A stretch of DNA of 64,000 bases, taken from the IMG/VR virus record IMGVR_UViG_3300035698_015449; one strand, 5' to 3'. The notes under the pieces are model-generated. The model ran no database searches. It worked only from the letters and a program-made list of their open reading frames with translations, and was not told where the DNA came from. The stretch's first letter is position 1. Each line of letters begins with the position of its first letter. This document shows positions 1 through 64,000 of this stretch, piece after piece. The stretch comes from an uncultured virus (IMG/VR IMGVR_UViG_3300035698_015449). Lineage: Duplodnaviria; Heunggongvirae; Uroviricota; Caudoviricetes. The position numbers were made by a program, and so were the translations under genes.

Positions 1-267
1 GAATGCTTTGAATGCTAAATCCACTCTTTCAGAAACATTTTGTACAACTTGAGAATGCACATTTCCTAACGATTCTCTTTCTGTTTTCCATTCTTTTATG
101 AGATTGTTTGTAGCATATTTGTTAATGGTTTTCTTTTCTTTTTCGTATGCTGTGATTCTTGTTTCAAGGACTTTATTGTATACAAATCTACATTCCTCAA
201 GTGTCGCAAGTAGTTCTCTTTTTTGCTTTTTTGTAGGATATAATCTAAATTTGTAGTTCTTTTTCAC
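1..267 (-). CDS. tnpB: IS200/IS605 TnpB (OrfB) RNA-guided nuclease, N-terminal part; runs off the window
   Basis: Manual translation from GTG at 267: MKKNYKFRLYPTKKQKRELLATLEECRFVYNKVL...NVHSQVVQNVSERVDLAFKAF, the typical TnpB N-terminus; divergent from tnpA. Confidence 0.9.
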   Translation of the reverse strand, partial: MKKNYKFRLYPTKKQKRELLATLEECRFVYNKVLETRITAYEKEKKTINKYATNNLIKEWKTERESLGNVHSQVVQNVSERVDLAFKAF

Positions 268-341
268 TGTAAATCTTGTATAATATATTTATGCTTTCTA
301 TTCTATTATACAAGAAAAGCATAAGATTCTCCTGCAAGAAA

Positions 342-749
342 ATGAAAAAAGTTTCGTACAACAAAAATAGTCATAGCAAGTATCTCTTAAGGTATCATTT
401 TGTGATGTGTACCAAGTATCGTCATGGTATTCTTAATGGAAAGATAGCAAAGGATGTTAAGCAAATCATTGAAGATATTTCTAAGGAAGAAAAGTACGAG
501 ATAGAAATCATGGAAACAGATGCTAATCATATTCACTTATTAGTATCCGCCAAACCAAATATTTCTCCATTTCAAATAGTTCACAAAATTAAAACTATTA
601 GCACAAATAGAATGTGGAAGAAGCATGAGAATATTTTGAACAAATATTATTGGAAAGAAAGAACATTTTGGAGTGATGGTTATTTCGTATGTAGTATAGG
701 AGAAGCAAATGCAGAAACAATTAGAAAATATATTGAAGAACAGGGATAA
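342..749 (+). CDS. tnpA: IS200/IS605 Y1 (HUH) transposase
   Basis: YHFVMCTKYR, HIHLL (HUH), FWSDGYFVCSIG, YIEEQ motifs; start moved to ATG 342. Confidence 0.95.
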   Translation: MKKVSYNKNSHSKYLLRYHFVMCTKYRHGILNGKIAKDVKQIIEDISKEEKYEIEIMETDANHIHLLVSAKPNISPFQIVHKIKTISTNRMWKKHENILNKYYWKERTFWSDGYFVCSIGEANAETIRKYIEEQG

Positions 750-828
750 GTTGTTCGCTTACATCCCCGAACCTAAAGGTCAAGCAAAACTCGCTAAAGC
801 TCGTTTTGTCGGGGTTTTACGCTCCCAT

Positions 829-987
829 AATAAAATCAAAGACCCTAATGGAATTATATATATCGTAATAGGTTTAAAGGATTTTTGTTTCCAACACAAT
901 TTAACAAGAAGCAAAATGGCATCTGTTGCGACTGGGAAAACAAACCACCATAAACAATGGAAATGTGAATATTATTCTACCCCATAA
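829..987 (+). pseudogene. C-terminal remnant of a homing-endonuclease-like gene (NUMOD1-like DNA-binding tail) cut off by the IS
   Basis: KIKDPNGIIYIVIGLKDFCFQHNLTRSKMASVATGKTNHHKQWKC resembles HEG C-terminal modules; no own start; abuts IS end. Confidence 0.55.
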
Positions 988-2198
988 GCATCTTTGACTT
1001 TCTTAACCATCTCGGCATCACCCATTGTCTTGCCAGAATTATCACTAAGTTTCACAAGAGGAGTCCCATTAAGATCTAATAACTTAATAACAATATTTAA
1101 AGCATCATGTCCAGTGTCATTTGTCAAATTAGTTCCAATTCCAAAACTAACCCCAATGAGTCCTGTAAATTCTTTATAAATTCTTATTGTTGTGGGAATA
1201 TCAAGACCATCCGAAAATATAATTAACTTAGTTCTTGGATCAATCCCAAGTCTCTTGTAATGAGCTATCATCTTATAACCAAACACAATAGGATCTCCAG
1301 AATCATGTCTAACACCTTGAAACTCGTTAGCAAGAACATATCCAAAATCTCTTAGGAAAGCATCTGCAGTAAAAGTATCTGTCAAAGCCGTTCCTAATTG
1401 GTTATCATATTCCTGAAGCCAAACATGCAATGCTCTCTTTTGAGCGTTTTCAATATTGTCCACAAGAGCCAAATGAGACATTTGCCACTCATGCGCTTGC
1501 GTCCCCATTGGTTTAATTCCCAAATCCATTGCAATACGAACGTTTGAAGTTCCAATCATTTGAGGACACTCTTCGTTAAGTCTTTGCGTAACGTATTTTT
1601 GCCATTTTCCAGAGAATCTACGTCTTGTCCCGAACTCCGCAAAAGTTAAACGTGGAAAATCTGACAAAGATCCAATTTTGATAGTTAATCGATCTTCACC
1701 GTCTGCCAAACAACCACCTCCAATCAACAATTTATCATAATCTCCGTTTTCAAACTTAGATACATATTGATCATCATTAGTAACGTAACGAAAGTATAGT
1801 TCATTAACAACTGAAAGAACCTTGACTTCAAAGAGGATTGTATCAAGCCACTTCCCTCGGATTTGAATTGTCAAGTCACCATCATCCGTACTTTGTACTT
1901 CGCAATTGCTCGCATCGTATCTAAACTGGTATAAATATTCTAAATAATCAGCCTTAAAAAATCCAAGCCCTCCAAGATATAACAATTCTTCATCGGTAAG
2001 AGATAGCTTTTCAAAACTTTTTATTTGTGAAATTATTTGTTCTTTTAAAAACCCAAGCTTAATACCTTTATTTCGACATTTGAACTCATATCTGCCAATG
2101 GCACTTGGATACTGATGAAATACACCTTGCATCATGCTTAGTTTGTATAAATCGTCATCTAGCATAGACTTGATAATCGGTTCTGTGATAATATTCAT
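972..2198 (-). CDS. pncB: Nicotinate phosphoribosyltransferase
   Basis: DDDLYKLSMMQ, AEFGTRRRFS, GTQAHEW, RHDSGDP, FGIGTNLTND, VKLSD motifs. Confidence 0.93.
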   Translation of the reverse strand: MNIITEPIIKSMLDDDLYKLSMMQGVFHQYPSAIGRYEFKCRNKGIKLGFLKEQIISQIKSFEKLSLTDEELLYLGGLGFFKADYLEYLYQFRYDASNCEVQSTDDGDLTIQIRGKWLDTILFEVKVLSVVNELYFRYVTNDDQYVSKFENGDYDKLLIGGGCLADGEDRLTIKIGSLSDFPRLTFAEFGTRRRFSGKWQKYVTQRLNEECPQMIGTSNVRIAMDLGIKPMGTQAHEWQMSHLALVDNIENAQKRALHVWLQEYDNQLGTALTDTFTADAFLRDFGYVLANEFQGVRHDSGDPIVFGYKMIAHYKRLGIDPRTKLIIFSDGLDIPTTIRIYKEFTGLIGVSFGIGTNLTNDTGHDALNIVIKLLDLNGTPLVKLSDNSGKTMGDAEMVKKVKDAYGVE

Positions 2199-2539
2199 TT
2201 TCTAGCCTTTCGTAATTTCTTTGCCATAGCCACAATCTTTTGTACCGATGGAGATTCGCCCCAAGGGTAATATTGGCTTCCTATATACCCGTATTGCGTA
2301 TGGTCTAAACAGTACCATAACTGCTCAGGATTGTCAAGGCATAGTTCGGCCTCTTTATCATTTGAACAAATACTGCCATACAGCTTAGCTTCGTAGACAG
2401 ACATATCGCAGGCGTCAGCAAACTTCTTCCAAGAAGTAGTTGCCATTACAGCCCGTACCGAACCGTCTCCGTTAGCACGTAATCGAGCAGAACTTCTGTT
2501 CCACGCTCTACTACCATAGATCTTTAATTTACGAGCCAC
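2195..2539 (-). CDS. Hypothetical protein
   Basis: Clean ORF overlapping neighbours in the operon. Confidence 0.6.
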   Translation of the reverse strand: MARKLKIYGSRAWNRSSARLRANGDGSVRAVMATTSWKKFADACDMSVYEAKLYGSICSNDKEAELCLDNPEQLWYCLDHTQYGYIGSQYYPWGESPSVQKIVAMAKKLRKARK

Positions 2540-2760
2540 AGACTCCCCCTTTCAATATGCTCTTCATATGGAACCACAGAAACAACATGAGTTCCATCCC
2601 TCTCAAAAACTTTTGCCTGTATGTCGGCATAGTATCGGCTTTGAGCTTGGACAGTTACCTCATGAGAACCACCATCTATATCAACCAAGTACGCAACATA
2701 CGTTTTGGTCTTTGGCTCTCTCTTGAAGACCCCTTTAAAAACGCTTATCAATCTTTTCAT
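2524..2760 (-). CDS. Hypothetical protein
   Basis: ORF just downstream of a TTGACT-N17-TATCAT promoter; start moved to 2760. Confidence 0.55.
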   Translation of the reverse strand: MKRLISVFKGVFKREPKTKTYVAYLVDIDGGSHEVTVQAQSRYYADIQAKVFERDGTHVVSVVPYEEHIERGSLWLVN

Positions 2761-2791
2761 GCCAACATGATACGACATTCGTACATGAAAG

Positions 2792-4774
2792 TCAAGAGTT
2801 TTTTCGGGATTTTTTAAAGTCCTCATAGGTCTTATTGTAATGCCAATAGATTGTGTCTTCTGAAGACAATGGCTGAATTACAACAACATTATTTTTTGCA
2901 CATATCTCTATGAATTGAGGCGGCTCAATCTTGTCAGTAACCAACAGCGTATCAACCGTTGCTTCCAAAAGGTTAATGTGCTTTGTCAACAGTTCTTCAG
3001 ATTCTTTTTTGCACTCCTGAAGTAAAGCGTCAATCATGGCATTTGATCCGTCCTGATCGTTGTTAGCTGTATCAAGTTCTTGTCTAGCGATTATCGAAGC
3101 GTATGCACCCATTCCCCATTTTCGGATCATTCTAGCAGCCTTCTCAGTTGCCTTGGCTAAATCGCTACCGCTACCACTTGTTACATTGTTGCTCCCAAAT
3201 ATCACCTTCTCCGCTGCCTGTCCCGCAAGCATTACAATAAGACGCCTACGAGACATATCTTTAGACTGACAAGCCTGAATCGTGTAAATGAAACCTTCTG
3301 TATCATTGGACGCAGGAGTTGCAACTATCTGAGATGGAGAAATACCAAACAATGCCGCAAACGAAACTGCGTGTCCCGCCTCATGAACGGCTGTCAACGT
3401 CCTACGGTCTGGATTAGTGCGCCTTTCATCCTTCAGTTTGTCAATTGAACCCACGTAATTCCGCTTGGCATAAGAATGATTGTAATATCCTCGAATAGAT
3501 CCATTAGAGTAATCAATCCTCAATTCATCCGATCCTTTAAGAATTGCTTTCAAAAGGAAATCAGGAAGCGAGTTTTCCAATACGTCAGATATAGTGGAGA
3601 ACAATGGTCTCGTCCCTTGAGTAGGAAATACACCGTTGTTATAAATCAAAGTCTTTACATTTTGTTCAACAGTTAGTTTCACTCCTGTTTGGTCAAAGAC
3701 CCTTTCCTTAACTCCCTCAACCTTCCTGTCAATGAGAGTAGCAAAAGAATTCTTACTCAAAGATGGATAGATAACGTGCGTGTTACCCATCCTAGAAATC
3801 TGTTCGGGTTTAAAACGTTTGGTTAACGCACCCTTAATGTCGAGGATACTAATCTTCTTAGACATCTCATGAAGAATGTCGGCGTCAGCATCCACTTCCT
3901 TTACGTCCTTGGTGAATCCGTAAGCTTCGTCCAAATTCCCTGAGATGAAGATTAGACATTTTGTGTAGTCCTCTTCTTCAAAGATGCTCTTGTCTGTCAA
4001 ACGCTGCATGATGATCTGCTTACGTTTGCTGTCAGACCAAAGTGCAATCTCTTCAATAGGTTCATCTAACCTAAGAAGTGATTTGAAATAGTTTAGCTGA
4101 GAGAAGCTCGTCTTGAAGTTGGAACCGCTATCTTCGTCGTCGTCGTCTTCATCACCCTCATCCGCATCAACAGGAGGCCCAATAGGAGGCGCATCGGATA
4201 TTGCCTTATGTGCTATTCCGTTCCCTTGATCAGCACTAGGAAGCTCTCTATTCTGAATATCCCACAACATGCTCATCAGATTTTCGACTTCTACCTGATA
4301 AGGAAGTTTTCCATCACTAAGCAACGTCCAAACATCCTTAAACTTACAGTCGTGAATATCATGACCCTCTTCGTCTATAGTTCTGAAACCTTGAATCTCG
4401 TCCATGAGAATCACAGCAGGAGAGCCTGAAGAGACATTGGAGTTACTAAGAATAGAGCCGATGCTGTTGCTCCATGGATGGGAAGCGCAACCTTTGTTTG
4501 ACAAAGTGACTTCGCAGAATAGATCTTGAACGTGAAGATGTTTGATAAGCCTTCTAACTAGATCAGTCTTACCGACTCCTGTTGGCCCAAAAAGACAAAC
4601 AATTGAAGGACGGGTTAATAGTTCTGGCATTAGATACCAAGTCTCTATTGATTTAATTATTTGATCAATTATGTCGTCTATACCTACAAAATGTGCTTTC
4701 AATTCCTTTTTTGCTTTATTGAGGACTCGTTTCCTTTTATTTACCCTTTTGATTAACTCACAATTGTCTAACAT
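2792..4774 (-). CDS. Soluble AAA+ ATPase fused to an M41 (FtsH-type) zinc peptidase
   Basis: Walker A GPTGVGKT, Walker B ILMDE, GTRPL sensor-2; TAVHEAGHAV...LAGQAAE...GSGSDL peptidase motifs; no TM segments. Confidence 0.85.
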   Translation of the reverse strand: MLDNCELIKRVNKRKRVLNKAKKELKAHFVGIDDIIDQIIKSIETWYLMPELLTRPSIVCLFGPTGVGKTDLVRRLIKHLHVQDLFCEVTLSNKGCASHPWSNSIGSILSNSNVSSGSPAVILMDEIQGFRTIDEEGHDIHDCKFKDVWTLLSDGKLPYQVEVENLMSMLWDIQNRELPSADQGNGIAHKAISDAPPIGPPVDADEGDEDDDDEDSGSNFKTSFSQLNYFKSLLRLDEPIEEIALWSDSKRKQIIMQRLTDKSIFEEEDYTKCLIFISGNLDEAYGFTKDVKEVDADADILHEMSKKISILDIKGALTKRFKPEQISRMGNTHVIYPSLSKNSFATLIDRKVEGVKERVFDQTGVKLTVEQNVKTLIYNNGVFPTQGTRPLFSTISDVLENSLPDFLLKAILKGSDELRIDYSNGSIRGYYNHSYAKRNYVGSIDKLKDERRTNPDRRTLTAVHEAGHAVSFAALFGISPSQIVATPASNDTEGFIYTIQACQSKDMSRRRLIVMLAGQAAEKVIFGSNNVTSGSGSDLAKATEKAARMIRKWGMGAYASIIARQELDTANNDQDGSNAMIDALLQECKKESEELLTKHINLLEATVDTLLVTDKIEPPQFIEICAKNNVVVIQPLSSEDTIYWHYNKTYEDFKKSRKNS

Positions 4775-5483
4775 AATACCTGTTTCCCTTTTTATGCTTA
4801 TTAAGTTCGCTCAATGCTCTGCTCACTTTGGAAGTTCCACATCCTAAGCGCCTTGCTATTTGACTCCCGTACATCCCATTTTTAAATAGCTCAATAATTT
4901 CTTCGTTTGAAACGAATACATGTGATTTTGATTTTTCTAGTTTTTCATATATTAACGGTTTCAATCTATTAAAGGTGTCTAATGCTGCATGCTCTACCGC
5001 ATGGCAATTACCACATAAAACTATACATTTATCAATTTCTTCTATAATCTCTGGCAAAGGACGAGTAAAGTTGTTTCCCGTTCTGCAAACTTCACTAAGC
5101 AAAAATCGCTTATCTCGTTCATGATGGAAATCATATATGCAATGACTTTTATCTTTTATCCCACACTTTTGGCAACAGTCAGAACCCTTCAACTTTAATA
5201 ATTGATCTTTTAAATTGTTAGTGTCTTTTGAGTAATGTCTTTTGAGATGACAGTTCCTACATAAAACTACACATTTTTTAATTTCTAGTTCAATTCTTTC
5301 CCATTTCGCATCACTAGAAAACAACTTGTATAAATTATTTTCTTTGTCTTCTTTGTGGTGAAAGGTTAAAACAACGACATTTTTTTCTCCGCAGTCCTCG
5401 CATTTACCCCCTAACTGCTCTACTGCTCTAATTTTTTTGGCCCATCTCCTACAAAAAGCATCATCTAATTTATTAAAACTCAT
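4758..5483 (-). CDS. Tandem HNH homing endonuclease with C-terminal HTH
   Basis: Two CxxC...FHH...KCxVLCxNCH units. Confidence 0.85.
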   Translation of the reverse strand: MSFNKLDDAFCRRWAKKIRAVEQLGGKCEDCGEKNVVVLTFHHKEDKENNLYKLFSSDAKWERIELEIKKCVVLCRNCHLKRHYSKDTNNLKDQLLKLKGSDCCQKCGIKDKSHCIYDFHHERDKRFLLSEVCRTGNNFTRPLPEIIEEIDKCIVLCGNCHAVEHAALDTFNRLKPLIYEKLEKSKSHVFVSNEEIIELFKNGMYGSQIARRLGCGTSKVSRALSELNKHKKGNRYYVRQL

Positions 5484-5540
5484 TTCCCCACTCCTTTTCT
5501 TATCTTATTCATAAGGAGTGGGGAAAACCCTCTAATTAAA

Positions 5541-5678
5541 TTACGACTTAAGGAATTCCCTTTTTCGTCTACGCATGTTGTTGATATAATCTCTTTTTTG
5601 TTTCAAATCACTTAGACGGAAACTATAACCTATCCATAGCTTCCGCCATACCTTCCTAAATAGCCTTTTTATATTCAC
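5541..5678 (-). CDS. Small basic hypothetical protein (45 aa; not in ORF track)
   Basis: GTG start with GGAG SD right after the ligA stop; MNIKRLFRKVWRKLWIGY... Confidence 0.45.
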   Translation of the reverse strand: MNIKRLFRKVWRKLWIGYSFRLSDLKQKRDYINNMRRRKREFLKS

Positions 5679-5685
5679 TACTCTC

Positions 5686-7707
5686 CTACAACAGTTTCAA
5701 AAAGTCCTCTTGCGAGATAACGTCAACTCCTAATGCCTGAGCCTTGTCATACTTACCCTTCATTGTCTCGCCGTCCCATACAAGTGCTGTCAGCTTCTTA
5801 GAAACAGATGATAGCTTACCACTATTGTCCGTCACCATCCCTTCCATCTCTTTGCGAGTAGGACTGTCAAATGATCCTGTGAAGCAGAATGTCTTACCAG
5901 AAAGCTTATCGCTAGCTAACTGTGGAGTCGTTGCGTCAACATAATCGAGCAACTGTTTAATCTCGGGAAGCTGTTCATTCCATCCGTCAAAGAATCCCTG
6001 TGCTTTCTTACCTGCAAACCCTGATATCTTTTCAATGTCCTTCGCTGTAAGATCAGAGATCTCGTCAACGCTTGGGGCAATGGCTACAATGTCAGCCGCA
6101 GTACGTCCAACCCTACCGATACCAAGAGCTTCGATGAACTTGGGCAATGGTACTTCCTTTACATCACCAAGAGCCTTCAAAATATTCTTGTAAGACTTCT
6201 CACCAATGACTTCCTTGATCTTTGCGTATTTCCTGAAGGGGTGTTCTGTCTTACGGTCATTGTCAAGCATGTAATACATTTCAGGAAGCGTCTCAATGAT
6301 AGCCCGACCATCCCATGAAAGGAAGTCAGGATCAGTCAGTTTGGCTATTGTCCCGCCTCCGATGCCTTTGATTCCGATCTTCTTGCACCAGTGGTCAATC
6401 TTCTTAATCAACTGAGCAATACAATTTATGTTCTCGCAAACGAGTTCGACTTTCTTACCCTTGTCATTTTTCGTCCAAACAACAGGCTCACCGCAAGATG
6501 GACAAACGTCAGGGATTTCAATGTCCTGCGTTCCATTCTGCTTAACCTTAATAATCTGAGGAATAATGTCGCCTTTCTTAGCGATAATAACCTTGGCCCC
6601 AATTTTGATTGCATCTTTAACGATCAATGCACCATAGTTATGAAGCGATGCCTTTGTAATCATTGCCCCACCAAGCTCAACAGGCTTAAGTATCGCAACA
6701 GGAGTCAATGTTCCTGTTCGACCAGTGGCTTTGATAACATCAACTACAATGGTCTCTTTCTCTTCGGGAGGGAATTTAACGGCTCGGTTTGATTTAGGCT
6801 TACGTCCGCCTGCCGTTGATCCCATGGACTGAGCATCATTAATGTCATTGAGTTTGACAACTACACCATCAATGTCATAAGGAAGATTGTCTCGGTCAAT
6901 TCCGTCCATGTAACGACCCACAGCCTTAATGATCTGATCGAAAGTTAAAGTCTTTTTGGTACGACGAGTGGAATCCATAAGCGTTTGGAATCCCATGCGG
7001 ACAAGGAATTGATTCTTTTCAACTTCTGTGTCAAAATCCTTTTGAAGAACTTCGTATCCGATGAATTCTAGATCACGCTCTTTCGTTACTAAGGGGTCAA
7101 GCTGATTCAAAGATCCAGCCGCAAAATTCCTTGGGTTTTTATATCCGTCAGGTAAAACGGAGTTATGCCATTTTTTGTAGAAAAGCTGACGGTCAACGTA
7201 ACATTCTCCACGAATTTCAACTCGTCCTTTTTCAGGAATAGCGTTAAGAACGCCTTTTATGTACATTGCGTTTTTGGTAACGTCAATGCCTGTCACTCCG
7301 TCTCGCCCTCTTGTCGTTGCTCTGAAGAGTTTCCCACCAACATAAATAAGGCTAAGAGAAAGACCATCAATCTTATGCTGCAATACGAATGAACAAGCCG
7401 TTTTGTATGTAGCAATAAGCCATTTTGCGAATGAAGGAAGGTCTAAAGATTTGCTTAGACTCCCCATAATGATATCATGCTTGACTCTTGCCCCATATAC
7501 ATGCTCATCTGACATGCCACCGACTTCATCAAAAAACGGATTATTCGGCTCAATGCCCTCAAGCTCGTAATATTCCCTATCGTACTCGGCGTCCCCAATT
7601 GGTGAGGTTCCGTTTGTTTCATACAAATCAGCGCAATGACGCATAAATGCAAATCGATCTTTGATTGGCAGTGACTTGTCTACTTTTTTCATCTTCGTTA
7701 CGTCCAT
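5686..7707 (-). CDS. ligA: NAD-dependent DNA ligase
   Basis: KIDGLS adenylation motif, EIRGE, NPRNFAAGSL, DGVVVK, Zn finger, C-terminal BRCT (FCFTGS). Confidence 0.96.
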   Translation of the reverse strand: MDVTKMKKVDKSLPIKDRFAFMRHCADLYETNGTSPIGDAEYDREYYELEGIEPNNPFFDEVGGMSDEHVYGARVKHDIIMGSLSKSLDLPSFAKWLIATYKTACSFVLQHKIDGLSLSLIYVGGKLFRATTRGRDGVTGIDVTKNAMYIKGVLNAIPEKGRVEIRGECYVDRQLFYKKWHNSVLPDGYKNPRNFAAGSLNQLDPLVTKERDLEFIGYEVLQKDFDTEVEKNQFLVRMGFQTLMDSTRRTKKTLTFDQIIKAVGRYMDGIDRDNLPYDIDGVVVKLNDINDAQSMGSTAGGRKPKSNRAVKFPPEEKETIVVDVIKATGRTGTLTPVAILKPVELGGAMITKASLHNYGALIVKDAIKIGAKVIIAKKGDIIPQIIKVKQNGTQDIEIPDVCPSCGEPVVWTKNDKGKKVELVCENINCIAQLIKKIDHWCKKIGIKGIGGGTIAKLTDPDFLSWDGRAIIETLPEMYYMLDNDRKTEHPFRKYAKIKEVIGEKSYKNILKALGDVKEVPLPKFIEALGIGRVGRTAADIVAIAPSVDEISDLTAKDIEKISGFAGKKAQGFFDGWNEQLPEIKQLLDYVDATTPQLASDKLSGKTFCFTGSFDSPTRKEMEGMVTDNSGKLSSVSKKLTALVWDGETMKGKYDKAQALGVDVISQEDFLKLL

Positions 7708-7757
7708 AGTATTCTCCTATCGTTATTAAATCAATGTATAGAGATATTATACAGATC

Positions 7758-7785
7758 CCCCTATTGTTTCAACAAGAGTATCATA
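7758..7785. repeat. 28-bp direct repeat, copy 1 (promoter/RBS module)
   Basis: CCCCTATTGTTTCAACAAGAGTATCATA identical at 7758-7785 and 8308-8335. Confidence 0.9.
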
Positions 7786-7808
7786 GTATGGATGAAATGT
7801 CAACCTTT

Positions 7809-8306
7809 TTAGGTCAATTTATCCAATTCTGCTTTCATGAATTTCAACGATGTTCTGCCCTTTGCATCCAATAGATCTTTAGCTTTTTTAGAATCGTATG
7901 TTGATTTTTCAGTTAGACTAATCATATAAAATGTGGCAGGAGTGGGATTCCACCCTCCGTTGTTTGAATATCCTCCAGATGGATATGATGTCCAACAAGC
8001 CTTGTTATTCCAACAATGTATACGATAAGTGTACGATTCCTCCGTCCCTCTCCAATAGGCTTTTACGATTTCAAGAATGTGAGGGGGAACGTCATCAGGC
8101 CATCTCGGTTTTGGTTGAGGTTTCTTTGATTTAAGTTCTTTTATCTCTTCATTCAATTCTATGATCTTTGGGGCAACTTTTTCCCTAGCTTTTTTCAATG
8201 CTGCTCTAACGTCTTCGTCATTTCGAACACTCATTTTTAGGCATTCGATTTCAGCTTTCAGATCTGTTATGGGTTTTGGCATAATCTCCTTTGGTAAGGC
8301 ATACAT
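7809..8306 (-). CDS. Hypothetical protein flanked by the 28-bp direct repeats
   Basis: ORF with SD located in repeat copy 2. Confidence 0.65.
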   Translation of the reverse strand: MYALPKEIMPKPITDLKAEIECLKMSVRNDEDVRAALKKAREKVAPKIIELNEEIKELKSKKPQPKPRWPDDVPPHILEIVKAYWRGTEESYTYRIHCWNNKACWTSYPSGGYSNNGGWNPTPATFYMISLTEKSTYDSKKAKDLLDAKGRTSLKFMKAELDKLT

Positions 8307-8307
8307 A

Positions 8308-8335
8308 CCCCTATTGTTTCAACAAGAGTATCATA
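8308..8335. repeat. 28-bp direct repeat, copy 2
   Basis: Identical to 7758-7785. Confidence 0.9.
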
Positions 8336-8366
8336 CCCATGGAATAAATGCAAATAGAAAGTTAGC

Positions 8367-8759
8367 TTATGACAGGCAAATCTTCAACGAGTCTTGGACG
8401 AAATTGACGCAATCTTCTTCAGTTACTTCGTCAGCATCCACTCCTAGTTTCTTTGCAATTCGATGTCGGGTCTCATCACTCATCGTAAACGTCATACTTC
8501 CGTTACCATCATCTAGCGGTGAATAACATCCTGTAAACTCAGGATTCCATGGTTCAGTTTCAGATATTTCGAATGGTGTCTGAGATACTATCCCGCATGA
8601 TAAGTCCGACCTCTCGAATTTTTGTTTTGCTTTATCTTCCGCTTCTCTTAAACTGTGAGCCATATTAACTAGACCTACAGTTGTGACAGATTGGAAGTAG
8701 CTAATATAATTCTGCAAATTCCCTTCTTTTAGTTTTGTTCTCGTTCTCGTAACCGGCAT
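8367..8759 (-). CDS. Hypothetical protein
   Basis: ORF with AGGAG SD. Confidence 0.65.
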   Translation of the reverse strand: MPVTRTRTKLKEGNLQNYISYFQSVTTVGLVNMAHSLREAEDKAKQKFERSDLSCGIVSQTPFEISETEPWNPEFTGCYSPLDDGNGSMTFTMSDETRHRIAKKLGVDADEVTEEDCVNFVQDSLKICLS

Positions 8760-8864
8760 TGTATTCTCCTGTTTTCAAATGTGCATTTCAATTTTGTAGA
8801 CCAATTGAGTTGCTACTTCCTGTTACGTATATTGTATCAGAAAATCTTGGAAAATCAAGATCTA

Positions 8865-10562
8865 TTAAAGCAACTCAATGTCAACTGCACTAAGCTCAAA
8901 GGAGAAGAAGTAGTTGGAAGGATCTTGAGTTTTTTGAGGGAAGCTGAAGATTAGATCGATCTTACGACCTTCTATTTCAGTACCACAGGGCGGAGAAAAC
9001 GTCTTAAAAGAGTGCGGAATTACATAGCCATCCTTCTCAACAGAGAACTTTAATAAACGCCATGTATCCTTCTCTATTAAGTTTGCCTCTATAACGTTCA
9101 CCCCCGACAATTTAAACAAAGGTTGCGGGTTGTTAACAGGGCAATACGGAGACATACGGTCTATTAAGACTCTACATATCTTAGGCGTAACAACCTTGGG
9201 CTTTAACTTGGCATCAAAGTATCGTATGTCATCGCTTTCAATTTCATGTTTATCTAAATACTCTTTGCAGGCTTTGTTGAAGATAATAGGAGCCTGATCA
9301 ATATATTCATCTTTGATTGTGGCTCCAACAGCGGCAGCATGACCACCGTACTTCTCAAACATATATGCACATTCGTCTAGAATTTCTTTTACGTTGATGC
9401 CCTGTACTGACCTACCGCTACCTTTCCATGCCCCATTATGATAACCAATAACCAACGAAGGCTTATTAAAAGTTTCAGCTATACGAGAAGCTACAATCCC
9501 TACAACGCCTATATGCCAATCTCTACCATATGTCAGGATTCCGTGCGAAAATTGTTCTGACTCTGCAATGGCTACAGCTTCTACCTCTATCTTCTTTTGA
9601 ACCTGTTTGCGCTCGTCGTTATATGTGGTGATATAAGACGCCAACTTGTCAGCAGTAGTTACATCTCTTTCCGTGAGTAATCCCAAAACAACATCGGGGT
9701 GATACATTCTGCCAACTGCGTTAATCTTAGGAGCGATTCTAAATGATATATCCTCTTGGGTTAATGCCGTGGGATGTATTTTGGTCTGTTTAAGCAAAGA
9801 ATGCAACCCAACCGCATTTACATGATTCAGTGCGTATTCTGTCAACCCATTCTTTACGAGTACACGGTTGTCTCCGATAATGGGGCTAACATCTGCAATG
9901 GTTCCAATGGCTGCATATGCTAGGAATTCAATAGGGTTGACTCGCTTAGTAATCCATCGAATTCCTCTTATGAACTGAAAGACCTCTCCGCAAGCGCACA
10001 TCTCATTGTAGTTTTCAGACAAATGCCATGTTACCAAAGCGTCAGCATTCAGAGCAAGTTTCCCCTCTACTCCAGTATGGTGATCTATAACGATGATTTT
10101 GGAGATCCCCATTGCTCTTAATTCTTCAATCTCTTTACAACTATTCATCCCACAGTCAGTAATGAAAAGAAGATCCGGAATCTCAGGTATCTTTTCGGAG
10201 AACGCCTGTATAGTCTTTTCATTCAATCCATATCCGTGCTCCAACCTTGAAGGAAGAAATACTGTGCATTCTAGATCGAAGACCTTGCATAACTCGCTGA
10301 GCATGGTGCTGCTTATGATTCCGTCGCAGTCATAATCCCCAATAACAGCAACCTTTCCTTTGTCTAGTGCTACATCGCAAAAGATTTTTGCTGCCTTTTC
10401 AACATCATGCAACATATGCGGATGCGACAACCCTTGGTAATCAGCATCTAAATTGTCAGGCTCAATATCTCTCTGAGACAACAAACGAGAGACCAACTTA
10501 TGCTCACCTGCGTCAATGAATTGCGTCTCTTTCTCTTTACTATACTCTTTTTGTTTCCACAT
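8865..10562 (-). CDS. recJ: RecJ ssDNA exonuclease (DHH family)
   Basis: GDYDCDG, ITDCG, IDHH, GTIADV, GSGRS, GGHAAAVG; start moved to ATG 10562 (GGGAG SD). Confidence 0.93.
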   Translation of the reverse strand: MWKQKEYSKEKETQFIDAGEHKLVSRLLSQRDIEPDNLDADYQGLSHPHMLHDVEKAAKIFCDVALDKGKVAVIGDYDCDGIISSTMLSELCKVFDLECTVFLPSRLEHGYGLNEKTIQAFSEKIPEIPDLLFITDCGMNSCKEIEELRAMGISKIIVIDHHTGVEGKLALNADALVTWHLSENYNEMCACGEVFQFIRGIRWITKRVNPIEFLAYAAIGTIADVSPIIGDNRVLVKNGLTEYALNHVNAVGLHSLLKQTKIHPTALTQEDISFRIAPKINAVGRMYHPDVVLGLLTERDVTTADKLASYITTYNDERKQVQKKIEVEAVAIAESEQFSHGILTYGRDWHIGVVGIVASRIAETFNKPSLVIGYHNGAWKGSGRSVQGINVKEILDECAYMFEKYGGHAAAVGATIKDEYIDQAPIIFNKACKEYLDKHEIESDDIRYFDAKLKPKVVTPKICRVLIDRMSPYCPVNNPQPLFKLSGVNVIEANLIEKDTWRLLKFSVEKDGYVIPHSFKTFSPPCGTEIEGRKIDLIFSFPQKTQDPSNYFFSFELSAVDIELL

Positions 10563-10675
10563 AGTCTTACTCCCTTTCTCAAGATATATTATACAGTTTA
10601 TGAGGAAATATAAAGGACTTATAATCGTTGAAAAGGAATAAAACCTTACGGTTGTCGGCCCAATGAAGGGGTATG

Positions 10676-10733
10676 TGTAAAGGAATCCGACACCTTGTAA
10701 AGAAATCCGACACCTTGTAAAGAAATCCGACAC
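10676..10733 (+). repeat. Tandem repeat, about 2.9 copies of 20 bp (TGTAAAG[G/A]AATCCGACACCT)
   Basis: Read directly in the leader of the 10752 gene. Confidence 0.9.
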
Positions 10734-10751
10734 AAATAAAGGAGAAGAACT

Positions 10752-11069
10752 ATGTCAAAGATTATCAAGAAGAGAGTGCGTTGGACAGCTTCGGCTGCAT
10801 CTGATGTTGTTGGTTACAAAGTGTATTGGTCAAAAGAAGCGAACGGTACGCCGGACTATAATGCAAATAATGTTCAAGTCGATGGGACTCAAGTTGTGTT
10901 TCCCGATGACGCTCCAACATTCCCTGTAGCAGATGAGGACAACTATATCTTAGGCGTTGCTGCCATCGATGACGTAGGCAACGAATCAGACATGGCTGTA
11001 ACTCCCCCTGTCCCTTTCGACTTCAATGCGCCCGATGCCCCAAGCGCCGTTATCACAGAAAATATATAA
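10752..11069 (+). CDS. Fibronectin type III-like single-domain protein
   Basis: W.AS.ASDVVGYKVYW...Y.LGVAAIDDVGNESD pattern. Confidence 0.75.
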   Translation: MSKIIKKRVRWTASAASDVVGYKVYWSKEANGTPDYNANNVQVDGTQVVFPDDAPTFPVADEDNYILGVAAIDDVGNESDMAVTPPVPFDFNAPDAPSAVITENI

Positions 11070-11162
11070 GATGGCTCGGCGTTTTACTCTGTAAGATGAA
11101 AATAAAAATACACAAATGTGGATTTGGGAAGTAACTCTCCCAAATCGACCTTAAGGACAACT

Positions 11163-11624
11163 ATGAAAAATATACTTATTTTACTACTGGCATTTACTCT
11201 TTCAACCTTCTCCATTGCAGATACTAATGGCTTAGATTCATTCAGTGGAGAACTTTATTTCATTAACACAAATACAATTCAAATAGCTTGGGACGCTGCT
11301 CCCGGCGCTAATGGAGACGGCTATTATGAATTCGCATCATGGTGGATTGACCCTACTTCCAATATGTACTATTCCGTTACCAATGTCGATCTAACGACAA
11401 CGAATGTATTTGTTCCCCGAATTAAAACAGGTCACTTCTCATATGGAGTCCGCTATGTAGACATCCAAACCGTAACTAATGCAGCAGTTAGTCAATCATT
11501 TACAAATGCTAGCGACTGGTGTCTTTCAAACAGTACTAACGCTTGGCAAAAAATAGCTCAAACAAATGGCCCTTGGATAGTTTATTGGAAAGTCCCACCG
11601 CCTACAGGAATTATTATCGACTAG
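11163..11624 (+). CDS. Secreted FN3/Ig-like protein with signal peptide
   Basis: MKNILILLLAFTLSTFSIA signal; IAWDAAPG...YYEF...YGVRYV. Confidence 0.6.
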   Translation: MKNILILLLAFTLSTFSIADTNGLDSFSGELYFINTNTIQIAWDAAPGANGDGYYEFASWWIDPTSNMYYSVTNVDLTTTNVFVPRIKTGHFSYGVRYVDIQTVTNAAVSQSFTNASDWCLSNSTNAWQKIAQTNGPWIVYWKVPPPTGIIID

Positions 11625-11641
11625 TGCTGTATAATAGCACA

Positions 11642-11941
11642 ATGAAAAGGACGACTCAAAAAGCTCGTAAGGCGATTAACAGATCAGGGAAGAATCCTTG
11701 TCAGATCTGCGGTAAGCCTAACATTCTTCAAACTCACCATATTGAAGGTCGAGACATTATTCGTCCCCATCATCCATCTAATTTAGTTGACGTATGCCCA
11801 AATTGTCATGGAGATATACATTGGGGTGAAGTTATCATAGAACGGTGGGTAATGACTTGCCATGGTTTAGATCTTATATGGCATAAAAAAGGTGAAGACA
11901 GTATGACAGGAGATGAAGCCGTTCCGCATATTATTGGTTAA
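11642..11941 (+). CDS. Small HNH endonuclease
   Basis: CQICG...THHI...NLVDVCPNCHGDIH; ATG 6 nt after TGTATAAT (probably leaderless). Confidence 0.8.
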   Translation: MKRTTQKARKAINRSGKNPCQICGKPNILQTHHIEGRDIIRPHHPSNLVDVCPNCHGDIHWGEVIIERWVMTCHGLDLIWHKKGEDSMTGDEAVPHIIG

Positions 11942-12590
11942 TCCATTTATCTTTATTTAACCACCCTTCTGACAACCATTCAGCGTATTTATCATGATCA
12001 TTACCATACCAACCACAAGCAAAAGGCTCATTCGCTTCTACTAACGTTAATTTACCATTACACATTCCAAAATCTACTGCTGCAAAATAGTCTTTAGGTA
12101 AATCAATATGATCAATGGATGGTGCAGGAGGTACATCTATTTCGTTTCCGTGATACCACTCAGCAATTACCACCTTGCCATGAGCAATGTAATACCGCCA
12201 TTCGTTCTCAAAAGAAACGATATCGCTACACCAGTAAGGCCCCTTCTTTTTATCTCTATACGTTCCGTGAGTTATAAATCCTGTAAATCGTTTATGTTTA
12301 TCAGAAGGCTTAATGAATACTTTCTTTCCTAAAGGCCATTGATCCGTTTCCCATACTCGTCTATTTAAATATGGTTGTAAAAATTGAGGATAATGATTTG
12401 GGGTTATCGCTTGCCCTAAAATAGAAGATATCCATTGAACCGACCCACAAGGTATATGTCCTTCTAGGATATCAATTGGAGACTCTACTTTTCTAAAGGG
12501 TATTTGATTCAATGAACAATATACAGCAATTGCCATTTCCTCTTTACCAGTGTACCCTTTTTGAATTATAAAACCTTTGATATCTTTCAT
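11931..12590 (-). CDS. ATP-grasp domain protein (DUF4343/R2K-like)
   Basis: VFIKPS...KRFTG, ENEWRYYI, VDFG...LVEANEPFACGWYG; start uncertain. Confidence 0.7.
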   Translation of the reverse strand: MKDIKGFIIQKGYTGKEEMAIAVYCSLNQIPFRKVESPIDILEGHIPCGSVQWISSILGQAITPNHYPQFLQPYLNRRVWETDQWPLGKKVFIKPSDKHKRFTGFITHGTYRDKKKGPYWCSDIVSFENEWRYYIAHGKVVIAEWYHGNEIDVPPAPSIDHIDLPKDYFAAVDFGMCNGKLTLVEANEPFACGWYGNDHDKYAEWLSEGWLNKDKWINQ

Positions 12591-12756
12591 AACACTTCTC
12601 ATTGCATAGGTTGATAGCTGACAGGTTACTAAATATATGATTGGCACAAGGTTGGAATTTGTGCAGTGAATATACTGTTATTTTTTTGGGCGGGTGGAAG
12701 CAAAGCTCCAAGGCCACAGGCGGTTTTGTCAGCGTAACCGAGAACCACATTATCAG

Positions 12757-13749
12757 CTATATATCTTTTGTTTTCCTTCTTGCATTAAATACTTGTTCGC
12801 AATAATATACAAATAAATCTTCTGACATGTTTCGTTTCATTATGTTAATGTCTCGATGTATCCATTGGACATTATCATGAGAGTATCCCTTGTTACTATC
12901 TATTCGGTCTAAAGATGCTGTATTTATACCGTGATTTTTTGTGTAATCTGAAACCATATCTATATCTAATCCAGATAAAGCGCACTTTTTATTCTGTTGT
13001 AGAAATAAATTCCATGCATCTTCTATAGTAATAGAAACCACAAGATTTCGTTTTTTCGCCCCTCTAACTACAGTTGACCAATATCTTCCACTTAATTTCC
13101 CAACCCCTTTCCAATTAACATTGTGTCTATGGCATCCGCAAGAAGTAGTCGCTTTGTGAATTAAAGAGGATCTTATAACCTCAACAGTATTTCCACATTC
13201 ACATTGGCATAACCATTTAGCTGCGGTATTATCACTACTATTATGGACTTTTTTTATTACCGTTAATTTCCCATATTTTTCACTAACCATATCTATAAGA
13301 TTATGACCACCAGCATGCCCTTTCGGTTTCATTTGTATTTCAAACTTTAGAATCCAAGATCTAACCGCATCGTAACTGACATCATATTTTTCGGCTATGT
13401 CGTCTATTCTTTCATTGTTTAAAACGTACATATTATATAGTTCGACTTTAGTTGGTTTTATTTTTTTTTTCCACAATCCATTCCTTTTTAATGCTTCCAC
13501 AACACATGCGCAACTTACATCAAACATATCTCCTATTTTTCGAGTAGACATTCCCCTGTTTTTATATAGGTCTTTTAAAGTCTTAAGATCAGTAAATGGA
13601 GGATTCCCTTTTCTTGGAATACCGTATTTTCTTAATTTAACGATAACCGCATGTCCTTTAACTCCATACATTGCTCCTATTTCAGTAGTTGACTTGCCAT
13701 TTATTACATACAAATTATACAAATCGTCCTTATTAATTTTTAATTTCAT
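12757..13749 (-). CDS. HNH-type homing endonuclease with repeated N-terminal HTH modules
   Basis: GKLTVI...WLCQCECG...SCGC; KCALSG...SLDRIDSNKGY..DNVQWIH..IN.MK. Confidence 0.85.
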   Translation of the reverse strand: MKLKINKDDLYNLYVINGKSTTEIGAMYGVKGHAVIVKLRKYGIPRKGNPPFTDLKTLKDLYKNRGMSTRKIGDMFDVSCACVVEALKRNGLWKKKIKPTKVELYNMYVLNNERIDDIAEKYDVSYDAVRSWILKFEIQMKPKGHAGGHNLIDMVSEKYGKLTVIKKVHNSSDNTAAKWLCQCECGNTVEVIRSSLIHKATTSCGCHRHNVNWKGVGKLSGRYWSTVVRGAKKRNLVVSITIEDAWNLFLQQNKKCALSGLDIDMVSDYTKNHGINTASLDRIDSNKGYSHDNVQWIHRDINIMKRNMSEDLFVYYCEQVFNARRKTKDI

Positions 13750-13786
13750 TCTAACCTCCCGTATATGGTATTAAGTTCACGGAAAG

Positions 13787-14965
13787 TTATTCTGTTAAGT
13801 TTGCATCAAAACCTTCTTTTAAAAATATATCCATTATAGACTCATACAACGCATTAACTTTTCCTCTATCAACTTCGTTAGGAAGCACAGATTTACTATA
13901 TGTTTCATATAATAGTTCAGTTCTATGGTTAACCTCTTTCATGATTTCATCGTAAGAGAACTCCCCATTACGAACTCTCATCAAATATTCTCTCTCATCA
14001 CCATCAAACCGAACAATTGGTTCCCCAAACTTCAGCATATTTTCCCCAGACATCAATAATCTTAATGAATGCATAATATTCTTGCAATCGTAATCTATCA
14101 ATCCCTGTTCTTGTGATAAAAATCTATTTGGGTTTCTATTTTGAACCCAATCCCAATATGAGTGCCAATCCTTTAGAGCCTTATCGTACTCGTTCTTGTC
14201 GTAGATAAGCAATCCCTTAATCTTATCCCACTCGTCTTCCTTAGGGATTGATTCGCATACAAGCATATCGTCGCCCCTGAATACACCCTTGGCAGCATCA
14301 CCATAATGATACAGCCTATATTGATTATGTGCATGTTCTAAAGAAGCAACATGACATTTTGACAAATCAATATTAGTATCCTTTAGGGGAACGGGTCGGA
14401 AAGGATACAACCCATTAAAAGTCCACCCATTCCCTCCACGTGGTATATCTCCCGTGATGGTATGCTTTATATTAAGATTCTTCAATAGCATGACCCTGCA
14501 AAAGTCTTCCTTAACGGGCATCTCTTTGGGACAAGGGTTATGTACCTTTTTATTAGCTCCTTTCGCCTTTTTAATTTGGGCAATCGCATATTGAGCATGA
14601 GAATGATAAGCCTGTTTTGTAATAAATAAGCCTCTATTTTCAAATAAAATATCCAAAATTTGGTGGTTAAATGTTCTTATACAGTCTTCAGGCATCCACA
14701 ACAATTCTATAAAATTAGGATTTGCTTTTGACAATAATTCAAACGCCCGATAAAGACTATAAAACACTATGTCATTTTTGTCGTCATTTATTTGACTTGT
14801 TTGAGGTGTAACAGGAGGATTCAAACTAACATATTCCTTTGGCGAAACCCAATAGAATCCTCTTATATCCGTATCAGAATTTTTATTGTGTAGATTATAG
14901 GCTCTACTGCCAACAACTGTTTCGTAAATAATTAATCCGCTTTTTTCTAGTTGTTTTAAATTCAT
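13787..14965 (-). CDS. Predicted nucleotidyltransferase (DNA pol beta superfamily)
   Basis: VVGSRAYNL...SDTDIRG, ANPNFIELL, YDCKNIMHSLRLL; start moved to 14965. Confidence 0.8.
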   Translation of the reverse strand: MNLKQLEKSGLIIYETVVGSRAYNLHNKNSDTDIRGFYWVSPKEYVSLNPPVTPQTSQINDDKNDIVFYSLYRAFELLSKANPNFIELLWMPEDCIRTFNHQILDILFENRGLFITKQAYHSHAQYAIAQIKKAKGANKKVHNPCPKEMPVKEDFCRVMLLKNLNIKHTITGDIPRGGNGWTFNGLYPFRPVPLKDTNIDLSKCHVASLEHAHNQYRLYHYGDAAKGVFRGDDMLVCESIPKEDEWDKIKGLLIYDKNEYDKALKDWHSYWDWVQNRNPNRFLSQEQGLIDYDCKNIMHSLRLLMSGENMLKFGEPIVRFDGDEREYLMRVRNGEFSYDEIMKEVNHRTELLYETYSKSVLPNEVDRGKVNALYESIMDIFLKEGFDANLTE

Positions 14966-14970
14966 AATCT

Positions 14971-15123
14971 TTACTCGTCGTCTTCGCAGGTGCATCTAAC
15001 GCCCCGCAATGCCAAAATTATCTCTCGGATTCCCTCAAAAATCAACCCTATCAAAATGATACAGCCGATAAAATGCCAAAACCCTGTAAACATAAACTGA
15101 AGCGCCATAATTAGATATTCCAT
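14971..15123 (-). CDS. Small membrane protein (50 aa; not in ORF track)
   Basis: MEYLIMALQFMFTGFWHFIGCIILIGLIF...; TAATG coupling to the upstream gene. Confidence 0.55.
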   Translation of the reverse strand: MEYLIMALQFMFTGFWHFIGCIILIGLIFEGIREIILALRGVRCTCEDDE

Positions 15124-15602
15124 TACTTCTCCTTTTCGTACTCTACCTTAACGTCAGAATGGCTCTCCCAAAATTCATCTTCAATCGCTCGCTTCAAGCC
15201 TTGCGTTCTGTCATAATTATTCTTAATGCCTTTTGACACGCCATGAACAGTCAATGTTGAATCACGTTTGGAGAAGAATATTCGAACCCACCCATAATTT
15301 AATAGTTTTTGAGCGGCTCTGTATCTTAGGTCATCCCAAGCCATCTCATATGCATGCCATCCGCCGCCTTCCTCTTCACAAACCTTCTCCCCCGCTTCCG
15401 TCTCAGCTTCCAAATCAAGGTAGTTCTCTTCAAACCAAAGAGAAAGCCTCTGATAGCTTGGCTTATTTTGAATGAATGTGCGAGCAAAACCCAAGTGATC
15501 ATAGCTCTCTACTATAAGTACCTCGCCCTTATCTGTAACCCATCCAGTTACACCATAAGATTGTTTTCGGATTTCATCTGTAAATGTTTCAAATATACTC
15601 AT
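15123..15602 (-). CDS. Hypothetical protein
   Basis: ORF behind a TTGCAA-N17-TATGAT promoter. Confidence 0.65.
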   Translation of the reverse strand: MSIFETFTDEIRKQSYGVTGWVTDKGEVLIVESYDHLGFARTFIQNKPSYQRLSLWFEENYLDLEAETEAGEKVCEEEGGGWHAYEMAWDDLRYRAAQKLLNYGWVRIFFSKRDSTLTVHGVSKGIKNNYDRTQGLKRAIEDEFWESHSDVKVEYEKEK

Positions 15603-15661
15603 AGATACCCCAATCGTTAGGAGTATCATAGCAGATACGGGTAGGATTTGCAAGAGAATTC

Positions 15662-15907
15662 TTAGTTGATTTCTATATACTTAACGTCAGCGAAATGGAG
15701 TTTTTCGGCAAACATTTGGATTCTCGTTTTGGGGGCGCTACACTTCAAACCGCCCTCTATAGGTTGGACTCTGATCCCATAATGTCTAGCAACGTTCATT
15801 ATGTTACCGAACTTAAAAAAGTTTCTACCATACCTAAAATCTGTAAGATGCTTGGCAGTAGATGCTTGCACTAATATTGTTACCTCATTTTGTTTCGGTT
15901 TGGTCAT
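15662..15907 (-). CDS. Hypothetical protein
   Basis: Clean ORF. Confidence 0.55.
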   Translation of the reverse strand: MTKPKQNEVTILVQASTAKHLTDFRYGRNFFKFGNIMNVARHYGIRVQPIEGGLKCSAPKTRIQMFAEKLHFADVKYIEIN

Positions 15908-15977
15908 GGTAAATCATTCATTAGAAGGTCAGGTAATCCCTTTTACTGAATGAATCACTAAATAATGGGAGGTCAAT

Positions 15978-16283
15978 ATGGCTTATAGCAAAGCGCAGTT
16001 ATACAGGATAACTAGTCGCCTATACCAAGAGTTGAAAGACAATCCTAAAGGCATTGTGCTCAGAAAGATGCGTGGTTTTCACGGAGAATACGACCCTGTG
16101 ACTGACGCAATATCGCTCGACTATAGAAAAGTGCTATTACCTACCCTTATCCATGAATACCTACATAAATGGAATCCAGATAAATGCGAGACATGGATAC
16201 TTCAAAACGAAACAGCCATAGTTCACGCACTAACCGTTAAACAGATCAAAAACATCATCAGGGCTTTAGGGAAATCTATTTGA
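15978..16283 (+). CDS. Small HExxH zinc-metallopeptidase-like protein
   Basis: TLIHEYLH; GGGAGG SD; sigmaH-like promoter. Confidence 0.6.
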   Translation: MAYSKAQLYRITSRLYQELKDNPKGIVLRKMRGFHGEYDPVTDAISLDYRKVLLPTLIHEYLHKWNPDKCETWILQNETAIVHALTVKQIKNIIRALGKSI

Positions 16284-16776
16284 TTGATACCATTACTTGC
16301 TGACGCCTTTTCTCTTCCCCTTTGTCATGAGATATCGTTTTGCGCCACTCTCCAAGGCTCATTAGCGTTCCTTGAATAGCATTCCAATCGTTCATCCCAA
16401 CAAAACCCGCTTTGTCCTCAAGCATAATGTCAAAATAGAACTTGTCTTTGAACGAACATAACTCATTATCGGGTGATTCAGGGTTCTCATTAATATAGTC
16501 GAACTTGATGCCAAATCCATCCATCCACTCTAAAATGTCTTTGATGGAATCGACATGACTCGACGTAAACAGGATCAAACACATGTCTTCCCTGCCCGTC
16601 AGCCACTTCAGAACATCTTCCGCATGAGGATAGAACTGCCGACCTTCATTCTTCTTAGTGTAAGTGCCGGGTATGATCACGTCATGAAGATCAATAGCCC
16701 AATACATCTTCGGCCATTTGTCCCATCCTCTACGGAGCTTCTTCTCAAAAGCAGTCTTTATTGCATCATTAATCAT
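16276..16776 (-). CDS. HAD-superfamily-like phage protein
   Basis: AIDLHDVI, LFTSS, FDYINENPE, DIMLEDKAGF. Confidence 0.7.
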   Translation of the reverse strand: MINDAIKTAFEKKLRRGWDKWPKMYWAIDLHDVIIPGTYTKKNEGRQFYPHAEDVLKWLTGREDMCLILFTSSHVDSIKDILEWMDGFGIKFDYINENPESPDNELCSFKDKFYFDIMLEDKAGFVGMNDWNAIQGTLMSLGEWRKTISHDKGEEKRRQQVMVSIK

Positions 16777-17234
16777 TACATTTCCTCGTAAAAATCATCC
16801 CGTACATGGCTTCCAAAGCATTCGTATCTATTGAACGAGAAACTATTGCTTGCCTCCAAACCTTCCGCACTCCTTAGAAACTTACATGCGTCAATTAAAC
16901 GTTGCAACTCTCTTTTGCCAACGGGAAGCTGCACATGAATAGGGCATTGACTATCTTTGTTGAAACACGCTTCATTGTCCACTCCAATGAGGATCTGATC
17001 TTGAGCGAAGTTCATCACGTAATATCCTGTAAAATATTCTGTCGTAACTCGCCCTGATAGAACATTATCGTAGCAATACGGACTATCTAAAGTAAACACT
17101 TCTGCTATCTCTTGAGACAGTTCCTCTAACTGAGATCTAATCTCCGCAGTAAGAGGTAATGCTTCAGGACATACCACAGAACCGTGTTCTGCCCGTTTTT
17201 CAGCCCTTAGTTTTCTTTTTTGTTTTCCATTCAT
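16776..17234 (-). CDS. Hypothetical protein
   Basis: ORF behind TTGTAA-N17-TATAGT. Confidence 0.6.
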   Translation of the reverse strand: MNGKQKRKLRAEKRAEHGSVVCPEALPLTAEIRSQLEELSQEIAEVFTLDSPYCYDNVLSGRVTTEYFTGYYVMNFAQDQILIGVDNEACFNKDSQCPIHVQLPVGKRELQRLIDACKFLRSAEGLEASNSFSFNRYECFGSHVRDDFYEEM

Positions 17235-17381
17235 GATGAGATACTATATCATAACCGTTTACAAATTACAAGGACTATTTTTCGTCGTCCATTGCCAACC
17301 ATATCATAAACAGAATCACCCATAACAAAGTGTCAATCCCTGTGAATAAAGTGATAACGATGAACCATCCTAGTAAAGTTT

Positions 17382-19232
17382 TCATACTTTCATCCACTTA
17401 GGAAGACTTGTTTTCCCCGAAGGGTCTAACTCAGGGATCAACGCCAATCTTGAAATAGCTTTCTCATGATATTTCTCTGACATTTCAAACCCGATATAGT
17501 GTCGTCCCATCTTCTTTGCTACAGCACAAGTCGTTCCCGCTCCTGAAAATGTATCGAGAACAACATCACCCTCATAAGTCAATTGATCAATTAAACGTCT
17601 TGGCAACTCTTCAGGAAAACAATTACCCGTTATGAATACTCTACCGTTTCTTCTTGCGACAAACGTTCCATTCCCTTCGACCATAGGACACCACATTTTT
17701 CCGTCATAACTTACTGTTTTCAGTATACTACCTTTTGAGTTTCTTAATAGTTTGTGTTTCTTTCGAGTTAGTTCAACATACCCGCATCCTGATTTTTGGT
17801 CTTTTGTTGGCGAAAAATAAGCATCATAACCTAAAACGACCCCAATACCTTGAACCGACTTCAAAACTTCATTATCTTTTTGAACGACAATTATGTTACC
17901 TTTACTTCTCTTTGAACCATCTGCACCCGCAAGACCCTGTAAAAAAGCTTCCAACAAATCGTGTGGCCATGCTAAGATATTGTCAGGGATTTTTTTAAGC
18001 GGGTAAGAACATAAGCTCTTGATAGCATCCCTTATACGCCCTTTTATGCTAAATGCGATATGAGAAGATGTTTTAGAATTATCATAAGTGTGTTTTCGAA
18101 CCCTTTCATTTTCTTTGAAATCTGCATCTACATTAAATAACCTATTCCTTAAATCATCAGATTTCTCTTTATTTGCACTTAATGATTGGTCAATAACAAC
18201 TGTATAAACTTTTCCGTTTTTATCTTTTTTATAATGCCCATCTCCTATAAAAAATCCAATTATATATGCCATATCTTTGCTACATACGATCTCTCCATTA
18301 AAAAGAGCCTTGTCCTTCAATAATAATGGATCATTAGACACCCATTTTGCCGAACATGGGATTTTATGATGCCCTTTTAAATCTCTAGCTAGTGTAATTT
18401 CTATATTTTTGTCTTTCTTTAAACACCGATGTATTGGACTTAGCAACATATTTAAGTGTCGTCCATTAACCGATATCGCCTCTCCTGTGTGATCATAAAC
18501 TGTAGTGTAAACGTTCTCCTTCCATTCCAAACCATTTTTTTCTATATTAAAAGACGCAACTAAATCTCCAATTTGAATTTCATTATACTTTTTCCATCCA
18601 CCCATTGTTAAACATTCTGTAGCGACATCGACACAAGCAGGATGATCGTACTTTTTCATCATTGAGGTTTCGGGTGGGAACTTCCACATTGCCCTTGAAT
18701 TACGAATGAAATTCTCTCCTGATACTGTAATCTTAGACTTGTCTCCCGCATGTATGGTTGTACCTTTTGCGACAACTATGATGAACTCAAACTGTGTTGG
18801 AAAGGACGGGCAAGAAGGAGACTGCCAAGATCCCCAAGCGGTAGATGACCCAATTTGATTCTTGTCCCAAATGATAGTGGTCATCATTTTGAATCGTTCT
18901 TCTAGATCCATCGACAAAAGCATATGTGTAAAATCTACATGCGTTGGAACAGAACCGTTTGCTCCATCCCCGATGTTAACGCATAACCTGCCCCCTGTCT
19001 TGAGGACTCTGTGGCATTCAGTGAATAGTTTTCCTATCCATTCGAGATACTCATCGTATGGCATGTTGTCATCATACGTATCATATTTGTCTTTCTTGTG
19101 CTTGTTGCCAATTCCTAATGACACATTATACGGAGGACTAGTAACTATCAGGTCTACCTCATTATCAGGTATTTTGTGTATAAGATCTTCCCACTTGTCG
19201 TGATATACATTGTCTTTAACGATATCTTTCAT
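17382..19232 (-). CDS. N4-C/N6-A DNA methyltransferase (beta class) with a cis-intein
   Basis: TSPPY, HPA|intein|CFPEEL, VLDTFSGAGTT. Confidence 0.92.
   Translation of the reverse strand: MKDIVKDNVYHDKWEDLIHKIPDNEVDLIVTSPPYNVSLGIGNKHKKDKYDTYDDNMPYDEYLEWIGKLFTECHRVLKTGGRLCVNIGDGANGSVPTHVDFTHMLLSMDLEERFKMMTTIIWDKNQIGSSTAWGSWQSPSCPSFPTQFEFIIVVAKGTTIHAGDKSKITVSGENFIRNSRAMWKFPPETSMMKKYDHPACVDVATECLTMGGWKKYNEIQIGDLVASFNIEKNGLEWKENVYTTVYDHTGEAISVNGRHLNMLLSPIHRCLKKDKNIEITLARDLKGHHKIPCSAKWVSNDPLLLKDKALFNGEIVCSKDMAYIIGFFIGDGHYKKDKNGKVYTVVIDQSLSANKEKSDDLRNRLFNVDADFKENERVRKHTYDNSKTSSHIAFSIKGRIRDAIKSLCSYPLKKIPDNILAWPHDLLEAFLQGLAGADGSKRSKGNIIVVQKDNEVLKSVQGIGVVLGYDAYFSPTKDQKSGCGYVELTRKKHKLLRNSKGSILKTVSYDGKMWCPMVEGNGTFVARRNGRVFITGNCFPEELPRRLIDQLTYEGDVVLDTFSGAGTTCAVAKKMGRHYIGFEMSEKYHEKAISRLALIPELDPSGKTSLPKWMKV
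17622..18635 (-). mobile_element. Contiguous intein (338 aa) with LAGLIDADG endonuclease domain
   Basis: Starts CVDVATE, ends ITGN followed by C(+1); IIGFFIGDG and FLQGLAGADG motifs. Confidence 0.9.
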
Positions 19233-19541
19233 TTAAAACCCTTTAAGCATCTGCTCTAACAACATCCCGAATAGGAATAAGAGACCAACGCTTACAATCC
19301 ATAGAACTAACCCGCCTGCTATGCAAAGCCCTACCCCTATCAACCATCCAAAACTCATCATAGAGTAAAAGACTAAGAAAAACAAATCCGAAAGTCCCAT
19401 CATAACAAAAACAGCAACAACCCCTAAGAAACAGGCCGTATAAATACACTCCCCAATGGATTCTCGCCATGGTCGCTTATAGTCTTTGTACTTCTCTTGA
19501 TTGATACGCTGTTGCTCTTTGACGGAAATAACTTTTTTCAT
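19233..19541 (-). CDS. Membrane protein
   Basis: Long hydrophobic segments. Confidence 0.55.
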   Translation of the reverse strand: MKKVISVKEQQRINQEKYKDYKRPWRESIGECIYTACFLGVVAVFVMMGLSDLFFLVFYSMMSFGWLIGVGLCIAGGLVLWIVSVGLLFLFGMLLEQMLKGF

Positions 19542-20044
19542 ATCTTTCTCTTTTCGATGTGGATTATCTCTTCGTAAGCATTGAGTTCGAAAAAGTCAAC
19601 GACTGACTTGATCTCTTCCAAACAGTCCTCTCTTAGTTTGTGACATTCATTAGTGGTGAATTGACCGTAAAGGGGACTATAATCATCAGCCCATGCATGC
19701 CAATACCATTGATCCTTATGTGTACATCCCTCGTACTGTTCAACTTTTACTCTGTAGGTACAATCCTTCAACGCAGTTTTGTCATCTAGACTTACCCAAT
19801 GCCAATATGAATTAAACGCACCAATCTCCCACCCATTATCATTCTTGACGATTTTAGCTAAGCGCCCGGGGATCAAAAGCCAATTCGGATCTAGACTTAA
19901 AAACGCTTCTTCCCATGCCTTTGCAGGAGCAGTAGAAGTTGTGACAGGATCTTTACAACGTTCATTCTCATAGATACACCATTTATCTCCATCTTTTTTG
20001 CATATGGCTGTTGGACAAATCTTCAATGTTAATTCTTTACTCAT
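19538..20044 (-). CDS. Hypothetical protein
   Basis: ATGA-coupled ORF. Confidence 0.6.
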   Translation of the reverse strand: MSKELTLKICPTAICKKDGDKWCIYENERCKDPVTTSTAPAKAWEEAFLSLDPNWLLIPGRLAKIVKNDNGWEIGAFNSYWHWVSLDDKTALKDCTYRVKVEQYEGCTHKDQWYWHAWADDYSPLYGQFTTNECHKLREDCLEEIKSVVDFFELNAYEEIIHIEKRKI

Positions 20045-20532
20045 TTATTCTCCCACCTTTTCCACTTACCGTTAACTTTCTCATAGAACATTCCATGTTT
20101 AACTGAAATGGTCATAAACTTCTCATTGCTTTTATAGATCGTATTTTTCGTTTTACGCATTCCGTGCGACTTTAACAATACTCGTTTGACGATAAAGGCG
20201 TAATTATCATCCATACTTATTATAGCAAATGCGGACGCTTTGTTTTTCTCTTTCCGTGCAGGGATATCCATCGTATCAAAATGGAAAGGCCAATCGTATC
20301 GGGTCTTACCCCAAAACTTACCTGCCTTTCTTTCCGCTTCAAAGATCCTAACTTGCCCCTCTTTGGACACTTCAAGATCCCAAAAGCCATCTTTGAATGT
20401 ACCATCTGACTCATGAACATTAACTTTGAAACCGTCAATGCTATAAACATCCTGCAAGATAGCAATAAGCTGTTGCTTCGCTTTCTCGTCATGCTCATCA
20501 CATAACTTCTGATCAAATGGTTTCTGATCCAT
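20041..20532 (-). CDS. Hypothetical protein, possibly PD-(D/E)XK fold
   Basis: WDLEV...FEAERK pattern. Confidence 0.5.
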   Translation of the reverse strand: MDQKPFDQKLCDEHDEKAKQQLIAILQDVYSIDGFKVNVHESDGTFKDGFWDLEVSKEGQVRIFEAERKAGKFWGKTRYDWPFHFDTMDIPARKEKNKASAFAIISMDDNYAFIVKRVLLKSHGMRKTKNTIYKSNEKFMTISVKHGMFYEKVNGKWKRWENK

Positions 20533-21197
20533 TATAGCACCCAATATGAAGTGTCTTTCAACCCTGCGTCTACTTCTTCTAGATAGTTAAACATGTCGTC
20601 CCATTCAGAGAAGAAATGATGTGACTTAATAAACGTAGCCATCCAAGGGTTAAAATCTTCAAGTTGATCTTTGTTATACTTCAAAAGGATAACCTTCTTC
20701 TCAAACGTTGCTACGACTAACTCATGGATTGTTCCCACTGTGGGAACAGTTGGGTCATGATCAAGTATAACAAAATCACAATGATCTATAAGTCTCAAAT
20801 CTGTACGTACAATAGGCCAAAAATCTTGCTTAACCTTATCCCATTCTTCATTCACAATCATCTTACGAAACTTTTTCTTACTCTCTCCAATCTCATTAAG
20901 CCTGTTGTCTCCCATGGCGATATGCTTCTGACAGGGATCAAGGATTTCTAACCCGAAAGCCTCAAGACGTGGAGTGACAATACTGCGCCATGCAACTCCG
21001 TCATCATGAAGGTTCATAATTGGGCCGCTAAGGTATACTTTCTTTCCGTGCAAGTAATTCATAACATTATCCTCATCAAGACTTAGGCTTTTGAATGACA
21101 ATCCGTGTTTATTACAGTTCCCACATTTATTAGCTATAGCTTCATCAGACGGAACCTTTATTGACCATCCGCAACTATTACAATATAACTCTTTCAT
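20532..21197 (-). CDS. Nucleoside 2-deoxyribosyltransferase-like protein with N-terminal Zn ribbon
   Basis: VYLSGPI...W R...LDP, DLRLIDHCDFVI...TVGTIHEL. Confidence 0.75.
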   Translation of the reverse strand: MKELYCNSCGWSIKVPSDEAIANKCGNCNKHGLSFKSLSLDEDNVMNYLHGKKVYLSGPIMNLHDDGVAWRSIVTPRLEAFGLEILDPCQKHIAMGDNRLNEIGESKKKFRKMIVNEEWDKVKQDFWPIVRTDLRLIDHCDFVILDHDPTVPTVGTIHELVVATFEKKVILLKYNKDQLEDFNPWMATFIKSHHFFSEWDDMFNYLEEVDAGLKDTSYWVL

Positions 21198-21394
21198 ATC
21201 TTACTCTCCATTTCTTCTCTCAACGGACACCAAAAATAAGCGCACCATCTGCAAACTGAATCGGGCGTTTTACCTATAGCCTTTAGTTCCTCTTTCCATC
21301 CATCATGCCAACAATACTCTTCTCCCTTCCAAAAAGATCCTGAAAAATGCTCACAAGATTCTTTGAGCGATTCCCATTGCTCTTCGGATATCAT
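21194..21394 (-). CDS. Small Cys-rich hypothetical protein
   Basis: Coupled ORF. Confidence 0.5.
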   Translation of the reverse strand: MISEEQWESLKESCEHFSGSFWKGEEYCWHDGWKEELKAIGKTPDSVCRWCAYFWCPLREEMESKI

Positions 21395-21993
21395 ATTCTA
21401 CTCTCTTCTTTTGCTCCCGATCCTATATCAATGAGCTTCGCTTTCTTTCGAAATGTATTTAAGTCTACTGCCCCTGAATAAGACATAGAAGAACGAATGC
21501 AGTCTTTAGCTTTCCTAAGTAAGAACTTCACCTTCCCTTTGAATGGAACGATCTTAATAACGCCTTCTACAAATGAATGGTCTCTGCCGTTTTCGACTTT
21601 TCGTTCTCCGCTTGCAGACCCGCCATAGACTTTGTAGAACTCTTCCTTGTCGTTCTGATACACATGTCCCGGCGTTTCAGATGTACCTGCAATAAATGAA
21701 CCAACCATAACTGCATCGGCAAATTTAAGGGCTTTTGCAATGTCACCTTTGTATTTTATTCCGCCGTCAGCAATAATAGAAAGAAAGGGACATTGATGTC
21801 TGATATCTCGCAATGCCTTTAACTGAGGGACTCCAACTCCAGTGTTCTTCCTAGTTTCACAAACAGAGTTATGTACCGCTATATTATCCCCTACCGTATA
21901 AGAATGATCATCTTCTACGTGAATATCGTATACTTCACCATCAAATTCTAATTCTTCAATCGTTGCTATTTCTTTCAATTGGTACTTTTTCAT
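21391..21993 (-). CDS. guaB: IMP dehydrogenase/GMP reductase C-terminal part, preceded by a 42-aa split-intein C-half
   Basis: MKKYQLKEI...VYDIHVEDDHSY...VHN|SVCETR.NTGVGVPQ, IIADGGI, AVMVGS, FVEGV; start 21993 with AGGGAG SD. Confidence 0.92.
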   Translation of the reverse strand: MKKYQLKEIATIEELEFDGEVYDIHVEDDHSYTVGDNIAVHNSVCETRKNTGVGVPQLKALRDIRHQCPFLSIIADGGIKYKGDIAKALKFADAVMVGSFIAGTSETPGHVYQNDKEEFYKVYGGSASGERKVENGRDHSFVEGVIKIVPFKGKVKFLLRKAKDCIRSSMSYSGAVDLNTFRKKAKLIDIGSGAKEESRI

Positions 21994-22055
21994 TACATTC
22001 TCCCTATCATAATACAATACAGATTAACTTAACCAATATTGTGAGTCCCTTCTAT

Positions 22056-22937
22056 TCATTCATTTATTTCTAGCAATAGATAATCTTTAGACAACTCGTC
22101 AGCCCGAATCCATTCAGCGTACTCATTCATGTTATCATCTGTAACAATATCTCTGTACTTTTTGTTTAGAACGTAGAACTCATGATTAGCAGTACATTTA
22201 ATATCATTGACTTGGATCAGTTTCTCATCCTCTTTGCGAATCATAGTGCCAATTACATTTTTGTATCGACCCCTATGGGTAAGGACTTCTTCACCGTCTT
22301 GAATTTCTTCAATTGGCTTTTTACCGCTTTTGGTCTGAACAAGGGTTCCTGCAACGAAGCAACCCGGCCCGATCCCAACTTTGACAATATCCGCTCCCCA
22401 TTCTGCAAGGTCAGATGCTCCCTTAGCAGTTGCAACGTTACCTGCGATAATACAGATCTTATCTCCATATTCAGACCTCATGTAACTGATCATATTCTTT
22501 ACAAGAACATGATGACCATGAGCTACGTCAACCGTGAACAATCTAGCTCCAGCATCATACAGGGCGATAAGTCTTTTCTTGTCTTCTTGTTGAACGCCTA
22601 TAGAAACGCCTACACAATATTCAGGAGACATCCATTTTTTCCTATAAACTATATCAGACTTGTCAAACTCTTCACCTATAGCACTATCGGCTTCTTTAAA
22701 CTCATCAACCGCTTCCTTAATGCTCCCAAACCTATGTAAGATTCCAAGACCGCCGTGACTAGCCATTTCAATAGCCATTTTTGGGCCTGTAATGTCTTTC
22801 ATGTTGGCTGAGATTAAAGGCAGTTCAAGAAGGAACTTGCCCATACTTGTAGTTGTACTAATTTCGCTACGACTCTCTATTTCTGAGTACTGAGGTTCGA
22901 ACATTACATCATTAAACGTTTCTCCAGTGCTTGCCAT
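22056..22937 (-). CDS. guaB: IMP dehydrogenase/GMP reductase N-terminal part, followed by a 101-aa split-intein N-half
   Basis: [44 protein letters not shown]...CTANHEFYV; no CBS domains. Confidence 0.92.
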
Positions 22938-22972
22938 TATTTCCTCCGTTGTTAATACAATCCATTATACCA

Positions 22973-23932
22973 TCAAAGTTCTAAACTGCCAATAGTATTT
23001 TCGTTTAAATATCCCGATAGTGCTTCGGGTGGCAAATCGTTGATATGCTCTTCTACTTGCTCTACATAGTCTGCAATATCCATAGCTTGTGACTGCTCGT
23101 AAATCTCGCTCATCAAATCGTTACTCATCTTGTAGTTTTGGTAGATGCGATATACATAGCCGCTCTGTTTCCCAGTGATGACTTTTTTGTTCTCATCTTT
23201 AACTATCTTTTTTATATCCCACAGTCCTTGTTTCAAAATATAAGTAATCCAAAACTTAGGTAGTTCTGACGCCTCATCTGCAACATGCATGTGATACTTC
23301 GCACTTATTCCATTACCCTGTCTTGTAATAGTCAGATCATGCGCCGTAAGACCACTAACTCTAGTCTTTATAGCGTCAGCTTTATTATTTTTGAGAGAAA
23401 CAGTTTCATCCAATAGTTGCCGACAAAGAGATTTGCTAAAACAAGCGATAACAGGATTGGACACCGTGAATTTGGCGTTAGATTCAAGGACGATTGCATT
23501 AGAGAAAACTACAGGTTGCCATCTAGATGATTTGCTCAGTGTATTGAGATGTTCAACCATATCCGTTATAAGTTTACCTTTAGCTGTATGAGGTTTAATG
23601 TCTGCAATGGACTCTATATGCAGTTTCTTTCTAACTTCATCGGGAGCCTTATTAAAAACCCTTTGTTGGACTGTTTTGAGTACGGTTCCATCTCCCTGTA
23701 TGATCTTAGTCAATTCGGAAGCGGACATAAACTTGTTGAATTTGTAATTAGGTGGAATAAATACTCTACTCCCAGCGATGAACGGCCCTACCAAACGTAA
23801 TTTATAGGACGTACCATCCCTAAAGGAGAGTATAGCGTGAGGAGACGAATTACGATACAGGTCTTCCCAAAGGTCGCCTGCGGTATTCGGTATTGAAATT
23901 TCCTCGATGGTTTTGCGTAAGTTTGCCTTCAT
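22973..23932 (-). CDS. Hypothetical protein, possible divergent SSB paralog
   Basis: YKLRLVGP resembles YEIRLVGN of the 53898 SSB; DLTITRQG...AKY. Confidence 0.5.
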   Translation of the reverse strand: MKANLRKTIEEISIPNTAGDLWEDLYRNSSPHAILSFRDGTSYKLRLVGPFIAGSRVFIPPNYKFNKFMSASELTKIIQGDGTVLKTVQQRVFNKAPDEVRKKLHIESIADIKPHTAKGKLITDMVEHLNTLSKSSRWQPVVFSNAIVLESNAKFTVSNPVIACFSKSLCRQLLDETVSLKNNKADAIKTRVSGLTAHDLTITRQGNGISAKYHMHVADEASELPKFWITYILKQGLWDIKKIVKDENKKVITGKQSGYVYRIYQNYKMSNDLMSEIYEQSQAMDIADYVEQVEEHINDLPPEALSGYLNENTIGSLEL

Positions 23933-24621
23933 TGAGCCTTTCGACTAAGTGCGTCCAATCTATCAAGAATGTTTTTAACTAACTGTCTTTCTCTTTCTGT
24001 TTGGGCTTCCGATAATGCTTCATTGATAATTCGAATAAAATCGTTTGTAGGAATTGTAATCAGTTCCCCTGAGTTCTTCATCTCTCCAAGGATTGAGGCT
24101 TGCAATTTCAAAAGATTGCTAAGGACTCCCATTAACCTTGCAGTTTCAGCACTCTTCATCTTTTCTATTGTAGCAACGCTCTCATCTTCTGATGCTATGA
24201 CGCTATTCACGCCCATCAGTCTTTCATAAACAACTGAGAAACAGACCGATATCCTATCCATTGTAGTAAGGTTCTGACCAGAGTAACGTTTAATGCGATC
24301 TATATACTCTACTTTTTGGTGTTCCCTTATTGCACGGTCATAATGGAATCGCATATGGTTCTCAACGACTCCCTTGTTGATCTTCTCGCTACTTTTGTCA
24401 TGGAAAAGCTTGATAGCTTCAGCGTAGTTCTTTGTTTCCAAAAACTTTTGCTCTACCTCTTCACGACAAGGATCTGAACATATTAGGCAGGTGGGTTCAT
24501 GTAAAACTAGTCCATCGCTCAAATTGATGGCTTGAGAGAACAATTTGTCAACTTGGTCACCACCCGTCAATGTTTTTACAGACATGGGCTTAATTTCTTC
24601 CATAGAGTCTTCGGGTTCCAT
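23929..24621 (-). CDS. Hypothetical phage protein (CxxC, helical)
   Basis: ORF with AGGAG SD and TGTATAAT promoter. Confidence 0.65.
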   Translation of the reverse strand: MEPEDSMEEIKPMSVKTLTGGDQVDKLFSQAINLSDGLVLHEPTCLICSDPCREEVEQKFLETKNYAEAIKLFHDKSSEKINKGVVENHMRFHYDRAIREHQKVEYIDRIKRYSGQNLTTMDRISVCFSVVYERLMGVNSVIASEDESVATIEKMKSAETARLMGVLSNLLKLQASILGEMKNSGELITIPTNDFIRIINEALSEAQTERERQLVKNILDRLDALSRKAQ

Positions 24622-24662
24622 ACTTATCTCCTTTGTATTTCTTCAGAGTTATTATACAATTT

Positions 24663-24920
24663 TTACTGATCTTTCGCAACAGTTTGAGCGATATCAGTCA
24701 GGAGGTATGAAAGGGTGTTCTGCCTGCAATCAAGCAAAACTGATAGGAAGTTGTCTATTTTCTCTTCAGGGATAGGATAGTTTTTGTTTTTAGCATAAAC
24801 CCTAAGTGCTTTCATAACCTCTTTGGCTTCAGTTCGCCTATTAGAGATTACAATTAAGTCATTGACGTTGTTGATTAACGTAATAATGGACTTTGTAGTT
24901 GGTGATAAAGGTTTTTGCAT
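24663..24920 (-). CDS. Hypothetical protein
   Basis: TAATG-coupled ORF. Confidence 0.6.
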   Translation of the reverse strand: MQKPLSPTTKSIITLINNVNDLIVISNRRTEAKEVMKALRVYAKNKNYPIPEEKIDNFLSVLLDCRQNTLSYLLTDIAQTVAKDQ

Positions 24921-25351
24921 TATGAGATCCTATCTACTGAGACGATTCGCTCTGGCTCAATAGATGGGTCTTTCAACATTACCTCTTCCGCTCTTTCCCA
25001 AGCTTCTTGATCAGATGATGCATATACAGCGTGGTTAATGTCGTAAGAACTCCATACTTTACCATATGCGTCTTCAAATTGGAAACTGTATTCGTGTCTA
25101 CCCTCTGAAGAAGGGATGTTGGACTGGGCGAGTTGGATATAACTTTCTGCTGACTCTCTACTAATGCCGTCAATAACAAGTAGTTCGCTACATTCAGAAG
25201 GTGACAACCCATCTTCTAAATAGATATTGGCCTTAGCCACCAAACGGTCATGGTCTTGTATGGCCGATTTAGTTTGTTGGCGAAGTTGTTTGTAAAGACT
25301 TTCTACAAACGACAGCCTTATTAAATCCTCTGTAGTTGAACTGTTTTTCAT
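24920..25351 (-). CDS. Hypothetical protein (sigmaH-like promoter)
   Basis: Clean ORF. Confidence 0.65.
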   Translation of the reverse strand: MKNSSTTEDLIRLSFVESLYKQLRQQTKSAIQDHDRLVAKANIYLEDGLSPSECSELLVIDGISRESAESYIQLAQSNIPSSEGRHEYSFQFEDAYGKVWSSYDINHAVYASSDQEAWERAEEVMLKDPSIEPERIVSVDRIS

Positions 25352-25387
25352 ATTCCCTTATTCCGCAAAAAATATCAGAATCCCTTT

Positions 25388-26257
25388 TTACTGGATGGGG
25401 CTTCCGATATCTTCTTCCCCTTCCGCACTAATAATTACAGTCTCATCATTCTGTGCTTTATGGGTAACTTCCTCCTTTACTTCGGAAGTTTCTGCGGAAT
25501 CTGATTCCATGTCGTTCTCTTGTAATGCCCAAGATACATTGTAGTAATCGGGATTGCCTTTGTTCATCCATCTGCCACCCTCAAATGACTTAACAGACAT
25601 CTTACCTTCACGTGGAGTGTAAACATAATCAATAGCTTCGTTTCCTGTCCATCCATTCGCAATAACCGTACCTGTGGCTATGTAATGGGTTCCTCCGCTA
25701 GTACCTTCAAATATGATGTTGATCTCTTTACCATCCTCTTTAATCTTAGCTTCTTTGACAGAACCAAGTGTATAACATTGTATAGTACGCTGAACAACCT
25801 CTTCTGCGTTTTTGGAAATGTTCGGATTTTGCAAACCTGAAACGTGGTTAAGAGGTTCAAATTCTTCAACTTTACCGCCCATATCAACAATGCATGTGCC
25901 AACACGTTCGATTTGACTTGTGATACATTTTGACAAATCGCTATTCAAAGAACATCTTTCAAACGCTTCTACAAGGTCATCTCTTACATCGTACAGGGTT
26001 AACAAAACCTTTTCTGAATGGACATGACGGGATGCTGTTGCCACTGGTTGGTTTTGTAGCCCCACCTTCTTGATTGATGATATAGCAACATCTCCTTGCG
26101 ATTCAATTTCCTCGCTCATTGCGGCGACTTGGGATGGATGTGCCGCTCCAAGTTGGGTTTTCAAACCATCTGCTAAAATGTCTCCAGTGATAACTGGCTC
26201 CAACTCTTCGTCAGGCACCAAAGATGCTAATTGTTCTTGTTCGCTGTTTGCAGGCAT
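25388..26257 (-). CDS. Hypothetical acidic protein, possibly virion-associated
   Basis: AAGGAG SD; in a putative late transcription unit. Confidence 0.6.
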   Translation of the reverse strand: MPANSEQEQLASLVPDEELEPVITGDILADGLKTQLGAAHPSQVAAMSEEIESQGDVAISSIKKVGLQNQPVATASRHVHSEKVLLTLYDVRDDLVEAFERCSLNSDLSKCITSQIERVGTCIVDMGGKVEEFEPLNHVSGLQNPNISKNAEEVVQRTIQCYTLGSVKEAKIKEDGKEINIIFEGTSGGTHYIATGTVIANGWTGNEAIDYVYTPREGKMSVKSFEGGRWMNKGNPDYYNVSWALQENDMESDSAETSEVKEEVTHKAQNDETVIISAEGEEDIGSPIQ

Positions 26258-26259
26258 AA

Positions 26260-26502
26260 TTACTCCTTAATGTTTGTAGTCAATTCTTCTATACCACAAT
26301 TTGGGCATCCATTTTCAGTAAGCAATATTGATATTACAAATCCGCAGCTTATGCATTGGACAACTTCATTGCCAAAGTTCTTGTCGTCAGCTAGAGTCGC
26401 ATCTAATCCTTCTACCGCCCTGTCATGCACTGGACGACCAAAAGGAGTTCGTTTAAGAACTTGCTCTCTAGATAACATTTGATATGCCTGTTCTATATTC
26501 AT
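26260..26502 (-). CDS. Zn-ribbon protein
   Basis: CISCG...CPNCG. Confidence 0.6.
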   Translation of the reverse strand: MNIEQAYQMLSREQVLKRTPFGRPVHDRAVEGLDATLADDKNFGNEVVQCISCGFVISILLTENGCPNCGIEELTTNIKE

Positions 26503-26566
26503 AGTATAGTATTCCAACCCTATTATACACTTTCCTTGATAGATTTTTTGAAACCAACTAAAAAAA

Positions 26567-26591
26567 AGGAATATCTAGATATATCTAGAAT
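26567..26591 (+). promoter_or_regulatory. Representative sigmaH-like promoter AGGA-N17-GAAT containing the palindrome TCTAGATATATCTAGA
   Basis: One of 12 similar sites listed in the findings. Confidence 0.65.
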
Positions 26592-26599
26592 AAATTTAT

Positions 26600-26758
26600 A
26601 TGAAAAAGAAAAGATTAGAGTTTAATGTAATTCTGAGCAAAGAAGATAGAGAGATAGTTGACACATTAAAAATATATGGAATTAATATTTCTGCGGCTTT
26701 CCGTATCTTTATACGCTCTCATCTTGAAAAAATACAAGAGGTACACAATGCAAAATAA
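26600..26758 (+). CDS. Small ribbon-helix-helix-like protein (52 aa; not in ORF track)
   Basis: MKKKRLEFNVILSKEDREIVDTLKIYGINISAAFRIFIRSHLEKIQ: strand-helix-G-x-N-x-S-helix pattern; ATG 8 nt after GAAT. Confidence 0.6.
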   Translation: MKKKRLEFNVILSKEDREIVDTLKIYGINISAAFRIFIRSHLEKIQEVHNAK

Positions 26759-27467
26759 AATGTGTTCAAAATGCAAAGATCCTAAGCCATCTTCTGATTA
26801 CATTAAAAACAAATCGACCAAAGACGGCTTAGGATGCTATTGTCATGAATGTCGTGTAGAATACAACAAAAATCACCGACGAGAGAACTATCAAAAAATT
26901 AGATACTCAGAAAAACTTTATTATGAAAAACATAAAAAGGAATGCTTAGAAGGACAAAAAGATTATCGCCAACGCAATAAGGGAAAGGTGACGGAGAACA
27001 AAAAAACTTATTATTCTAACAACAAAATCAAAATAAAAAACAAAGTCAAGGAATGGAAATCTAAAAATGCAACACGCACTAGTGTGTATATGAAAAAATA
27101 TAAACAAGACAATAAACATAAGTTAAATGAGAAAAGACGCAATAGGCTTCAAGCCGATCCAGAATACAAGCTTTTACACACCCTTAGGGGAAGGCTTCAT
27201 ACCGCTATAAATAAACAGTCTGCCTCAAAAATGAATAGAACATTAGATCTAATAGGATGCTCAACAATTGAATGTAAAAAACATATAGAATCTTTATGGA
27301 CAAAAGGTATGACATGGGAAAATCACGGTGTAAAAGGTTGGCATATCGACCATATACAACCTTGTTCATCTTTCGACTTGACCAAAGAATCAGAACAAAG
27401 AAAATGCTTTAATTACAAAAACTTACAGCCATTATGGTGGCAAGACAATCTATCAAAAGGGGGGTAA
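26748..27467 (+). CDS. HNH-like homing endonuclease (WHIDH type)
   Basis: KMCSKCK...CHEC, basic helical repeats, MTWENHG..GWHIDHIQPC...FNYKNLQPLW; start moved to 26748 (GAGG SD). Confidence 0.8.
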   Translation: MQNKMCSKCKDPKPSSDYIKNKSTKDGLGCYCHECRVEYNKNHRRENYQKIRYSEKLYYEKHKKECLEGQKDYRQRNKGKVTENKKTYYSNNKIKIKNKVKEWKSKNATRTSVYMKKYKQDNKHKLNEKRRNRLQADPEYKLLHTLRGRLHTAINKQSASKMNRTLDLIGCSTIECKKHIESLWTKGMTWENHGVKGWHIDHIQPCSSFDLTKESEQRKCFNYKNLQPLWWQDNLSKGG

Positions 27468-27469
27468 AT

Positions 27470-28033
27470 GTGTCAAATAAATATTCACTAGCTAAAAAGA
27501 CAGGTAAAAACTATTGTGACGATTTGTGGAGAAGATTAATCAAATTGCAATTCGACAATAAATGTCCAATCTGCAAACAATTAGGCATAGGCGATGAGTC
27601 CGATAAACAAAATGCTCACCATTTAATCTCAAGAAGAGTCTTTAGATACCGATGGGATACCGATAACGGTTTGCTACTCTGCCCCAAACATCATGAGTTT
27701 GATTTATACATATCAGCCCATACCGCTCCGTGGGCTATTGAAGAATGGGTTCAAGAATATCTGCCTGAAAAGCATAAGATATGGGTGAGGAATAGAAAGG
27801 ATCTTAGTAGCGATGGCAAATTCCTATACGAAGAGATCTACCATAGTTTAGAAGACCAATATAAGAAACTAACTGGTGAGTATTTCATGATTAAACGCAT
27901 CAACATGTACCTTCTATCAAGACACAAAGAAGAAATCATATTTGCAAAGAAGATGAGTGGAGCTACGGTTCCGTCTTTAGCTAAGAAATACAACGTCTCA
28001 GATTCCGTGATGAAAAAGTTTCTAGCTATTTAA
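27470..28033 (+). CDS. NinG-like HNH nuclease
   Basis: CPIC...NAHHLISR...RWDTDNGLLLCPKHH. Confidence 0.7.
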   Translation: MSNKYSLAKKTGKNYCDDLWRRLIKLQFDNKCPICKQLGIGDESDKQNAHHLISRRVFRYRWDTDNGLLLCPKHHEFDLYISAHTAPWAIEEWVQEYLPEKHKIWVRNRKDLSSDGKFLYEEIYHSLEDQYKKLTGEYFMIKRINMYLLSRHKEEIIFAKKMSGATVPSLAKKYNVSDSVMKKFLAI

Positions 28034-28404
28034 ACTTCAAGCTCTGCAATGCTCGTATGAAACTCTCTTGAAACGTTAGATGCGACTTCCTCACTGCTCC
28101 AACCATTGTTCTGAATACCGTTAGGATCTTTAGAAGAGAATTTACCTTCAGCCTTCACTCTCCAAATAGGCCCCTTAACAGAGTCTACCTCTTGAATTAC
28201 AGTATCCACCCTCCATACTCCGTCTTTGTATTTTACAGGAAGGTTTTTATGAAGCGAATCTAATATACTATCTTCATCTTCGCTAATTGAATCGGGGGCT
28301 ATACACAGGGTTATACGAGCGGCAACATCCTCCATCTTTCCGCTCTCATCCCAGCAATCAATCTCTTCTTGATCCATAAAGCTTATATCAATGTATTCAC
28401 TCAT
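28030..28404 (-). CDS. Hypothetical protein
   Basis: ATGA-coupled ORF. Confidence 0.55.
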   Translation of the reverse strand: MSEYIDISFMDQEEIDCWDESGKMEDVAARITLCIAPDSISEDEDSILDSLHKNLPVKYKDGVWRVDTVIQEVDSVKGPIWRVKAEGKFSSKDPNGIQNNGWSSEEVASNVSREFHTSIAELEV

Positions 28405-28907
28405 AATTCTAACGATCCTACTCCTGTCGAACATTGCTCTTTGTACTCAGCCTCATCACGCTTTTTCTTCTCTTGTCTTCTTCTCTTGACAGCTAAAGAT
28501 TCTATGCGCTTCTTCTCTTGGGCTAACTGCGTCAATTTAGCCTCTTCCTTTTCAATCTTTTCTTGTGCGGTAAGAAGCTTTTTGATCTTACTTTCCCATT
28601 TCTTCTGAGCTTTTGTATCAACAGGATCAGACGTTCCCATCACTAAACGAGACATAGTTACATCGTAAATGACAATGCCTTGATTAGCAACTAAACCCGG
28701 TTCTGTTACATCGACAACTTCATATTGGCGTCCCCGATAGTCTACAATATCGTGCTTTTTATATCCAAAATCCTCTCCCATTAGATTTTGGATAGCATTC
28801 TGATTGATACGACCTCTTACCGTAATCCTTTTTGAATGATCCCCAATGTCTTCTTCTTTTACAGTTAGTTCAGGGAAAAAATCGATCCACTTCTTTTTAT
28901 TAGCCAT
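28401..28907 (-). CDS. Hypothetical coiled-coil protein
   Basis: ORF with GAGG SD. Confidence 0.6.
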   Translation of the reverse strand: MANKKKWIDFFPELTVKEEDIGDHSKRITVRGRINQNAIQNLMGEDFGYKKHDIVDYRGRQYEVVDVTEPGLVANQGIVIYDVTMSRLVMGTSDPVDTKAQKKWESKIKKLLTAQEKIEKEEAKLTQLAQEKKRIESLAVKRRRQEKKKRDEAEYKEQCSTGVGSLEL

Positions 28908-28914
28908 AGTTACC

Positions 28915-30135
28915 TCATAAATTACGACTTGTCATAGCCGCCACCATTTCTTGAAGATCTTGCCTCGGGTTTACCCCAAAACGAATTTCCTTCAATTTGT
29001 TTAACACGAAAAGGTATATCTTAATACACCTTACTTCTAATTTGCCCCTAAGTTCAGCATCTTTAAACTCATTTACCTTTGGTGCCACAAGGTTCTGCCT
29101 CAAAAAGTCGCAAGTCAATTTAGCCATAAACTCCATTGGTACAACTTCAGCCCTTGCCGTCTTCTTTGTCGGATCAACATGCCAATCCTGAAGTCCTCCG
29201 ATATGAACCATATATTTCATCCTGTCATCAATTTCTTTAAGCCCCTCTGTAGCCTTTCGTTTCTCTGTAGGGGTCAACATAGGGTCATGCCATACCTTTG
29301 AAGGATACTTACCCATAGTCATCATGCTACGAATGACATCAGACCATGATTGTCCCTGTCTCCAATATGATGCCGCCGCCAATTGCCATCTCGCTTTACG
29401 AACTATAACGTCTGCCAACACATTCTCATTGATACCGACATCTAAAAACTGTTGCATCATTGTTACGGATTTGCCATAAGAACACGTGTCGAGAACGTTA
29501 CCGAATTTGTAGATTACTGCTTCGTCCGAAGAAGGATATGCATTCTCTACAATATACTCTTCGGTAACATTCTGTGGACACGTAAGTGATAGTTTAGCGA
29601 TCTCTGATTCTAAAAATCCTCGTTGTCTTCCAACAATTTCAGAGAATATAGTCGCATTCTTGGCAGAGATTGTCTTCCCTGCTTTTTTGAATCTAGTCTG
29701 AATGAATTTTACGCAATCACCTTCTTCTTTTTCTGAGAACTTGCCGCCATTGTTAACGACTTTGCAATCAGGATTCTTTTTCAGAGCCGCAATGAAGTCA
29801 TTCCACGTTTTGCTGAATGTCCTCTTTTTAGGATCGAATTTGATTGTACCCTCAGAATCCCATATGACGAACTTAAGCTTATCAGAAGACATTTGCACAA
29901 TGTCAATGAGAAACTCCCTTATCGCTTTTTTGTTAGGGATGTCTTTGATCAGAATGACTTTCTTACTTGAAAGAAAATCACTTTGTCCAGCAGCCGCTCT
30001 TATCTCGTCAGGGTTGTCTTTTTTCGCAGAGAAGGTTATCCAGTTGTACTGATCGTACTTCTTCTTTGCTCCATTGACATTGTTCTGAGATAAGTAGCGA
30101 TCCCCCAGAATCAGAACTGGTGATGGCATATCCAT
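28915..30135 (-). CDS. holA: DNA polymerase III delta subunit-like clamp-loader component
   Basis: Degenerate AAA+ layout (A..FSEIVG...LESEIAKL); located next to dnaN and dnaX. Confidence 0.65.
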   Translation of the reverse strand: MDMPSPVLILGDRYLSQNNVNGAKKKYDQYNWITFSAKKDNPDEIRAAAGQSDFLSSKKVILIKDIPNKKAIREFLIDIVQMSSDKLKFVIWDSEGTIKFDPKKRTFSKTWNDFIAALKKNPDCKVVNNGGKFSEKEEGDCVKFIQTRFKKAGKTISAKNATIFSEIVGRQRGFLESEIAKLSLTCPQNVTEEYIVENAYPSSDEAVIYKFGNVLDTCSYGKSVTMMQQFLDVGINENVLADVIVRKARWQLAAASYWRQGQSWSDVIRSMMTMGKYPSKVWHDPMLTPTEKRKATEGLKEIDDRMKYMVHIGGLQDWHVDPTKKTARAEVVPMEFMAKLTCDFLRQNLVAPKVNEFKDAELRGKLEVRCIKIYLFVLNKLKEIRFGVNPRQDLQEMVAAMTSRNL

Positions 30136-30137
30136 GT

Positions 30138-31454
30138 TTAGCTCTCGTCAGAAATATCGTATTTAGATCTTTCAATCGCCATTGCAAAGTAAGTGACATT
30201 GGGCTTGTCGTTACTGACAAACTTAAGACTGTCCTTATCTCCATCTTCGGGAACCATGATCTTAATGGCGTCATCCCCTAGAACCTTCAAGATATCTAAG
30301 AAATGCCTTACATTCCAAACCTTCTTGAAGTCCTCCGTCAACGCCGTTACTTGCAAATTAGCTTTACAAGGGGCATGACCGCTCTCAGAGATGGCCTGCA
30401 ATAACAACTGATCCTTACTGAAAGAGAACAGAATTGCATTTTTGTTAACCATTGAGACCGTGTTAAGTCGATTTGTCAAAACGCTCTTTGGTACGCTGCA
30501 AAGGTCTTTGTACGTTTTCACCAAGAACAAGTCAACAGGCGGAAACTTATCGACTTTCTCTTTTTCGGAGGTTGCCAAACGAACTACAAACCCGGGCTGA
30601 CTAACATAAACTCTGTTGGACTTTTCGTCACGATGGAACGACATTGGCGCAGCATCAGATGAAAGCTTGCAGATTGTTAACAGAGACTTGTAAGGAACCA
30701 ATAGATTGCCTTTCCATGAGTCCTTAAGTCCGTTCGCCTCTAGCTCTTCAGCGGTCACGGAATTTGGCATATTGATGTTATCGGCATTCGGGATACTCCA
30801 AACAGCGCATCTTGCACAATCAGTAGTAACGATGTACATCTTCTCATCCTTATGCTGAAAGGAGATCGAGTCAAAAACATGATCGGGGCAATTGGGCATC
30901 GCCGTAAATCCTACATGTTGAATACCTACGTTAAGCTGCTCAAGTGGAACAACAAAAAGAGGCTTATCGCTGAGATCGTAATTCATCAACGGAACTTGCG
31001 ATGAGTCGTAGCTATCCAACGACCATTTTGAACCAGTCTTGGAAGCATCCATTGAGACCATTTCAACTGTACCCGTCTTTTTGATTGCGGCTTTCGTTGC
31101 TACATTAGCTTCACCTACGACTCCTACCATTTCAGGGGTCTTGAGCGCTTTGAACCTAAGTCCAACTGTACAATCTCCTTGGCGGTTAACCCAATCATAC
31201 AATTCTTTTGCAGGGATCATAATCTCGCCAACTTCTTTGACGGTAATCTTATCCGTTACAGGCAGCACATATCGAGAGGCAATTAAGGCTGTAGCTGATT
31301 CAAACGTAATATCGTCCTCAGTTACATTGACCTTAACAGACTTGATAAGCAAAGACAGCGTACTCGTATCTGTTTGAGCCTCATCCGACATAGCCGCCAA
31401 AGCTCCCCGCTTAAGCGACTCCACTAACGTATTTTGCGACATTGTTACTTTCAT
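30138..31454 (-). CDS. dnaN: DNA polymerase III beta sliding clamp
   Basis: MKVTMSQNTL, EVGEIMIPAK, IVTTDCAR, KFPPV, WNVRHFLDIL. Confidence 0.8.
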   Translation of the reverse strand: MKVTMSQNTLVESLKRGALAAMSDEAQTDTSTLSLLIKSVKVNVTEDDITFESATALIASRYVLPVTDKITVKEVGEIMIPAKELYDWVNRQGDCTVGLRFKALKTPEMVGVVGEANVATKAAIKKTGTVEMVSMDASKTGSKWSLDSYDSSQVPLMNYDLSDKPLFVVPLEQLNVGIQHVGFTAMPNCPDHVFDSISFQHKDEKMYIVTTDCARCAVWSIPNADNINMPNSVTAEELEANGLKDSWKGNLLVPYKSLLTICKLSSDAAPMSFHRDEKSNRVYVSQPGFVVRLATSEKEKVDKFPPVDLFLVKTYKDLCSVPKSVLTNRLNTVSMVNKNAILFSFSKDQLLLQAISESGHAPCKANLQVTALTEDFKKVWNVRHFLDILKVLGDDAIKIMVPEDGDKDSLKFVSNDKPNVTYFAMAIERSKYDISDES

Positions 31455-31480
31455 TGTTACTCCTTCTTCGTTGTTTACTT

Positions 31481-31495
31481 CAGAGATATTATACA
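31481..31495 (-). promoter_or_regulatory. Representative TGTATAAT-N2-CTCYG promoter (upstream of dnaN)
   Basis: The TGTATAAT core recurs at 12 minus-strand intergenic sites. Confidence 0.65.
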
Positions 31496-31499
31496 GTAA

Positions 31500-32393
31500 T
31501 TAGAGGATGAACAAAGGTATATCTTCTAATTTTCCGCATTCTTTCAGCTTTAGTGCCTTATGTCTAATTCTCACTAAGGCATTATCTACAGACTTCGTTT
31601 GGTGTCGCTTCTTGAGTCTTTTTGACAAATCTTTTGATATTTCAGTATATGATGAGCTTGTCAAATACTCTTGCAATACTTCTTGTTCAAATGACGATAA
31701 CGTTCTACAAAGATTGCCTAGCGTAACTTTATAGGCTTCTTTTACTTCGGTTTGCTTATCCACTGGGTCTGACCCATCAGGAATAATGTTTGCAAATGTG
31801 TTATTCGAATCTTCATCTCTTGGAGATGGGCTACTATCTAACGATATGGCTTGATTAATGGATTGGTCTTTCAATCTAGTTTTAGAAGCATTAAGAATTG
31901 TAATCAAATGTCGTCTAATACACATCTTGGCAAAGTTTAGAAAACTCATCCCTCTTCCACGTCTAAACCCGGGGATTGCTTTAAATCGCAAAGCTATCAA
32001 TGCCTCTTGATAAATGTCAACTGTCTGCAACCCCTTGATATATGGGAACTGCTTCAGAGCTACATTGATCAAGAATCCGTGCATATAAAGATGAATCATA
32101 TCAAACAAAAGCTGATTCTCTATATGGTCTTCAGGATATCTCCTAATATGTATCGCCAATTTATCTAACTTAGTCTGAACCTGCTTGGGTGTTCCAATTA
32201 ACGGTTCTTGGACTTGTGGCAATCTGAATAGAATCTCTTCTACCGCAGAAGACTTAGTGACCTTTTCTTCAACTTCTTCAACTTCTTCAACTTCGACCTC
32301 CACTTTTTTCGGGGGTCTACCTCTCCTTTTTGTTTGACCTTTATCGCTCTTCGCCGTGTTATTACCTGCGCTATCCGATTTCCTCCTAGACAT
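31500..32393 (-). CDS. SigH-like RNA polymerase sigma factor
   Basis: DIYQEALIAL, SFLNFAKMCIRRHLITIL, ISLDS, LSSFEQEVL..YL...SY.EI, KSVDNALVRIRHK (region 4.2 resembles Firmicute sigmaH). Confidence 0.85.
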   Translation of the reverse strand: MSRRKSDSAGNNTAKSDKGQTKRRGRPPKKVEVEVEEVEEVEEKVTKSSAVEEILFRLPQVQEPLIGTPKQVQTKLDKLAIHIRRYPEDHIENQLLFDMIHLYMHGFLINVALKQFPYIKGLQTVDIYQEALIALRFKAIPGFRRGRGMSFLNFAKMCIRRHLITILNASKTRLKDQSINQAISLDSSPSPRDEDSNNTFANIIPDGSDPVDKQTEVKEAYKVTLGNLCRTLSSFEQEVLQEYLTSSSYTEISKDLSKRLKKRHQTKSVDNALVRIRHKALKLKECGKLEDIPLFIL

Positions 32394-32446
32394 TCCTATA
32401 TTATCTCCCTTTACGGGGGATTAGAATGGTCGATGTGTTATACGTT

Positions 32447-33544
32447 CTATTTTCTTAACAATGCTATGCAATGAATGAGTGTTGATTCTAAAATCCACCT
32501 TTCGTTAATACTAAACTCAAGTTCCTTTCGCAACGTTGAAAACTGTTTCGCCATTTTATCTAATTGGCCCAACTTAACCGCTTCACTGTGTTTAATCAAC
32601 AACTCGATTTCATGGTCAGGCAAATCCATCCATTTGAACTTGCCATTATTAGCCTTCAGCAACATAATGTTACGGAACGCCTCTGAAACCTCATACGCAA
32701 TCTCTTTCATATCTACATTGGACATAATCAGATCGTTTACCTGATCCATAACCAACGGGATATCGCTTTTGATCATCGCTTCTATGATTTGAAACACTAT
32801 TTGACGGTCAGCCAAACCAAAATACTTCTGTGCGTGTTTATCAGTTATTTCTTTCTCGCCTGCCAACGTTGCAATTTGCTCCAGCGCAACAACGGCATCT
32901 CTCATACTTCCTCTACTCTTTTTGGCGAGAACAAAAAGAGCCTCATCTGTAATATTTACTCCTTCCTTATCACTAATATAACGAAGCCGCCCTACTATTT
33001 CCTTAGAAGAAATTCGCCTAAAGTTAAAACGTTGAGACCTAGACGTTATCGTATCAATCACTTTATCAGGTTCAGTAGTACAAAAAATGAATGTCAAATA
33101 GGATGGCGGTGCTTCTGTAATCTTCAAAAGAGCCGATACAGCGCTGCCGCTCAAACGATGACATTCGTCAATAATATATACTTTCCTTTTCAACTGACTG
33201 GGATTCCATCTTGCTCCGTCAATCAAAGCCATAACATGCTCTACTTTACCGTTTGCCGCTCCGTCTAACTCAATAACGTCCATTGCGACTTCAGCAGGTA
33301 CAGTTCTACATGCAAGACATTTTCCACACAATTTCCCTTCAATAGGATTTTCGCAATTCAATAGGTTGGCTAATATTCTTGCTGAAGAAGTTTTCCCGCA
33401 GCCTTTAGTCCCAACCATAAAATACGAATTAGCGAACCGATCAAGCTTTGAAGCCTGTTTCAACGTAGTCACAACCGTATCCTGTCCAACTAAATCGTCT
33501 AGTTGAAACGGACGGTATTTCAAATGCCATGTTTCTCTTGCCAT
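32447..33544 (-). CDS. dnaX: DNA polymerase III gamma/tau subunit
   Basis: KYRP..LDDLVGQ, GTKGCGKTS, CGKCLAC, YIIDECH, SRSQRF, GSMRDA. Confidence 0.95.
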   Translation of the reverse strand: MARETWHLKYRPFQLDDLVGQDTVVTTLKQASKLDRFANSYFMVGTKGCGKTSSARILANLLNCENPIEGKLCGKCLACRTVPAEVAMDVIELDGAANGKVEHVMALIDGARWNPSQLKRKVYIIDECHRLSGSAVSALLKITEAPPSYLTFIFCTTEPDKVIDTITSRSQRFNFRRISSKEIVGRLRYISDKEGVNITDEALFVLAKKSRGSMRDAVVALEQIATLAGEKEITDKHAQKYFGLADRQIVFQIIEAMIKSDIPLVMDQVNDLIMSNVDMKEIAYEVSEAFRNIMLLKANNGKFKWMDLPDHEIELLIKHSEAVKLGQLDKMAKQFSTLRKELEFSINERWILESTLIHCIALLRK

Positions 33545-33629
33545 CGTTAATGCTCCATAGTTTATGTGTTATAACTATTATACATAGTTAAATCAATTTT
33601 ATTCGGAAATATTATACAACCGTTTACGT

Positions 33630-34043
33630 TTAAGCAATCTTCTTTATTTTGCCGTGAACATCAGCGACTAGGCTGTCACTGTTAGCATTGATTGTATTGG
33701 AGGATTTGGCTTCATCCTCTGAGACGACTTCGTAAGGAGTAATGACGCCCTTAATAACGTCTTTATCTTGTAAATCGTCAATGACTATAAGGTCTTTATC
33801 ATCAGGAACAGAAGCTAGCACAAGGTTAATCCAATAGCTATTACTGACTTTGTATCCTCTCTCTCTGATTTGACTAATTGTCTCTTCGGGAAAAACATCA
33901 CCGGGCAATAAATATTTTGCAAGTTCTTGGGTCTTAGCAGATACAGAGGTCTTGTGGAAACCAACGTCAACAAATACCTTTGCGACCTTTGCCCTTAAAT
34001 CCAGATCTTCTCCGATCAACCCTATGACTATTTTTTTGCTCAT
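33630..34043 (-). CDS. Degenerate dNMP-kinase-like protein
   Basis: IVIGLIG, YWINLV, LIVIDDL; P-loop degenerate. Confidence 0.45.
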   Translation of the reverse strand: MSKKIVIGLIGEDLDLRAKVAKVFVDVGFHKTSVSAKTQELAKYLLPGDVFPEETISQIRERGYKVSNSYWINLVLASVPDDKDLIVIDDLQDKDVIKGVITPYEVVSEDEAKSSNTINANSDSLVADVHGKIKKIA

Positions 34044-34045
34044 AA

Positions 34046-34891
34046 TTAAGACAATGCCTTGTCAACTCCCACGAACTGCAATTGCGATATTACAGGCGAA
34101 ATCGCTGAACTTCTTTCTTGCGGTTTAAACACAACATTCAAATCAACTGAAAACCCATCCGAAGTCGAAACTGATATTGACCTTGATGTGGTCTCATCTT
34201 CCATAAAACTAAGATCGATTCCTCCATTGTAAAATGAAATAGAACCCGTTACCAATTGCATGCCTACTCGAATCTTTGCTGGGTTTAAGCTCAAAGAATT
34301 GTTTGAACCCGCTGTATATATCGGCTTACAATTGTTATTGACCGTAAAACTAAAACTCTGTATTGGGAGCGTTCCAATTCCATCACCCGATATTGTCAAA
34401 TCATCCCATGTAATGATCTTCTCAACTGTATCGTATCCACCAAGCCCGCCCGAATCCGATCCGCTTAAACCCATGATGTCTGCGGTTGCTGTTAAAAAAT
34501 CTCCTGCTGTAGCCGAAAATGTGTAACTATTTATCTTGCATCCTGTGTACGACCTTCCAAAGTCGCAACTGTATGCAAAGTTAACGTTAAAGTCATCTCC
34601 CGTCCTTGCCAAATCAAAAAGGATTCCTGCACTATTCTCTGTAAATGGGTATGAGATGTTGCCTTGATAGATCTTGACGCCGGGTCTCCATATCCTTTTC
34701 TGAGTATTTAAGGCACCGACATCCCCCTTACCTCCAAAAATAGTGGTGGGTACGCTATCCCTTAAACCAATGATGTGATCGTAGAATAACGGTTCTTGAC
34801 GAGGATTTATATTGAAGTCTGTGCATCGAACTTTAGAACTACCAATTTCTGCAATCCCCATAAAACCGGGTTTAATGTCGCCTATTGCCAT
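34046..34891 (-). CDS. Putative phage tail tube protein
   Basis: Beta-rich, Gly/Ser-rich; YTGCKINSYTFSATAGD, QSFSFTVNNN, VTGSISFY. Confidence 0.6.
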   Translation of the reverse strand: MAIGDIKPGFMGIAEIGSSKVRCTDFNINPRQEPLFYDHIIGLRDSVPTTIFGGKGDVGALNTQKRIWRPGVKIYQGNISYPFTENSAGILFDLARTGDDFNVNFAYSCDFGRSYTGCKINSYTFSATAGDFLTATADIMGLSGSDSGGLGGYDTVEKIITWDDLTISGDGIGTLPIQSFSFTVNNNCKPIYTAGSNNSLSLNPAKIRVGMQLVTGSISFYNGGIDLSFMEDETTSRSISVSTSDGFSVDLNVVFKPQERSSAISPVISQLQFVGVDKALS

Positions 34892-34953
34892 ATTAGTCTA
34901 TATCCAGATCGTCTGAATCGTCCGCCTTATCAGGAGATTCAGTGAATTTACAT

Positions 34954-35832
34954 TTAGTTTGATTCCATTTTGTATTTCTTTTCCTTAACATTAAAATATA
35001 CTCCTTTGTTCAATAATAATATAGATTTCTGTTGCAAAGAGTGATGCAGTTTCGTGTGGTTGCTTTTTGTGGTTAAAAATAAATTATCCAAACTATTATC
35101 ACAACTATTGCCATTAATGTGATGTACGCATTCGTTCTGATACAATAGCCTTCCCATAGCCTTCTCAACTATTAGTACGTGTCTCTTTTTCCATCTAGTT
35201 TTCCATTCCCCATTTTGTTTGAAACTAAAACATATTGCTTCCATTTTTCTAGATCTAACGGTCTTAATATAGATTCTTTGACTATAAATACAATCTTCGG
35301 GAGACAAGAATAGCGTTTTTGTAGAAACCTTTTTCCCGAAGTCATATGTTGATAGCGTTGGGTAGAAATTCAATTCTCCATCATGTAACAATTCATATCC
35401 ACATAACTCTAAAGAATTATGCAGTTTCCCATGCTCATTACGACTTGAACAAACAAATAAATTATCTATATTGTTATTTAGTTTATTCAGATCTATGTGA
35501 TGTACTAATTCCCCCTTCTTTAACAACCTACCTAACTGCTTTTCTGCAACAAAAATATGTTCTAGATCTCTTCTTCCGTTTACAGTTATTCGCTTATAAC
35601 CACCATTTGTTATGCCGTGTTTCCAATGACCATGGTTTTCACCACATGGTATAGATCGGTATTTACAAGAATTAGCGCAATGACAGCAAAGATCTATAGA
35701 TCTTCCTCTAACCTTCCTCCCCATTTTTATAGTTGCAATAGATGCAGTGCCTTCTTCCCCGCATTCATCACAAATTCTTATAATTACTTCTGCGCATTTA
35801 AGACCTTCAATCGTTTTTAAATTTTTTATCAT
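34954..35832 (-). CDS. Double HNH homing endonuclease
   Basis: EH..VAEKQLGR.L...ELVHHID.NK.NN.IDNL and HV..VEKAMGR...VHHING...DN.LDNL; start moved to 35832. Confidence 0.88.
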   Translation of the reverse strand: MIKNLKTIEGLKCAEVIIRICDECGEEGTASIATIKMGRKVRGRSIDLCCHCANSCKYRSIPCGENHGHWKHGITNGGYKRITVNGRRDLEHIFVAEKQLGRLLKKGELVHHIDLNKLNNNIDNLFVCSSRNEHGKLHNSLELCGYELLHDGELNFYPTLSTYDFGKKVSTKTLFLSPEDCIYSQRIYIKTVRSRKMEAICFSFKQNGEWKTRWKKRHVLIVEKAMGRLLYQNECVHHINGNSCDNSLDNLFLTTKSNHTKLHHSLQQKSILLLNKGVYFNVKEKKYKMESN

Positions 35833-35898
35833 ATTGTATCTCCATTTTGGATCTATATCTATTAATTCCAAAATGAAAATATAAATTCCTCTTTAAAT

Positions 35899-37914
35899 TT
35901 ACAAACCTAAATCATCCTTTCCATATTTATCAGGGGACTCTGTGCACTTACATTTAGGGTATAAACTGCAACCAAAGAATACGCTACCATCTCTTTTATT
36001 CTTTCTTTCAAGCAATTCGCCTTTCCTTCCATTCTTTTTGCAATCAGGACATGCTCGTCCAGTGGATTTGACCACTACCTTTACTTTTACTTTGAATTTA
36101 CCTTCTTCTACTTCAGTAAACACAGATTTGCATTTCGGATATTGATCGCATGCAAAGAAGTCTCCAAACTTACCGTGCTTTTTAACAATGAACCCTTTTT
36201 TGCAAACCATACATTTCTCGCCAGTAGTTACATCAACCTTACGAGGCGAATCTTTGTCCTTTGCTCTTGCCTTCTTGATCTCATCCTGCAAAATGTCGTA
36301 AGTGCCTTGGATAACTTCAAGATAGTCTTTGTTTCCATCAGCAACTAGCATCAATTCGTCTTCCATACTTGCCGTGAACGTTATATCCATGAAGAAATCT
36401 TTAAAGTTCTCTTCCAAATAGTCAAAAACCCTCATTCCAAGGTCTGTGGAACCCAAACTGCCTTTTTTACCTTGAGGGACTTCAACATATCCACGTTTTT
36501 TGATACCTTCCATAATTGAAGAGTATGTAGATGGACGACCTACCCCTTGCTTCTCCATCTCCTTAACAAGACTCGCTTCATTGTATCTTGGGGGAGGCTG
36601 AGTCGTATGCTTGGTTTTTTTGATATCCTTTAGATCTAGCTTTTCTTTTTCTTCTACTAAGGGAAGTTCGTTCTCTTTAGCGTTAGAATATTTGTAAGCT
36701 TTAGACCACCCGTCAAACCGGATAGTCTGACCTTTGGCAATCAAATCTTTCTTTGTACTAGATTTTATGTGATAGACCACCGTATCCATGACCATAGGCG
36801 TCATCTGACAGGCAACGAATCTACTACGAATAAGTTTGTACAGCTTCTTCTCGTCAGAACTAAGGATATCGTCTCCACATTCTTTACAATGAGTCGGTCT
36901 TATACATTCATGGGCCTCTTGCGCTGCCGCTTTAGATTTCTTCTTGTAGTAATTTGGCTTGGCGGGAAGATACTTCTTATCAATAGATGTCGTAATGAAG
37001 TCTCTAACCTCATCTACGGCTTCCTTAGCGATGTTAAATGAGTCGGTACGGATGTATGTTACCTTTCCTTGCTCATATAGCTTCTGAGCCATCATTGTAG
37101 TCTTCTTGACAGGCCACTTGAATACAGATGTAGCTGCCTGCAACATCGTCGGCGTATCAAATGGAGGATAAGGATTACTCTTTTTCTCTTTACGATCAAT
37201 CTTGTTAACCACATACGTTGCTTTCTCAAGCGCTTTTAGATCCTCTTTCCCCAATTCTTCTTTGAGATATCGGTTGTCTTTGTCTTTGGTTACAACTCTT
37301 GCCCAAAAGTCCCCCTGCTTGCCTTGGAGTAACGCATCAATGTACCAAAAGTCTGTTGGCTTGAACGCACTAATCTCTTTCTCTCTGAGACATACAATCT
37401 TAAGAGCAATTGATTGAACTCTTCCAGCGGATGTTCCCGATCCAACTGTAAACCAAAGAATAGGTGAAATTTTATACCCAACCAACCTATCAAGAATCTG
37501 TCTAGCATGTTGAGCATGAACTTGATCCATGTCAATGTCCCGCTTATTCTTAACCGCCTTCAATACTGCTGTCTTTGTAATCTCGTTAAAGGCTACTCTT
37601 TTACACTTCTTTTTGCATTTCGCATTAAGCAATTCATAGATATGCCACGAAATAGCCTCTCCCTCTCTATCAGGGTCAGTAGCTAAAATGATCTCGTCAG
37701 CTTTCTCGGCTAACGTCTTAATCTCTTTTACGACTTTCTTTTTATCAGCGGATACTTCGAATACGGGTTCAAAGTTGTTTTTGATATCAATATTCAATCC
37801 TTTACGGGGGATGCTTCTCACATGACCTACTGATGGAGTTACAGTGTAATCCCCACCAAGGATTCCTCTCAATTTCCCGCACTTACTTGGACTTTCTACT
37901 ATAAATAGTTTCAT
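35899..37914 (-). CDS. topA: DNA topoisomerase I (type IA) with Zn ribbons
   Basis: IVESPSK, ATDPDREGE, SAGRVQS, TYIRTDS, AHECIRPT, GVGRPSTY. Confidence 0.97.
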   Translation of the reverse strand: MKLFIVESPSKCGKLRGILGGDYTVTPSVGHVRSIPRKGLNIDIKNNFEPVFEVSADKKKVVKEIKTLAEKADEIILATDPDREGEAISWHIYELLNAKCKKKCKRVAFNEITKTAVLKAVKNKRDIDMDQVHAQHARQILDRLVGYKISPILWFTVGSGTSAGRVQSIALKIVCLREKEISAFKPTDFWYIDALLQGKQGDFWARVVTKDKDNRYLKEELGKEDLKALEKATYVVNKIDRKEKKSNPYPPFDTPTMLQAATSVFKWPVKKTTMMAQKLYEQGKVTYIRTDSFNIAKEAVDEVRDFITTSIDKKYLPAKPNYYKKKSKAAAQEAHECIRPTHCKECGDDILSSDEKKLYKLIRSRFVACQMTPMVMDTVVYHIKSSTKKDLIAKGQTIRFDGWSKAYKYSNAKENELPLVEEKEKLDLKDIKKTKHTTQPPPRYNEASLVKEMEKQGVGRPSTYSSIMEGIKKRGYVEVPQGKKGSLGSTDLGMRVFDYLEENFKDFFMDITFTASMEDELMLVADGNKDYLEVIQGTYDILQDEIKKARAKDKDSPRKVDVTTGEKCMVCKKGFIVKKHGKFGDFFACDQYPKCKSVFTEVEEGKFKVKVKVVVKSTGRACPDCKKNGRKGELLERKNKRDGSVFFGCSLYPKCKCTESPDKYGKDDLGL

Positions 37915-38003
37915 AAATTCTCCTCAAATGTTACGGAGTTATTATACAACTTCATTTGAGGATTAGAGGAAACAATGTAAATATTGTGGAATTATTAACC
38001 ATC

Positions 38004-39299
38004 ATGGACAAATACGGACACATTTTTGACAACGCCCCTATTGGGATGATCGAACAAGACTGGAGCGAAATAAAATCCATGCTATCTGTTGTACGTTCCA
38101 AAGTCAAGCCTGAGGATATTGACGATTATTTAACCAAAAACCCTAAGTTCGTTGAAAGGGCCATTGACTCCGTAAAAATACTACGTGTCAATAAAAAAGC
38201 TACTGAGATCTTCGAAGCCGAATTCGTTAAACCTACGGCTACCTCAATTGTCGAGGTCTACTACCCTGAGACTTTTGCGTCTTTCCAGAAAGGGTTAGCT
38301 GATTTTTACAACGGGAGCAGAGAATTTCAGATCGAAACGGTTGCTAAGACTTTTAAAGGAAGCAAAATCTATGTTACCAGTCACATCAAGCTATTTGACG
38401 ACGATGTAAATTTAAACCACGTCATTGTCAGCATAGTAGACTCAACCCCATCGGTAAAGACTCTCCAAAAACAAACCGAACTGTCAAAAAAAATCGATAG
38501 ATCTTTTTACAGCAGCGTGATTGGGATGCTAACAACAGACACGGAAGGTAACATTTTAGAGGTTAATGATGCCCTTTGTCAGTTCCTACAATATGACAAA
38601 GAAGAACTTATTTGCATGAATGTAATGGAAATAGAAACTATTGACGGAGAAGCTTGTCAAGACATGTCTGCTTTAATCAAGAAAGATCGTGATTTTCTTA
38701 AAGCTGAGAGGCGTCTAAAAAGAAAAGATGGAACCGAAGTGTGGTCTATATTAGGTCTAAACTTAATGAGAAACGAGGAAGACTATCCTATGTATTTTAT
38801 GGCACAATTCGTTGACATTGACAAAGAGAAGCAAAATTCAATAGCATTGGAAGAGAATGTGGGAAAATACAAACAGCTATTGTCATCAACAAATGCAATT
38901 TATGTCATTCTAAACTCAGAAGGAGAATTAATGGATGTAAGTGATACATTCATTGAGTTTTTCGAATGCAAAAAAGAATGTTTCGAACGAAAATCTTTAA
39001 GGGCTATGGTCTCAACAGAGAGTATGGCGGTCTTTGATGAAGCTTGGAATCGAATCTGTAAAGGTCAAACAGTTAATTGTGTTGAAGTAGCTTTGACAAA
39101 GGGGCCTATCTTTAGGTGGTGTTCTATAAACGGAAGTATGATTCGTAACGGTGGAGAGAAGGTCTTCTTACTAATTTCTGATATTACCGAAAGGAAAAAG
39201 AAAGAATTTGAAACCTTAATTGCTAAAGAAAGGCACCGTGACCGTTTGAGAGGTAACATAAAAGAGTTAAGAGATCAAATCGGTAAAATGAGGAAATAG
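38004..39299 (+). CDS. Multi-PAS/PAC sensor protein with no kinase or cyclase output domain
   Basis: Three PAS-like units (NKKATEIF; VNDALCQFLQY...KRKDGTEVW; DITERKK); ends in a short coiled coil. Confidence 0.8.
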   Translation: MDKYGHIFDNAPIGMIEQDWSEIKSMLSVVRSKVKPEDIDDYLTKNPKFVERAIDSVKILRVNKKATEIFEAEFVKPTATSIVEVYYPETFASFQKGLADFYNGSREFQIETVAKTFKGSKIYVTSHIKLFDDDVNLNHVIVSIVDSTPSVKTLQKQTELSKKIDRSFYSSVIGMLTTDTEGNILEVNDALCQFLQYDKEELICMNVMEIETIDGEACQDMSALIKKDRDFLKAERRLKRKDGTEVWSILGLNLMRNEEDYPMYFMAQFVDIDKEKQNSIALEENVGKYKQLLSSTNAIYVILNSEGELMDVSDTFIEFFECKKECFERKSLRAMVSTESMAVFDEAWNRICKGQTVNCVEVALTKGPIFRWCSINGSMIRNGGEKVFLLISDITERKKKEFETLIAKERHRDRLRGNIKELRDQIGKMRK

Positions 39300-39301
39300 A
39301 C

Positions 39302-39697
39302 ATGGCAACAAACATAGCAGCTATAGCAGCAGTAGGGGCAGGCTCGGCAGCAGCGGGTGCGGCTCTTAACTGGACTATTGTAATCGCAGTCATAACGGTT
39401 TGCTTAACTGCTATGGGAACGCTCATCAAACTTTATGGGCCAAAAAGTAAAATTAGTGATGAAAACCTTCGTGGATCTCCATATATGAAACAACTAGAGG
39501 CAGACGCTAAAGAAAGAGCAGCCAAATTATCTAGCATGAAAGAGCTTGTCACCGATCAACATACTGAAGTTGAAAAATTGAAGATTGAGACGAAGAATAG
39601 CACAAAAACTCTCGCAGAGCTTAAACAGGACAACAGAGATCTCGTTCAAAGATTAGATGACCTGTTGAAGCAATTCATGGAGTACATGGAAGGCTAA
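39302..39697 (+). CDS. Single-TM coiled-coil protein (holin-like)
   Basis: Hydrophobic WTIVIAVITVCLTAMG followed by heptad repeats. Confidence 0.55.
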   Translation: MATNIAAIAAVGAGSAAAGAALNWTIVIAVITVCLTAMGTLIKLYGPKSKISDENLRGSPYMKQLEADAKERAAKLSSMKELVTDQHTEVEKLKIETKNSTKTLAELKQDNRDLVQRLDDLLKQFMEYMEG

Positions 39698-40296
39698 TCA
39701 AACTTTCCATTACCAATACAACATTTTTTGAACTTTTTCAAAGAACCGCATGGACATTTGTCGTTTCGACCAACCTTTGGCTCTGACCTTTCAACCTTCT
39801 TATTGCTATACTCTTTACCATAATCAGGCAAGACCTTACCATCAAGATGATCAAATTCGTGCTGTACGGCTATGGCTATCAAACTACTGTTTCTTGCATC
39901 TTCCTCAGGATTAAAGTAAAAATAGTCTTCCTCTTCCCTGTATTCACCCTTCTCTATCAGTCCCCGTTTCAATGTAAAATGTCTGTACCGTTTTGTGTTT
40001 AAATACATACTAGGATATGAAAGACATCCTTCTCCGTGGAATTCGAACTGATCATCAGACTCCACTACCTCAGGGTTAATGAAATGCTCGTATCTCTCTT
40101 TGGCTTTGCCATCGCCCTCTACAGCAATCACAAATATACGCTTTGGAATACCGATTTGAATAGCTGAGAGTCCGATCCCGTCAGAATGCTTTGATAGTGC
40201 CTCTTCTAGTTGAGCAATAATCTCAGGAGCCTCTTCGGGCGTTGCGGGTTCTGAAATTATCCTTAATGATTCTGAAAATGTGATTATATCAGCCAT
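39694..40296 (-). CDS. def: Peptide deformylase with C-terminal SEC-C motif
   Basis: GIGLSAIQIG, EGCLS, QHEFDHLDG; KVGRNDKCPCGSLKKFKKCC. Confidence 0.93.
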   Translation of the reverse strand: MADIITFSESLRIISEPATPEEAPEIIAQLEEALSKHSDGIGLSAIQIGIPKRIFVIAVEGDGKAKERYEHFINPEVVESDDQFEFHGEGCLSYPSMYLNTKRYRHFTLKRGLIEKGEYREEEDYFYFNPEEDARNSSLIAIAVQHEFDHLDGKVLPDYGKEYSNKKVERSEPKVGRNDKCPCGSLKKFKKCCIGNGKFD

Positions 40297-40304
40297 GTCT
40301 CTCC

Positions 40305-41030
40305 TTAAACATTCCTAAGCGAAACGTTGTCGCTGCTTTGTTCTGCGATCCTTTTCAACTCATCCAATTCTTCGTCAGTATAGGGATCTACAGTATAAGC
40401 CTCTTCTCCAAGCATACACTTTGCAGTCCTAAATGGCTGTAAGACCCATTTTTCCGTTTTGTTGACAACGAGTCCCATTTTGAACATCTCTTTTTTACCT
40501 ACAAGCGGCGGATACAGCGTTGTCCTCAACTCATAATCAAATTCTTCCTTCTGACTTTTCCACAGCCTCAATATATGCAGAGAATACAGAACTCTTATCA
40601 TCGGAGAAACCCCCTCATGAGAAGGAACAATCAAATCGTACTTATCCATACTTGTTTTTAGATCCATAGTTACGTAGTCTAAAAACGAGAGTACGCTCAT
40701 CAACGCCTCAGTGTCATATCCATTTGTAGACATTGCAACCTTACATCCCCATGACTTAAATTCAGATATAAGGTTGTATAGATCGTTATGATGGGCAAGA
40801 GTTGGCTCCCCTCCGCTTATGTTAATCCATCCACATTCATTCTCTTTAACGAACGTTTTTATTTCATCTAGATCAACCTCTTTCAACTCTGCGAATGATA
40901 GAACTAGCTTAGAGTTCATACAGTAATCGCACCTGAAATTGCAACCTCCTAAAAATACCGAAGGCGCAAAATTGTCAGGCCCCGCTTCACTAGATCCGTT
41001 CCATCCATAAATCTTAGGGTAAGTTACCAT
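40305..41030 (-). CDS. Radical SAM protein, anaerobic RNR/glycyl-radical activase-like
   Basis: GCNFRCDYCMN, ISGGEPT, STNG, YELRTT. Confidence 0.8.
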   Translation of the reverse strand: MVTYPKIYGWNGSSEAGPDNFAPSVFLGGCNFRCDYCMNSKLVLSFAELKEVDLDEIKTFVKENECGWINISGGEPTLAHHNDLYNLISEFKSWGCKVAMSTNGYDTEALMSVLSFLDYVTMDLKTSMDKYDLIVPSHEGVSPMIRVLYSLHILRLWKSQKEEFDYELRTTLYPPLVGKKEMFKMGLVVNKTEKWVLQPFRTAKCMLGEEAYTVDPYTDEELDELKRIAEQSSDNVSLRNV

Positions 41031-41790
41031 TACTTCCTCCTGATATAATTGTAGTTGACATAGTAGGAATTGATTCTCCAAAAAGTAACTCCGCTAAATT
41101 GTCCTCAAGCCCTTCATTTACTGAAATGCTCCATGATCCGATCCCGTTAGACGTAGCGGTTCCAATAGATACTCCAATGGGAACTTCTAACGCTTCAGCA
41201 ACACCATCGTTTGTCATAATAAATGGAACATTGTCTACAAGTTCTACCAAAGACTCATCCAAATACTTATAGAGACCCTTGTCCTCATAACTATCGTTCC
41301 AACTGCCACTCCTTTTTATGTAAAACGCCTTATCCTTCAACACCTTGGATTTAGTAAACGCATCGTACATCAATTCTCTATGACAGTTAGCGCCCTTAGA
41401 TGTATTCTCCCAACAACAAAGAATGTAAACATGATCAGGAGCCAAGTATTCGAACCATTCTATGATATCGTCTTTTCTCCCTTTTAACAGTTTTCTATAC
41501 TTTACAGTGTAATCTGACCATGCCCCGTCATCTTTATACTTCATCAGCATCTCATAGGTAGGACAGAAGAAATCGAGTCTTGGCAAAGAATATGCGTTTC
41601 TGTTTTGAGCCTTAATCAATGGCATCTTCTCTAAATTAGGATGAGCCAATGCTATTGAATGTACGGAATGGTTACGTGGATTCAATTGAACCTTGTAAAC
41701 AGAATCGTCTTGAGCGAACAGTAAATTGCCACGTTGTAACAATTTTTCTGCATCCCAGAAGTTTGTGAAAATTATTATAGGTTTATTCAT
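41014..41790 (-). CDS. DUF488-like protein
   Basis: P..EML...W..YTVKY, ILCCWE....CHR. Confidence 0.55.
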   Translation of the reverse strand: MNKPIIIFTNFWDAEKLLQRGNLLFAQDDSVYKVQLNPRNHSVHSIALAHPNLEKMPLIKAQNRNAYSLPRLDFFCPTYEMLMKYKDDGAWSDYTVKYRKLLKGRKDDIIEWFEYLAPDHVYILCCWENTSKGANCHRELMYDAFTKSKVLKDKAFYIKRSGSWNDSYEDKGLYKYLDESLVELVDNVPFIMTNDGVAEALEVPIGVSIGTATSNGIGSWSISVNEGLEDNLAELLFGESIPTMSTTIISGGSNGNLP

Positions 41791-42047
41791 GGTAATTCGT
41801 TAATTGCATCCAATATCTGTTTGTATGTGAAACCTTTTTTGCCATAGAATACTTTTTCACCAATTGAGCAGCCGGGAATGTCGTTAATCCCTAATGCTAT
41901 AGCTAAGTCTACAGCTTCGTCGGTATCGCTGTTTACCTCTTTTACAGTGCATTCTTTTCCAGATGCTTCAATTGCTGAGCGAATAAATGTCGCCATTCTA
42001 TTGCAATCTCTACAATCATCTGCATAAATGAAAGGTATCTCTATCAT
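41787..42047 (-). CDS. Thioredoxin/glutaredoxin-like protein
   Basis: CRDC motif, GINDIP. Confidence 0.7.
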   Translation of the reverse strand: MIEIPFIYADDCRDCNRMATFIRSAIEASGKECTVKEVNSDTDEAVDLAIALGINDIPGCSIGEKVFYGKKGFTYKQILDAINELP

Positions 42048-42346
42048 TATAGCTTTTTCCTTGCGTTTTTCAACTTCTTTCTGTAGAACTTTATCTCATC
42101 ATCGACTATCTCATCAACATCATATTCACATACCTGTACCATAAGGTCTTCAATGCGTTGTCTCATTTCCTCTTCAAAGACCTTTAAAGGCAATGCTCCG
42201 ACTATACCGAACTTATCTCCGATCTCAATGATTTGCTTAGCTGTAGGAAACCAAAATTTACTTGTCCAAAATTGTGAACGAATATACATCCTCATTTTTT
42301 CAACACGACCATCTTGTTCCACTGCGAATAGCTGTAATTGCATCAC
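42047..42346 (-). CDS. Hypothetical protein
   Basis: Coupled ORF. Confidence 0.5.
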   Translation of the reverse strand: MMQLQLFAVEQDGRVEKMRMYIRSQFWTSKFWFPTAKQIIEIGDKFGIVGALPLKVFEEEMRQRIEDLMVQVCEYDVDEIVDDEIKFYRKKLKNARKKL

Positions 42347-42615
42347 TTATTCCTTATCGTTTTCATATCAGGTAAATTTATAGGATAGTTTATTATTTTG
42401 TCAAATACACGCTTAGACATATCCCAATGCTCATGCATTTCGTCTCCTGAATTGTCACAATAAGTAATCCCGCTGACTCCAAAACGCTCGTAGTCTTCGT
42501 CGTATTGTCCCAAACGAGGAGAACTTAAATAATCACAATCAACGTTATGATCTTCTCCGCACATACTACAAGAGTCAAATACCTCTACTTTCCCATTAAC
42601 CCATTTGCTGTACAT
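42343..42615 (-). CDS. Hypothetical protein
   Basis: Coupled ORF. Confidence 0.5.
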   Translation of the reverse strand: MYSKWVNGKVEVFDSCSMCGEDHNVDCDYLSSPRLGQYDEDYERFGVSGITYCDNSGDEMHEHWDMSKRVFDKIINYPINLPDMKTIRNK

Positions 42616-42842
42616 TATTCCTTCGCTTGTTCTACGTCGATCTCTTTGCCCTGATAGATGTCATTCAGAATTTGTGCATACTTCTGCATCTCTTTGGTTA
42701 TTGAAGCTTCAGTCCTATTGCCAAATTTCGCTATTTCTCTTCTATGAACTTGGGTGCGTTGTTTTTCCCCATCTCTTTCAAGGATCATCAATACTGACTG
42801 AGCCTCTTCTATATACTCTGCTTTAACTAACGTAGCTTTCAT
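42615..42842 (-). CDS. Hypothetical protein
   Basis: Coupled ORF. Confidence 0.55.
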   Translation of the reverse strand: MKATLVKAEYIEEAQSVLMILERDGEKQRTQVHRREIAKFGNRTEASITKEMQKYAQILNDIYQGKEIDVEQAKE

Positions 42843-42860
42843 TGTAATACCTTTGTTATA

Positions 42861-44026
42861 TCAAATTCTTTTTGAATTGACATACTTAATTTCCCTTTTA
42901 CCCAATTTTCTTTGTATAAACAAAAAATTGGACTTCAATTCATTCTCTACATAATGCTTTTTAATGACTATTCCCCTTAAGTAATTATACCATCTTTTAA
43001 AGTTTTTTTGAAAACTAGTAACTTCAACATATGTATCACTATCCTCTAAGTAAAAATCAAACCTGTAATTACCTAATTTATTGTTTCCTTGACTATATCG
43101 ACCATCGTACTTGAAATCAATACCTTGTTCTTGATACTTTAAATAATAATATGCTTCCACTAACGATAAAAGCTTGGTTCCATCGACAAGAATAATTGAA
43201 TTAGAACACGAAGGACAATTATTGTACCCTCTAATTCTATCATATACCGTTGAATCCCATAAACAACCACACTTCTTACATTTCCATTGTATTTTGAACT
43301 TACTGCCATTAGTAATTTTGCTCAAATTAACATGAGGATTGTACGCATAATTAAACTCATCACAAATTTCTGGGTCTGTATTTTTGACAGAATTCTCAAT
43401 GGGAATGATACGTGGCGAATTGGGACATCTTGATCCATTTCTGAAACGACTACTAGGGGAAGATTCCCATGTAAATTTACAAATATTACATTTCCAATGC
43501 ACTTTACGATTACTCTGCTGGCATAGTTCTTTAGGATCTATTACGTTTTTTGTCTTATCCCAAATACCCATGAGGTCTTTATGATTTGCCACACAATTTG
43601 TATCGTTTGGACTAAGATTGCGTTGCCTAATTTTTTCGTTTTTACATTTCGGGCAACCGTGTCCAATGCTTCTATTTTTAATTTGAGCAAGCCATATATG
43701 ACCACACTTCTTACATTTCCATGAAACCCTCTTGGCACTTCCCGGGGTTAAATCAAAAATAGTAAGAGGTTGATTTAATTCAACAACCCATTCTTTTGAT
43801 AATTCTTCATTTAGAATCCCTATAGAACGACACTTTAGACATTTGCCTAGCCCTTGACACCTTTGATAGGTTCTAGCTTCCCATTTATTGCCGCATATAC
43901 TACAAATCCACCCCGGTTTTTATAATCGCTAGTTAATATTTCCTCTGGGATATAGGGATTGTTGTACTCATAATTCCACTCCTTTGATAACTTTATCGAA
44001 TATTCAGACAATTTTTTAACTTTCAT
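42861..44026 (-). pseudogene. Zn-ribbon-repeat endonuclease (DUF4379-like repeats plus PD-(D/E)XK-like domain), frameshifted at an A5 run (43917-43921)
   Basis: ATG 44026 with GGGAGG SD; four W.C..C...W...R....C units; YRFDFYL...YVEV; one extra A restores a single ORF of about 388 aa. Confidence 0.75.
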
Positions 44027-44045
44027 AAATAGCCTCCCGTGAAAT

Positions 44046-44846
44046 TCATTTAATTTCAGGTAATCTATTCTTAAAAGCGTTCTTTAATTCCTTTTTTAAA
44101 GTTATAATCTGATCTTCCATAGTTTCTCTATTGGCTGCAAGAATGAACGATGTTAGTTGAACTAGAAAATCCTCACCTAGAACCTTCAAAAGTAACCAAT
44201 CATGGAAAGTCCTGTAGTTCTCTTTCTGACGAACCTGTACATCACTAAAATCTCCAGTGGTTTTATCAAGACTATCAATTTGATCAAACAGACCTTGGAT
44301 AACCTCTGAAGTCAACTCATTTGTCTCATCTACCCTCTTGACGAACTTACACTGTTTGTTTAAAGGAAGATCTTCTCTCTTCAGACCATGCTCTTCATAA
44401 GCCTTGGCAAACTTCAGGACTCTTGCCTCATACTCTTCCTCGGGCCATAATCCATAAAGCCTACAGTTCAATGGACGGTCTTCGTAAATCGTGCATCGAT
44501 CCTTGCCATCTAGAAACATACAAGGCTTAACGAGGCTCTCTTTACCCCATTTGTTATATTCGCATCTAAAGAAGTATTCTAAACTCGTACAGATGATGTC
44601 TAGAATTTCTTCGTGTTCCTTATCATGCCAAACGGTTGTGGCGATCTGTACGAACTCGCTGTAATTGATTTGCGGCATTGCGACTTTGCAGCATTCACAG
44701 ACATGGTTACAAGTTGTTTCTAGGCTTACCGTATCATGATAGACACTTTGCAATACGCTCTTCAAATCTGTTCTTTTCTTTTGGGCATGAACCGCAGCCT
44801 TACGACTGTATTTGCGCTTCTTCTTCTTTTGTACTTTTTTGCTCAT
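44046..44846 (-). CDS. YkgJ-like Cys-cluster (Zn/Fe-chelating) protein
   Basis: CNHVCECC...PCMFLD...CTIYEDRPLNCRLY. Confidence 0.75.
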   Translation of the reverse strand: MSKKVQKKKKRKYSRKAAVHAQKKRTDLKSVLQSVYHDTVSLETTCNHVCECCKVAMPQINYSEFVQIATTVWHDKEHEEILDIICTSLEYFFRCEYNKWGKESLVKPCMFLDGKDRCTIYEDRPLNCRLYGLWPEEEYEARVLKFAKAYEEHGLKREDLPLNKQCKFVKRVDETNELTSEVIQGLFDQIDSLDKTTGDFSDVQVRQKENYRTFHDWLLLKVLGEDFLVQLTSFILAANRETMEDQIITLKKELKNAFKNRLPEIK

Positions 44847-44855
44847 TACTTCTCC

Positions 44856-47393
44856 TTATTCTATCCTTCTAATATCGCTCATGCCAAGAGACCCTGAACC
44901 CTTCTCAATGATGATTTTACTTTGCAATCGTTCTTGAATCTCAGGGTTATGGGTGATTATCATAATCCTACTAAACTTGTCCTGCAATTTGTCCAACATC
45001 TTAAATACTGATTCAGTGTTATTATTGTCCAATGGCCCAAAGATCTCGTCAAGACATATCATTTCAGGCTTTTGGGATGACCTTGAGAATGCAAGCAATG
45101 CAAGCCCAATGTCTACCGCCAACCTTACAAGCATTTTCTCTCCGCCACTCAACATCTCATACGTATCGGCTGAAGCTCCTGATATAACCATGTCAATCTT
45201 AGACTTGTTATTGACAAGCATCTGAACGCCAATCGTACCTCTACTCAAAACATCTAAAAACTCTTTCACATAGACATTCAAAAGAGGCAAATACTTTTTA
45301 ACGATCCTAGTTTGAATCCCGTCCAATCCATAAACACCTTCCAATAACAAATAGCGATTGAGTAATTTAACCTCTTCGTTATACTCAATCCTCTTGGACT
45401 CAATTGAAACTTTAAGCTGCTGATGGTGACTTATATCTCTATCTAAGAACCCTAACTTTGCGCTTGTATCTGTTTTGACCTTTGAGATCTTCCACGTCAG
45501 CCCTTTGAGTTCTTCGATTTTATCTTTTACCTCTAGTGCATCCCCAAGAGCCGCCTTATGATCTACAAGCAACTGTTCAATGCGCTTACCAATCTCTGCG
45601 AGTTCAATATCAAACTTAACTGAGATTTCAGTGGTCTTCTCTTTATATTCTACAACTTTCTTCTCAGATATCACTAACTGTTTTTTAAGATCTTCAATTT
45701 CAGTCTTCAAATAGGTCTGTGCGGAGACAAGTGCCGTCAAACGCTCTTGAACCGCTTTATTGGTCTTTATTTCGCCCTTGATCTTGGCTTCTGCAACCAC
45801 ATACTTCTCTATTTTGGCAAGTTTAGCCTTAACCACTTCGATCTCAGTATCTTTTACCTCTTTGAAAAGTCCCCAAGCAGAGATCTTGTCACTGAGATTG
45901 TCAACAGTCTTTTGATTTGATTTTATCTCGCTCAAAACATGAGACTTAGGGACTCTGCGCTTACATTTGTCGCAGGTAAAGTCTTCACCGTCCTGAACAT
46001 GCTCTATTTGGCTCTGTAATGCATCTATTTCGACTTTGGACTGCTTAACCTGAACCTCTAGGGCTATGCAAACTGAAACGCCTTCATCCTTCTTTAACGT
46101 CAATGCTCGCCAATCATCCTGAAGCTTCGGTTTTTCTGCTTTCGCTTGCTTTATTGTTGCAAGCCTTTTGCCGCACTTATCCTCTTCAAAAGCCTCAACC
46201 TTCTGCTTAACCAAATCTGCTTCACTAGTCGTATCTTTTAACCTAAGCTCTTTGATATCGATTTCAGAAACGATACGCTCTACTTCTGCAACAGCGGTTT
46301 TCTCAAGCTTATCCCAGTCAGCCAAACGTTGCTTCTTATCTGCCTCTTTATTTATCCGCTCTTGTCTAACTCGACTGCCTTCTTCTTTAATCCTGTCTAT
46401 CGTTGTCAGTTTGTCGCTTTTACCCAATAGATCTATTTCGTCTTGGGTCTCCTTCGTCTTCTTATCACAAAGGGCTATCTTGTCAGAACCTTTCTTCCGA
46501 AGAGCTAATAACTTTTCTACAAGGGCTTCAGGCATCGTTGATTCAAATGGTTTGACATCTTCTGCGTAATACTTAGCGTATGCTTTACAAAACATTTGCT
46601 CTAAGAAGTCTACATTAGTTCGAATGGCTTCAACCTTCTTGTCCTGATCGTTCTTCTTCTTTCTAAGCAACTCTAGACATCCAGAAACCACATTCTCTAA
46701 ATGAAGCAAACTGATAAGCATCTCTTTCTTTGTCTTGTCAGTTCCAGTCAGATATTTGCCTGCATCACTTTGTCCAAACATTTGACTATTGACAAAAACA
46801 TCGTAGTCCATCGTTATAACGTCTGAGATAGATTCTTTTGTATCTCCCGTTCTATGACTGCCTCGTTTGTCAATAGAAGACTTGCCAATACATTCAAACT
46901 CAACCATGGGATCGCTACTCTTCTGACTCTTAGTAAATGTACGACCTCTTTTGATTTTATATACTGATCCGTTGTCTTCCAAATACTCTTCTACATATGA
47001 CTCCCTCAAGCTCTTGGGGTATTTGCCGTTCAACTTAGTGACAACAGAAAGCCCTGCCTTCTCAACTTTTTTGTTGTTGGCAGTTTTACGAACGATCTTC
47101 TCATAATGTGCATAACAGATGCCTTCCATGATACTAGATTTTCCAACACCATTAGAAGAATCAGGATCTCCATCTACTAAACCGATGATTCCGATTTGCT
47201 TTTCTAACCCTCGTTTCTTGGCTCTATTGATATGCCCGACAGGATCAGCTACAACTTCAGCGTAGATCTGATCCATTGTAGCATCGCCATTAGCAAGACT
47301 CTTCTTCTGTTGATTGGTAAGGTCAAAGACAATGGTATTATCCTCTTCTCCAAACCTCAGAAAATTGTGAAACTTCATTGCGTATACTTGCAT
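44856..47393 (-). CDS. sbcC: SbcC/Rad50 SMC-like ATPase
   Basis: SNGVGKSS, coiled coil with CDKC hook, LSGGE, LDEIFGPLD, IITH. Confidence 0.9.
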   Translation of the reverse strand: MQVYAMKFHNFLRFGEEDNTIVFDLTNQQKKSLANGDATMDQIYAEVVADPVGHINRAKKRGLEKQIGIIGLVDGDPDSSNGVGKSSIMEGICYAHYEKIVRKTANNKKVEKAGLSVVTKLNGKYPKSLRESYVEEYLEDNGSVYKIKRGRTFTKSQKSSDPMVEFECIGKSSIDKRGSHRTGDTKESISDVITMDYDVFVNSQMFGQSDAGKYLTGTDKTKKEMLISLLHLENVVSGCLELLRKKKNDQDKKVEAIRTNVDFLEQMFCKAYAKYYAEDVKPFESTMPEALVEKLLALRKKGSDKIALCDKKTKETQDEIDLLGKSDKLTTIDRIKEEGSRVRQERINKEADKKQRLADWDKLEKTAVAEVERIVSEIDIKELRLKDTTSEADLVKQKVEAFEEDKCGKRLATIKQAKAEKPKLQDDWRALTLKKDEGVSVCIALEVQVKQSKVEIDALQSQIEHVQDGEDFTCDKCKRRVPKSHVLSEIKSNQKTVDNLSDKISAWGLFKEVKDTEIEVVKAKLAKIEKYVVAEAKIKGEIKTNKAVQERLTALVSAQTYLKTEIEDLKKQLVISEKKVVEYKEKTTEISVKFDIELAEIGKRIEQLLVDHKAALGDALEVKDKIEELKGLTWKISKVKTDTSAKLGFLDRDISHHQQLKVSIESKRIEYNEEVKLLNRYLLLEGVYGLDGIQTRIVKKYLPLLNVYVKEFLDVLSRGTIGVQMLVNNKSKIDMVISGASADTYEMLSGGEKMLVRLAVDIGLALLAFSRSSQKPEMICLDEIFGPLDNNNTESVFKMLDKLQDKFSRIMIITHNPEIQERLQSKIIIEKGSGSLGMSDIRRIE

Positions 47394-47395
47394 AA

Positions 47396-48670
47396 TTACC
47401 CTTCCATGGTTTCTTTGTAAATATCTCTTGCGATCTGCATAAGGATGGTCTGCTCTTCTTCGTCTGACTCTCGCTCCGCAATCATGTCATTAACAGCGTC
47501 CAAAACCAGCTCTTCATTGACATGCCCTTTCTCAATAATTTCTTGCTCTAATTGGTGGGCCTCTGCCTCATCCAATTCATCTGTAATTTTCTGTTGACTA
47601 TACATGTGTACAGGATCAACCTTATACTTAATCTTTTTGCGCATAGATTCCATATTGATTGAGAACTGTAACAATTCCTTACTTGATCCCACAAATGCTA
47701 TCTTTACAATCGCCCCTCGAACCCCTGTGGTTGGAAGATCGTCTATAGCCTTCATGATCTCGTTGGCATTTCCTCGGAATTCAATCATTGGGCGGCATTT
47801 GGGATAGAGAGCGAACTTAGCTTTACCCATTCGCTCGTTTGCCTTATGAGCGTCATCATAAACGATGTACCCTTTCTCTTGGTCGTATTCAGACATGTCA
47901 GTCCGCTCGATACTCCCTGTGTACATTGCAAAACTATCTTTGACAGACAAAATTTGATGCTGATGGTAATCGCCCAAGAATATGTACTTGGCATTTATCA
48001 TTTCAAGATCATTCAACCCTATGTCATTGGAACTAGCGTTGAGATAGCTTTTCTTTTTGGTCGTAACATTGACCGTCAAGAGATGCTCTTCAGCAACATC
48101 GGTGTATTGTTTAAGGATAGCACCTTTAACTCCGAAATGCCCAAAGAAGAAAATATCTTTGCCAATCAACTCGGGATCGGCTTCTATCGTTTTGTGGCTA
48201 CCCTCTACGAACTCGTAGAACTGCTCTTTCAAACCTATATCGCCTCGTTCAACTTTCAAAGAGTAAGGGAAGTACAAGAAAATCTTATCACCGACAACCT
48301 CCATCTTTGGCTCTTCAACAATATCTACGTTATCTAACTGCAACCCCTTAACAGGAGATAGAGCGTGATGCTTACGGCAAACGTCATGGTTCCCTACCAA
48401 AACTACAACCTCGATACCGGCATCTACCAAGCGTTTTAACTGACGATTGAAAAATGCCCTTACTTCGTTAGACGGATCATAGGTGTCATAAACATCACCC
48501 GCAATAACCATCATCTCGGGTTTGATCTTATCAATGTTCTGCGTTACGATAAATTGGAATGCCTTCATGAAGTCTACAGTACGGAAGGGTAACGTGGGGT
48601 ACTTCTTGTCGAGTACTCCTTTGTAGATGGCTTTATTTAGATGACAATCTGCGACTACTGATATCTTCAT
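47396..48670 (-). CDS. sbcD: SbcD/Mre11 nuclease
   Basis: ADCHL, AGDVYD, GNHD, LGDYH, YTGSIER. Confidence 0.9.
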   Translation of the reverse strand: MKISVVADCHLNKAIYKGVLDKKYPTLPFRTVDFMKAFQFIVTQNIDKIKPEMMVIAGDVYDTYDPSNEVRAFFNRQLKRLVDAGIEVVVLVGNHDVCRKHHALSPVKGLQLDNVDIVEEPKMEVVGDKIFLYFPYSLKVERGDIGLKEQFYEFVEGSHKTIEADPELIGKDIFFFGHFGVKGAILKQYTDVAEEHLLTVNVTTKKKSYLNASSNDIGLNDLEMINAKYIFLGDYHQHQILSVKDSFAMYTGSIERTDMSEYDQEKGYIVYDDAHKANERMGKAKFALYPKCRPMIEFRGNANEIMKAIDDLPTTGVRGAIVKIAFVGSSKELLQFSINMESMRKKIKYKVDPVHMYSQQKITDELDEAEAHQLEQEIIEKGHVNEELVLDAVNDMIAERESDEEEQTILMQIARDIYKETMEG

Positions 48671-49012
48671 TTAATCGTCCCATACAGGTTGTAGTTTCTG
48701 TTGTTTACATTTGTGGGATGTTGAAACCTTATTACATACAACGCATCTCCTTGTCCATATGTGATCTTCCGTTGCGGGTATTACTGACATATACTTCCCG
48801 CTGCATCCAGCGGTTGCTGTAATGTCATCGATTTCAATATGCTTCGCAGGTGTTTTTGTAACTTCGTGCGAAAGCTTACTCCAATGATGTTCACAGCTTT
48901 CTTGGATACTCTTAATTTGTTTACTCAACTCCCGTAAACGTTTTTGCTGAGTCAAAATCAAATATCTAATGGAGTTCTGCTCTTGGTATCTTGCTTGAAT
49001 ATGTTCGTTCAT
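48671..49012 (-). CDS. Hypothetical protein
   Basis: ORF with CEH...CVVC. Confidence 0.55.
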   Translation of the reverse strand: MNEHIQARYQEQNSIRYLILTQQKRLRELSKQIKSIQESCEHHWSKLSHEVTKTPAKHIEIDDITATAGCSGKYMSVIPATEDHIWTRRCVVCNKVSTSHKCKQQKLQPVWDD

Positions 49013-49222
49013 TTAATATTCCCATTTAGAATCTTTACGTGTTGTTATAGAATGAATCAAGTTTTCCATTTGATATACAAGGTCACCATAATAAAGGTTG
49101 AAATGACAATCTTCGCACATTCCATCGTACCAAGGATGTTGACATTGAAAGCATCCATCCCAATCTTTAACTAATTTAATCCATTCCTTTACAAAAGGAT
49201 GATTGTTTACTTTTTTCTTCAT
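49013..49222 (-). CDS. Small Cys-rich protein, probably leaderless
   Basis: ATG 6 nt after TGTATAAT. Confidence 0.5.
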   Translation of the reverse strand: MKKKVNNHPFVKEWIKLVKDWDGCFQCQHPWYDGMCEDCHFNLYYGDLVYQMENLIHSITTRKDSKWEY

Positions 49223-49235
49223 AGATGTATTATAC

Positions 49236-49271
49236 AAAAAAAAGAGGGAAAAGGAATGACCCTTTCCCCTC
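49236..49271 (-). terminator. Intrinsic terminator after spoVS
   Basis: GAGGGGAAAGG / CCTTTTCCCTC imperfect stem followed by a T-run on the minus strand. Confidence 0.65.
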
Positions 49272-49337
49272 AGAACTCTTATGGAATTGTTGACCTTTTG
49301 GGCTGTAATGCGGAGACATTTTCAGTTCCATAATAGT

Positions 49338-50060
49338 TTACGTCTCGTTCGTAAAGGCGTAGAATGCTATACCTGTACGTTCGTTTCCTCCCATATTGGC
49401 AACGATAAAATCATCCCAGCAATAGAGGTCAGGGCCTCTTGTTGCAGTAAAACCACGGGCAATTGCCAAAGCTTTGCAGCCCTTGCCAATACTCGCATTC
49501 CCAAAACAACGAATTATGCATTCTTTGTTCTCTTCAACTGCATGAGTAATGGCACCCGCTAGTTTACGTACCCTTAGGCGACGATCTTCGGGATCTATAT
49601 CCTTTGGATCGGCTTTTACCATAAGTACGCTTTTGATCTTCTCGATGTCAACTTCCCGCTCTTTCGGTTGTGCAAATGTACAAAAGCAAATTCCCGTCAA
49701 AGTACTGTCTCCAATCTTAGCAGTTAAAAAAGCTGGAGAATAAGCAAGCTGTAGGTTGTGAGTATCTGCTATATACGATTTTGCAATTGCAAGTGCTTTA
49801 GTTGATTTTCCAATACAAGCGTTGCCGAAAGCTCTAACGTTAATCTCTCCGCCAGTACGCAAAGAATGGCTGATAGCTCCTGCTAATTTCTTTACGTTTC
49901 GTTTTCTGTCTTCGGGACTAATGTCTTTCTTATCGGCAGCAACTTTTAAAGATGGTTTGCTGTCAATCTTTTCAGCAGCTTTATGCTGATGATGTTCGTG
50001 ATGACGTTGGTGGGTGGCTGTCGCTTCTTCTTTTCCTTCCGTCGTTGTTTCTTCTGTCAT
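49338..50060 (-). CDS. spoVS: Tandem two-domain SpoVS (Alba-fold) protein with a His-rich N-terminus
   Basis: Two repeats of LKVAAD/MVKAD...KLAGAI.H...(A/C)FGNA.IGK..KALAIA(K/R), the second ending ERTGI. Confidence 0.85.
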   Translation of the reverse strand: MTEETTTEGKEEATATHQRHHEHHQHKAAEKIDSKPSLKVAADKKDISPEDRKRNVKKLAGAISHSLRTGGEINVRAFGNACIGKSTKALAIAKSYIADTHNLQLAYSPAFLTAKIGDSTLTGICFCTFAQPKEREVDIEKIKSVLMVKADPKDIDPEDRRLRVRKLAGAITHAVEENKECIIRCFGNASIGKGCKALAIARGFTATRGPDLYCWDDFIVANMGGNERTGIAFYAFTNET

Positions 50061-50159
50061 TCTGTAACTCCTGTTTCGATGTTGGTAGGTTGTATCATTT
50101 CGACAACCAAACTATGTATACGTCATTCACATTATACAGGAGTGATTTTATTTTAACAC

Positions 50160-50193
50160 AAAAAAAGAGAGGTTCGGGTGAACCTCTCTCTTT
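50160..50193 (-). terminator. Intrinsic terminator after the 50214 sigma gene
   Basis: AGAGAGGTTC / GAACCTCTCT perfect stem plus T-run on the minus strand. Confidence 0.75.
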
Positions 50194-50213
50194 CGGTTTA
50201 GATGGTTGTAAAG

Positions 50214-51116
50214 TTAGATTGCGCCTTCGAGCTTACGCCTGTAGTTATCTTTGTTTTTCCTGAGTTCACGAAGAGAGCGCATAATGTTGTCAGTCTCTTT
50301 CGTCTTCTTCAGTTCGATTTCATATCTTAGGCGGCTAGTCCCTTCAACAGTATAGCCCAAAAGTTTAAATTCACCTTCAGCGATATCCTTTTGCCTCAAC
50401 AAATCTGAAACCATCTTTGTACATTTTCTTTTTCCGAAACGCTTTGCTTGATCTTGCGACAGCTTGACCGTACCCTTGCGAGTCTTATATTCTCTAATCA
50501 AAGAGACCAAACTATTACCATCTCCAATCTTTGACAAGAACTCCCTAAACTTAGGCTCATTCCGTGACAAGATATTTAACGTTTCGTTCATATAAGTGTT
50601 TGTCAGAACATAGTCCGTTTCAGTAGGGGAGCCTGATGGAATAACATCTTTCAAAGTCACTTCTGATCCGTCGCTAGTATTGTACGGATAGTCTAAAGAC
50701 AGAACCATTCCAATTGCAGGGCCTTCGTACTCTTCAGGAAGGCGCTTTTTAGCATGCTTACTGTTCTTGATATTTTTAAGTCTATTCAACAAGAATGTGA
50801 ATAAGCAAGTATTGAATGCGCCTCTTTTCCTATCATACTTCTCTGCCGCTTTGACAAAAACAACTGACAAGTCTTCAAAGAGATCGTCAACGCTAAATGT
50901 CAAGCCGGGATAGTAGTGTTTGTATGCCCAACTTCTCAATGTCGGTATTCTATTTTTGTATACTTCTTCCAAAACCTTTAGATCGCCTGTCTTCTGAAAC
51001 GACTCAACAGCAGCATTTTCTTGCTCCCTATCAATACAAACGGTTGTGTTTTCGTATTTTGGTTTTTCGTGCATCCATTTTTGGTCTACATTGGGATTCT
51101 TACTCTTACTCGGCAT
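50214..51116 (-). CDS. Sigma70-family sigma factor-like protein (region 2)
   Basis: DDLFEDLSVVFVKAAEKYD.KRGAFNT.L....NRL, LSLD...EVTLKDVI. Confidence 0.7.
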   Translation of the reverse strand: MPSKSKNPNVDQKWMHEKPKYENTTVCIDREQENAAVESFQKTGDLKVLEEVYKNRIPTLRSWAYKHYYPGLTFSVDDLFEDLSVVFVKAAEKYDRKRGAFNTCLFTFLLNRLKNIKNSKHAKKRLPEEYEGPAIGMVLSLDYPYNTSDGSEVTLKDVIPSGSPTETDYVLTNTYMNETLNILSRNEPKFREFLSKIGDGNSLVSLIREYKTRKGTVKLSQDQAKRFGKRKCTKMVSDLLRQKDIAEGEFKLLGYTVEGTSRLRYEIELKKTKETDNIMRSLRELRKNKDNYRRKLEGAI

Positions 51117-51127
51117 GTATCTTCTCC

Positions 51128-51802
51128 TTATTTATTCCAACAGATATTTCTGTATTCACAAATGTTGCATTCTTGACTGTCATCACTACCATAAGCCCTG
51201 TCAGGCATTTGTTGTAGTATCTTTTTTTCCATCAGGTTAGCGCATTTTGTTCTTGCGCTTTCTAGTATCCCTTTATGCGGTATCACATGGGACAGGAAGT
51301 ACTCGTTTGTATATTTATTTTCACAGAGTAAGATGCCGTTCGCAACTTCAGTAAGCCACATTGTCATCATTAACTCTACTATTTGACGGCGCAAACCTCC
51401 CGCTTTCTTAGATTGGTCATATTCAGAAGGATTAAGTGAATCGACAAGCAATACGCTCGATACGTCTATGATTCGAATGATAGCATCTGCCGATCCAACA
51501 ACATTAAAGTTGCAATCTGCTGCTAGAACATCTCGCTCTAAAACAGCAATCCCATTACATTTTTCAAAGAAATCTATCCACTTTGTTTTTACGGATTTCA
51601 AATAGTTATCTTCTAAAAAGTTGGGAGGATTTGCCTCTGTCGCATTCGCCCGATACATCATCCTTCTCGGACATTCAGTTAAGTCTTTAATGTTAAATAC
51701 TTCGTGATTAAAAGAAATATTCCTTCTTTTTATTTCAGTATCAGCCACATTTTTTATGGCAGCAACTAGCTTAGTATCTTTTTTGACGAACTTATTTTGC
51801 AT
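51128..51802 (-). CDS. Cas4-like PD-(D/E)XK exonuclease (catalytic motif degenerate)
   Basis: ECPRRMMY, VVGSADAII, C-terminal ECNICEYRNIC. Confidence 0.65.
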   Translation of the reverse strand: MQNKFVKKDTKLVAAIKNVADTEIKRRNISFNHEVFNIKDLTECPRRMMYRANATEANPPNFLEDNYLKSVKTKWIDFFEKCNGIAVLERDVLAADCNFNVVGSADAIIRIIDVSSVLLVDSLNPSEYDQSKKAGGLRRQIVELMMTMWLTEVANGILLCENKYTNEYFLSHVIPHKGILESARTKCANLMEKKILQQMPDRAYGSDDSQECNICEYRNICWNK

Positions 51803-52601
51803 CTAGTAACCTACTTTTGCCACTTTTTGAGATACTGTTACAGATTCTTTGAATTTCAGATTCATCTAAGACTCTTTCCATTTCAAGGAACTTTTCAATA
51901 CCTTCTCTAGCTACAAAAGAGGCGGGATCATCTCTGAGGGGTAATTCGTCAACCGTACTTATCGACTCACAAAAATTGTATTTCTCAAGTAAAGCGGTTG
52001 CAAGATATTTTGCTTTCGTGCCTGACTCATTTGGATCTGAGTCAAAGCATAAACAGACATTATTACAGTACCTCGCCGTTAATCCAACCTTCCGTAGCGT
52101 ATATGCAGTTCCCATGACCGCTACAACGTTTTTTAATCCATGTTGAAAAAGCATTAAAGCGTCAACGTACCCTTCGGTAACATATAGCTTATTCTTTTCA
52201 AATACTCTTTTCCTAGCCTTATCTATCAGGAAAAGATGGTTCCCCTTTTTGAATGGAGACGGAAGGTTCCACCAAGGATTGCCGGGTTCAGTCGTTGGCA
52301 CTCTAGTAGCAAATGCAACGACCTCCCCAAACTCGGAGAATATGGGAACAATAATTCTTCCTCGAATATATCTTGTTATATCCCATCTCTCGTCAGGTGG
52401 CTTATGTGCCGTACCGTAAAAACGAATAGGATCGGGTATGTCGAATCCGCTTTTGCAATAACCTATTGTATGACATTTTAAACTTTCTTCAAGAAGTTTT
52501 CTGTCTTCAATTAGGTAGTGCTTGGCTTCTACGACTTCCCGATCTTTTTCGTTTATCAGCGTGTTATGACAATGAGTTATGAATCTAAGTAGATCCGACA
52601 T
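51792..52601 (-). CDS. dnaG: DnaG-type primase catalytic core (TOPRIM), no Zn finger
   Basis: RGRIIVPI...GEVVAFATR, VTEGYVDAL, VAVMGTA, CFDSD, DDP. Confidence 0.85.
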   Translation of the reverse strand: MSDLLRFITHCHNTLINEKDREVVEAKHYLIEDRKLLEESLKCHTIGYCKSGFDIPDPIRFYGTAHKPPDERWDITRYIRGRIIVPIFSEFGEVVAFATRVPTTEPGNPWWNLPSPFKKGNHLFLIDKARKRVFEKNKLYVTEGYVDALMLFQHGLKNVVAVMGTAYTLRKVGLTARYCNNVCLCFDSDPNESGTKAKYLATALLEKYNFCESISTVDELPLRDDPASFVAREGIEKFLEMERVLDESEIQRICNSISKSGKSRLLDAK

Positions 52602-52614
52602 GTCATCCTTTCTG

Positions 52615-53844
52615 TTATACGTCTAGGTTTTCTTCAGCTATCTCTTCGTCTTTGATCTCAGGAGCGCTATCTTGAATAACCTCAACAATAGCTCCGTCCA
52701 TAGGAGATGTAGCTGAGCTAGGATCATCTCTCAATGCGATCAAGTCTTTGTCAATGTCAGAGTCTTCAACCGTTACGTCATCTTCTAACTCTTGGAAGTA
52801 TGCATTCACTAGCATCTCTACAAGGTCGTTCTTAAGCAAATACTCTGCCAATTCAGGATTGCTCTTCGCCCCTGTCTCAACATTCTTCTTAGCTCCCTCA
52901 ATAAGATCTTTACTGATTTTGAATTCACCTTTGTAGATGGTAATGAGCTTGTAGGCTTTGGCTTCTTTGCAAAGCTTAACAAGAGGATGTCTTGCTGTCT
53001 CATCAAATACAATTTCCATTTTGCATTCTCCGAAAGGCATTCCAACCTTGTTCTTTACAAACTGAACATAACTCTGTCTTGCAATAACCCTCTCAACATC
53101 CCCTTCTTTCACTTTGATCTTCGTGCCGGGCGTCACTTTAATTCTCATGCTGCTGTAGAATTTAAGCGCTCTTCCGCCGGGAGTGGTCTCAGGACTTCCG
53201 AACATTACATTCATCTTCTCTCTGATTTGGTTAATGAAAATGCAGGTACATTTTGTAGTCGCACAAGCTTGGATTATCTTTCTACATCCTTTGGACATAG
53301 CTCTAGCCAACAACGCATAGTCTTGATCGTTAACGCTACCTTCTAATTCTTTTCTAGGAATTAAAGCCGCTGTTGAATCAACGACTACCAATCCAAATCC
53401 TCCGCTTTTGCAAAGTTTTTCGACGTAATCTAATGTATCTTCCGCAGACAAAGGCTTTTCAATAATATACAACTCGTCTACATCTACCCCATGACTCGCT
53501 GCCCATACAGGATTGTAAGAACTTTCTGCATCAACTAAGACACATTTGTCGCCCATTTTTTGCGCCTCTGAGATTAGCTTAAGTGATAAGAATGACTTTC
53601 CTCCAGACTCAGGGCCATAAATCTCGACCATTTTTCCTTTAGGAATCCCACCACAATTGCTAGCTTCATCAACGTCTTTATATCCAAATGGGATGTTGGG
53701 AATCTTTTTAAAGCTTTCAATAGTAGGCGCTTTCGTAATCATCGGCTCGCCTGTGTTCTTCATACTCTTCTCGATATTTTTCAATATCGTTTCAGTACTT
53801 TTCATTTTCGGTACTTTTGCTTTTGGTTTTGGTTTTGCTACCAT
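52615..53844 (-). CDS. recA: RecA recombinase
   Basis: GGIPKG.MVEIYGPESGGKS, VVDSTAAL, FINQIREK, PETTPGGRALKFYSS. Confidence 0.96.
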   Translation of the reverse strand: MVAKPKPKAKVPKMKSTETILKNIEKSMKNTGEPMITKAPTIESFKKIPNIPFGYKDVDEASNCGGIPKGKMVEIYGPESGGKSFLSLKLISEAQKMGDKCVLVDAESSYNPVWAASHGVDVDELYIIEKPLSAEDTLDYVEKLCKSGGFGLVVVDSTAALIPRKELEGSVNDQDYALLARAMSKGCRKIIQACATTKCTCIFINQIREKMNVMFGSPETTPGGRALKFYSSMRIKVTPGTKIKVKEGDVERVIARQSYVQFVKNKVGMPFGECKMEIVFDETARHPLVKLCKEAKAYKLITIYKGEFKISKDLIEGAKKNVETGAKSNPELAEYLLKNDLVEMLVNAYFQELEDDVTVEDSDIDKDLIALRDDPSSATSPMDGAIVEVIQDSAPEIKDEEIAEENLDV

Positions 53845-53860
53845 ACTCCCTCCTTGAAGA

Positions 53861-53896
53861 TGAGTTGGAGCGGGGAGTTACCCCCGCTCCAACTCA
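53861..53896. other. Perfect 15-bp stem-loop between ssb and recA
   Basis: TGAGTTGGAGCGGGG / CCCCGCTCCAACTCA; no clear U-tract. Confidence 0.8.
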
Positions 53897-53897
53897 A

Positions 53898-54638
53898 TTA
53901 GAACGATGTGTTCTCGTCGTCGCCAAAGAGATCGTCATCACCCGATTCTGCGGGTGAATCAGGCATTGACTCTTTAACAGGCTTTGTTGCAGGAGCTTCA
54001 ACTTTGTCGCCCTTGTTGTTGTCGTACTCACGCTTTGGAGCAATCTTGGCTTCATCAGGAAGTGCATCCCAAAGTTCCTTGATCTTCTCAAGCGGAGTTG
54101 TCGCATAGATGTCTTTAAGAGGCGCTTTGCCTTCTTTGATCATTGCGATCTCTTCTTCCGTGAAAGGAGAAGGTTTTGCCTTCGCTGTGCATTTGTACTT
54201 CGCCTGACGCTTGTTACCGCCGGGCCATTCAACTGTGATAACCCAATCAGGCCCTTCCTTGCCAGCGGGATTCACTTCGTTAACAATCTTATAACGAGCG
54301 AACTGTTCGAACAAACTACTTCCCTTTTCGAGAATCTTAAGCTGTCCGTCAGCCCTATCAATTATATGAATCGCAAACGTCTTCCTTGGATAGAAACCTG
54401 CCTGCCATGCGGGTTCATCGGCCTTATAATCGGGATGAGTAATGACTCGTTCCGTGAAAGGACTCCAATGTCTGAAAAACTTGACATGGTTTCCTACCAA
54501 ACGAATCTCATAATCACCGGGGCCTTCAAACTTCATGAAAGGAGTTCTTCCTGAACTCGAATTTCCACCCTTCTTGTCTTCATCTTTGGGAAAATCTGCA
54601 TCCCAGTTACCTACATCAGCTTGCTTATTTTCGCTCAT
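53898..54638 (-). CDS. Phage single-stranded DNA-binding protein (gp32-like)
   Basis: FMKF...YEIRLV, IIDRADGQLKILE, acidic tail DDDLFGDDENTSF; next to recA. Confidence 0.7.
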   Translation of the reverse strand: MSENKQADVGNWDADFPKDEDKKGGNSSSGRTPFMKFEGPGDYEIRLVGNHVKFFRHWSPFTERVITHPDYKADEPAWQAGFYPRKTFAIHIIDRADGQLKILEKGSSLFEQFARYKIVNEVNPAGKEGPDWVITVEWPGGNKRQAKYKCTAKAKPSPFTEEEIAMIKEGKAPLKDIYATTPLEKIKELWDALPDEAKIAPKREYDNNKGDKVEAPATKPVKESMPDSPAESGDDDLFGDDENTSF

Positions 54639-54780
54639 GTTAATCGCCTCCATTTTACTGCTTTTTGTTATTTGTTACTTTCCATCATCGACTGTTCTAT
54701 CATCAAACTCAACAGAGTAATTATACAGCAAAACTCCGGAAATTTTGAAAAAAGTGAAAAACTTTTTTCCATCGTTACAC

Positions 54781-55605
54781 CTAGAAGGTTCTCTCTTCCG
54801 CTTCTAGGCTTTTACCTTCATCTAATGGTTCTTTCGTTGTCTCTTCTACAGAGGGTTTCTCTACAGGCTCCCCAATTTCATGCGGACTAGGTGAACTGAA
54901 CGAGTCAGATAATTGAGCATCATTGAAATTAAAGTCAGGCAATGCACCACGACCTATGTCAAATAGCTTCAACTGAGACTGAATGATCGTAATCTGTCTA
55001 GATATCGCATTGCTTTGACTGTCTAGATTCTTCAGAACATGATCACAAACATTATGCAAAGACTCAATCTGAGCTAAATCAATTGTAAAATCGCTCATAC
55101 GAAATGCACAATCAGCCTTTCTTTTGTCAGCGCTAGCTCCTTCTGCGAACTTACCCCACGCTTCTGACAAAATGTTCACCGCCCTCTTCTTGAGCGTATG
55201 GCATCTAAGCACATCTTGGAATATCTCAGAGAGTCTGTCCTTGTTCCCTTGAATCATTTGCAACTTGAGATTAATCAACTGCAATGTGGGAGTTGGATCT
55301 GACTTTACATTTAACTGAGCAACTTCCGTATGCACTTGTTCGTAATCAAGCTTGGGGAGGTTCTCGTAAAGTATCAAAAACCTATTCGCAACCTGTTGAA
55401 ACTCAATGGGATACCCATCTCCAACCAACATCGGCAAAGGACTCGGTGCTTCTAATTCAGCTTCAACTTCCTCAGGCTCAGTTGCGTTTTCATCAACTTC
55501 GTCCTCAGAACTAGTGCTACTCATTTCGCCTCCATCTCCGATGTCTTCTCCAAGTGCGCCAATGTCCTCAAAGAAGTCATCACCTAATATATCTTCTTTA
55601 CCCAT
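54781..55605 (-). CDS. Helical protein, possible recombination mediator (UvsY-like)
   Basis: Coiled-coil core; located beside ssb and recA. Confidence 0.4.
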   Translation of the reverse strand: MGKEDILGDDFFEDIGALGEDIGDGGEMSSTSSEDEVDENATEPEEVEAELEAPSPLPMLVGDGYPIEFQQVANRFLILYENLPKLDYEQVHTEVAQLNVKSDPTPTLQLINLKLQMIQGNKDRLSEIFQDVLRCHTLKKRAVNILSEAWGKFAEGASADKRKADCAFRMSDFTIDLAQIESLHNVCDHVLKNLDSQSNAISRQITIIQSQLKLFDIGRGALPDFNFNDAQLSDSFSSPSPHEIGEPVEKPSVEETTKEPLDEGKSLEAEERTF

Positions 55606-55622
55606 GATTTACCTCGTAAGGC

Positions 55623-55958
55623 TTATTCAGATTCGTATACGATGAGATAGTCATTGCCACTTACGAATGTAGTCAATTTGGGGATCAAATCAAACTTCAT
55701 TTCGCCAATGTCATCTCTTTGGATCGTAACCGACTCACTCGCTTCGACTTCACCATTACGAAACTGATCAATCGTTGGCGTTCCAGCATGACCCGAAATA
55801 TCTACGTTAATCTGAATGGGCTTACCAAGCTGTCTATCGTTACACTCTACTCCGAAAGCGCCGATGGCATTCAAACTAGCCACCTGAGTTTCAAATGCCT
55901 CTTCAAACATTGTGATTAACTCTTCGCTACTTACTCGACTCAATTCCATTTTTTTCAT
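55623..55958 (-). CDS. Hypothetical protein
   Basis: AGGAG SD. Confidence 0.6.
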   Translation of the reverse strand: MKKMELSRVSSEELITMFEEAFETQVASLNAIGAFGVECNDRQLGKPIQINVDISGHAGTPTIDQFRNGEVEASESVTIQRDDIGEMKFDLIPKLTTFVSGNDYLIVYESE

Positions 55959-55969
55959 ACTTCTTCTCC

Positions 55970-56608
55970 TTAGACATCACCAAAAAGGTCGTCATCTTCA
56001 TCATCAAAGATGCTGTCTAATTCGGCCTTTTTAACATCGGGTTCGGTCTTTTCGACCTTTTCCTCGACTTTAGTTTCTACTGCTTCAGCTTTCTCAGCCT
56101 CTTCAGTCACATCATCAGCATTTTCAAGCCTTTCTGACTTCGGCATTTCAGCCTCTTCAAAAAGGTCTTCCTCTTCCTCAGCAGGTACAACAGGAGCAGG
56201 TACAACAGGAGCCTCTACTTTGGTCTCCACAACTACTTCTGCCAAATTCTTAGCGTTAGTGTCTTTGTTGTCTTTTTGCTCTGCCGCATTACGAAGGTTC
56301 TCGTTAGCTGCCTTGTTCGCTATATTGGGAACAGGGCCATTCTCAAGCCATTCGGGGATTGCTTTTTGAATCGCTTCTTCAATTTCCTGAGCCGACTCAA
56401 CACCCTTGCCAAGCTTCTCAGGAATGGCTTTCATGCTGCGAATCATGCTTGCAAGTAAGTCATCTCTTAAAGAGTCTTCCTTTGTGATCAGATCTTCTTG
56501 ACCTTCATATTCAATTTGTTCTTCAGCGTACTTTGTCAACTCAATATGCTGATAGTTACCAACATTAATACGTAAACTAATACACTCTGCTATTTTTCGG
56601 TTTGCCAT
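55970..56608 (-). CDS. Hypothetical protein with acidic tail (DDEDDDLFGDV)
   Basis: AGGAG SD, TGTATAAT promoter. Confidence 0.65.
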   Translation of the reverse strand: MANRKIAECISLRINVGNYQHIELTKYAEEQIEYEGQEDLITKEDSLRDDLLASMIRSMKAIPEKLGKGVESAQEIEEAIQKAIPEWLENGPVPNIANKAANENLRNAAEQKDNKDTNAKNLAEVVVETKVEAPVVPAPVVPAEEEEDLFEEAEMPKSERLENADDVTEEAEKAEAVETKVEEKVEKTEPDVKKAELDSIFDDEDDDLFGDV

Positions 56609-56663
56609 ATCTCGCTCCTGTTTTTTATTGTCAATCTCTGGAGACATTATACATTAAACTCCG

Positions 56664-57374
56664 TTAGATTTTAATTCCTTTCCCGCCTAGTTTGGAAAAG
56701 ATATTGTTTCCACCGTACTGCTCCATTCTCTCGTCTTGTTTCTTCTTCTGTTTTTTCTCTTTGTCAACAAGAGCCTTCACTGTAGTATATTTATCCAACA
56801 AAGTCTCTTTACCAATCTTCCAACTCTCCTGCATACAATCAGCTTCAACCAAAGATTTAAACACTTTGCTATGAACCTTTCTTGTGTCAACTGTATGTAA
56901 GAAGTCTCTCAAGTCCGCAAACGGTTGATTATCTACAATACTCTGAACAGCTTTTTCTCCTACGCCACCAATAATCGTCAAAGGTGTCCTTATTCCATCC
57001 CTCTCTTTGCCCGATTTATCATCAACGAATGTAGCTATTTTATATTTAGTACCGCTTTTGTTAATACATGGCCCGTTAATAATAAGCCCCATACGTCTTG
57101 ATTCGCTCTGATAGGACTCAAGCTTAATCCCCTTATCGCTGTTATTGATCTCAGACGACAAAAGATTACACATGTACTCTAAAGGATAGTAAACTTTGAG
57201 CCAAGCCGTTTGATAAGCCAACATAGCATAAGCTGCGCTGTGAGAGTTTTTCGTGTAAAGCCCTCTGCCGCAAGGACTTATGATTTTGTAATTATGTTGC
57301 TCGCCTGCCATAGTCACGTTATATGTTGTTTGCTTCCCTAATGACCTAATAGATTTTACTCTGCACTTTTTCAT
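56664..57374 (-). CDS. dnaE: DNA polymerase III alpha, piece 3 of 3: 43-aa IntC plus C-extein (HhH region)
   Basis: MKKCRVKSIRSLGKQTTYNV...YTKN|SHSAAYAMLAYQTAWLKVYYP, IGGVGEKAV. Confidence 0.92.
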   Translation of the reverse strand: MKKCRVKSIRSLGKQTTYNVTMAGEQHNYKIISPCGRGLYTKNSHSAAYAMLAYQTAWLKVYYPLEYMCNLLSSEINNSDKGIKLESYQSESRRMGLIINGPCINKSGTKYKIATFVDDKSGKERDGIRTPLTIIGGVGEKAVQSIVDNQPFADLRDFLHTVDTRKVHSKVFKSLVEADCMQESWKIGKETLLDKYTTVKALVDKEKKQKKKQDERMEQYGGNNIFSKLGGKGIKI

Positions 57375-58461
57375 ATTTTCTCCTTAAATAAAAATCGTTC
57401 TTATCATTATACATCCAACAAAACGCTTTGCAAATCTGTTTCTCCCCTCCAAGAGTTCTTAGATTATAGATATATCCTGTTTTTGTTTTTTGTCCCGTTA
57501 CCGACCAAACAAACTGGTTTATGCTTGTCAAGTCAGTCAAGAAATCTTTACTAGCTGAAGTAAGAGATAGCCAAGGATATCCATTCTTCTTTAAACCAAC
57601 CGTTCCATCCCCATCAATAAGTCCCCTGAAAAATGAACTTAAAAACTCATCAGGAACACATCCATTATACCTCAATATCTTCGTCTTACGCTTTACTACT
57701 CCTAACTTTTTTAAATCTTCTGCAATCTTTCGGTTATGAACGGTTAAACGTATCATATCTTTAGCGTTTGAAAATCCAACTTTAGTTCTTTTATGCGAAC
57801 AGTCTATCTTTTGAACAGGATGCGTTTTAGATGCGCCTATAAGATCCCCTATCTTTTCAAGTATATATCCGTCTTCTTCTGTTAGTTGTATTTCAAATCC
57901 ATTATAGTCTTTGATAATATTACCATCTGTCATTATCAGACCAAGAACGTATGCTTTTTCGTGACTATTAATTTTCTCAAAAAATGATTCATCGTAATGA
58001 GTTTGTATCTTTGGTTCTCTTCGTTCAATTCCATATTTATCTAGGATTTGATATACGGTTTCCTTCCTCTTGTATCCTATTGAATCAACTATCTGCTTTC
58101 CTGTTCTACCTTTTTCATAAAGTTGTATTACTTTTTGTTCTAATTGATCTGACCGCTTACTATTCCATGCTACTCGTTTCGCTTGCTTTACTTTGTATTT
58201 CTTCCTTATGCGGCAAAGGCCATAGTAATTCACGCCCGTTTGTTCTGAGACTTTGCATAAAGAAAGCCCCTTTGTATACGAGATATGGCACAGCATTTGA
58301 TAATACCGCTCTCTTACCGCTTGCCAATTGTTTTCCTGAATCACTCTCCGTATTACTCGCTCCGTTAAATCCGTTTGGCGTTCTATCTCCTTCATTTCCT
58401 TTTTTTGGAAGAACAATTTGCGGATCTTCTTTTGTAATTGTTTCGGTATCGGTTGTTTCAT
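57346..58461 (-). CDS. Free-standing LAGLIDADG homing endonuclease with N-terminal HTH modules
   Basis: KAYVLGLIMTDG and FFRGLIDGDG; GGGAGG SD. Confidence 0.9.
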   Translation of the reverse strand: MKQPIPKQLQKKIRKLFFQKKEMKEIERQTDLTERVIRRVIQENNWQAVRERYYQMLCHISYTKGLSLCKVSEQTGVNYYGLCRIRKKYKVKQAKRVAWNSKRSDQLEQKVIQLYEKGRTGKQIVDSIGYKRKETVYQILDKYGIERREPKIQTHYDESFFEKINSHEKAYVLGLIMTDGNIIKDYNGFEIQLTEEDGYILEKIGDLIGASKTHPVQKIDCSHKRTKVGFSNAKDMIRLTVHNRKIAEDLKKLGVVKRKTKILRYNGCVPDEFLSSFFRGLIDGDGTVGLKKNGYPWLSLTSASKDFLTDLTSINQFVWSVTGQKTKTGYIYNLRTLGGEKQICKAFCWMYNDKNDFYLRRKYEKVQSKIY

Positions 58462-58930
58462 TTTCGGCCTCCCATATTTTATGCTGCTGCTTATGGGATA
58501 CTTCTGTAAGATACTGCGAATCTCCTTCTAATTTTATGATTTTATTTTTTAGTTCATTATTACGATTACCTATCATATACCCCACCAATACAGAAAAAAT
58601 ACATGTAATAAAAACAGATATGATTTTTATTTTTATTTCACTCCATATTACATCATCCATGTGAAGTTTTTTGTTATCTAGATTGCATTGTTGAATTTCT
58701 ATATTGTCTCCCTCTATACTCCCATGATTCGCATACGTTTGAGCATTCTCACTTACACTTTCAGCGCCATATGACACAGCAGTAGATAAATCTTTTTCTC
58801 GATCAATAAATGGTTCGGTAGGGTAATCAATAAATTTTACGAAAAGGAATTTTAATGGGTTGTTGAACCTTGTCCCAAATTTATCTTTAGGATAACTAAT
58901 ATATTTCATCAAGAACGGCTTAATCTTCAT
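58160..58930 (-). CDS. Possible single-TM passenger protein inside the dnaE break; 3' end overlaps the LAGLIDADG gene
   Basis: ATG overlaps the end of dnaE piece 2; hydrophobic IISVFITCIFSVLVGYMIG. Confidence 0.4.
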   Translation of the reverse strand: MKIKPFLMKYISYPKDKFGTRFNNPLKFLFVKFIDYPTEPFIDREKDLSTAVSYGAESVSENAQTYANHGSIEGDNIEIQQCNLDNKKLHMDDVIWSEIKIKIISVFITCIFSVLVGYMIGNRNNELKNKIIKLEGDSQYLTEVSHKQQHKIWEAENETTDTETITKEDPQIVLPKKGNEGDRTPNGFNGASNTESDSGKQLASGKRAVLSNAVPYLVYKGAFFMQSLRTNGRELLWPLPHKEEIQSKASETSSME

Positions 58931-60611
58931 ACAAAATCTCCAATTCTTCATGCACAATGTCCTGCAAAGTATGTGCTTCCCCGTCAGAACAAATAAACTT
59001 ATGATCCATTGTGCATTTTATCACAACACCATTATCAAGTTGAACTTCAAATAGCTCTCTCTCGCCAACTTCAAAAACATCTACCACGACATCTTCTACG
59101 ATTTCCCCATCTTTAAATGACTTAAGAATTATCTCAGGTGTTTCAACTTCCTCACCCGCTCCAAATTCCTTCCATCCTTGATAATTAAAGAACCATTTCT
59201 CTAAGTCTTCTAATCTATAGACTTTCCCATCCTTTTCGTTTAGGACTTCGGTATCTCCAGAGAGACATTTGTTGAATCCATACCCACCGAAGTATTCGAT
59301 CTGTTCAAATATCGCTTTTGCAGTTCTTTCGTCAATATCACATTCGGCCTTACAACCCTCAATGAACAGAGTGTCAAGCTTTTCTTTCTTGATCAACTCA
59401 GGTTTCTTCTTACCCACAACCTTTCTCAACCAGTCTGCCTGACCTAGAGTAAATCCTGCGAGCTTCTGTACAACCTTCATGATGTTCTCTTGGAAAACCA
59501 TGATCCCGTAAGTCTCATCCAAAACCTCTCCCATCTTAGGATGCAAATATTCGATTTTCTTACGGCCATGCTTGTAGTCACTGTAAAGGTCGTGAACTCC
59601 TGCACCTAATGGGCCGGGACGATACAAAGCATTACATACAACCAAATCATTGAACGTATCAACATGGATGTTCTTTAACAATTTAGAGATGCCATGAGCT
59701 TCAAACTGGAATATACCCCTATTGTCCATATTTTTGTATTTACCATTAAATAAATCAAATACCTTAGGATCATCAGGCTCAAGTACATCAACGTCTATAT
59801 ACGTCCCGTAACGGCTCTTAATCATCTGAACAGTATCCTCTATTACCGTCAGAGTCTTCAAAGCCAACATATCGAACTTGAGCAAACCAAGATCATCAAC
59901 CTCTTCCATGACAAACTGAGAGCAGATAGCGCCCTTAGACTCCCTCAAAGGAATGTGGTTTACAACAGGCTCTTTACAAATAATGATGCCAGCAGGATGC
60001 ACTCCCGCAGATGATACAGTGTTCTCAACATGTCTTGTCGTATCGAGTAACTTAGGGTTCTTTAACATCTCTCTTCTGAATGACTCATCCTCTTTAAGTG
60101 CTTGTTCAATGGTCATGCCGGGACTATTGGGGATTTGTTTGGCAATGAAGTCCGCCATATCCAAACTCCTTTTTGTCATCTCAACTTTTTTATCAGGGTT
60201 ACGCTTCTTAGCTGCCTGATAAGTCTCCCAATCATTACCAATATCCAACGCTTTAGCCGCATATCTAACCGCAGCCCTTGCTTTGAATTTGTTGTACGTC
60301 CCAATTTTGCAACAATACCCCTCTCCATACTTACGAATGATGTAATCAAAGATCTCATCTCTACGATAGTAATCAAAGTCAATATCTACATCAGGGGGAC
60401 TTACACGCTCAGGGTTGATGAATCTTTCAAAAAGTAAACCGTACTTAATTGGGTCAAGTTTCGTAATACCTAGAACATACAAACACAAACTGCCTGCTCC
60501 AGAATTATGAACTGACAACCCATCTATATTGTATGCGCTCAAATCCTTAACGGTAAGATCATGAACTTTTCCTTCATACTTAGTCTTTTTGATGCTTTTT
60601 ATTTTAGCCAT
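58920..60611 (-). CDS. dnaE: DNA polymerase III alpha, piece 2 of 3: 36-aa IntC, 412-aa catalytic extein, 115-aa IntN
   Basis: MAKIKSIKK...VHN|SGAGSL...FERFINPERVSPPDVDIDF...GLLKFDMLAL...GYGFNK|CLSGDT...CTMDHKF. Confidence 0.95.
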   Translation of the reverse strand: MAKIKSIKKTKYEGKVHDLTVKDLSAYNIDGLSVHNSGAGSLCLYVLGITKLDPIKYGLLFERFINPERVSPPDVDIDFDYYRRDEIFDYIIRKYGEGYCCKIGTYNKFKARAAVRYAAKALDIGNDWETYQAAKKRNPDKKVEMTKRSLDMADFIAKQIPNSPGMTIEQALKEDESFRREMLKNPKLLDTTRHVENTVSSAGVHPAGIIICKEPVVNHIPLRESKGAICSQFVMEEVDDLGLLKFDMLALKTLTVIEDTVQMIKSRYGTYIDVDVLEPDDPKVFDLFNGKYKNMDNRGIFQFEAHGISKLLKNIHVDTFNDLVVCNALYRPGPLGAGVHDLYSDYKHGRKKIEYLHPKMGEVLDETYGIMVFQENIMKVVQKLAGFTLGQADWLRKVVGKKKPELIKKEKLDTLFIEGCKAECDIDERTAKAIFEQIEYFGGYGFNKCLSGDTEVLNEKDGKVYRLEDLEKWFFNYQGWKEFGAGEEVETPEIILKSFKDGEIVEDVVVDVFEVGERELFEVQLDNGVVIKCTMDHKFICSDGEAHTLQDIVHEELEILYED

Positions 60612-61543
60612 GCCTTAATCCTCTTCTTTATTGCGTCAGTTTTTTCATTATTGTAAAATGTTATTTCAGAATAATATCTTTTATAAAATGGTTTAAGATA
60701 AGTTTCTCTTTTTACAAATATACCTAAATCAAACAAATCCTGAAATCCATATACAACATACATTATACCAAACTCCTTTCTTGCTGCTTTAAATTTTTCA
60801 TGGAAGTTGTTATACTCCTTCGACCCTTTAATTTCAACGATTCTTTTTTTATCATTGCTATAGGTAACTATGAAATCAGGATAATACTGCCGTTTTTTAC
60901 CTTTATCGTCTTTATAAGCAATACTCCCCTTATATCTTTCAATCTTTTTTATACTCTTAGAGTCCCAACAAAAACATAGAAAATACAATTCCCAACTACT
61001 ATCAAATCTGATACCTCGTATTGTACCGCTTATAAAAGATTTTGAACATCTTTTTTCTGCATACATCGGATCGGATTTCATTAATTTCAGTTGGGCATCT
61101 CTTTGCTTTTTTAAAACCTCCGGTCTATTTTGCGCTATCAATTGAGCTTTTGAATTACTATCCTTCCATTTGTCAGTATTTGTAGCAAACTTTAGGGAAC
61201 ATTTTTTACAGATAGGTTTGGTTCCACAAATCTTCCTTTTTTGCATAGCTAAAATCTGCATAACACTATCTTTGCCACATTCTTGACATTTAAATTTTAC
61301 TTTCTTTTTAGTTTTTAAAGAATTTATACAAGGTTGTACTAATTTATAATCCCAATATTCATCATTTAGCTTATCCTGCAACTCAACCGGATAGTAATCA
61401 ACTCCGTATTTTCCGCCCCTACTATATTTTTTGTAGCATTTCGGACAAATTGGCTCTGAAGTTTTTTCCCTTCTTCTTTTTAAACATCCTCTTTGAATTT
61501 TAAAATCATTACCACAATCCTGACATTTCATTCTAACACTCAT
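60599..61543 (-). CDS. Free-standing Zn-finger plus TnsA-like PD-(D/E)XK endonuclease
   Basis: CxxC pairs; FDSSWE...YYPDFIVTY...IVEIKG. Confidence 0.78.
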   Translation of the reverse strand: MSVRMKCQDCGNDFKIQRGCLKRRREKTSEPICPKCYKKYSRGGKYGVDYYPVELQDKLNDEYWDYKLVQPCINSLKTKKKVKFKCQECGKDSVMQILAMQKRKICGTKPICKKCSLKFATNTDKWKDSNSKAQLIAQNRPEVLKKQRDAQLKLMKSDPMYAEKRCSKSFISGTIRGIRFDSSWELYFLCFCWDSKSIKKIERYKGSIAYKDDKGKKRQYYPDFIVTYSNDKKRIVEIKGSKEYNNFHEKFKAARKEFGIMYVVYGFQDLFDLGIFVKRETYLKPFYKRYYSEITFYNNEKTDAIKKRIKAWLK

Positions 61544-61628
61544 AAAATAACCTCCTTAACTTTATTAGGTTATATTCTTGATGAATGCCAAAACCTCCTC
61601 CTTTAAACTCCAACTCGTACAACCAACC

Positions 61629-63026
61629 TCAAACGACTCCCTCTCTAATATCAAATATTTCATCATCAGTAGTTAGTTTTCCTGCTTCAACCCATATAAG
61701 GTCTCCTTTGCGATCAATATGAATCTTATGATCGCTTGTGCATGAAAACCGCCTTCCGTCTTCTAACTCTATTTCTATTAATTCCTCATCTACATCATAT
61801 TCTAAAACATTTAAAACATCATGATACTTTCCATCATAAGATAAAACTTTATCATTTATACAAACATCTTTAATATTTTTTATTCCGTCCTTACACTCAA
61901 CCTTAGACTCTGGTGTAAAACACCCCCTACCAACACCAACTCGAATTCCTTGCTGATTAGCGTAGTTAATAATATCCCAAAGCGTAAGGAAGTATTTGAC
62001 AAACCCACAACCAATAATCAAGCTCATCTCCATCTTGATACGTTCTCTGTATTCAGGTTTATCTAGAAACCCCTTCAATTGCATCCCGTCTTTCACTAAA
62101 GCCTTAAGATACATGTCACCGCTAGTAAACCCTTGTGGAACCTTGAAAGTAGGCAACAGGTCTTCAGATGGTGTTAATATCGCTCCCTTCTCTACCTTTT
62201 CTGCAATCTCAACCGTATTGCTCATCATTTCGGGAGCGCTCTTGTACAACTCTTGCATCTCTTCATACGGCTTAAGGTAGAATTCATTTCCGTTGAAAGT
62301 GAAACGTTTAGGATTTTTTATATGGTTATGGGTTTGCATGGCAAGCATGACATCATGATACGGCGCATCAGTTCGGTTGGCATAATGAGCGTCATTGGTA
62401 CAAACGGTTTTGATGTCGAGCTTCTTAGCCAACATATACATTTGCTTGGCTAGTTTTCGTTCACGGTCTTCTTGATCCTTGGATGCCTCAAAATATTTGT
62501 GCATCATGATCTCAATGTAAAAATCGTCCCCGAATAACTCTTTATGCTCATTTGCAAAAGTAATAGCCCCGCTCTCATCGCCCTGCCATAGCTTTGCAGG
62601 GAACTCTCCTATGCAACAAGCGCTTAGACAGATCAAGCCCTCATGATACTTCTTAAGTAATTCAAAATCAATTCTAGGCTTTCTATACTTACCTTCAATC
62701 TCGGCAATGGTTGAAAGCTGCATTAGGTTCTTAACCCCGGTTCGGTTCTTAGCTAAAAGCACCAAATGGTATCTTGGATCTTTGGGATCTCTAGATTTGT
62801 GGTCAGGACAAGTGTAAACTTCATTGCCCAATATTGGCTTAACGTCTTTAGCTAAACAAGTCTTCTGAAAGTTATACCATCCCCCGCAAGTTCCGTGATC
62901 TGTTATTGCTAAGGAATGAGAACCATTAGCTATACAGGCATCTACCATTTCCGTTGGTGATGAAAGCCCGTCTAATGCGCTGTAGTAACTATGATTGTGT
63001 AAATTAACGAATCTGTCTTCTGTCAT
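61629..63026 (-). CDS. dnaE: DNA polymerase III alpha, piece 1 of 3: 368-aa PHP-domain extein plus 97-aa IntN
   Basis: LHNHSYYSALDG, AITDHG, HLVLLAKN, TNDAHY, VGVGRG|CFTPES...CTSDHKI. Confidence 0.95.
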   Translation of the reverse strand: MTEDRFVNLHNHSYYSALDGLSSPTEMVDACIANGSHSLAITDHGTCGGWYNFQKTCLAKDVKPILGNEVYTCPDHKSRDPKDPRYHLVLLAKNRTGVKNLMQLSTIAEIEGKYRKPRIDFELLKKYHEGLICLSACCIGEFPAKLWQGDESGAITFANEHKELFGDDFYIEIMMHKYFEASKDQEDRERKLAKQMYMLAKKLDIKTVCTNDAHYANRTDAPYHDVMLAMQTHNHIKNPKRFTFNGNEFYLKPYEEMQELYKSAPEMMSNTVEIAEKVEKGAILTPSEDLLPTFKVPQGFTSGDMYLKALVKDGMQLKGFLDKPEYRERIKMEMSLIIGCGFVKYFLTLWDIINYANQQGIRVGVGRGCFTPESKVECKDGIKNIKDVCINDKVLSYDGKYHDVLNVLEYDVDEELIEIELEDGRRFSCTSDHKIHIDRKGDLIWVEAGKLTTDDEIFDIREGVV

Positions 63027-63505
63027 GCGTCTCCCTGATCGAATATTTTGGTTTCATAAGACTTCACCCTTGCATATATTACCTGATGTATGAAATGCAA
63101 TAGCTTATCTACGAATTCAACCCAATTGTAACTATCGAAGTCAATATCCCTTATGACCTCATTCTCTTCAAAATTCAAACCCGACATATGTGAGTAGTGA
63201 GCAGTTTTGACAGTAATGTTTGAACCATCAGTATATACGTAAACGGACTTGTCATATCCCTTTTTAGTCAACTTGAAAGAAAAACAGGAGACATCTCCGT
63301 TCATCTCAGGCCCTTCTATTACATGGTCAATAACACCTGATTCTACGAAACATTTGACGATAGTTGCGATCCTCGTAGCCATACGCTTTACGACTAACTG
63401 ATGATCTGATGTGATTTTGTACGGGATTTGTCCAACAGCTTCTACAAAGTTTTTATGCGTCGAATCTACCCTCTCTTTGATAAATGGAATGTTAAGCATG
63501 CTCAT
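63023..63505 (-). CDS. Hypothetical protein
   Basis: ATGA-coupled on both sides. Confidence 0.6.
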   Translation of the reverse strand: MSMLNIPFIKERVDSTHKNFVEAVGQIPYKITSDHQLVVKRMATRIATIVKCFVESGVIDHVIEGPEMNGDVSCFSFKLTKKGYDKSVYVYTDGSNITVKTAHYSHMSGLNFEENEVIRDIDFDSYNWVEFVDKLLHFIHQVIYARVKSYETKIFDQGDA

Positions 63506-64000
63506 ATTTTCCCTCCGTATTTTTGGATCAACAATTTTGTCATTTCAAGGACTTGCTCTTCGGATAGAGATGTTGTGTCAATCACTTCAACAGGAATGTC
63601 AAATGTTTTGAGATAACGTGGCAATTCCTCACGATAAAGTCGAATTAACTCAACCATCGTTTCTCGCTCCTGAGTCCATCTGCATTTTCCATGTTCAGGA
63701 TTTTTTTCACGCTCTGCAATGACCCTATTAATAAGCTCATTGTCGTCTCCATCAAGAAGGATCACTAAATCAATCTGCTCATCAGGATCGATAGTATGTT
63801 CCAAAAAATCGACAGATAACCCCTGCAATAAGCATTGGTATATGTAAGTTGATGTCCACCATCTGTCGGCTATGACTGCTGACGATTTGCCTTTAACGCA
63901 ATATAGATACTCATCTAATCTCGCTGCGCTAAACAACATGAATTGGACTCGTTTGTCTATGCCTGTCCATGGTTCAGTTCCCCTGCAAGCTGATCGTAAC
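63502..64000 (-). CDS. tmk: Thymidylate kinase-like protein; N-terminus outside the window
   Basis: LFSAAR, IADRWWTSTYIYQ, DLVILLD; frame open to the window edge. Confidence 0.7.
   Translation of the reverse strand, partial: LRSACRGTEPWTGIDKRVQFMLFSAARLDEYLYCVKGKSSAVIADRWWTSTYIYQCLLQGLSVDFLEHTIDPDEQIDLVILLDGDDNELINRVIAEREKNPEHGKCRWTQERETMVELIRLYREELPRYLKTFDIPVEVIDTTSLSEEQVLEMTKLLIQKYGGKI

Follow-up and report, generated by a model that had tools for sequence, protein, structure and literature searches.

Predicted Shine–Dalgarno-hiding hairpins overlap a SigH-type promoter motif at nine endonuclease genes of an uncultured giant phage

The window analyzed here, a 64,000-nucleotide stretch of the 74-kb contig of an uncultured giant phage, contains six endonuclease genes, each behind a leader in which a predicted hairpin over the Shine–Dalgarno sequence (SD) is overlapped by a SigH-type promoter motif (Table 1). 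Three further co-oriented endonuclease genes with this arrangement lie outside the window, making nine on the contig. As originally predicted, the six genes are all nuclease-like: three HNH-type, one LAGLIDADG, one TnsA-like, and one DUF4379 zinc-finger gene. The last is frameshifted, which may reflect a decayed gene, an assembly error, or recoding. Reads from four public DNA runs gave no coverage of 43836-44336. Each of the six is a free-standing, sporadic ORF with a nuclease domain, as in homing endonuclease genes; cleavage of the endonuclease-free allele is putative.

Table 1. Features of the endonuclease leaders, their genes, the contrast locus, and the sigma factor gene. The last column gives the predicted cost of opening the SD on the long and short RNA.
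Feature	Coordinates	Strand	Elements or best match	SD opening, long/short (kcal/mol)
Leader 1	5483..5532	-	-35 GAGG 5532-5529; 5' arm 5526-5513; -10 GAAT 5510-5507 in loop, N18; 3' arm 5496-5483 with SD and A of ATG	21.5/0.3
Endonuclease gene following DNA ligase, two HNH-type repeats	4758..5483	-	PHROG HNH, 5e-31	
Leader 2	13749..13815	-	-35 AAGG 13815-13812; -10 GAAT 13792-13789, N19; arms 13789-13779 / 13762-13752	10.9/2.7
HTH-repeat HNH endonuclease gene	12757..13749	-	PHROG HNH, 3e-24	
Leader 3	35832..35891	-	-35 GAGG 35891-35888; 5' arm 35879-35867; -10 GAAT 35868-35865, N19; 3' arm 35851-35839	10.4/3.6
HNH_3 endonuclease gene flanked by topA and the tail-tube-family gene; begins at 35832 and not at TTG 35871	34954..35832	-	Pfam HNH_3, 2e-21	
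Leader 4	44026..44093	-	-35 AAGG 44093-44090; -10 GAAT 44070-44067, N19; stem long and imperfect, roughly 44070-44028	15.1/6.0
DUF4379 zinc-finger endonuclease gene; frame changes at A-run near 43920	42861..44026	-	Domain match	
Leader 5 (weakest)	58461..58527	-	-35 AAGG 58527-58524; -10 GAAG 58504-58501, N19; arms 58498-58492 / 58476-58470	7.6/2.8
LAGLIDADG endonuclease gene in split-intein dnaE, separating its middle part from its C-terminal part	57346..58461	-	Pfam LAGLIDADG_3, 1e-11	
Leader 6	61543..61600	-	-35 GAGG 61600-61597; -10 GAAT 61577-61574, N19; arms 61573-61567 / 61553-61547, further pairing over start codon	9.0/3.9
TnsA-like (PD-(D/E)xK) endonuclease gene in dnaE, separating its N-terminal part from its middle part	60599..61543	-	Pfam Tn7_TnsA-like_N, 4e-9	
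Contrast locus	26566..27467	+	Motif, N18, ends 12 nt before 52-aa ORF (26600-26758), then endonuclease VII-like gene (26748-27467); abuts replication operons in opposite orientation	
SigH-like sigma factor, likely motif reader	31500..32393	-	Top NCBIfam matches SigH models, below cut-off; PDB 3mzy_A sigma-H, 1.5e-14	

The original prediction placed an RBS-hiding hairpin at all six genes. At the five sites for which it gave both arms, the pairing is exactly as claimed: 14 of 14 Watson–Crick pairs in leader 1, 11 bp with two G-U pairs in leader 2, 13 bp with two G-U pairs in leader 3, and 7 bp in both leader 5 and leader 6, with loops of 13–16 nt. The long imperfect stem claimed at 44028-44069 also folds (−17.8 kcal/mol). 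When 72-nt leaders were compared with 200 dinucleotide shuffles each, five of the six folded better than the shuffles (z = −4.15 at 5483, −2.67 at 13749, −3.28 at 35832, −4.48 at 44026, and −2.46 at 61543), whereas the 58461 stem was at chance level (z = −0.31; 74/200 shuffles folded equally well). Close relatives of the 58461 and 61543 genes were not found in viral contigs, and Rfam gave no matches within the window.

The promoter motif had been described as AGG-N17/18-GAA. This literal form fits only two of the six sites (5483 and, at 35832, a different upstream site) and was rejected for AGG-N18/19-GAA, which fits all six, five with N19 and one with N18. With GAA required 25–60 nt upstream of the start codon, the corrected motif was present at 9/9 co-oriented endonuclease genes, including the three outside the window, and at 3/89 other genes of the contig (Fisher p = 1e-10). 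N19 accounted for eight of these nine genes, and the remaining spacings in the range 14–23 were seen 0–1 times apiece. The −10 box lies just before, in, or after the 5′ arm, as had been stated; that of 58461, GAAG, differs from GAAT/GAAA. The likeness to SigH promoters was borne out by Table 3 of a Clostridioides difficile study, where AGG-N18/19-GAA(T/A) boxes stand in sequences that end 11–13 nt past the G of GAA (PMC7438776). Unlike the Firmicutes SigH promoters in that table, the present motif lies on a phage genome, favours N19, and precedes virion and nuclease genes. Among 5187 genes, motif-to-ATG distances peaked at 12, 13, and 14 nt (25, 13, and 5 genes, versus 0, 0, and 2 with control spacings). 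Such a peak is expected from leaderless transcripts and was used to set the predicted RNA start 12 nt past the G.

Furthermore, the leaders were folded as long RNA and as RNA started from the motif. Opening the SD was predicted to cost 7.1–21.5 kcal/mol on the long RNA and 0.1–6.0 kcal/mol on the motif-started RNA at all nine endonuclease genes, and in 9/9 leaders the predicted start left little or none of the 5′ arm. For leader 4, the short-RNA cost fell to 3.3 kcal/mol when the RNA began 2 nt further down. These predictions support a switch geometry in which the long RNA would be closed and the short RNA open. The median cost on the long RNA was 10.4 kcal/mol for endonuclease genes and 3.6 kcal/mol for other genes (p = 6e-6), and the excess was also seen against 43 strong-SD genes. 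At a stem cut-off of 7 kcal/mol, chosen after inspection of the data (lowest endonuclease value 7.1), motif and stem occurred together at 9/9 co-oriented endonuclease genes and at 0/89 other genes. Three ordinary genes, the control named in the prediction, had stems that matched the majority of the six endonuclease stems in strength but had no motif (24920, 14.4 kcal/mol; topA at 37914, 11.4 kcal/mol; 19232, 10.3 kcal/mol).

The six endonuclease genes are co-oriented with replication genes, inside a polycistronic unit presumed from its gene content to be expressed earlier. No terminator was predicted between any of them and the closest replication-type promoter, a TG(n)TATAAT site 2.1–6.5 kb upstream. 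Reading TGTATAAT as a plain housekeeping promoter was rejected, the −35 consensus being absent in 273 sites. The window holds a seventh endonuclease gene, not mentioned in the original prediction: the endonuclease VII-like gene of the plus-strand contrast locus, which has no SD stem (5.4 kcal/mol). Because orthologs of two other HNH genes (11624 and 27470) recur in relatives, this pair served as non-mobile controls; both motif and stem are absent from them.

Among relatives, motif and stem occurred together at 19/59 endonuclease genes and 30/2629 other genes (odds ratio 41), which supports the generality of the arrangement in the clade. The remaining 40/59 endonuclease genes lack the combination. 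It was found at 0/15 TnpB genes and at 0/32 endonuclease genes adjoining the capsid gene, although the latter belong to few families at one site and are therefore not 32 independent cases. In a more distant set, the counts were 2/28 endonuclease genes and 10/1297 others. Part of the shortfall in both sets may stem from start codons assigned automatically and from degeneracy of the −10 box. The arrangement is not nuclease-specific, as some virion genes of relatives have both motif and stem.

The motif is also linked to morphogenesis genes. Around capsid and terminase genes, AAGG-N19-GAAW preceded 57 and AAGG-N18-GAAW 26 of 1116 genes, and other spacings gave 5–14. In genome G002 it precedes terminase, tail, virion, and lysozyme genes, and the portal gene has TGTATAAT in its place. 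Replication orthologs carried the motif in 3/324 cases and TG(n)TATAAT in 136/324, and the capsid gene had its own motif in 1/73. Most structural matches in the count of replication versus structural orthologs come from one tail-tube family, in which the motif, often within the topA coding sequence, may be a codon coincidence. Because the motif stands before head, tail, and terminase genes and not before replication genes, and because the clade encodes a SigH-like sigma factor, its timing is likely late.

This sigma factor, a conserved core gene within the replication block, was found in 5/7 near-complete relatives. Its predicted likeness to SigH was upheld: SigH models were its top NCBIfam matches, although TIGR02859 (SigH equivalog) scored 82.9 bits against a cut-off of 294.8, and 3mzy_A was the sole PDB match. 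A profile of 33 phage sigmas aligned with residues 3-156 of 164 of 3mzy_A, covering promoter-reading regions 2 and 4. No full-length match was found among GenBank phages, and a genome scan in search of the host gave only cellular SigH-like genes at 28–42% identity. Close relatives favour N19, and G012, which has a more distant sigma, favours N18 (endonuclease genes 10 versus 2, other genes 12 versus 4), so the spacing preference varies among sub-clades. We consider the protein a likely reader of AGG...GAA promoters. The gene of a second sigma-like protein lies at 50214-51116, and the phage also has a spoVS-like gene.

We propose, with a probability of roughly two in three, that each endonuclease gene has a two-state leader. 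Read-through RNA from the upstream replication operon would hold both arms and fold over the SD, closing the message. RNA from the AGG-N18/19-GAA motif, which would serve as a late promoter for the SigH-like sigma of the phage itself, would start about 12 nt past the G of GAA, without the 5′ arm, and would be translatable. The nucleases would thereby stay off during translation of the polycistronic replication mRNAs, the split dnaE pieces among them, and come on once progeny DNA exists for homing. We regard the observation behind the original prediction as partly confirmed and its interpretation, the late-only switch, as partly supported.

The hairpin switch might instead work on a promoter read by host SigH, or on a middle promoter, with the nucleases following the host state or appearing during replication and not strictly late. 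We consider this unlikely, though the motif closely resembles the host SigH promoters tabulated in PMC7438776, the cellular proteins nearest to the sigma include some from Clostridia, the phage has the spoVS-like gene, and the capsid gene lacks a motif of its own. Some host-like phage sigma factors are moreover dispensable in lytic growth, according to bioRxiv 10.1101/2021.11.12.468384. Against it, the phage sigma is a core gene of the replication block, the motif is associated with morphogenesis genes and is rare at replication genes, and the N19 favoured by close relatives, a preference that varies by sub-clade, differs from the mostly N18 entries considered from the C. difficile table.

Still less probable is a reading in which the stems act as constitutive dampers or as operators, inverted repeats bound by protein, with incidental promoter overlap and nuclease levels that are always low. 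T4 I-TevI does have an operator over its late promoter (PMC2988022), and at topA, which no co-oriented read-through reaches, a comparable repeat surrounds a TGTATAAT site. However, the stems contain G-U pairs and therefore fit RNA, not a DNA palindrome; the SD always lies under one arm; RNA from the predicted starts would lose the 5′ arm wholly or largely in every leader; and stems are missing at the capsid-adjacent endonuclease genes and the plus-strand one. Chance is the least credible explanation. Purine-rich SDs find pyrimidine partners, AGG...GAA is frequent in an A-rich strand (AGG-Nn-GAA is present 26–52 times per spacing on the endonuclease-gene strand), and 14/89 ordinary genes also reach 7 kcal/mol. 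The enrichment of N19 alone at endonuclease genes, the fit of three genes outside the view of the original prediction, and the repetition of the pattern in relatives nevertheless largely refute chance, save for the 58461 stem.

The proposed two-state leader has known counterparts. Translational hairpin control is reported for T4 I-TevI, I-TevII, I-TevIII, and segB and Aeh1 mobE (Edgell, Gibb and Belfort, 2010, PMC2988022), and the T4-type switch covers GIY-YIG and HNH nucleases as well as the non-nuclease late genes soc, e, 39, 25, and 26 (PMC2988022). As in T4, an SD-sequestering hairpin would form on early or middle read-through RNA, and the transcript of the gene's own promoter would be unable to form the stem. 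The T4 cases, however, were mapped experimentally, whereas the switch here is predicted, and the T4 promoter is a single-box late element, TATAAATA, whereas two SigH-type boxes are present here. TATAAATA had six matches in the window, the chance level, with none in the leaders, and was rejected as the leader promoter. The phage itself is not T4-like, having a DnaE polymerase and a SigH-like sigma.

Fractured genes, in which split inteins carry a free-standing endonuclease inside, provide a second precedent (Dassa et al., 2009, PMC2677866). Hairpins are reported there in 15/16 such endonuclease leaders, spanning the GIY-YIG and Vsr-like families and hosts that include DnaE and IMPDH, and ten of these contain the T4/Aeh1 late element TATAAATA. 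As in those genes, the endonuclease 3′ end overlaps the next gene piece, here at 60599-60611 and 57346-57374; unlike them, AGG-N19-GAA is present and dnaE is broken into three parts, with a different endonuclease gene in each of the two gaps. The predicted convergence of unrelated nuclease families on the switch may hold for the SigH-based form, but its use by unrelated families, including endonucleases within split-intein dnaE genes like two of those here, has already been published for T4-type promoters (PMC2988022, PMC2677866), and the novelty claimed for it was overstated. What is new is the SigH-type promoter and the clade; the mechanism itself was known. A literature search with limited coverage of subscription journals yielded no account of the gate in a SigH-type form.

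We regard as evenly balanced the wider proposal that a large clade of uncultured 250–550 kb phages made a SigH-family sigma its late-gene sigma, and that at least four unrelated nuclease families, each on its own, reconstructed a T4-style translation gate around the corresponding promoter. The promoter spacing (N19 or N18) would have been adjusted to the sigma of the resident phage, and the gate lost where the nucleases sit in late operons or opposite in strand. If this is true, large lytic phages in general would need to delay the translation of homing endonucleases and would here have done so anew with an unrelated transcription system, and the gate would arise where read-through would otherwise give early nuclease expression. 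The SigH-like sigma and a defined two-box promoter would also offer a first handle on the transcription programme of this uncultured huge-phage clade.

A further parallel concerns the contrast locus. Moraphages pair a CcdA/HicB-like small gene with a homing endonuclease (PMC12619734). They were rejected as the identity of the present clade, since they have a family B polymerase and are therefore another lineage. The 52-aa ORF had no PHROG match but, by eye, appears to resemble CcdA/RHH proteins. As in moraphages, a small ORF directly precedes the endonuclease gene, both at 26600-27467 and in several relatives.

In each of the six minus-strand leaders, the gene that follows encodes a nuclease-like product, as claimed in the original prediction; the reading frame of the 44026 gene shifts near 43920, a spot to which coverage by the public runs does not extend. 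The five pairs of stem arms for which coordinates had been proposed all paired, and folding yielded the long imperfect stem expected at 44026. When 72-nt leaders were compared with dinucleotide shuffles, five stems exceeded chance (z −2.46 to −4.48) and the stem proposed at 58461 did not (z −0.31). The spacing of the two-box SigH-type promoter motif had been miscounted by one: AGG-N17/18-GAA matches two of the six sites, and AGG-N18/19-GAA matches all six, with N19 in five of them. Because the 5′ arms have no common sequence except complementarity to the Shine–Dalgarno (SD) region of their own gene, independent origins of the leaders appear to fit better than one portable cassette.

For controls, 98 genes were called automatically on the 74,311-bp virus record, whose first 64 kb form the window, and one wrong start was replaced by the real 44026 start. 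Opening cost was computed over the structural ensemble for positions −16 to −3, and the motif was scored with GAA 25–60 nt upstream of the start. Three LAGLIDADG-like genes beyond the window all carried the N19 motif and a stem; they were unavailable to the original prediction, but their leaders were inspected before the pattern was fixed, so they are not a blind set. The motif preceded all nine endonuclease genes versus 3 of the 89 others. The median SD-opening cost was 10.4 versus 3.6 kcal/mol (p = 6e-6), a contrast that was unchanged against 43 strong-SD genes. However, the stem by itself is unspecific, since 14/89 ordinary genes exceeded the 7 kcal/mol threshold, which was set after seeing the data, and the stems of three ordinary genes (24920, topA, and 19232) cost as much as most endonuclease stems. 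The proposed difference from ordinary genes therefore held for the pairing of stem and motif, which is specific (9/9 versus 0/89).

Distances between the G of GAA and the ATG, taken over 5187 distinct upstream regions, peaked at 12, 13, and 14 nt (25, 13, and 5 genes; 0, 0, and 2 with control spacings), the pattern that leaderless transcripts would give. Clostridioides difficile SigH promoters have the same boxes, and their listed sequences stop 11–13 nt past this G (PMC7438776 Table 3, in a text version that has lost its underlining, so that the last base as start site is our assumption). With a predicted start at G+12, opening cost fell from the read-through (long) to the short RNA at all six leaders, as anticipated, and at three genes outside the window (0.1–1.8 kcal/mol on the short RNA). 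A simple scan for terminators was negative in the interval separating each of the six genes from its nearest upstream TG(n)TATAAT (replication-type) promoter, and a second check of 55000–64000 agreed, which makes read-through into these genes plausible.

The most likely mechanism, to which we assign a probability of roughly two in three, is a two-state switch, whose stems, motif, and enrichments the analysis shows and whose timing and purpose we infer. Replication-operon messages would traverse the nuclease insertions while the SD stays closed, and neighbors, including the downstream dnaE pieces, would be translated without the nuclease being made; these dnaE pieces have open SDs of their own (1.2 and 3.0 kcal/mol). 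As the SigH-like sigma accumulates, short transcripts would be made and the nuclease translated. As a prediction, the switch is well supported as real and general in the clade.

It works like the control of T4 I-TevI/II/III, segB, and Aeh1 mobE (PMC2988022). In the fractured genes of Dassa et al., hairpins were reported in 15 of 16 endonuclease leaders, ten of these hairpin leaders containing TATAAATA, across at least two nuclease families and with DnaE and IMPDH among the hosts (PMC2677866). Given these precedents, neither the hairpin logic nor its spread across unrelated nucleases is new. Membership in the T4 promoter class was rejected, as the T4-type element is not in the leaders. No SigH-type version or account of the clade's promoters was found in the openly accessible main texts that were searched; the new element of greatest use is the pair of SigH-like sigma and promoter in an uncultured huge-phage clade.

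Endonuclease genes of relatives were chosen by Pfam and phmmer rather than by motif; one exception, L144:13871, first spotted via its motif, is outside the following 19. Motif and stem occurred together at 19/59 endonuclease genes versus 30/2629 others with a slightly relaxed pattern (odds ratio 41), and at 15/59 versus 21/2629 with the strict pattern. Among motif-bearing genes, the median cost was 9.8 for endonucleases (n = 24) versus 4.0 for others (n = 141). The combination was found at 0/32 endonuclease genes adjoining the capsid gene (median cost 3.0), which represent a few families, mostly at one site, and at 0/15 TnpB genes. In the last set, mostly more distant genomes (G012, G016, and G025), it was found at 2/28 endonuclease genes versus 10/1297 others; in several of these 28, AAGG and a stem accompany a −10 box of variant sequence, and others use a small upstream ORF. 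The switch is also present on some virion genes (e.g., L016:4140 and L016:16451).

Furthermore, near capsid and terminase genes (1116 genes in all), the counts were 57 for AAGG-N19-GAAW, 26 for the N18 form, and 5–14 for other spacings. The motif preceded two gene families located on the capsid gene's strand and upstream of it (17/56 and 8/64), but the capsid gene itself in only 1/73. In relative G002, it preceded the terminase, a lysozyme, and one tail and one virion gene; a structural-gene count of 15/61 carries little weight, leaning on one tube family with the match often in topA coding sequence. Replication orthologs had the motif in 3/324 and TG(n)TATAAT in 136/324, and the sigma gene's own upstream region had the motif in 0/43. 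For this sigma (31500–32393, minus strand), whose role as reader of the motif we infer, SigH models were the first matches yet below cut-off, and the sole PDB match of its profile was a sigma-H structure. It was found in 6/25 capsid-selected records and 5/7 near-complete ones. N19 was preferred in G000–G006 and G011, N18 in endonuclease genes and others alike in G012, which has a more distant sigma; G016 and G025 had no clear peak. Enrichment at morphogenesis genes, SigH likeness, and sub-clade spacing preferences favor a late class read by a phage-encoded factor. Reading by host SigH, or a middle promoter class, is a possible alternative, and the phage carries a second sigma-like gene (50214–51116).

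Across 273 sites in the window and relatives, the TGTATAAT promoters of replication genes revealed A/T tracts in helical phase but no −35 consensus, and the second sigma-like protein is a candidate reader. The topA leader has the same geometry with this promoter class, though its upstream gene is divergent. In many capsid genes of the clade (L175–L253), a hairpin without promoter motif ends a few bases before the SD, possibly a stabilizing or processing element.

Features of the window and relatives (leaders named by gene start; SD-opening costs in kcal/mol)
Feature	Location	Detail
Leader 1	5483 (−)	long RNA 21.5, short RNA 0.3
Leader 2	13749 (−)	long RNA 10.9, short RNA 2.7
Leader 3	35832 (−)	long RNA 10.4, short RNA 3.6
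Leader 4	44026 (−)	long RNA 15.1, short RNA 6.0
Leader 5	58461 (−)	long RNA 7.6, short RNA 2.8
Leader 6	61543 (−)	long RNA 9.0, short RNA 3.9
LAGLIDADG-like genes beyond window	starts 65005, 66652, 71527	LAGLIDADG motif by eye; phmmer to window's gene
Split DnaE	56664–63026 (−)	three genes, intein halves at junctions, endonuclease gene in each gap
Split IMPDH	21391–22937	intein-split, no endonuclease between halves
TGTATAAT promoter	57406–57434 (−)	inside 3′ end of LAGLIDADG gene; feeds C-terminal dnaE piece
ORF through leader 5	58160–58930 (−)	between middle dnaE piece and LAGLIDADG gene; 300-nt overlap with endonuclease gene
topA leader	37914–37975 (−)	10-bp stem over SD, TGTATAAT promoter in loop
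Endonuclease genes with stem and TGTATAAT	L014:16057, L020:1892, L130:13108	
Endonuclease leaders of distant relatives	L203:10994, L214:11013, L218:5398, L223:11228, L338:6745	AAGG, then CGAT/CGAC 14–17 nt later
Structured element before endonuclease genes	L289:14698–14790 (−), L326:7615–7707, L190:2110–2202, L233:11104–11196, L189:12056–12148	distant relatives
Small basic ORF overlapping endonuclease start	window 26566–27467 (+); L062:8546, L069:7168, L138:3827, L292:2025, L292:4842, L313:18249	
IS200-type transposase	276–987 (+)	followed by remnant of HNH-associated domain

The window carries a large phage's replication arm, encoded almost wholly on the minus strand, with ligase, RecJ, clamp and loader, topA, SbcCD, primase, RecA, and DnaE in three intein-bearing pieces. 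Relatives recruited via the sigma and capsid gene measure 236–548 kb. No full-length sigma match was found among GenBank phages, and near-identical DNA occurred only in runs labelled salt lake metagenome. The promoter within the LAGLIDADG gene would lock that endonuclease in place. The ORF through leader 5 has an SD of its own and is predicted to include a hydrophobic segment, and a PHROG search gave no match.

The plus-strand endonuclease (26748) faces no replication-operon read-through of this kind and has no stem. Ahead of it lies a 52-aa ORF, predicted to be leaderless, whose start is 12 nt past the same SigH-type motif. The small basic ORFs, CcdA/ribbon-helix-helix-like as judged by eye only and without a PHROG match, are likely autorepressors forming a second control module; a similar pairing of small ORF and endonuclease is reported in moraphages (PMC12619734).

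In distant relatives, the leaders with AAGG and CGAT/CGAC possibly represent a third promoter class. The conserved structured element (~60 nt, 73% mean column identity, outer stem with a terminal U run) lies immediately before endonuclease genes from three or more families and has the look of a portable cassette, either leader or antisense.

Follow-up and report, generated by a model that had tools for sequence, protein, structure and literature searches.

A phage DnaE encoded in three pieces and probably joined by two different split inteins

In an uncultured phage with a large genome from a salt lake, the replicative polymerase DnaE is distributed over three genes, which raises the question of how a single enzyme could be made from them. 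The window (the whole stretch of DNA analyzed, 64,000 nt) contains three minus-strand ORFs of the polymerase. Piece 1 (61629-63026, 465 aa) consists of extein 1 (368 aa) and the N-terminal half of an intein (IntN-a, 97 aa), with the C-terminus ...GVGRG|CFTPES.... Piece 2 (58920-60611, 563 aa) consists of IntC-a (36 aa, ...SVHN|SGAGS...), extein 2 (412 aa), and, after ...GYGFNK|CLSGDT..., IntN-b (115 aa), and piece 3 (56664-57374, 236 aa) of IntC-b (43 aa, ...YTKN|SHSAAY...) and extein 3 (193 aa). All coordinates and lengths of the pieces given in a preliminary description of the locus were reproduced by ORF calling and from the sequence, the junctions to the residue. As the ends of the three proteins bear halves of two different inteins, the enzyme is most likely assembled post-translationally in two joining steps. 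We assign a probability of about 0.8 to a doubly "fractured" phage DnaE, interrupted by two unrelated mobile split inteins, each with an endonuclease gene, and joined by splicing.

The Pfam matches were PHP (2.5e-46) and DNA_pol3_alpha (7.8e-13, profile 2-66) in piece 1, DNA_pol3_alpha (5.4e-53) and finger (7.9e-52) in piece 2, and HHH_6 (3.5e-16) in piece 3. In the Hint-domain HMM search proposed earlier as a check, Intein_splicing in piece 2 passed the cutoff (2.2e-9, 37.8 bits), and Hint in piece 1 was slightly below it (9.2e-7, 29.1 bits, cutoff 29.7).

Extein 1 (61923..63026, minus strand) contains PHP and the beginning of the Pol III alpha palm, ends in ...GVGRG (E. coli G363), and matched the N-terminal 365-385 residues of intact homologues at 50-76% identity. 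Extein 2 (59268..60503, minus strand) contains the remaining palm and the fingers, corresponding to residues S364-K758 of E. coli Pol III alpha, and was aligned to 2hnh (3.5e-75) over E. coli residues 364-449 and 456-758. Extein 3 (56664..57245, minus strand, TAA included) starts with SHSAAY..., comprises the end of the fingers and the HhH region, was aligned to E. coli Pol III alpha 759-788 beginning at S759, and shared 39-78% identity with the C-terminal ~190 residues of homologues. On intact homologues of ~975 aa, the three exteins were contiguous with zero gap between them; for example, they occupied residues 6-372, 373-784, and 785-977 of an intact 977-aa homologue (P0009). The earlier proposal that removing the intein halves leaves a 973-aa polymerase (368+412+193) was thus confirmed, and the summed exteins have a computed mass of 110.9 kDa. 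The first junction, site a, is GRG|SGAGS (G363|S364 of E. coli Pol III alpha), and the second, site b, is GFNK|SHS (K758|S759); these are the two active-site motifs of DnaE with the highest conservation.

Both inteins are split at the canonical position. IntN-a (61629..61922, minus strand, 97 aa and TGA; Pfam Hint/Intein_splicing) starts with Cys1, has the block B sequence ...SCTSDH..., and carries a net charge of -12. IntC-a (60504..60611, minus strand, 36 aa, MAKIKSI...GKVHDLTV...GLSVHN, net charge +3) is followed by a +1 Ser. Cys1 and the block B TxxH were kept in 15/15 IntN-a homologues, the ...SVHN|S ending was found in 28/28 IntC-a sequences among the matches listed, and H35, N36, and S37 were invariant in the IntC-a alignment. 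The best solved relative of IntN-a was the gp41-1 intein (1.3e-5), with NrdJ-1 at 0.07; judged by sequence, intein a is gp41-1/IMPDH-1-like. The window also encodes a third, related split intein (IMPDH).

IntN-b (58920..59267, minus strand, 115 aa and TAA; CLSGDT..., block B ...KCTMDHKF) has a net charge of -21. IntC-b (57246..57374, minus strand, 43 aa, MKKCRVKSIRSLGKQTTYNVTM...QHNY...YTKN, net charge +8) precedes a +1 Ser (E. coli S759). Cys1 (C449), T534, and H537 were invariant in the 14/14 rows of the IntN-b alignment, as was the terminal Asn (N43) in 9/9 IntC-b homologues. The penultimate residue is Lys here and K/M/L/A/G across the 9/9, with His in none, and the block-F position ahead of ...VTM, which is Asp in many inteins, was Asn or Ser. 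The closest solved relatives of IntN-b were cyanobacterial DnaE split inteins (7qil at 1.4e-8; Npu/Ssp entries at 2e-7 to 4e-6), which identifies intein b, on similarity, as their kin, although its insertion site is shifted four residues downstream from theirs. Intein b also occurs as a contiguous mini-intein (L048/P0032).

Both gaps between the pieces hold free-standing endonuclease genes. Downstream of piece 1, an 85-nt spacer (61544..61628, minus strand) has AAGGAGG ahead of the endonuclease start; a hairpin overlapping this ribosome-binding site was weak (fold z-score -1.0, not significant). HEG-a (60599..61543, minus strand, 314 aa), whose 3' end overlaps the start of piece 2 by 13 nt, combines two CxxC...CxxC zinc ribbons with a TnsA-like PD-(D/E)xK nuclease (Pfam Tn7_TnsA-like_N, 4.2e-9), and its nuclease residues E185, P222-D223, and E237-x-K239 were invariant in an alignment of 15 homologues. 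The best folds for its predicted structure (pLDDT 84.8) were TnsA (9bw1_M, 4e-4; 1t0f and 1f1z, 1.5e-2). HEG-b (57346..58461, minus strand, 371 aa) is a LAGLIDADG endonuclease (LAGLIDADG_3, 1.1e-11, 45.3 bits vs. the 22.5 cutoff; phrog_4645 "endonuclease", 5.4e-46) with an N-terminal helix-turn-helix-like region and the motifs LGLIMTDGNI and RGLIDGDGTV, and its 3' end overlaps the start of piece 3 by 29 nt. The same gap contains an ORF of 265 aa (58160..58957, minus strand; probable ATG near 58928) with one hydrophobic segment, the final ~100 codons of which overlap the start of HEG-b in a different frame. It had no Pfam or PHROG match, and its only homologue was in L054 (27% over 172 aa, 3e-16), with none in the gaps of L034, L042, and L052.

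The survey of related phages suggested in the preliminary description recovered intact, a-only, b-only, and a+b alleles. Scanning for the IntC-a junction pattern yielded 29 loci (1 viral, 28 metagenomic), 24 of them DnaE, and the full three-ORF layout was present in 7/24 (L034, L042, L047, L052, L054, L055, L059), from independent metagenomes. Middle pieces of the form IntC-a-ext2-IntN-b made up 12/114 usable database homologues. HEG-a had a homologue at the equivalent position in 19/24 related loci; for HEG-b, such homologues were found in L033, L034, L042, L052, L054, and L055. L047 has an endonuclease remnant at the position of HEG-b, and L059 is a three-piece allele without endonucleases. 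On an extein 2 tree (115 rows), at least 15 changes were counted for state a, at least 26 for state b, and at least 9 for the a+b state (7 forced by well-supported branches), counts that are inflated because this was a "quick" tree with 36/110 inner branches unsupported. The smallest well-supported clade with the window (14 rows, SH-aLRT 100) included 5 intact, 3 a-only, 2 b-only, and 4 a+b alleles, and the presence of all four within one clade indicates that both elements are mobile. Median dN/dS was 0.18-0.22 for the intein halves vs. 0.17-0.21 for the exteins, which roughly places the halves under constraint comparable to that of the exteins; the values are only rough, as dS was near saturation (medians 1.3-2.2) and many pairs were dropped (10/45 usable for extein 1).

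The three-piece layout is not an assembly error, an intron, or recoding. Low-depth metagenomic assembly (contig depth 2-5) speaks for mis-assembly, sequencing errors, a pseudogene, RNA-level joining, or recoded stops, which together we regard as extremely improbable: the gaps contain 47 and 56 stops in the frame of the pieces (103 in total, of all three kinds) as well as a complete conserved endonuclease gene each, Rfam gave 0 matches at E<=1 over 56400-63300 and so no intron, the layout is repeated in the 7 other loci from different metagenomes, and the pieces evolve under constraint. The stops had been named as possible assembly errors. At three places, namely the stop of piece 1 (61579-61927), the stop of piece 2 (58837-59024), and the overlap of HEG-b with piece 3 (57112-57519), Logan contigs from salt-lake metagenomes (depth 2-5) showed no difference from the window; these contigs may derive from the source sample. 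The remaining alternatives concern splicing itself. The departures of intein b from textbook motifs (no penultimate His in 9/9 homologues, Asn/Ser at the block-F acidic position) mean that it might be slow, conditional, or inactive, and it is conceivable, although unlikely, that only intein a splices and intein b docks piece 3 in a two-chain enzyme (ext1-ext2 plus ext3). Against this, none of Cys1, the Thr and His of block B, the terminal Asn, and the +1 Ser has been lost from intein b. The cyanobacterial DnaE inteins, which are closest to it among solved structures, are efficient splicers and likewise lack the penultimate His. Moreover, the contiguous allele of intein b could not function unspliced, since ~150 residues would remain within the FNKSH motif.

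Split intein halves bind each other tightly, so they could also serve as mere dimerization handles of a three-chain polymerase in which neither intein splices. This is very improbable: nucleophiles decay in dead intein remnants, yet here every nucleophile and Asn is invariant although the exteins are just 50-60% identical, and both cuts lie inside active-site motifs, where an insertion of ~130-160 residues could hardly be accommodated. Only marginally more probable is that the pairs are not fully orthogonal and that some of the middle piece cyclizes or concatenates, as waste or a regulatory sink. With its IntC-extein-IntN layout, the middle piece requires that neither pair react with the other. 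As the IntN half is acidic and the IntC half basic in both pairs, they are not told apart by charge alone; the N-terminal basic stretches of IntC-a and IntC-b are similar (M-x-K-[I/C]-[K/R]-[S/V]-[I/K]), and the IMPDH split intein would add a further related pair. However, the halves are very divergent (29 identities in 76 aligned columns for the two IntN halves, in a gap-ridden global alignment), and the a+b combination recurs and persists. Orthogonality is plausible because the inteins come from different lineages (a gp41-1/IMPDH-1-like, b cyanobacterial-DnaE-like), and from the sequences we infer that both pairs splice and do so orthogonally.

A natural three-fragment DnaE formed via two different split inteins, as first proposed, is therefore supported by the seamless junctions, the invariant splicing residues, the constraint, the recurrence, and the different intein lineages. 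In the double trans-splicing that we favor, the five or six co-oriented genes would be transcribed together (no terminator-like site was found on the minus strand within the locus), and the IntC-bearing pieces would be translated from starts overlapping the endonuclease stops. No RNA sequencing run was found to contain the locus. Acidic IntN-a (-12) would capture basic IntC-a (+3), and acidic IntN-b (-21) basic IntC-b (+8). Each pair would fold into a Hint domain and carry out the standard class-1 reaction (thioester at Cys1, transfer onto the +1 Ser, cyclization of Asn), the outcome being a scarless polymerase of 973 aa and 110.9 kDa. Homing by the endonucleases may carry the cassettes into empty alleles, and later loss of the endonucleases would leave bare split inteins.

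In the accessible literature, no natural case of a gene product assembled through two split inteins was found, with a partial hint in Dassa, London, Stoddard, Schueler-Furman & Pietrokovski 2009 (PMC2677866). The available part of that paper describes "fractured genes" with DnaE among the hosts (three loci, three different sites), in metagenomic, phage-like loci with the same order as here: the N part of the host with IntN, a short spacer, a same-strand free-standing endonuclease, and IntC overlapping its 3' end. By eye, the DnaE-3 IntC shown there (...LGKQQTY...QSN|S) appears to be an allele of IntC-b, and the IMPDH-1 halves resemble intein a. Unlike in those loci, as far as they are described in that part, one gene is fractured twice here, which gives a middle product of the form IntC-extein-IntN and calls for two rounds of trans-splicing. 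The endonucleases also differ (TnsA-like PD-(D/E)xK and LAGLIDADG here, GIY-YIG or Vsr-like there), as do the spacers (85 nt and 458 nt, the latter with the extra ORF, vs. 27-51 nt).

Intein b is like the cyanobacterial split DnaE inteins (1zd7, 4kl5, 2keq, 7qil; 1.4e-8 to 4e-6 to IntN-b, the nearest in sequence) in its DnaE host, canonical split, IntN of ~100-115 aa, and acidic IntN and basic IntC. The preliminary description was imprecise in placing the junction of the two-piece cyanobacterial DnaE at FNK|S/C: in the accessible text of PMC2664965, the wild-type Ssp DnaE C-extein junction is CFNK, which places the cyanobacterial intein before C-F-N-K, four residues upstream of site b, whereas intein b follows FNK and has a native +1 Ser. 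Its halves are adjacent in a phage, with an endonuclease gene between them, and the cyanobacterial halves lie at distant loci. Intein a shares with gp41-1, NrdJ-1, and IMPDH-1 (6qaz, 8ubs) the short IntC (36 aa) ending in HN|S and the fractured-gene origin, and differs in its host and site (DnaE G363|S364) and in having another split intein as its neighbor in one protein. Members of the gp41-1/IMPDH-1 group are among 15 split inteins reported as mutually orthogonal in E. coli in the available text of Pinto et al. 2020 (PMC7090010). An intein was also found exactly at site a in the DnaE of Methanobacterium virus PhiF1 (MK994522.1; locus position 5000 is the last of extein 1 and 5001 the first of the intein), its N part 37% identical to IntN-a; that intein is contiguous (~357 aa), unsplit, and without a second intein, in contrast to the split intein and its companion here. 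The closest parallel in design is engineered tandem trans-splicing (Humberg et al. 2025, PMC12707363), which, in the part of the paper available, likewise uses three segments, the middle one flanked by an IntC and an IntN from different pairs, and requires orthogonal pairs, but that system is man-made.

By ORF calls and sequence, the DnaE locus (56664–63026, minus strand) comprised three ORFs of 465, 563, and 236 aa (pieces 1, 2, and 3). In piece 1, Pfam placed a PHP domain, then the Pol III alpha palm over its first 66 profile positions, and after it Hint-type sequence. Piece 2 started with 36 residues ending in SVHN and continued with the remaining palm and the fingers, with its C-terminal 115 residues above the Pfam Intein_splicing cutoff, and piece 3 started with 43 residues ending in YTKN, after which SHSAAY led into a HhH domain. 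The lengths reported in the preliminary description for the polymerase parts (exteins, ext1 to ext3) and the intein halves (368 + 97, 36 + 412 + 115, and 43 + 193 aa) were all correct, and the extein sum was confirmed as 973 aa (110.9 kDa).

For the boundaries, the seven parts were compared with the best 120 database homologues of piece 2. When aligned to intact DnaE, the three exteins adjoined with zero residues missing or added; in one intact homologue (P0009), ext1 covered residues 6–372, ext2 373–784, and ext3 785–977. Ext2 corresponded to S364–K758 of the solved E. coli Pol III alpha and ext3 started at S759, so site a, between ext1 and ext2, lies between G363 and S364 within GRGSGAGS. 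Site b, between ext2 and ext3, lies between K758 and S759 within GFNKSH in the same numbering. The N-terminal intein halves stopped after 97 (IntN-a) and 115 (IntN-b) residues, and each intein was divided over two polypeptides, with the break falling between blocks B and F. The 36- and 43-aa C-terminal halves (IntC-a and IntC-b) had new ATG starts, each with a ribosome-binding site.

An assembly artefact, an intron, or recoding could each imitate such a layout. The three pieces share one reading frame, as readthrough would require, but the frames differ among relatives and the common frame is therefore ascribed to chance; together with the 103 in-frame stops of all three kinds (47 in the first gap and 56 in the second), this ruled readthrough out. 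For introns, Rfam gave zero matches at E ≤ 1 across 56400–63300, and no RNA runs were among the runs listed as containing the locus. Contigs of public salt-lake metagenome runs were identical to the window across the piece-1 stop, the piece-2 stop, and the overlap of the second-gap endonuclease gene with piece 3, which is weak support because the best-matching run may come from the source sample itself. The recurrence of the layout among relatives argues strongly, at the sequence level, against artefact, intron, and recoding alike. One contig of run X2 joined 57381 to 58989, without the second-gap endonuclease gene, a 265-aa ORF, and the last 22 IntN-b codons, and several metagenome contigs had loose ends at 57347–57401 and 61649–61663. 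These could represent alleles from the same lake that lack the endonuclease or carry other gap contents, but the X2 joint has only 30 letters on its shorter side.

Conserved residues were examined in both inteins. In intein a, Cys1 after GRG and the block B TxxH, as CT(S/L/N/K/D/E)(D/N)H, were present in 15/15 IntN-a homologues (C369, T430, and H433 invariant, the first in alignment A2), and all 28 IntC-a sequences ended in SVHN followed by Ser (H35, N36, and S37 invariant). In intein b, C449 (Cys1), T534, and H537 were invariant in 14 rows, and a terminal Asn followed by Ser was found in 9/9 IntC-b sequences (N43 invariant in 8 rows). Judged by these residues, intein a has the position-1, block B, and C-terminal sequence features of a canonical class-1 split intein, and intein b has the class-1 nucleophile, block B, terminal Asn, and +1 residue and lacks the penultimate His. 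The penultimate position in the nine sequences was K, M, L, A, G, K, L, K, and L, never His, and the block-F residue preceding VTM was Asn or Ser. This is what would favour a non-splicing or slow intein b. A penultimate His is not universal among active inteins, so its absence lowers the textbook status of intein b and not the expectation that it works like an intein. The median Nei-Gojobori dN/dS was 0.18–0.22 for the four intein halves and 0.17–0.21 for the three exteins, values that indicate constraint only roughly, as dS was near saturation and 1–35 of 15–45 pairs per part were unusable. With the catalytic residues invariant, a non-splicing or slow intein b is considered unlikely, and splicing of both inteins is preferred, with a probability of roughly 0.8; the small remainder falls to the other rival explanations.

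Inteins a and b were very unlike each other in alignment. The closest solved intein was gp41-1 for IntN-a (1.3e-5; NrdJ-1 at 0.07), and cyanobacterial DnaE split inteins for IntN-b (7qil at 1.4e-8, Npu and Ssp entries at 2e-7 to 4e-6). Net charges were −12 for IntN-a and +3 for IntC-a, and −21 for IntN-b and +8 for IntC-b; since the polarity is alike in both pairs, the basis of specificity must lie in shape and sequence. Co-folding of IntN-a, IntN-b, and IntC-a (partner IntC-a) scored 0.55, and 0.72 in a control with chain 2 replaced, and so carries no weight on binding either way.

Each gap between the pieces held a free-standing endonuclease gene, HEG-a in the first and HEG-b in the second. 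HEG-a (314 aa) had two zinc ribbons and a nuclease part with E185, P222-D223, and E237-x-K239 invariant in 15 homologues, and a Pfam match to TnsA-like N (4.2e-9). The best folds listed for its AlphaFold model (pLDDT 84.8) were TnsA (4e-4 to 1.5e-2), then other PD-(D/E)xK nucleases, with no Vsr fold among the 43 Foldseek matches listed (ranks to 50); against solved structures, sequence searches, single or profile, gave zinc-finger noise only. HEG-b (371 aa) had a helix-turn-helix-like N-terminal region and matched Pfam LAGLIDADG_3 (PF14528; 1.1e-11, 45.3 bits, cutoff 22.5) and phrog_4645 (5.4e-46). By this domain and its two motifs, as in the monomeric enzyme, HEG-b is predicted to be a LAGLIDADG homing endonuclease. 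The endonuclease stop overlapped the start of the next piece by 13 nt (HEG-a/piece 2) and 29 nt (HEG-b/piece 3), an arrangement also present in relatives. The long second gap was filled by the 265-aa ORF (58160–58957, minus strand) between IntN-b and HEG-b, with one hydrophobic segment and no family, whose end overlapped about 100 HEG-b codons in another frame. It had a relative only in locus L054, and the gap there was just 70–170 nt in the other three-piece loci.

Related loci were scanned for using the back-translated IntC-a/extein junction pattern YN[IV]xGLSVHNS, which matched at 1 IMG/VR locus and 28 metagenome-contig loci, and nowhere in the 185,579 GTDB species genomes. Five of the 29 loci had no DnaE (L036, L039, L051, L058, L061). 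The complete three-ORF layout was present in 7 of the 24 DnaE loci (L034, L042, L047, L052, L054, L055, L059; L052 and L055 being near-copies of one another), with extein identities to the window of 47–86%. Both endonuclease genes were found in five of these seven. In L047 (5413–5553), HEG-b was reduced to its last ~47 codons, and L059 was without either endonuclease, its IntN-a tail (~20 residues, 6330–6400) being similar to internal and C-terminal stretches of HEG-a. This tail looks like a fused HEG-a remnant, and the traces in both loci are read as putative footprints of endonuclease loss. At the remaining loci, site a alone was occupied in six (L041, L043, L046, L049, L056, L057), five terminated before site b (L035, L045, L050, L053, L060), L044 ended within IntN-b, and L048 had site a split and site b occupied by a contiguous mini-intein (P0032, 788 aa).

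Further breaks were seen in a distant clade of four loci, where the ORF after IntC-a (L033 4203–4675; L037 51–490; L038 6685–7110; L045 815–1252) closed after ~33–49 extein residues (Pfam palm profile ~59–105) and the next ORF began with a ~60–70-aa leader followed by a separate copy of the palm segment (Pfam profile from 68–105 or 68 onward). The palm segment is duplicated there, and this one break, which no intein bridges, leaves the polymerase in more pieces. L033 combined both intein/endonuclease cassettes with the extra break, giving DnaE in four ORFs, and was for that reason dropped as a clean distant example. Its exteins were 28–34% identical to those of the window, and IntC-a, HEG-a, and IntN-a were 72%, 45%, and 45% identical, a pattern as would be expected of elements moving between polymerase genes.

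Alleles were counted in the 114 of 120 homologues with a complete ext2 (P0017, P0028, P0046, P0078, P0112, and P0116 were omitted). Intact alleles made up 69/114; 21 had only IntN-b at the end, 10 only IntC-a at the start, 12 were IntC-a-ext2-IntN-b middle pieces, and 2 had IntC-a with a contiguous intein b. A third intein, this one contiguous (~390 aa), was located after ext2 residue 340 in the close relatives L001 (7021–8190), L052 (8051–9220), and L055 (4262–5431), with a Pfam match to LAGLIDADG_3 in P0017/P0028. It was alone in the single 1370-aa ORF of L001 and accompanied both split inteins in L052 and L055. Among sequenced phages, no DNA nearly identical to the window and no match to IntN-b were found, and none of the 17 records matching IntN-a was a split DnaE; the matches in Salicola phage SCTP-2 and Lak phage were in other genes, and that in PhiF1 was to a contiguous intein.

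In a quick maximum-likelihood ext2 tree (115 rows, the window among them), a minimum of 15 changes was needed for the presence of a (shuffled mean 22.8), 26 for that of b (shuffled mean 31.1), and 9 for the a + b state; of these 9, well-supported branches forced 7. The counts lean upward, as the search was quick and one in three inner branches lacked support. The allele survey suggested in the preliminary description showed a mixed clade: the smallest well-supported one with the window (14 rows) had 5 intact, 3 a-only, 2 b-only, and 4 a + b alleles. As for an association between a and b, the tree showed a trend only (4.8 in the same direction and 0.3 in the opposite one across 11 pairs, median p 0.125).

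More broadly, the window is a large-phage replication module, with RecA, primase, SbcCD, topoisomerase, clamp loader, clamp-like protein, NAD ligase, and tail tube genes, and its relatives were on contigs of 135–186 kb. Altogether, four inteins lay in the 64-kb window, along with no fewer than two additional nuclease-like genes, and the window demonstrates heavy colonisation of replication genes in large uncultured phages. IMPDH was split into two ORFs (21391–22937, minus strand) with a 38-nt gap and no endonuclease gene between them; the first (293 aa) ended in a ~101-aa IntN starting with CFVAGT, and the second started with a ~42-aa IntC ending in AVHN before Ser. The halves were 30% and 39% identical to those of DnaE intein a. 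A 616-aa N6/N4 DNA methylase (17382–19232, minus strand) had a contiguous ~345-aa intein-like insert with a LAGLIDADG domain; its junctions read DHPA/CVDV and ITGN/CFPEELP, and Pfam found N6_N4_Mtase in two stretches plus LAGLIDADG_3. A free-standing 305-aa HNH_3 protein (34954–35871), a 243-aa DUF4379 treble-clef zinc-finger protein (42861–43592), and a 330-aa HTH_28/HTH_23 protein (12757–13749), all on the minus strand, are possible further selfish genes in the module.

The proposed working builds on the architecture, junctions, conserved chemistry, constraint, and mobility observed. The locus genes would be co-transcribed, as suggested by the absence of a minus-strand terminator-like site at the locus (promoter-like sites were not above chance, 27 against 21.4 ± 4.8), and translated in a coupled manner. 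Each IntC would then be captured by its cognate IntN, and two class-1 splicing reactions, in either order, would yield a single 973-aa chain. The cassettes would have spread via homing, followed by endonuclease decay. A broader reading, which we put only slightly above even odds, is that one infected cell contains three mutually orthogonal split-intein pairs, two in DnaE and one, a relative of intein a, in IMPDH; that the sole replicative polymerase is made only via two obligatory trans-splicing reactions with an IntC-extein-IntN intermediate; and that the a + b state was built independently several times by homing. Repeated a + b assembly, with at least seven changes forced by supported branches, would then mean that non-cross-reacting pairs have already been selected by nature. 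If so, the pairs would be directly usable as a co-evolved tandem-ligation toolkit, and the evolution of intein orthogonality could be tested on natural alleles.

Split inteins, endonuclease-fractured genes, and split DnaE inteins are known, and protein engineers make wide use of tandem trans-splicing with two orthogonal pairs. In the full-text literature, with most subscription journals outside its coverage, neither a natural three-piece gene joined by two split inteins nor a natural gene needing two different split inteins with an IntC-extein-IntN middle product was found. The DnaE locus is real, recurrent, and practically interesting for intein engineers, and involves no new principle. If both reactions occur, it would offer an orthogonal pair co-selected in nature, with a third split intein in one genome; a cyanobacterial DnaE intein relative that is shifted by four residues and uses the native Ser; and, for two positions in a single essential gene, an allele series (empty, contiguous, and split with or without endonuclease) informative on the splitting of inteins and on the gain and loss of endonucleases.

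The closest published comparison is with the fractured genes of Dassa et al. 2009 (PMC2677866), which include three fractured DnaE loci at three sites. Both gaps fit the order described there: an IntN ORF, a spacer, a same-strand endonuclease gene, and an IntC ORF overlapping its 3′ end; such an IntC-start/endonuclease-stop overlap is also noted in the Figure 4B legend. A ribosome-binding-site hairpin before HEG-a, as in that study, was weak (z = −1.0). The endonucleases differ from the GIY-YIG or Vsr-like family of that paper, and HEG-a does not belong to the Vsr-like one. By eye only, IntN-a is like the IMPDH-1 split intein and IntC-b like the DnaE-3 IntC of its supplement, and the IMPDH intein of the window looks like its IMPDH-1 type. 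In the DnaE of Methanobacterium virus PhiF1 (L063, 3461–8255), a contiguous intein of ~357 aa occupies precisely site a; the gene is annotated as a pair of overlapping CDS (ORF58/ORF57), and its frame apparently changes near locus position 4735–4788. The wild-type Ssp DnaE intein junction reads CFNK (PMC2664965), which places the cyanobacterial site four residues upstream of site b, where the nucleophile is the native Ser of FNKSH. Intein b and the cyanobacterial DnaE split intein are thus related by sequence (scored on IntN-b) but differ in their insertion point.
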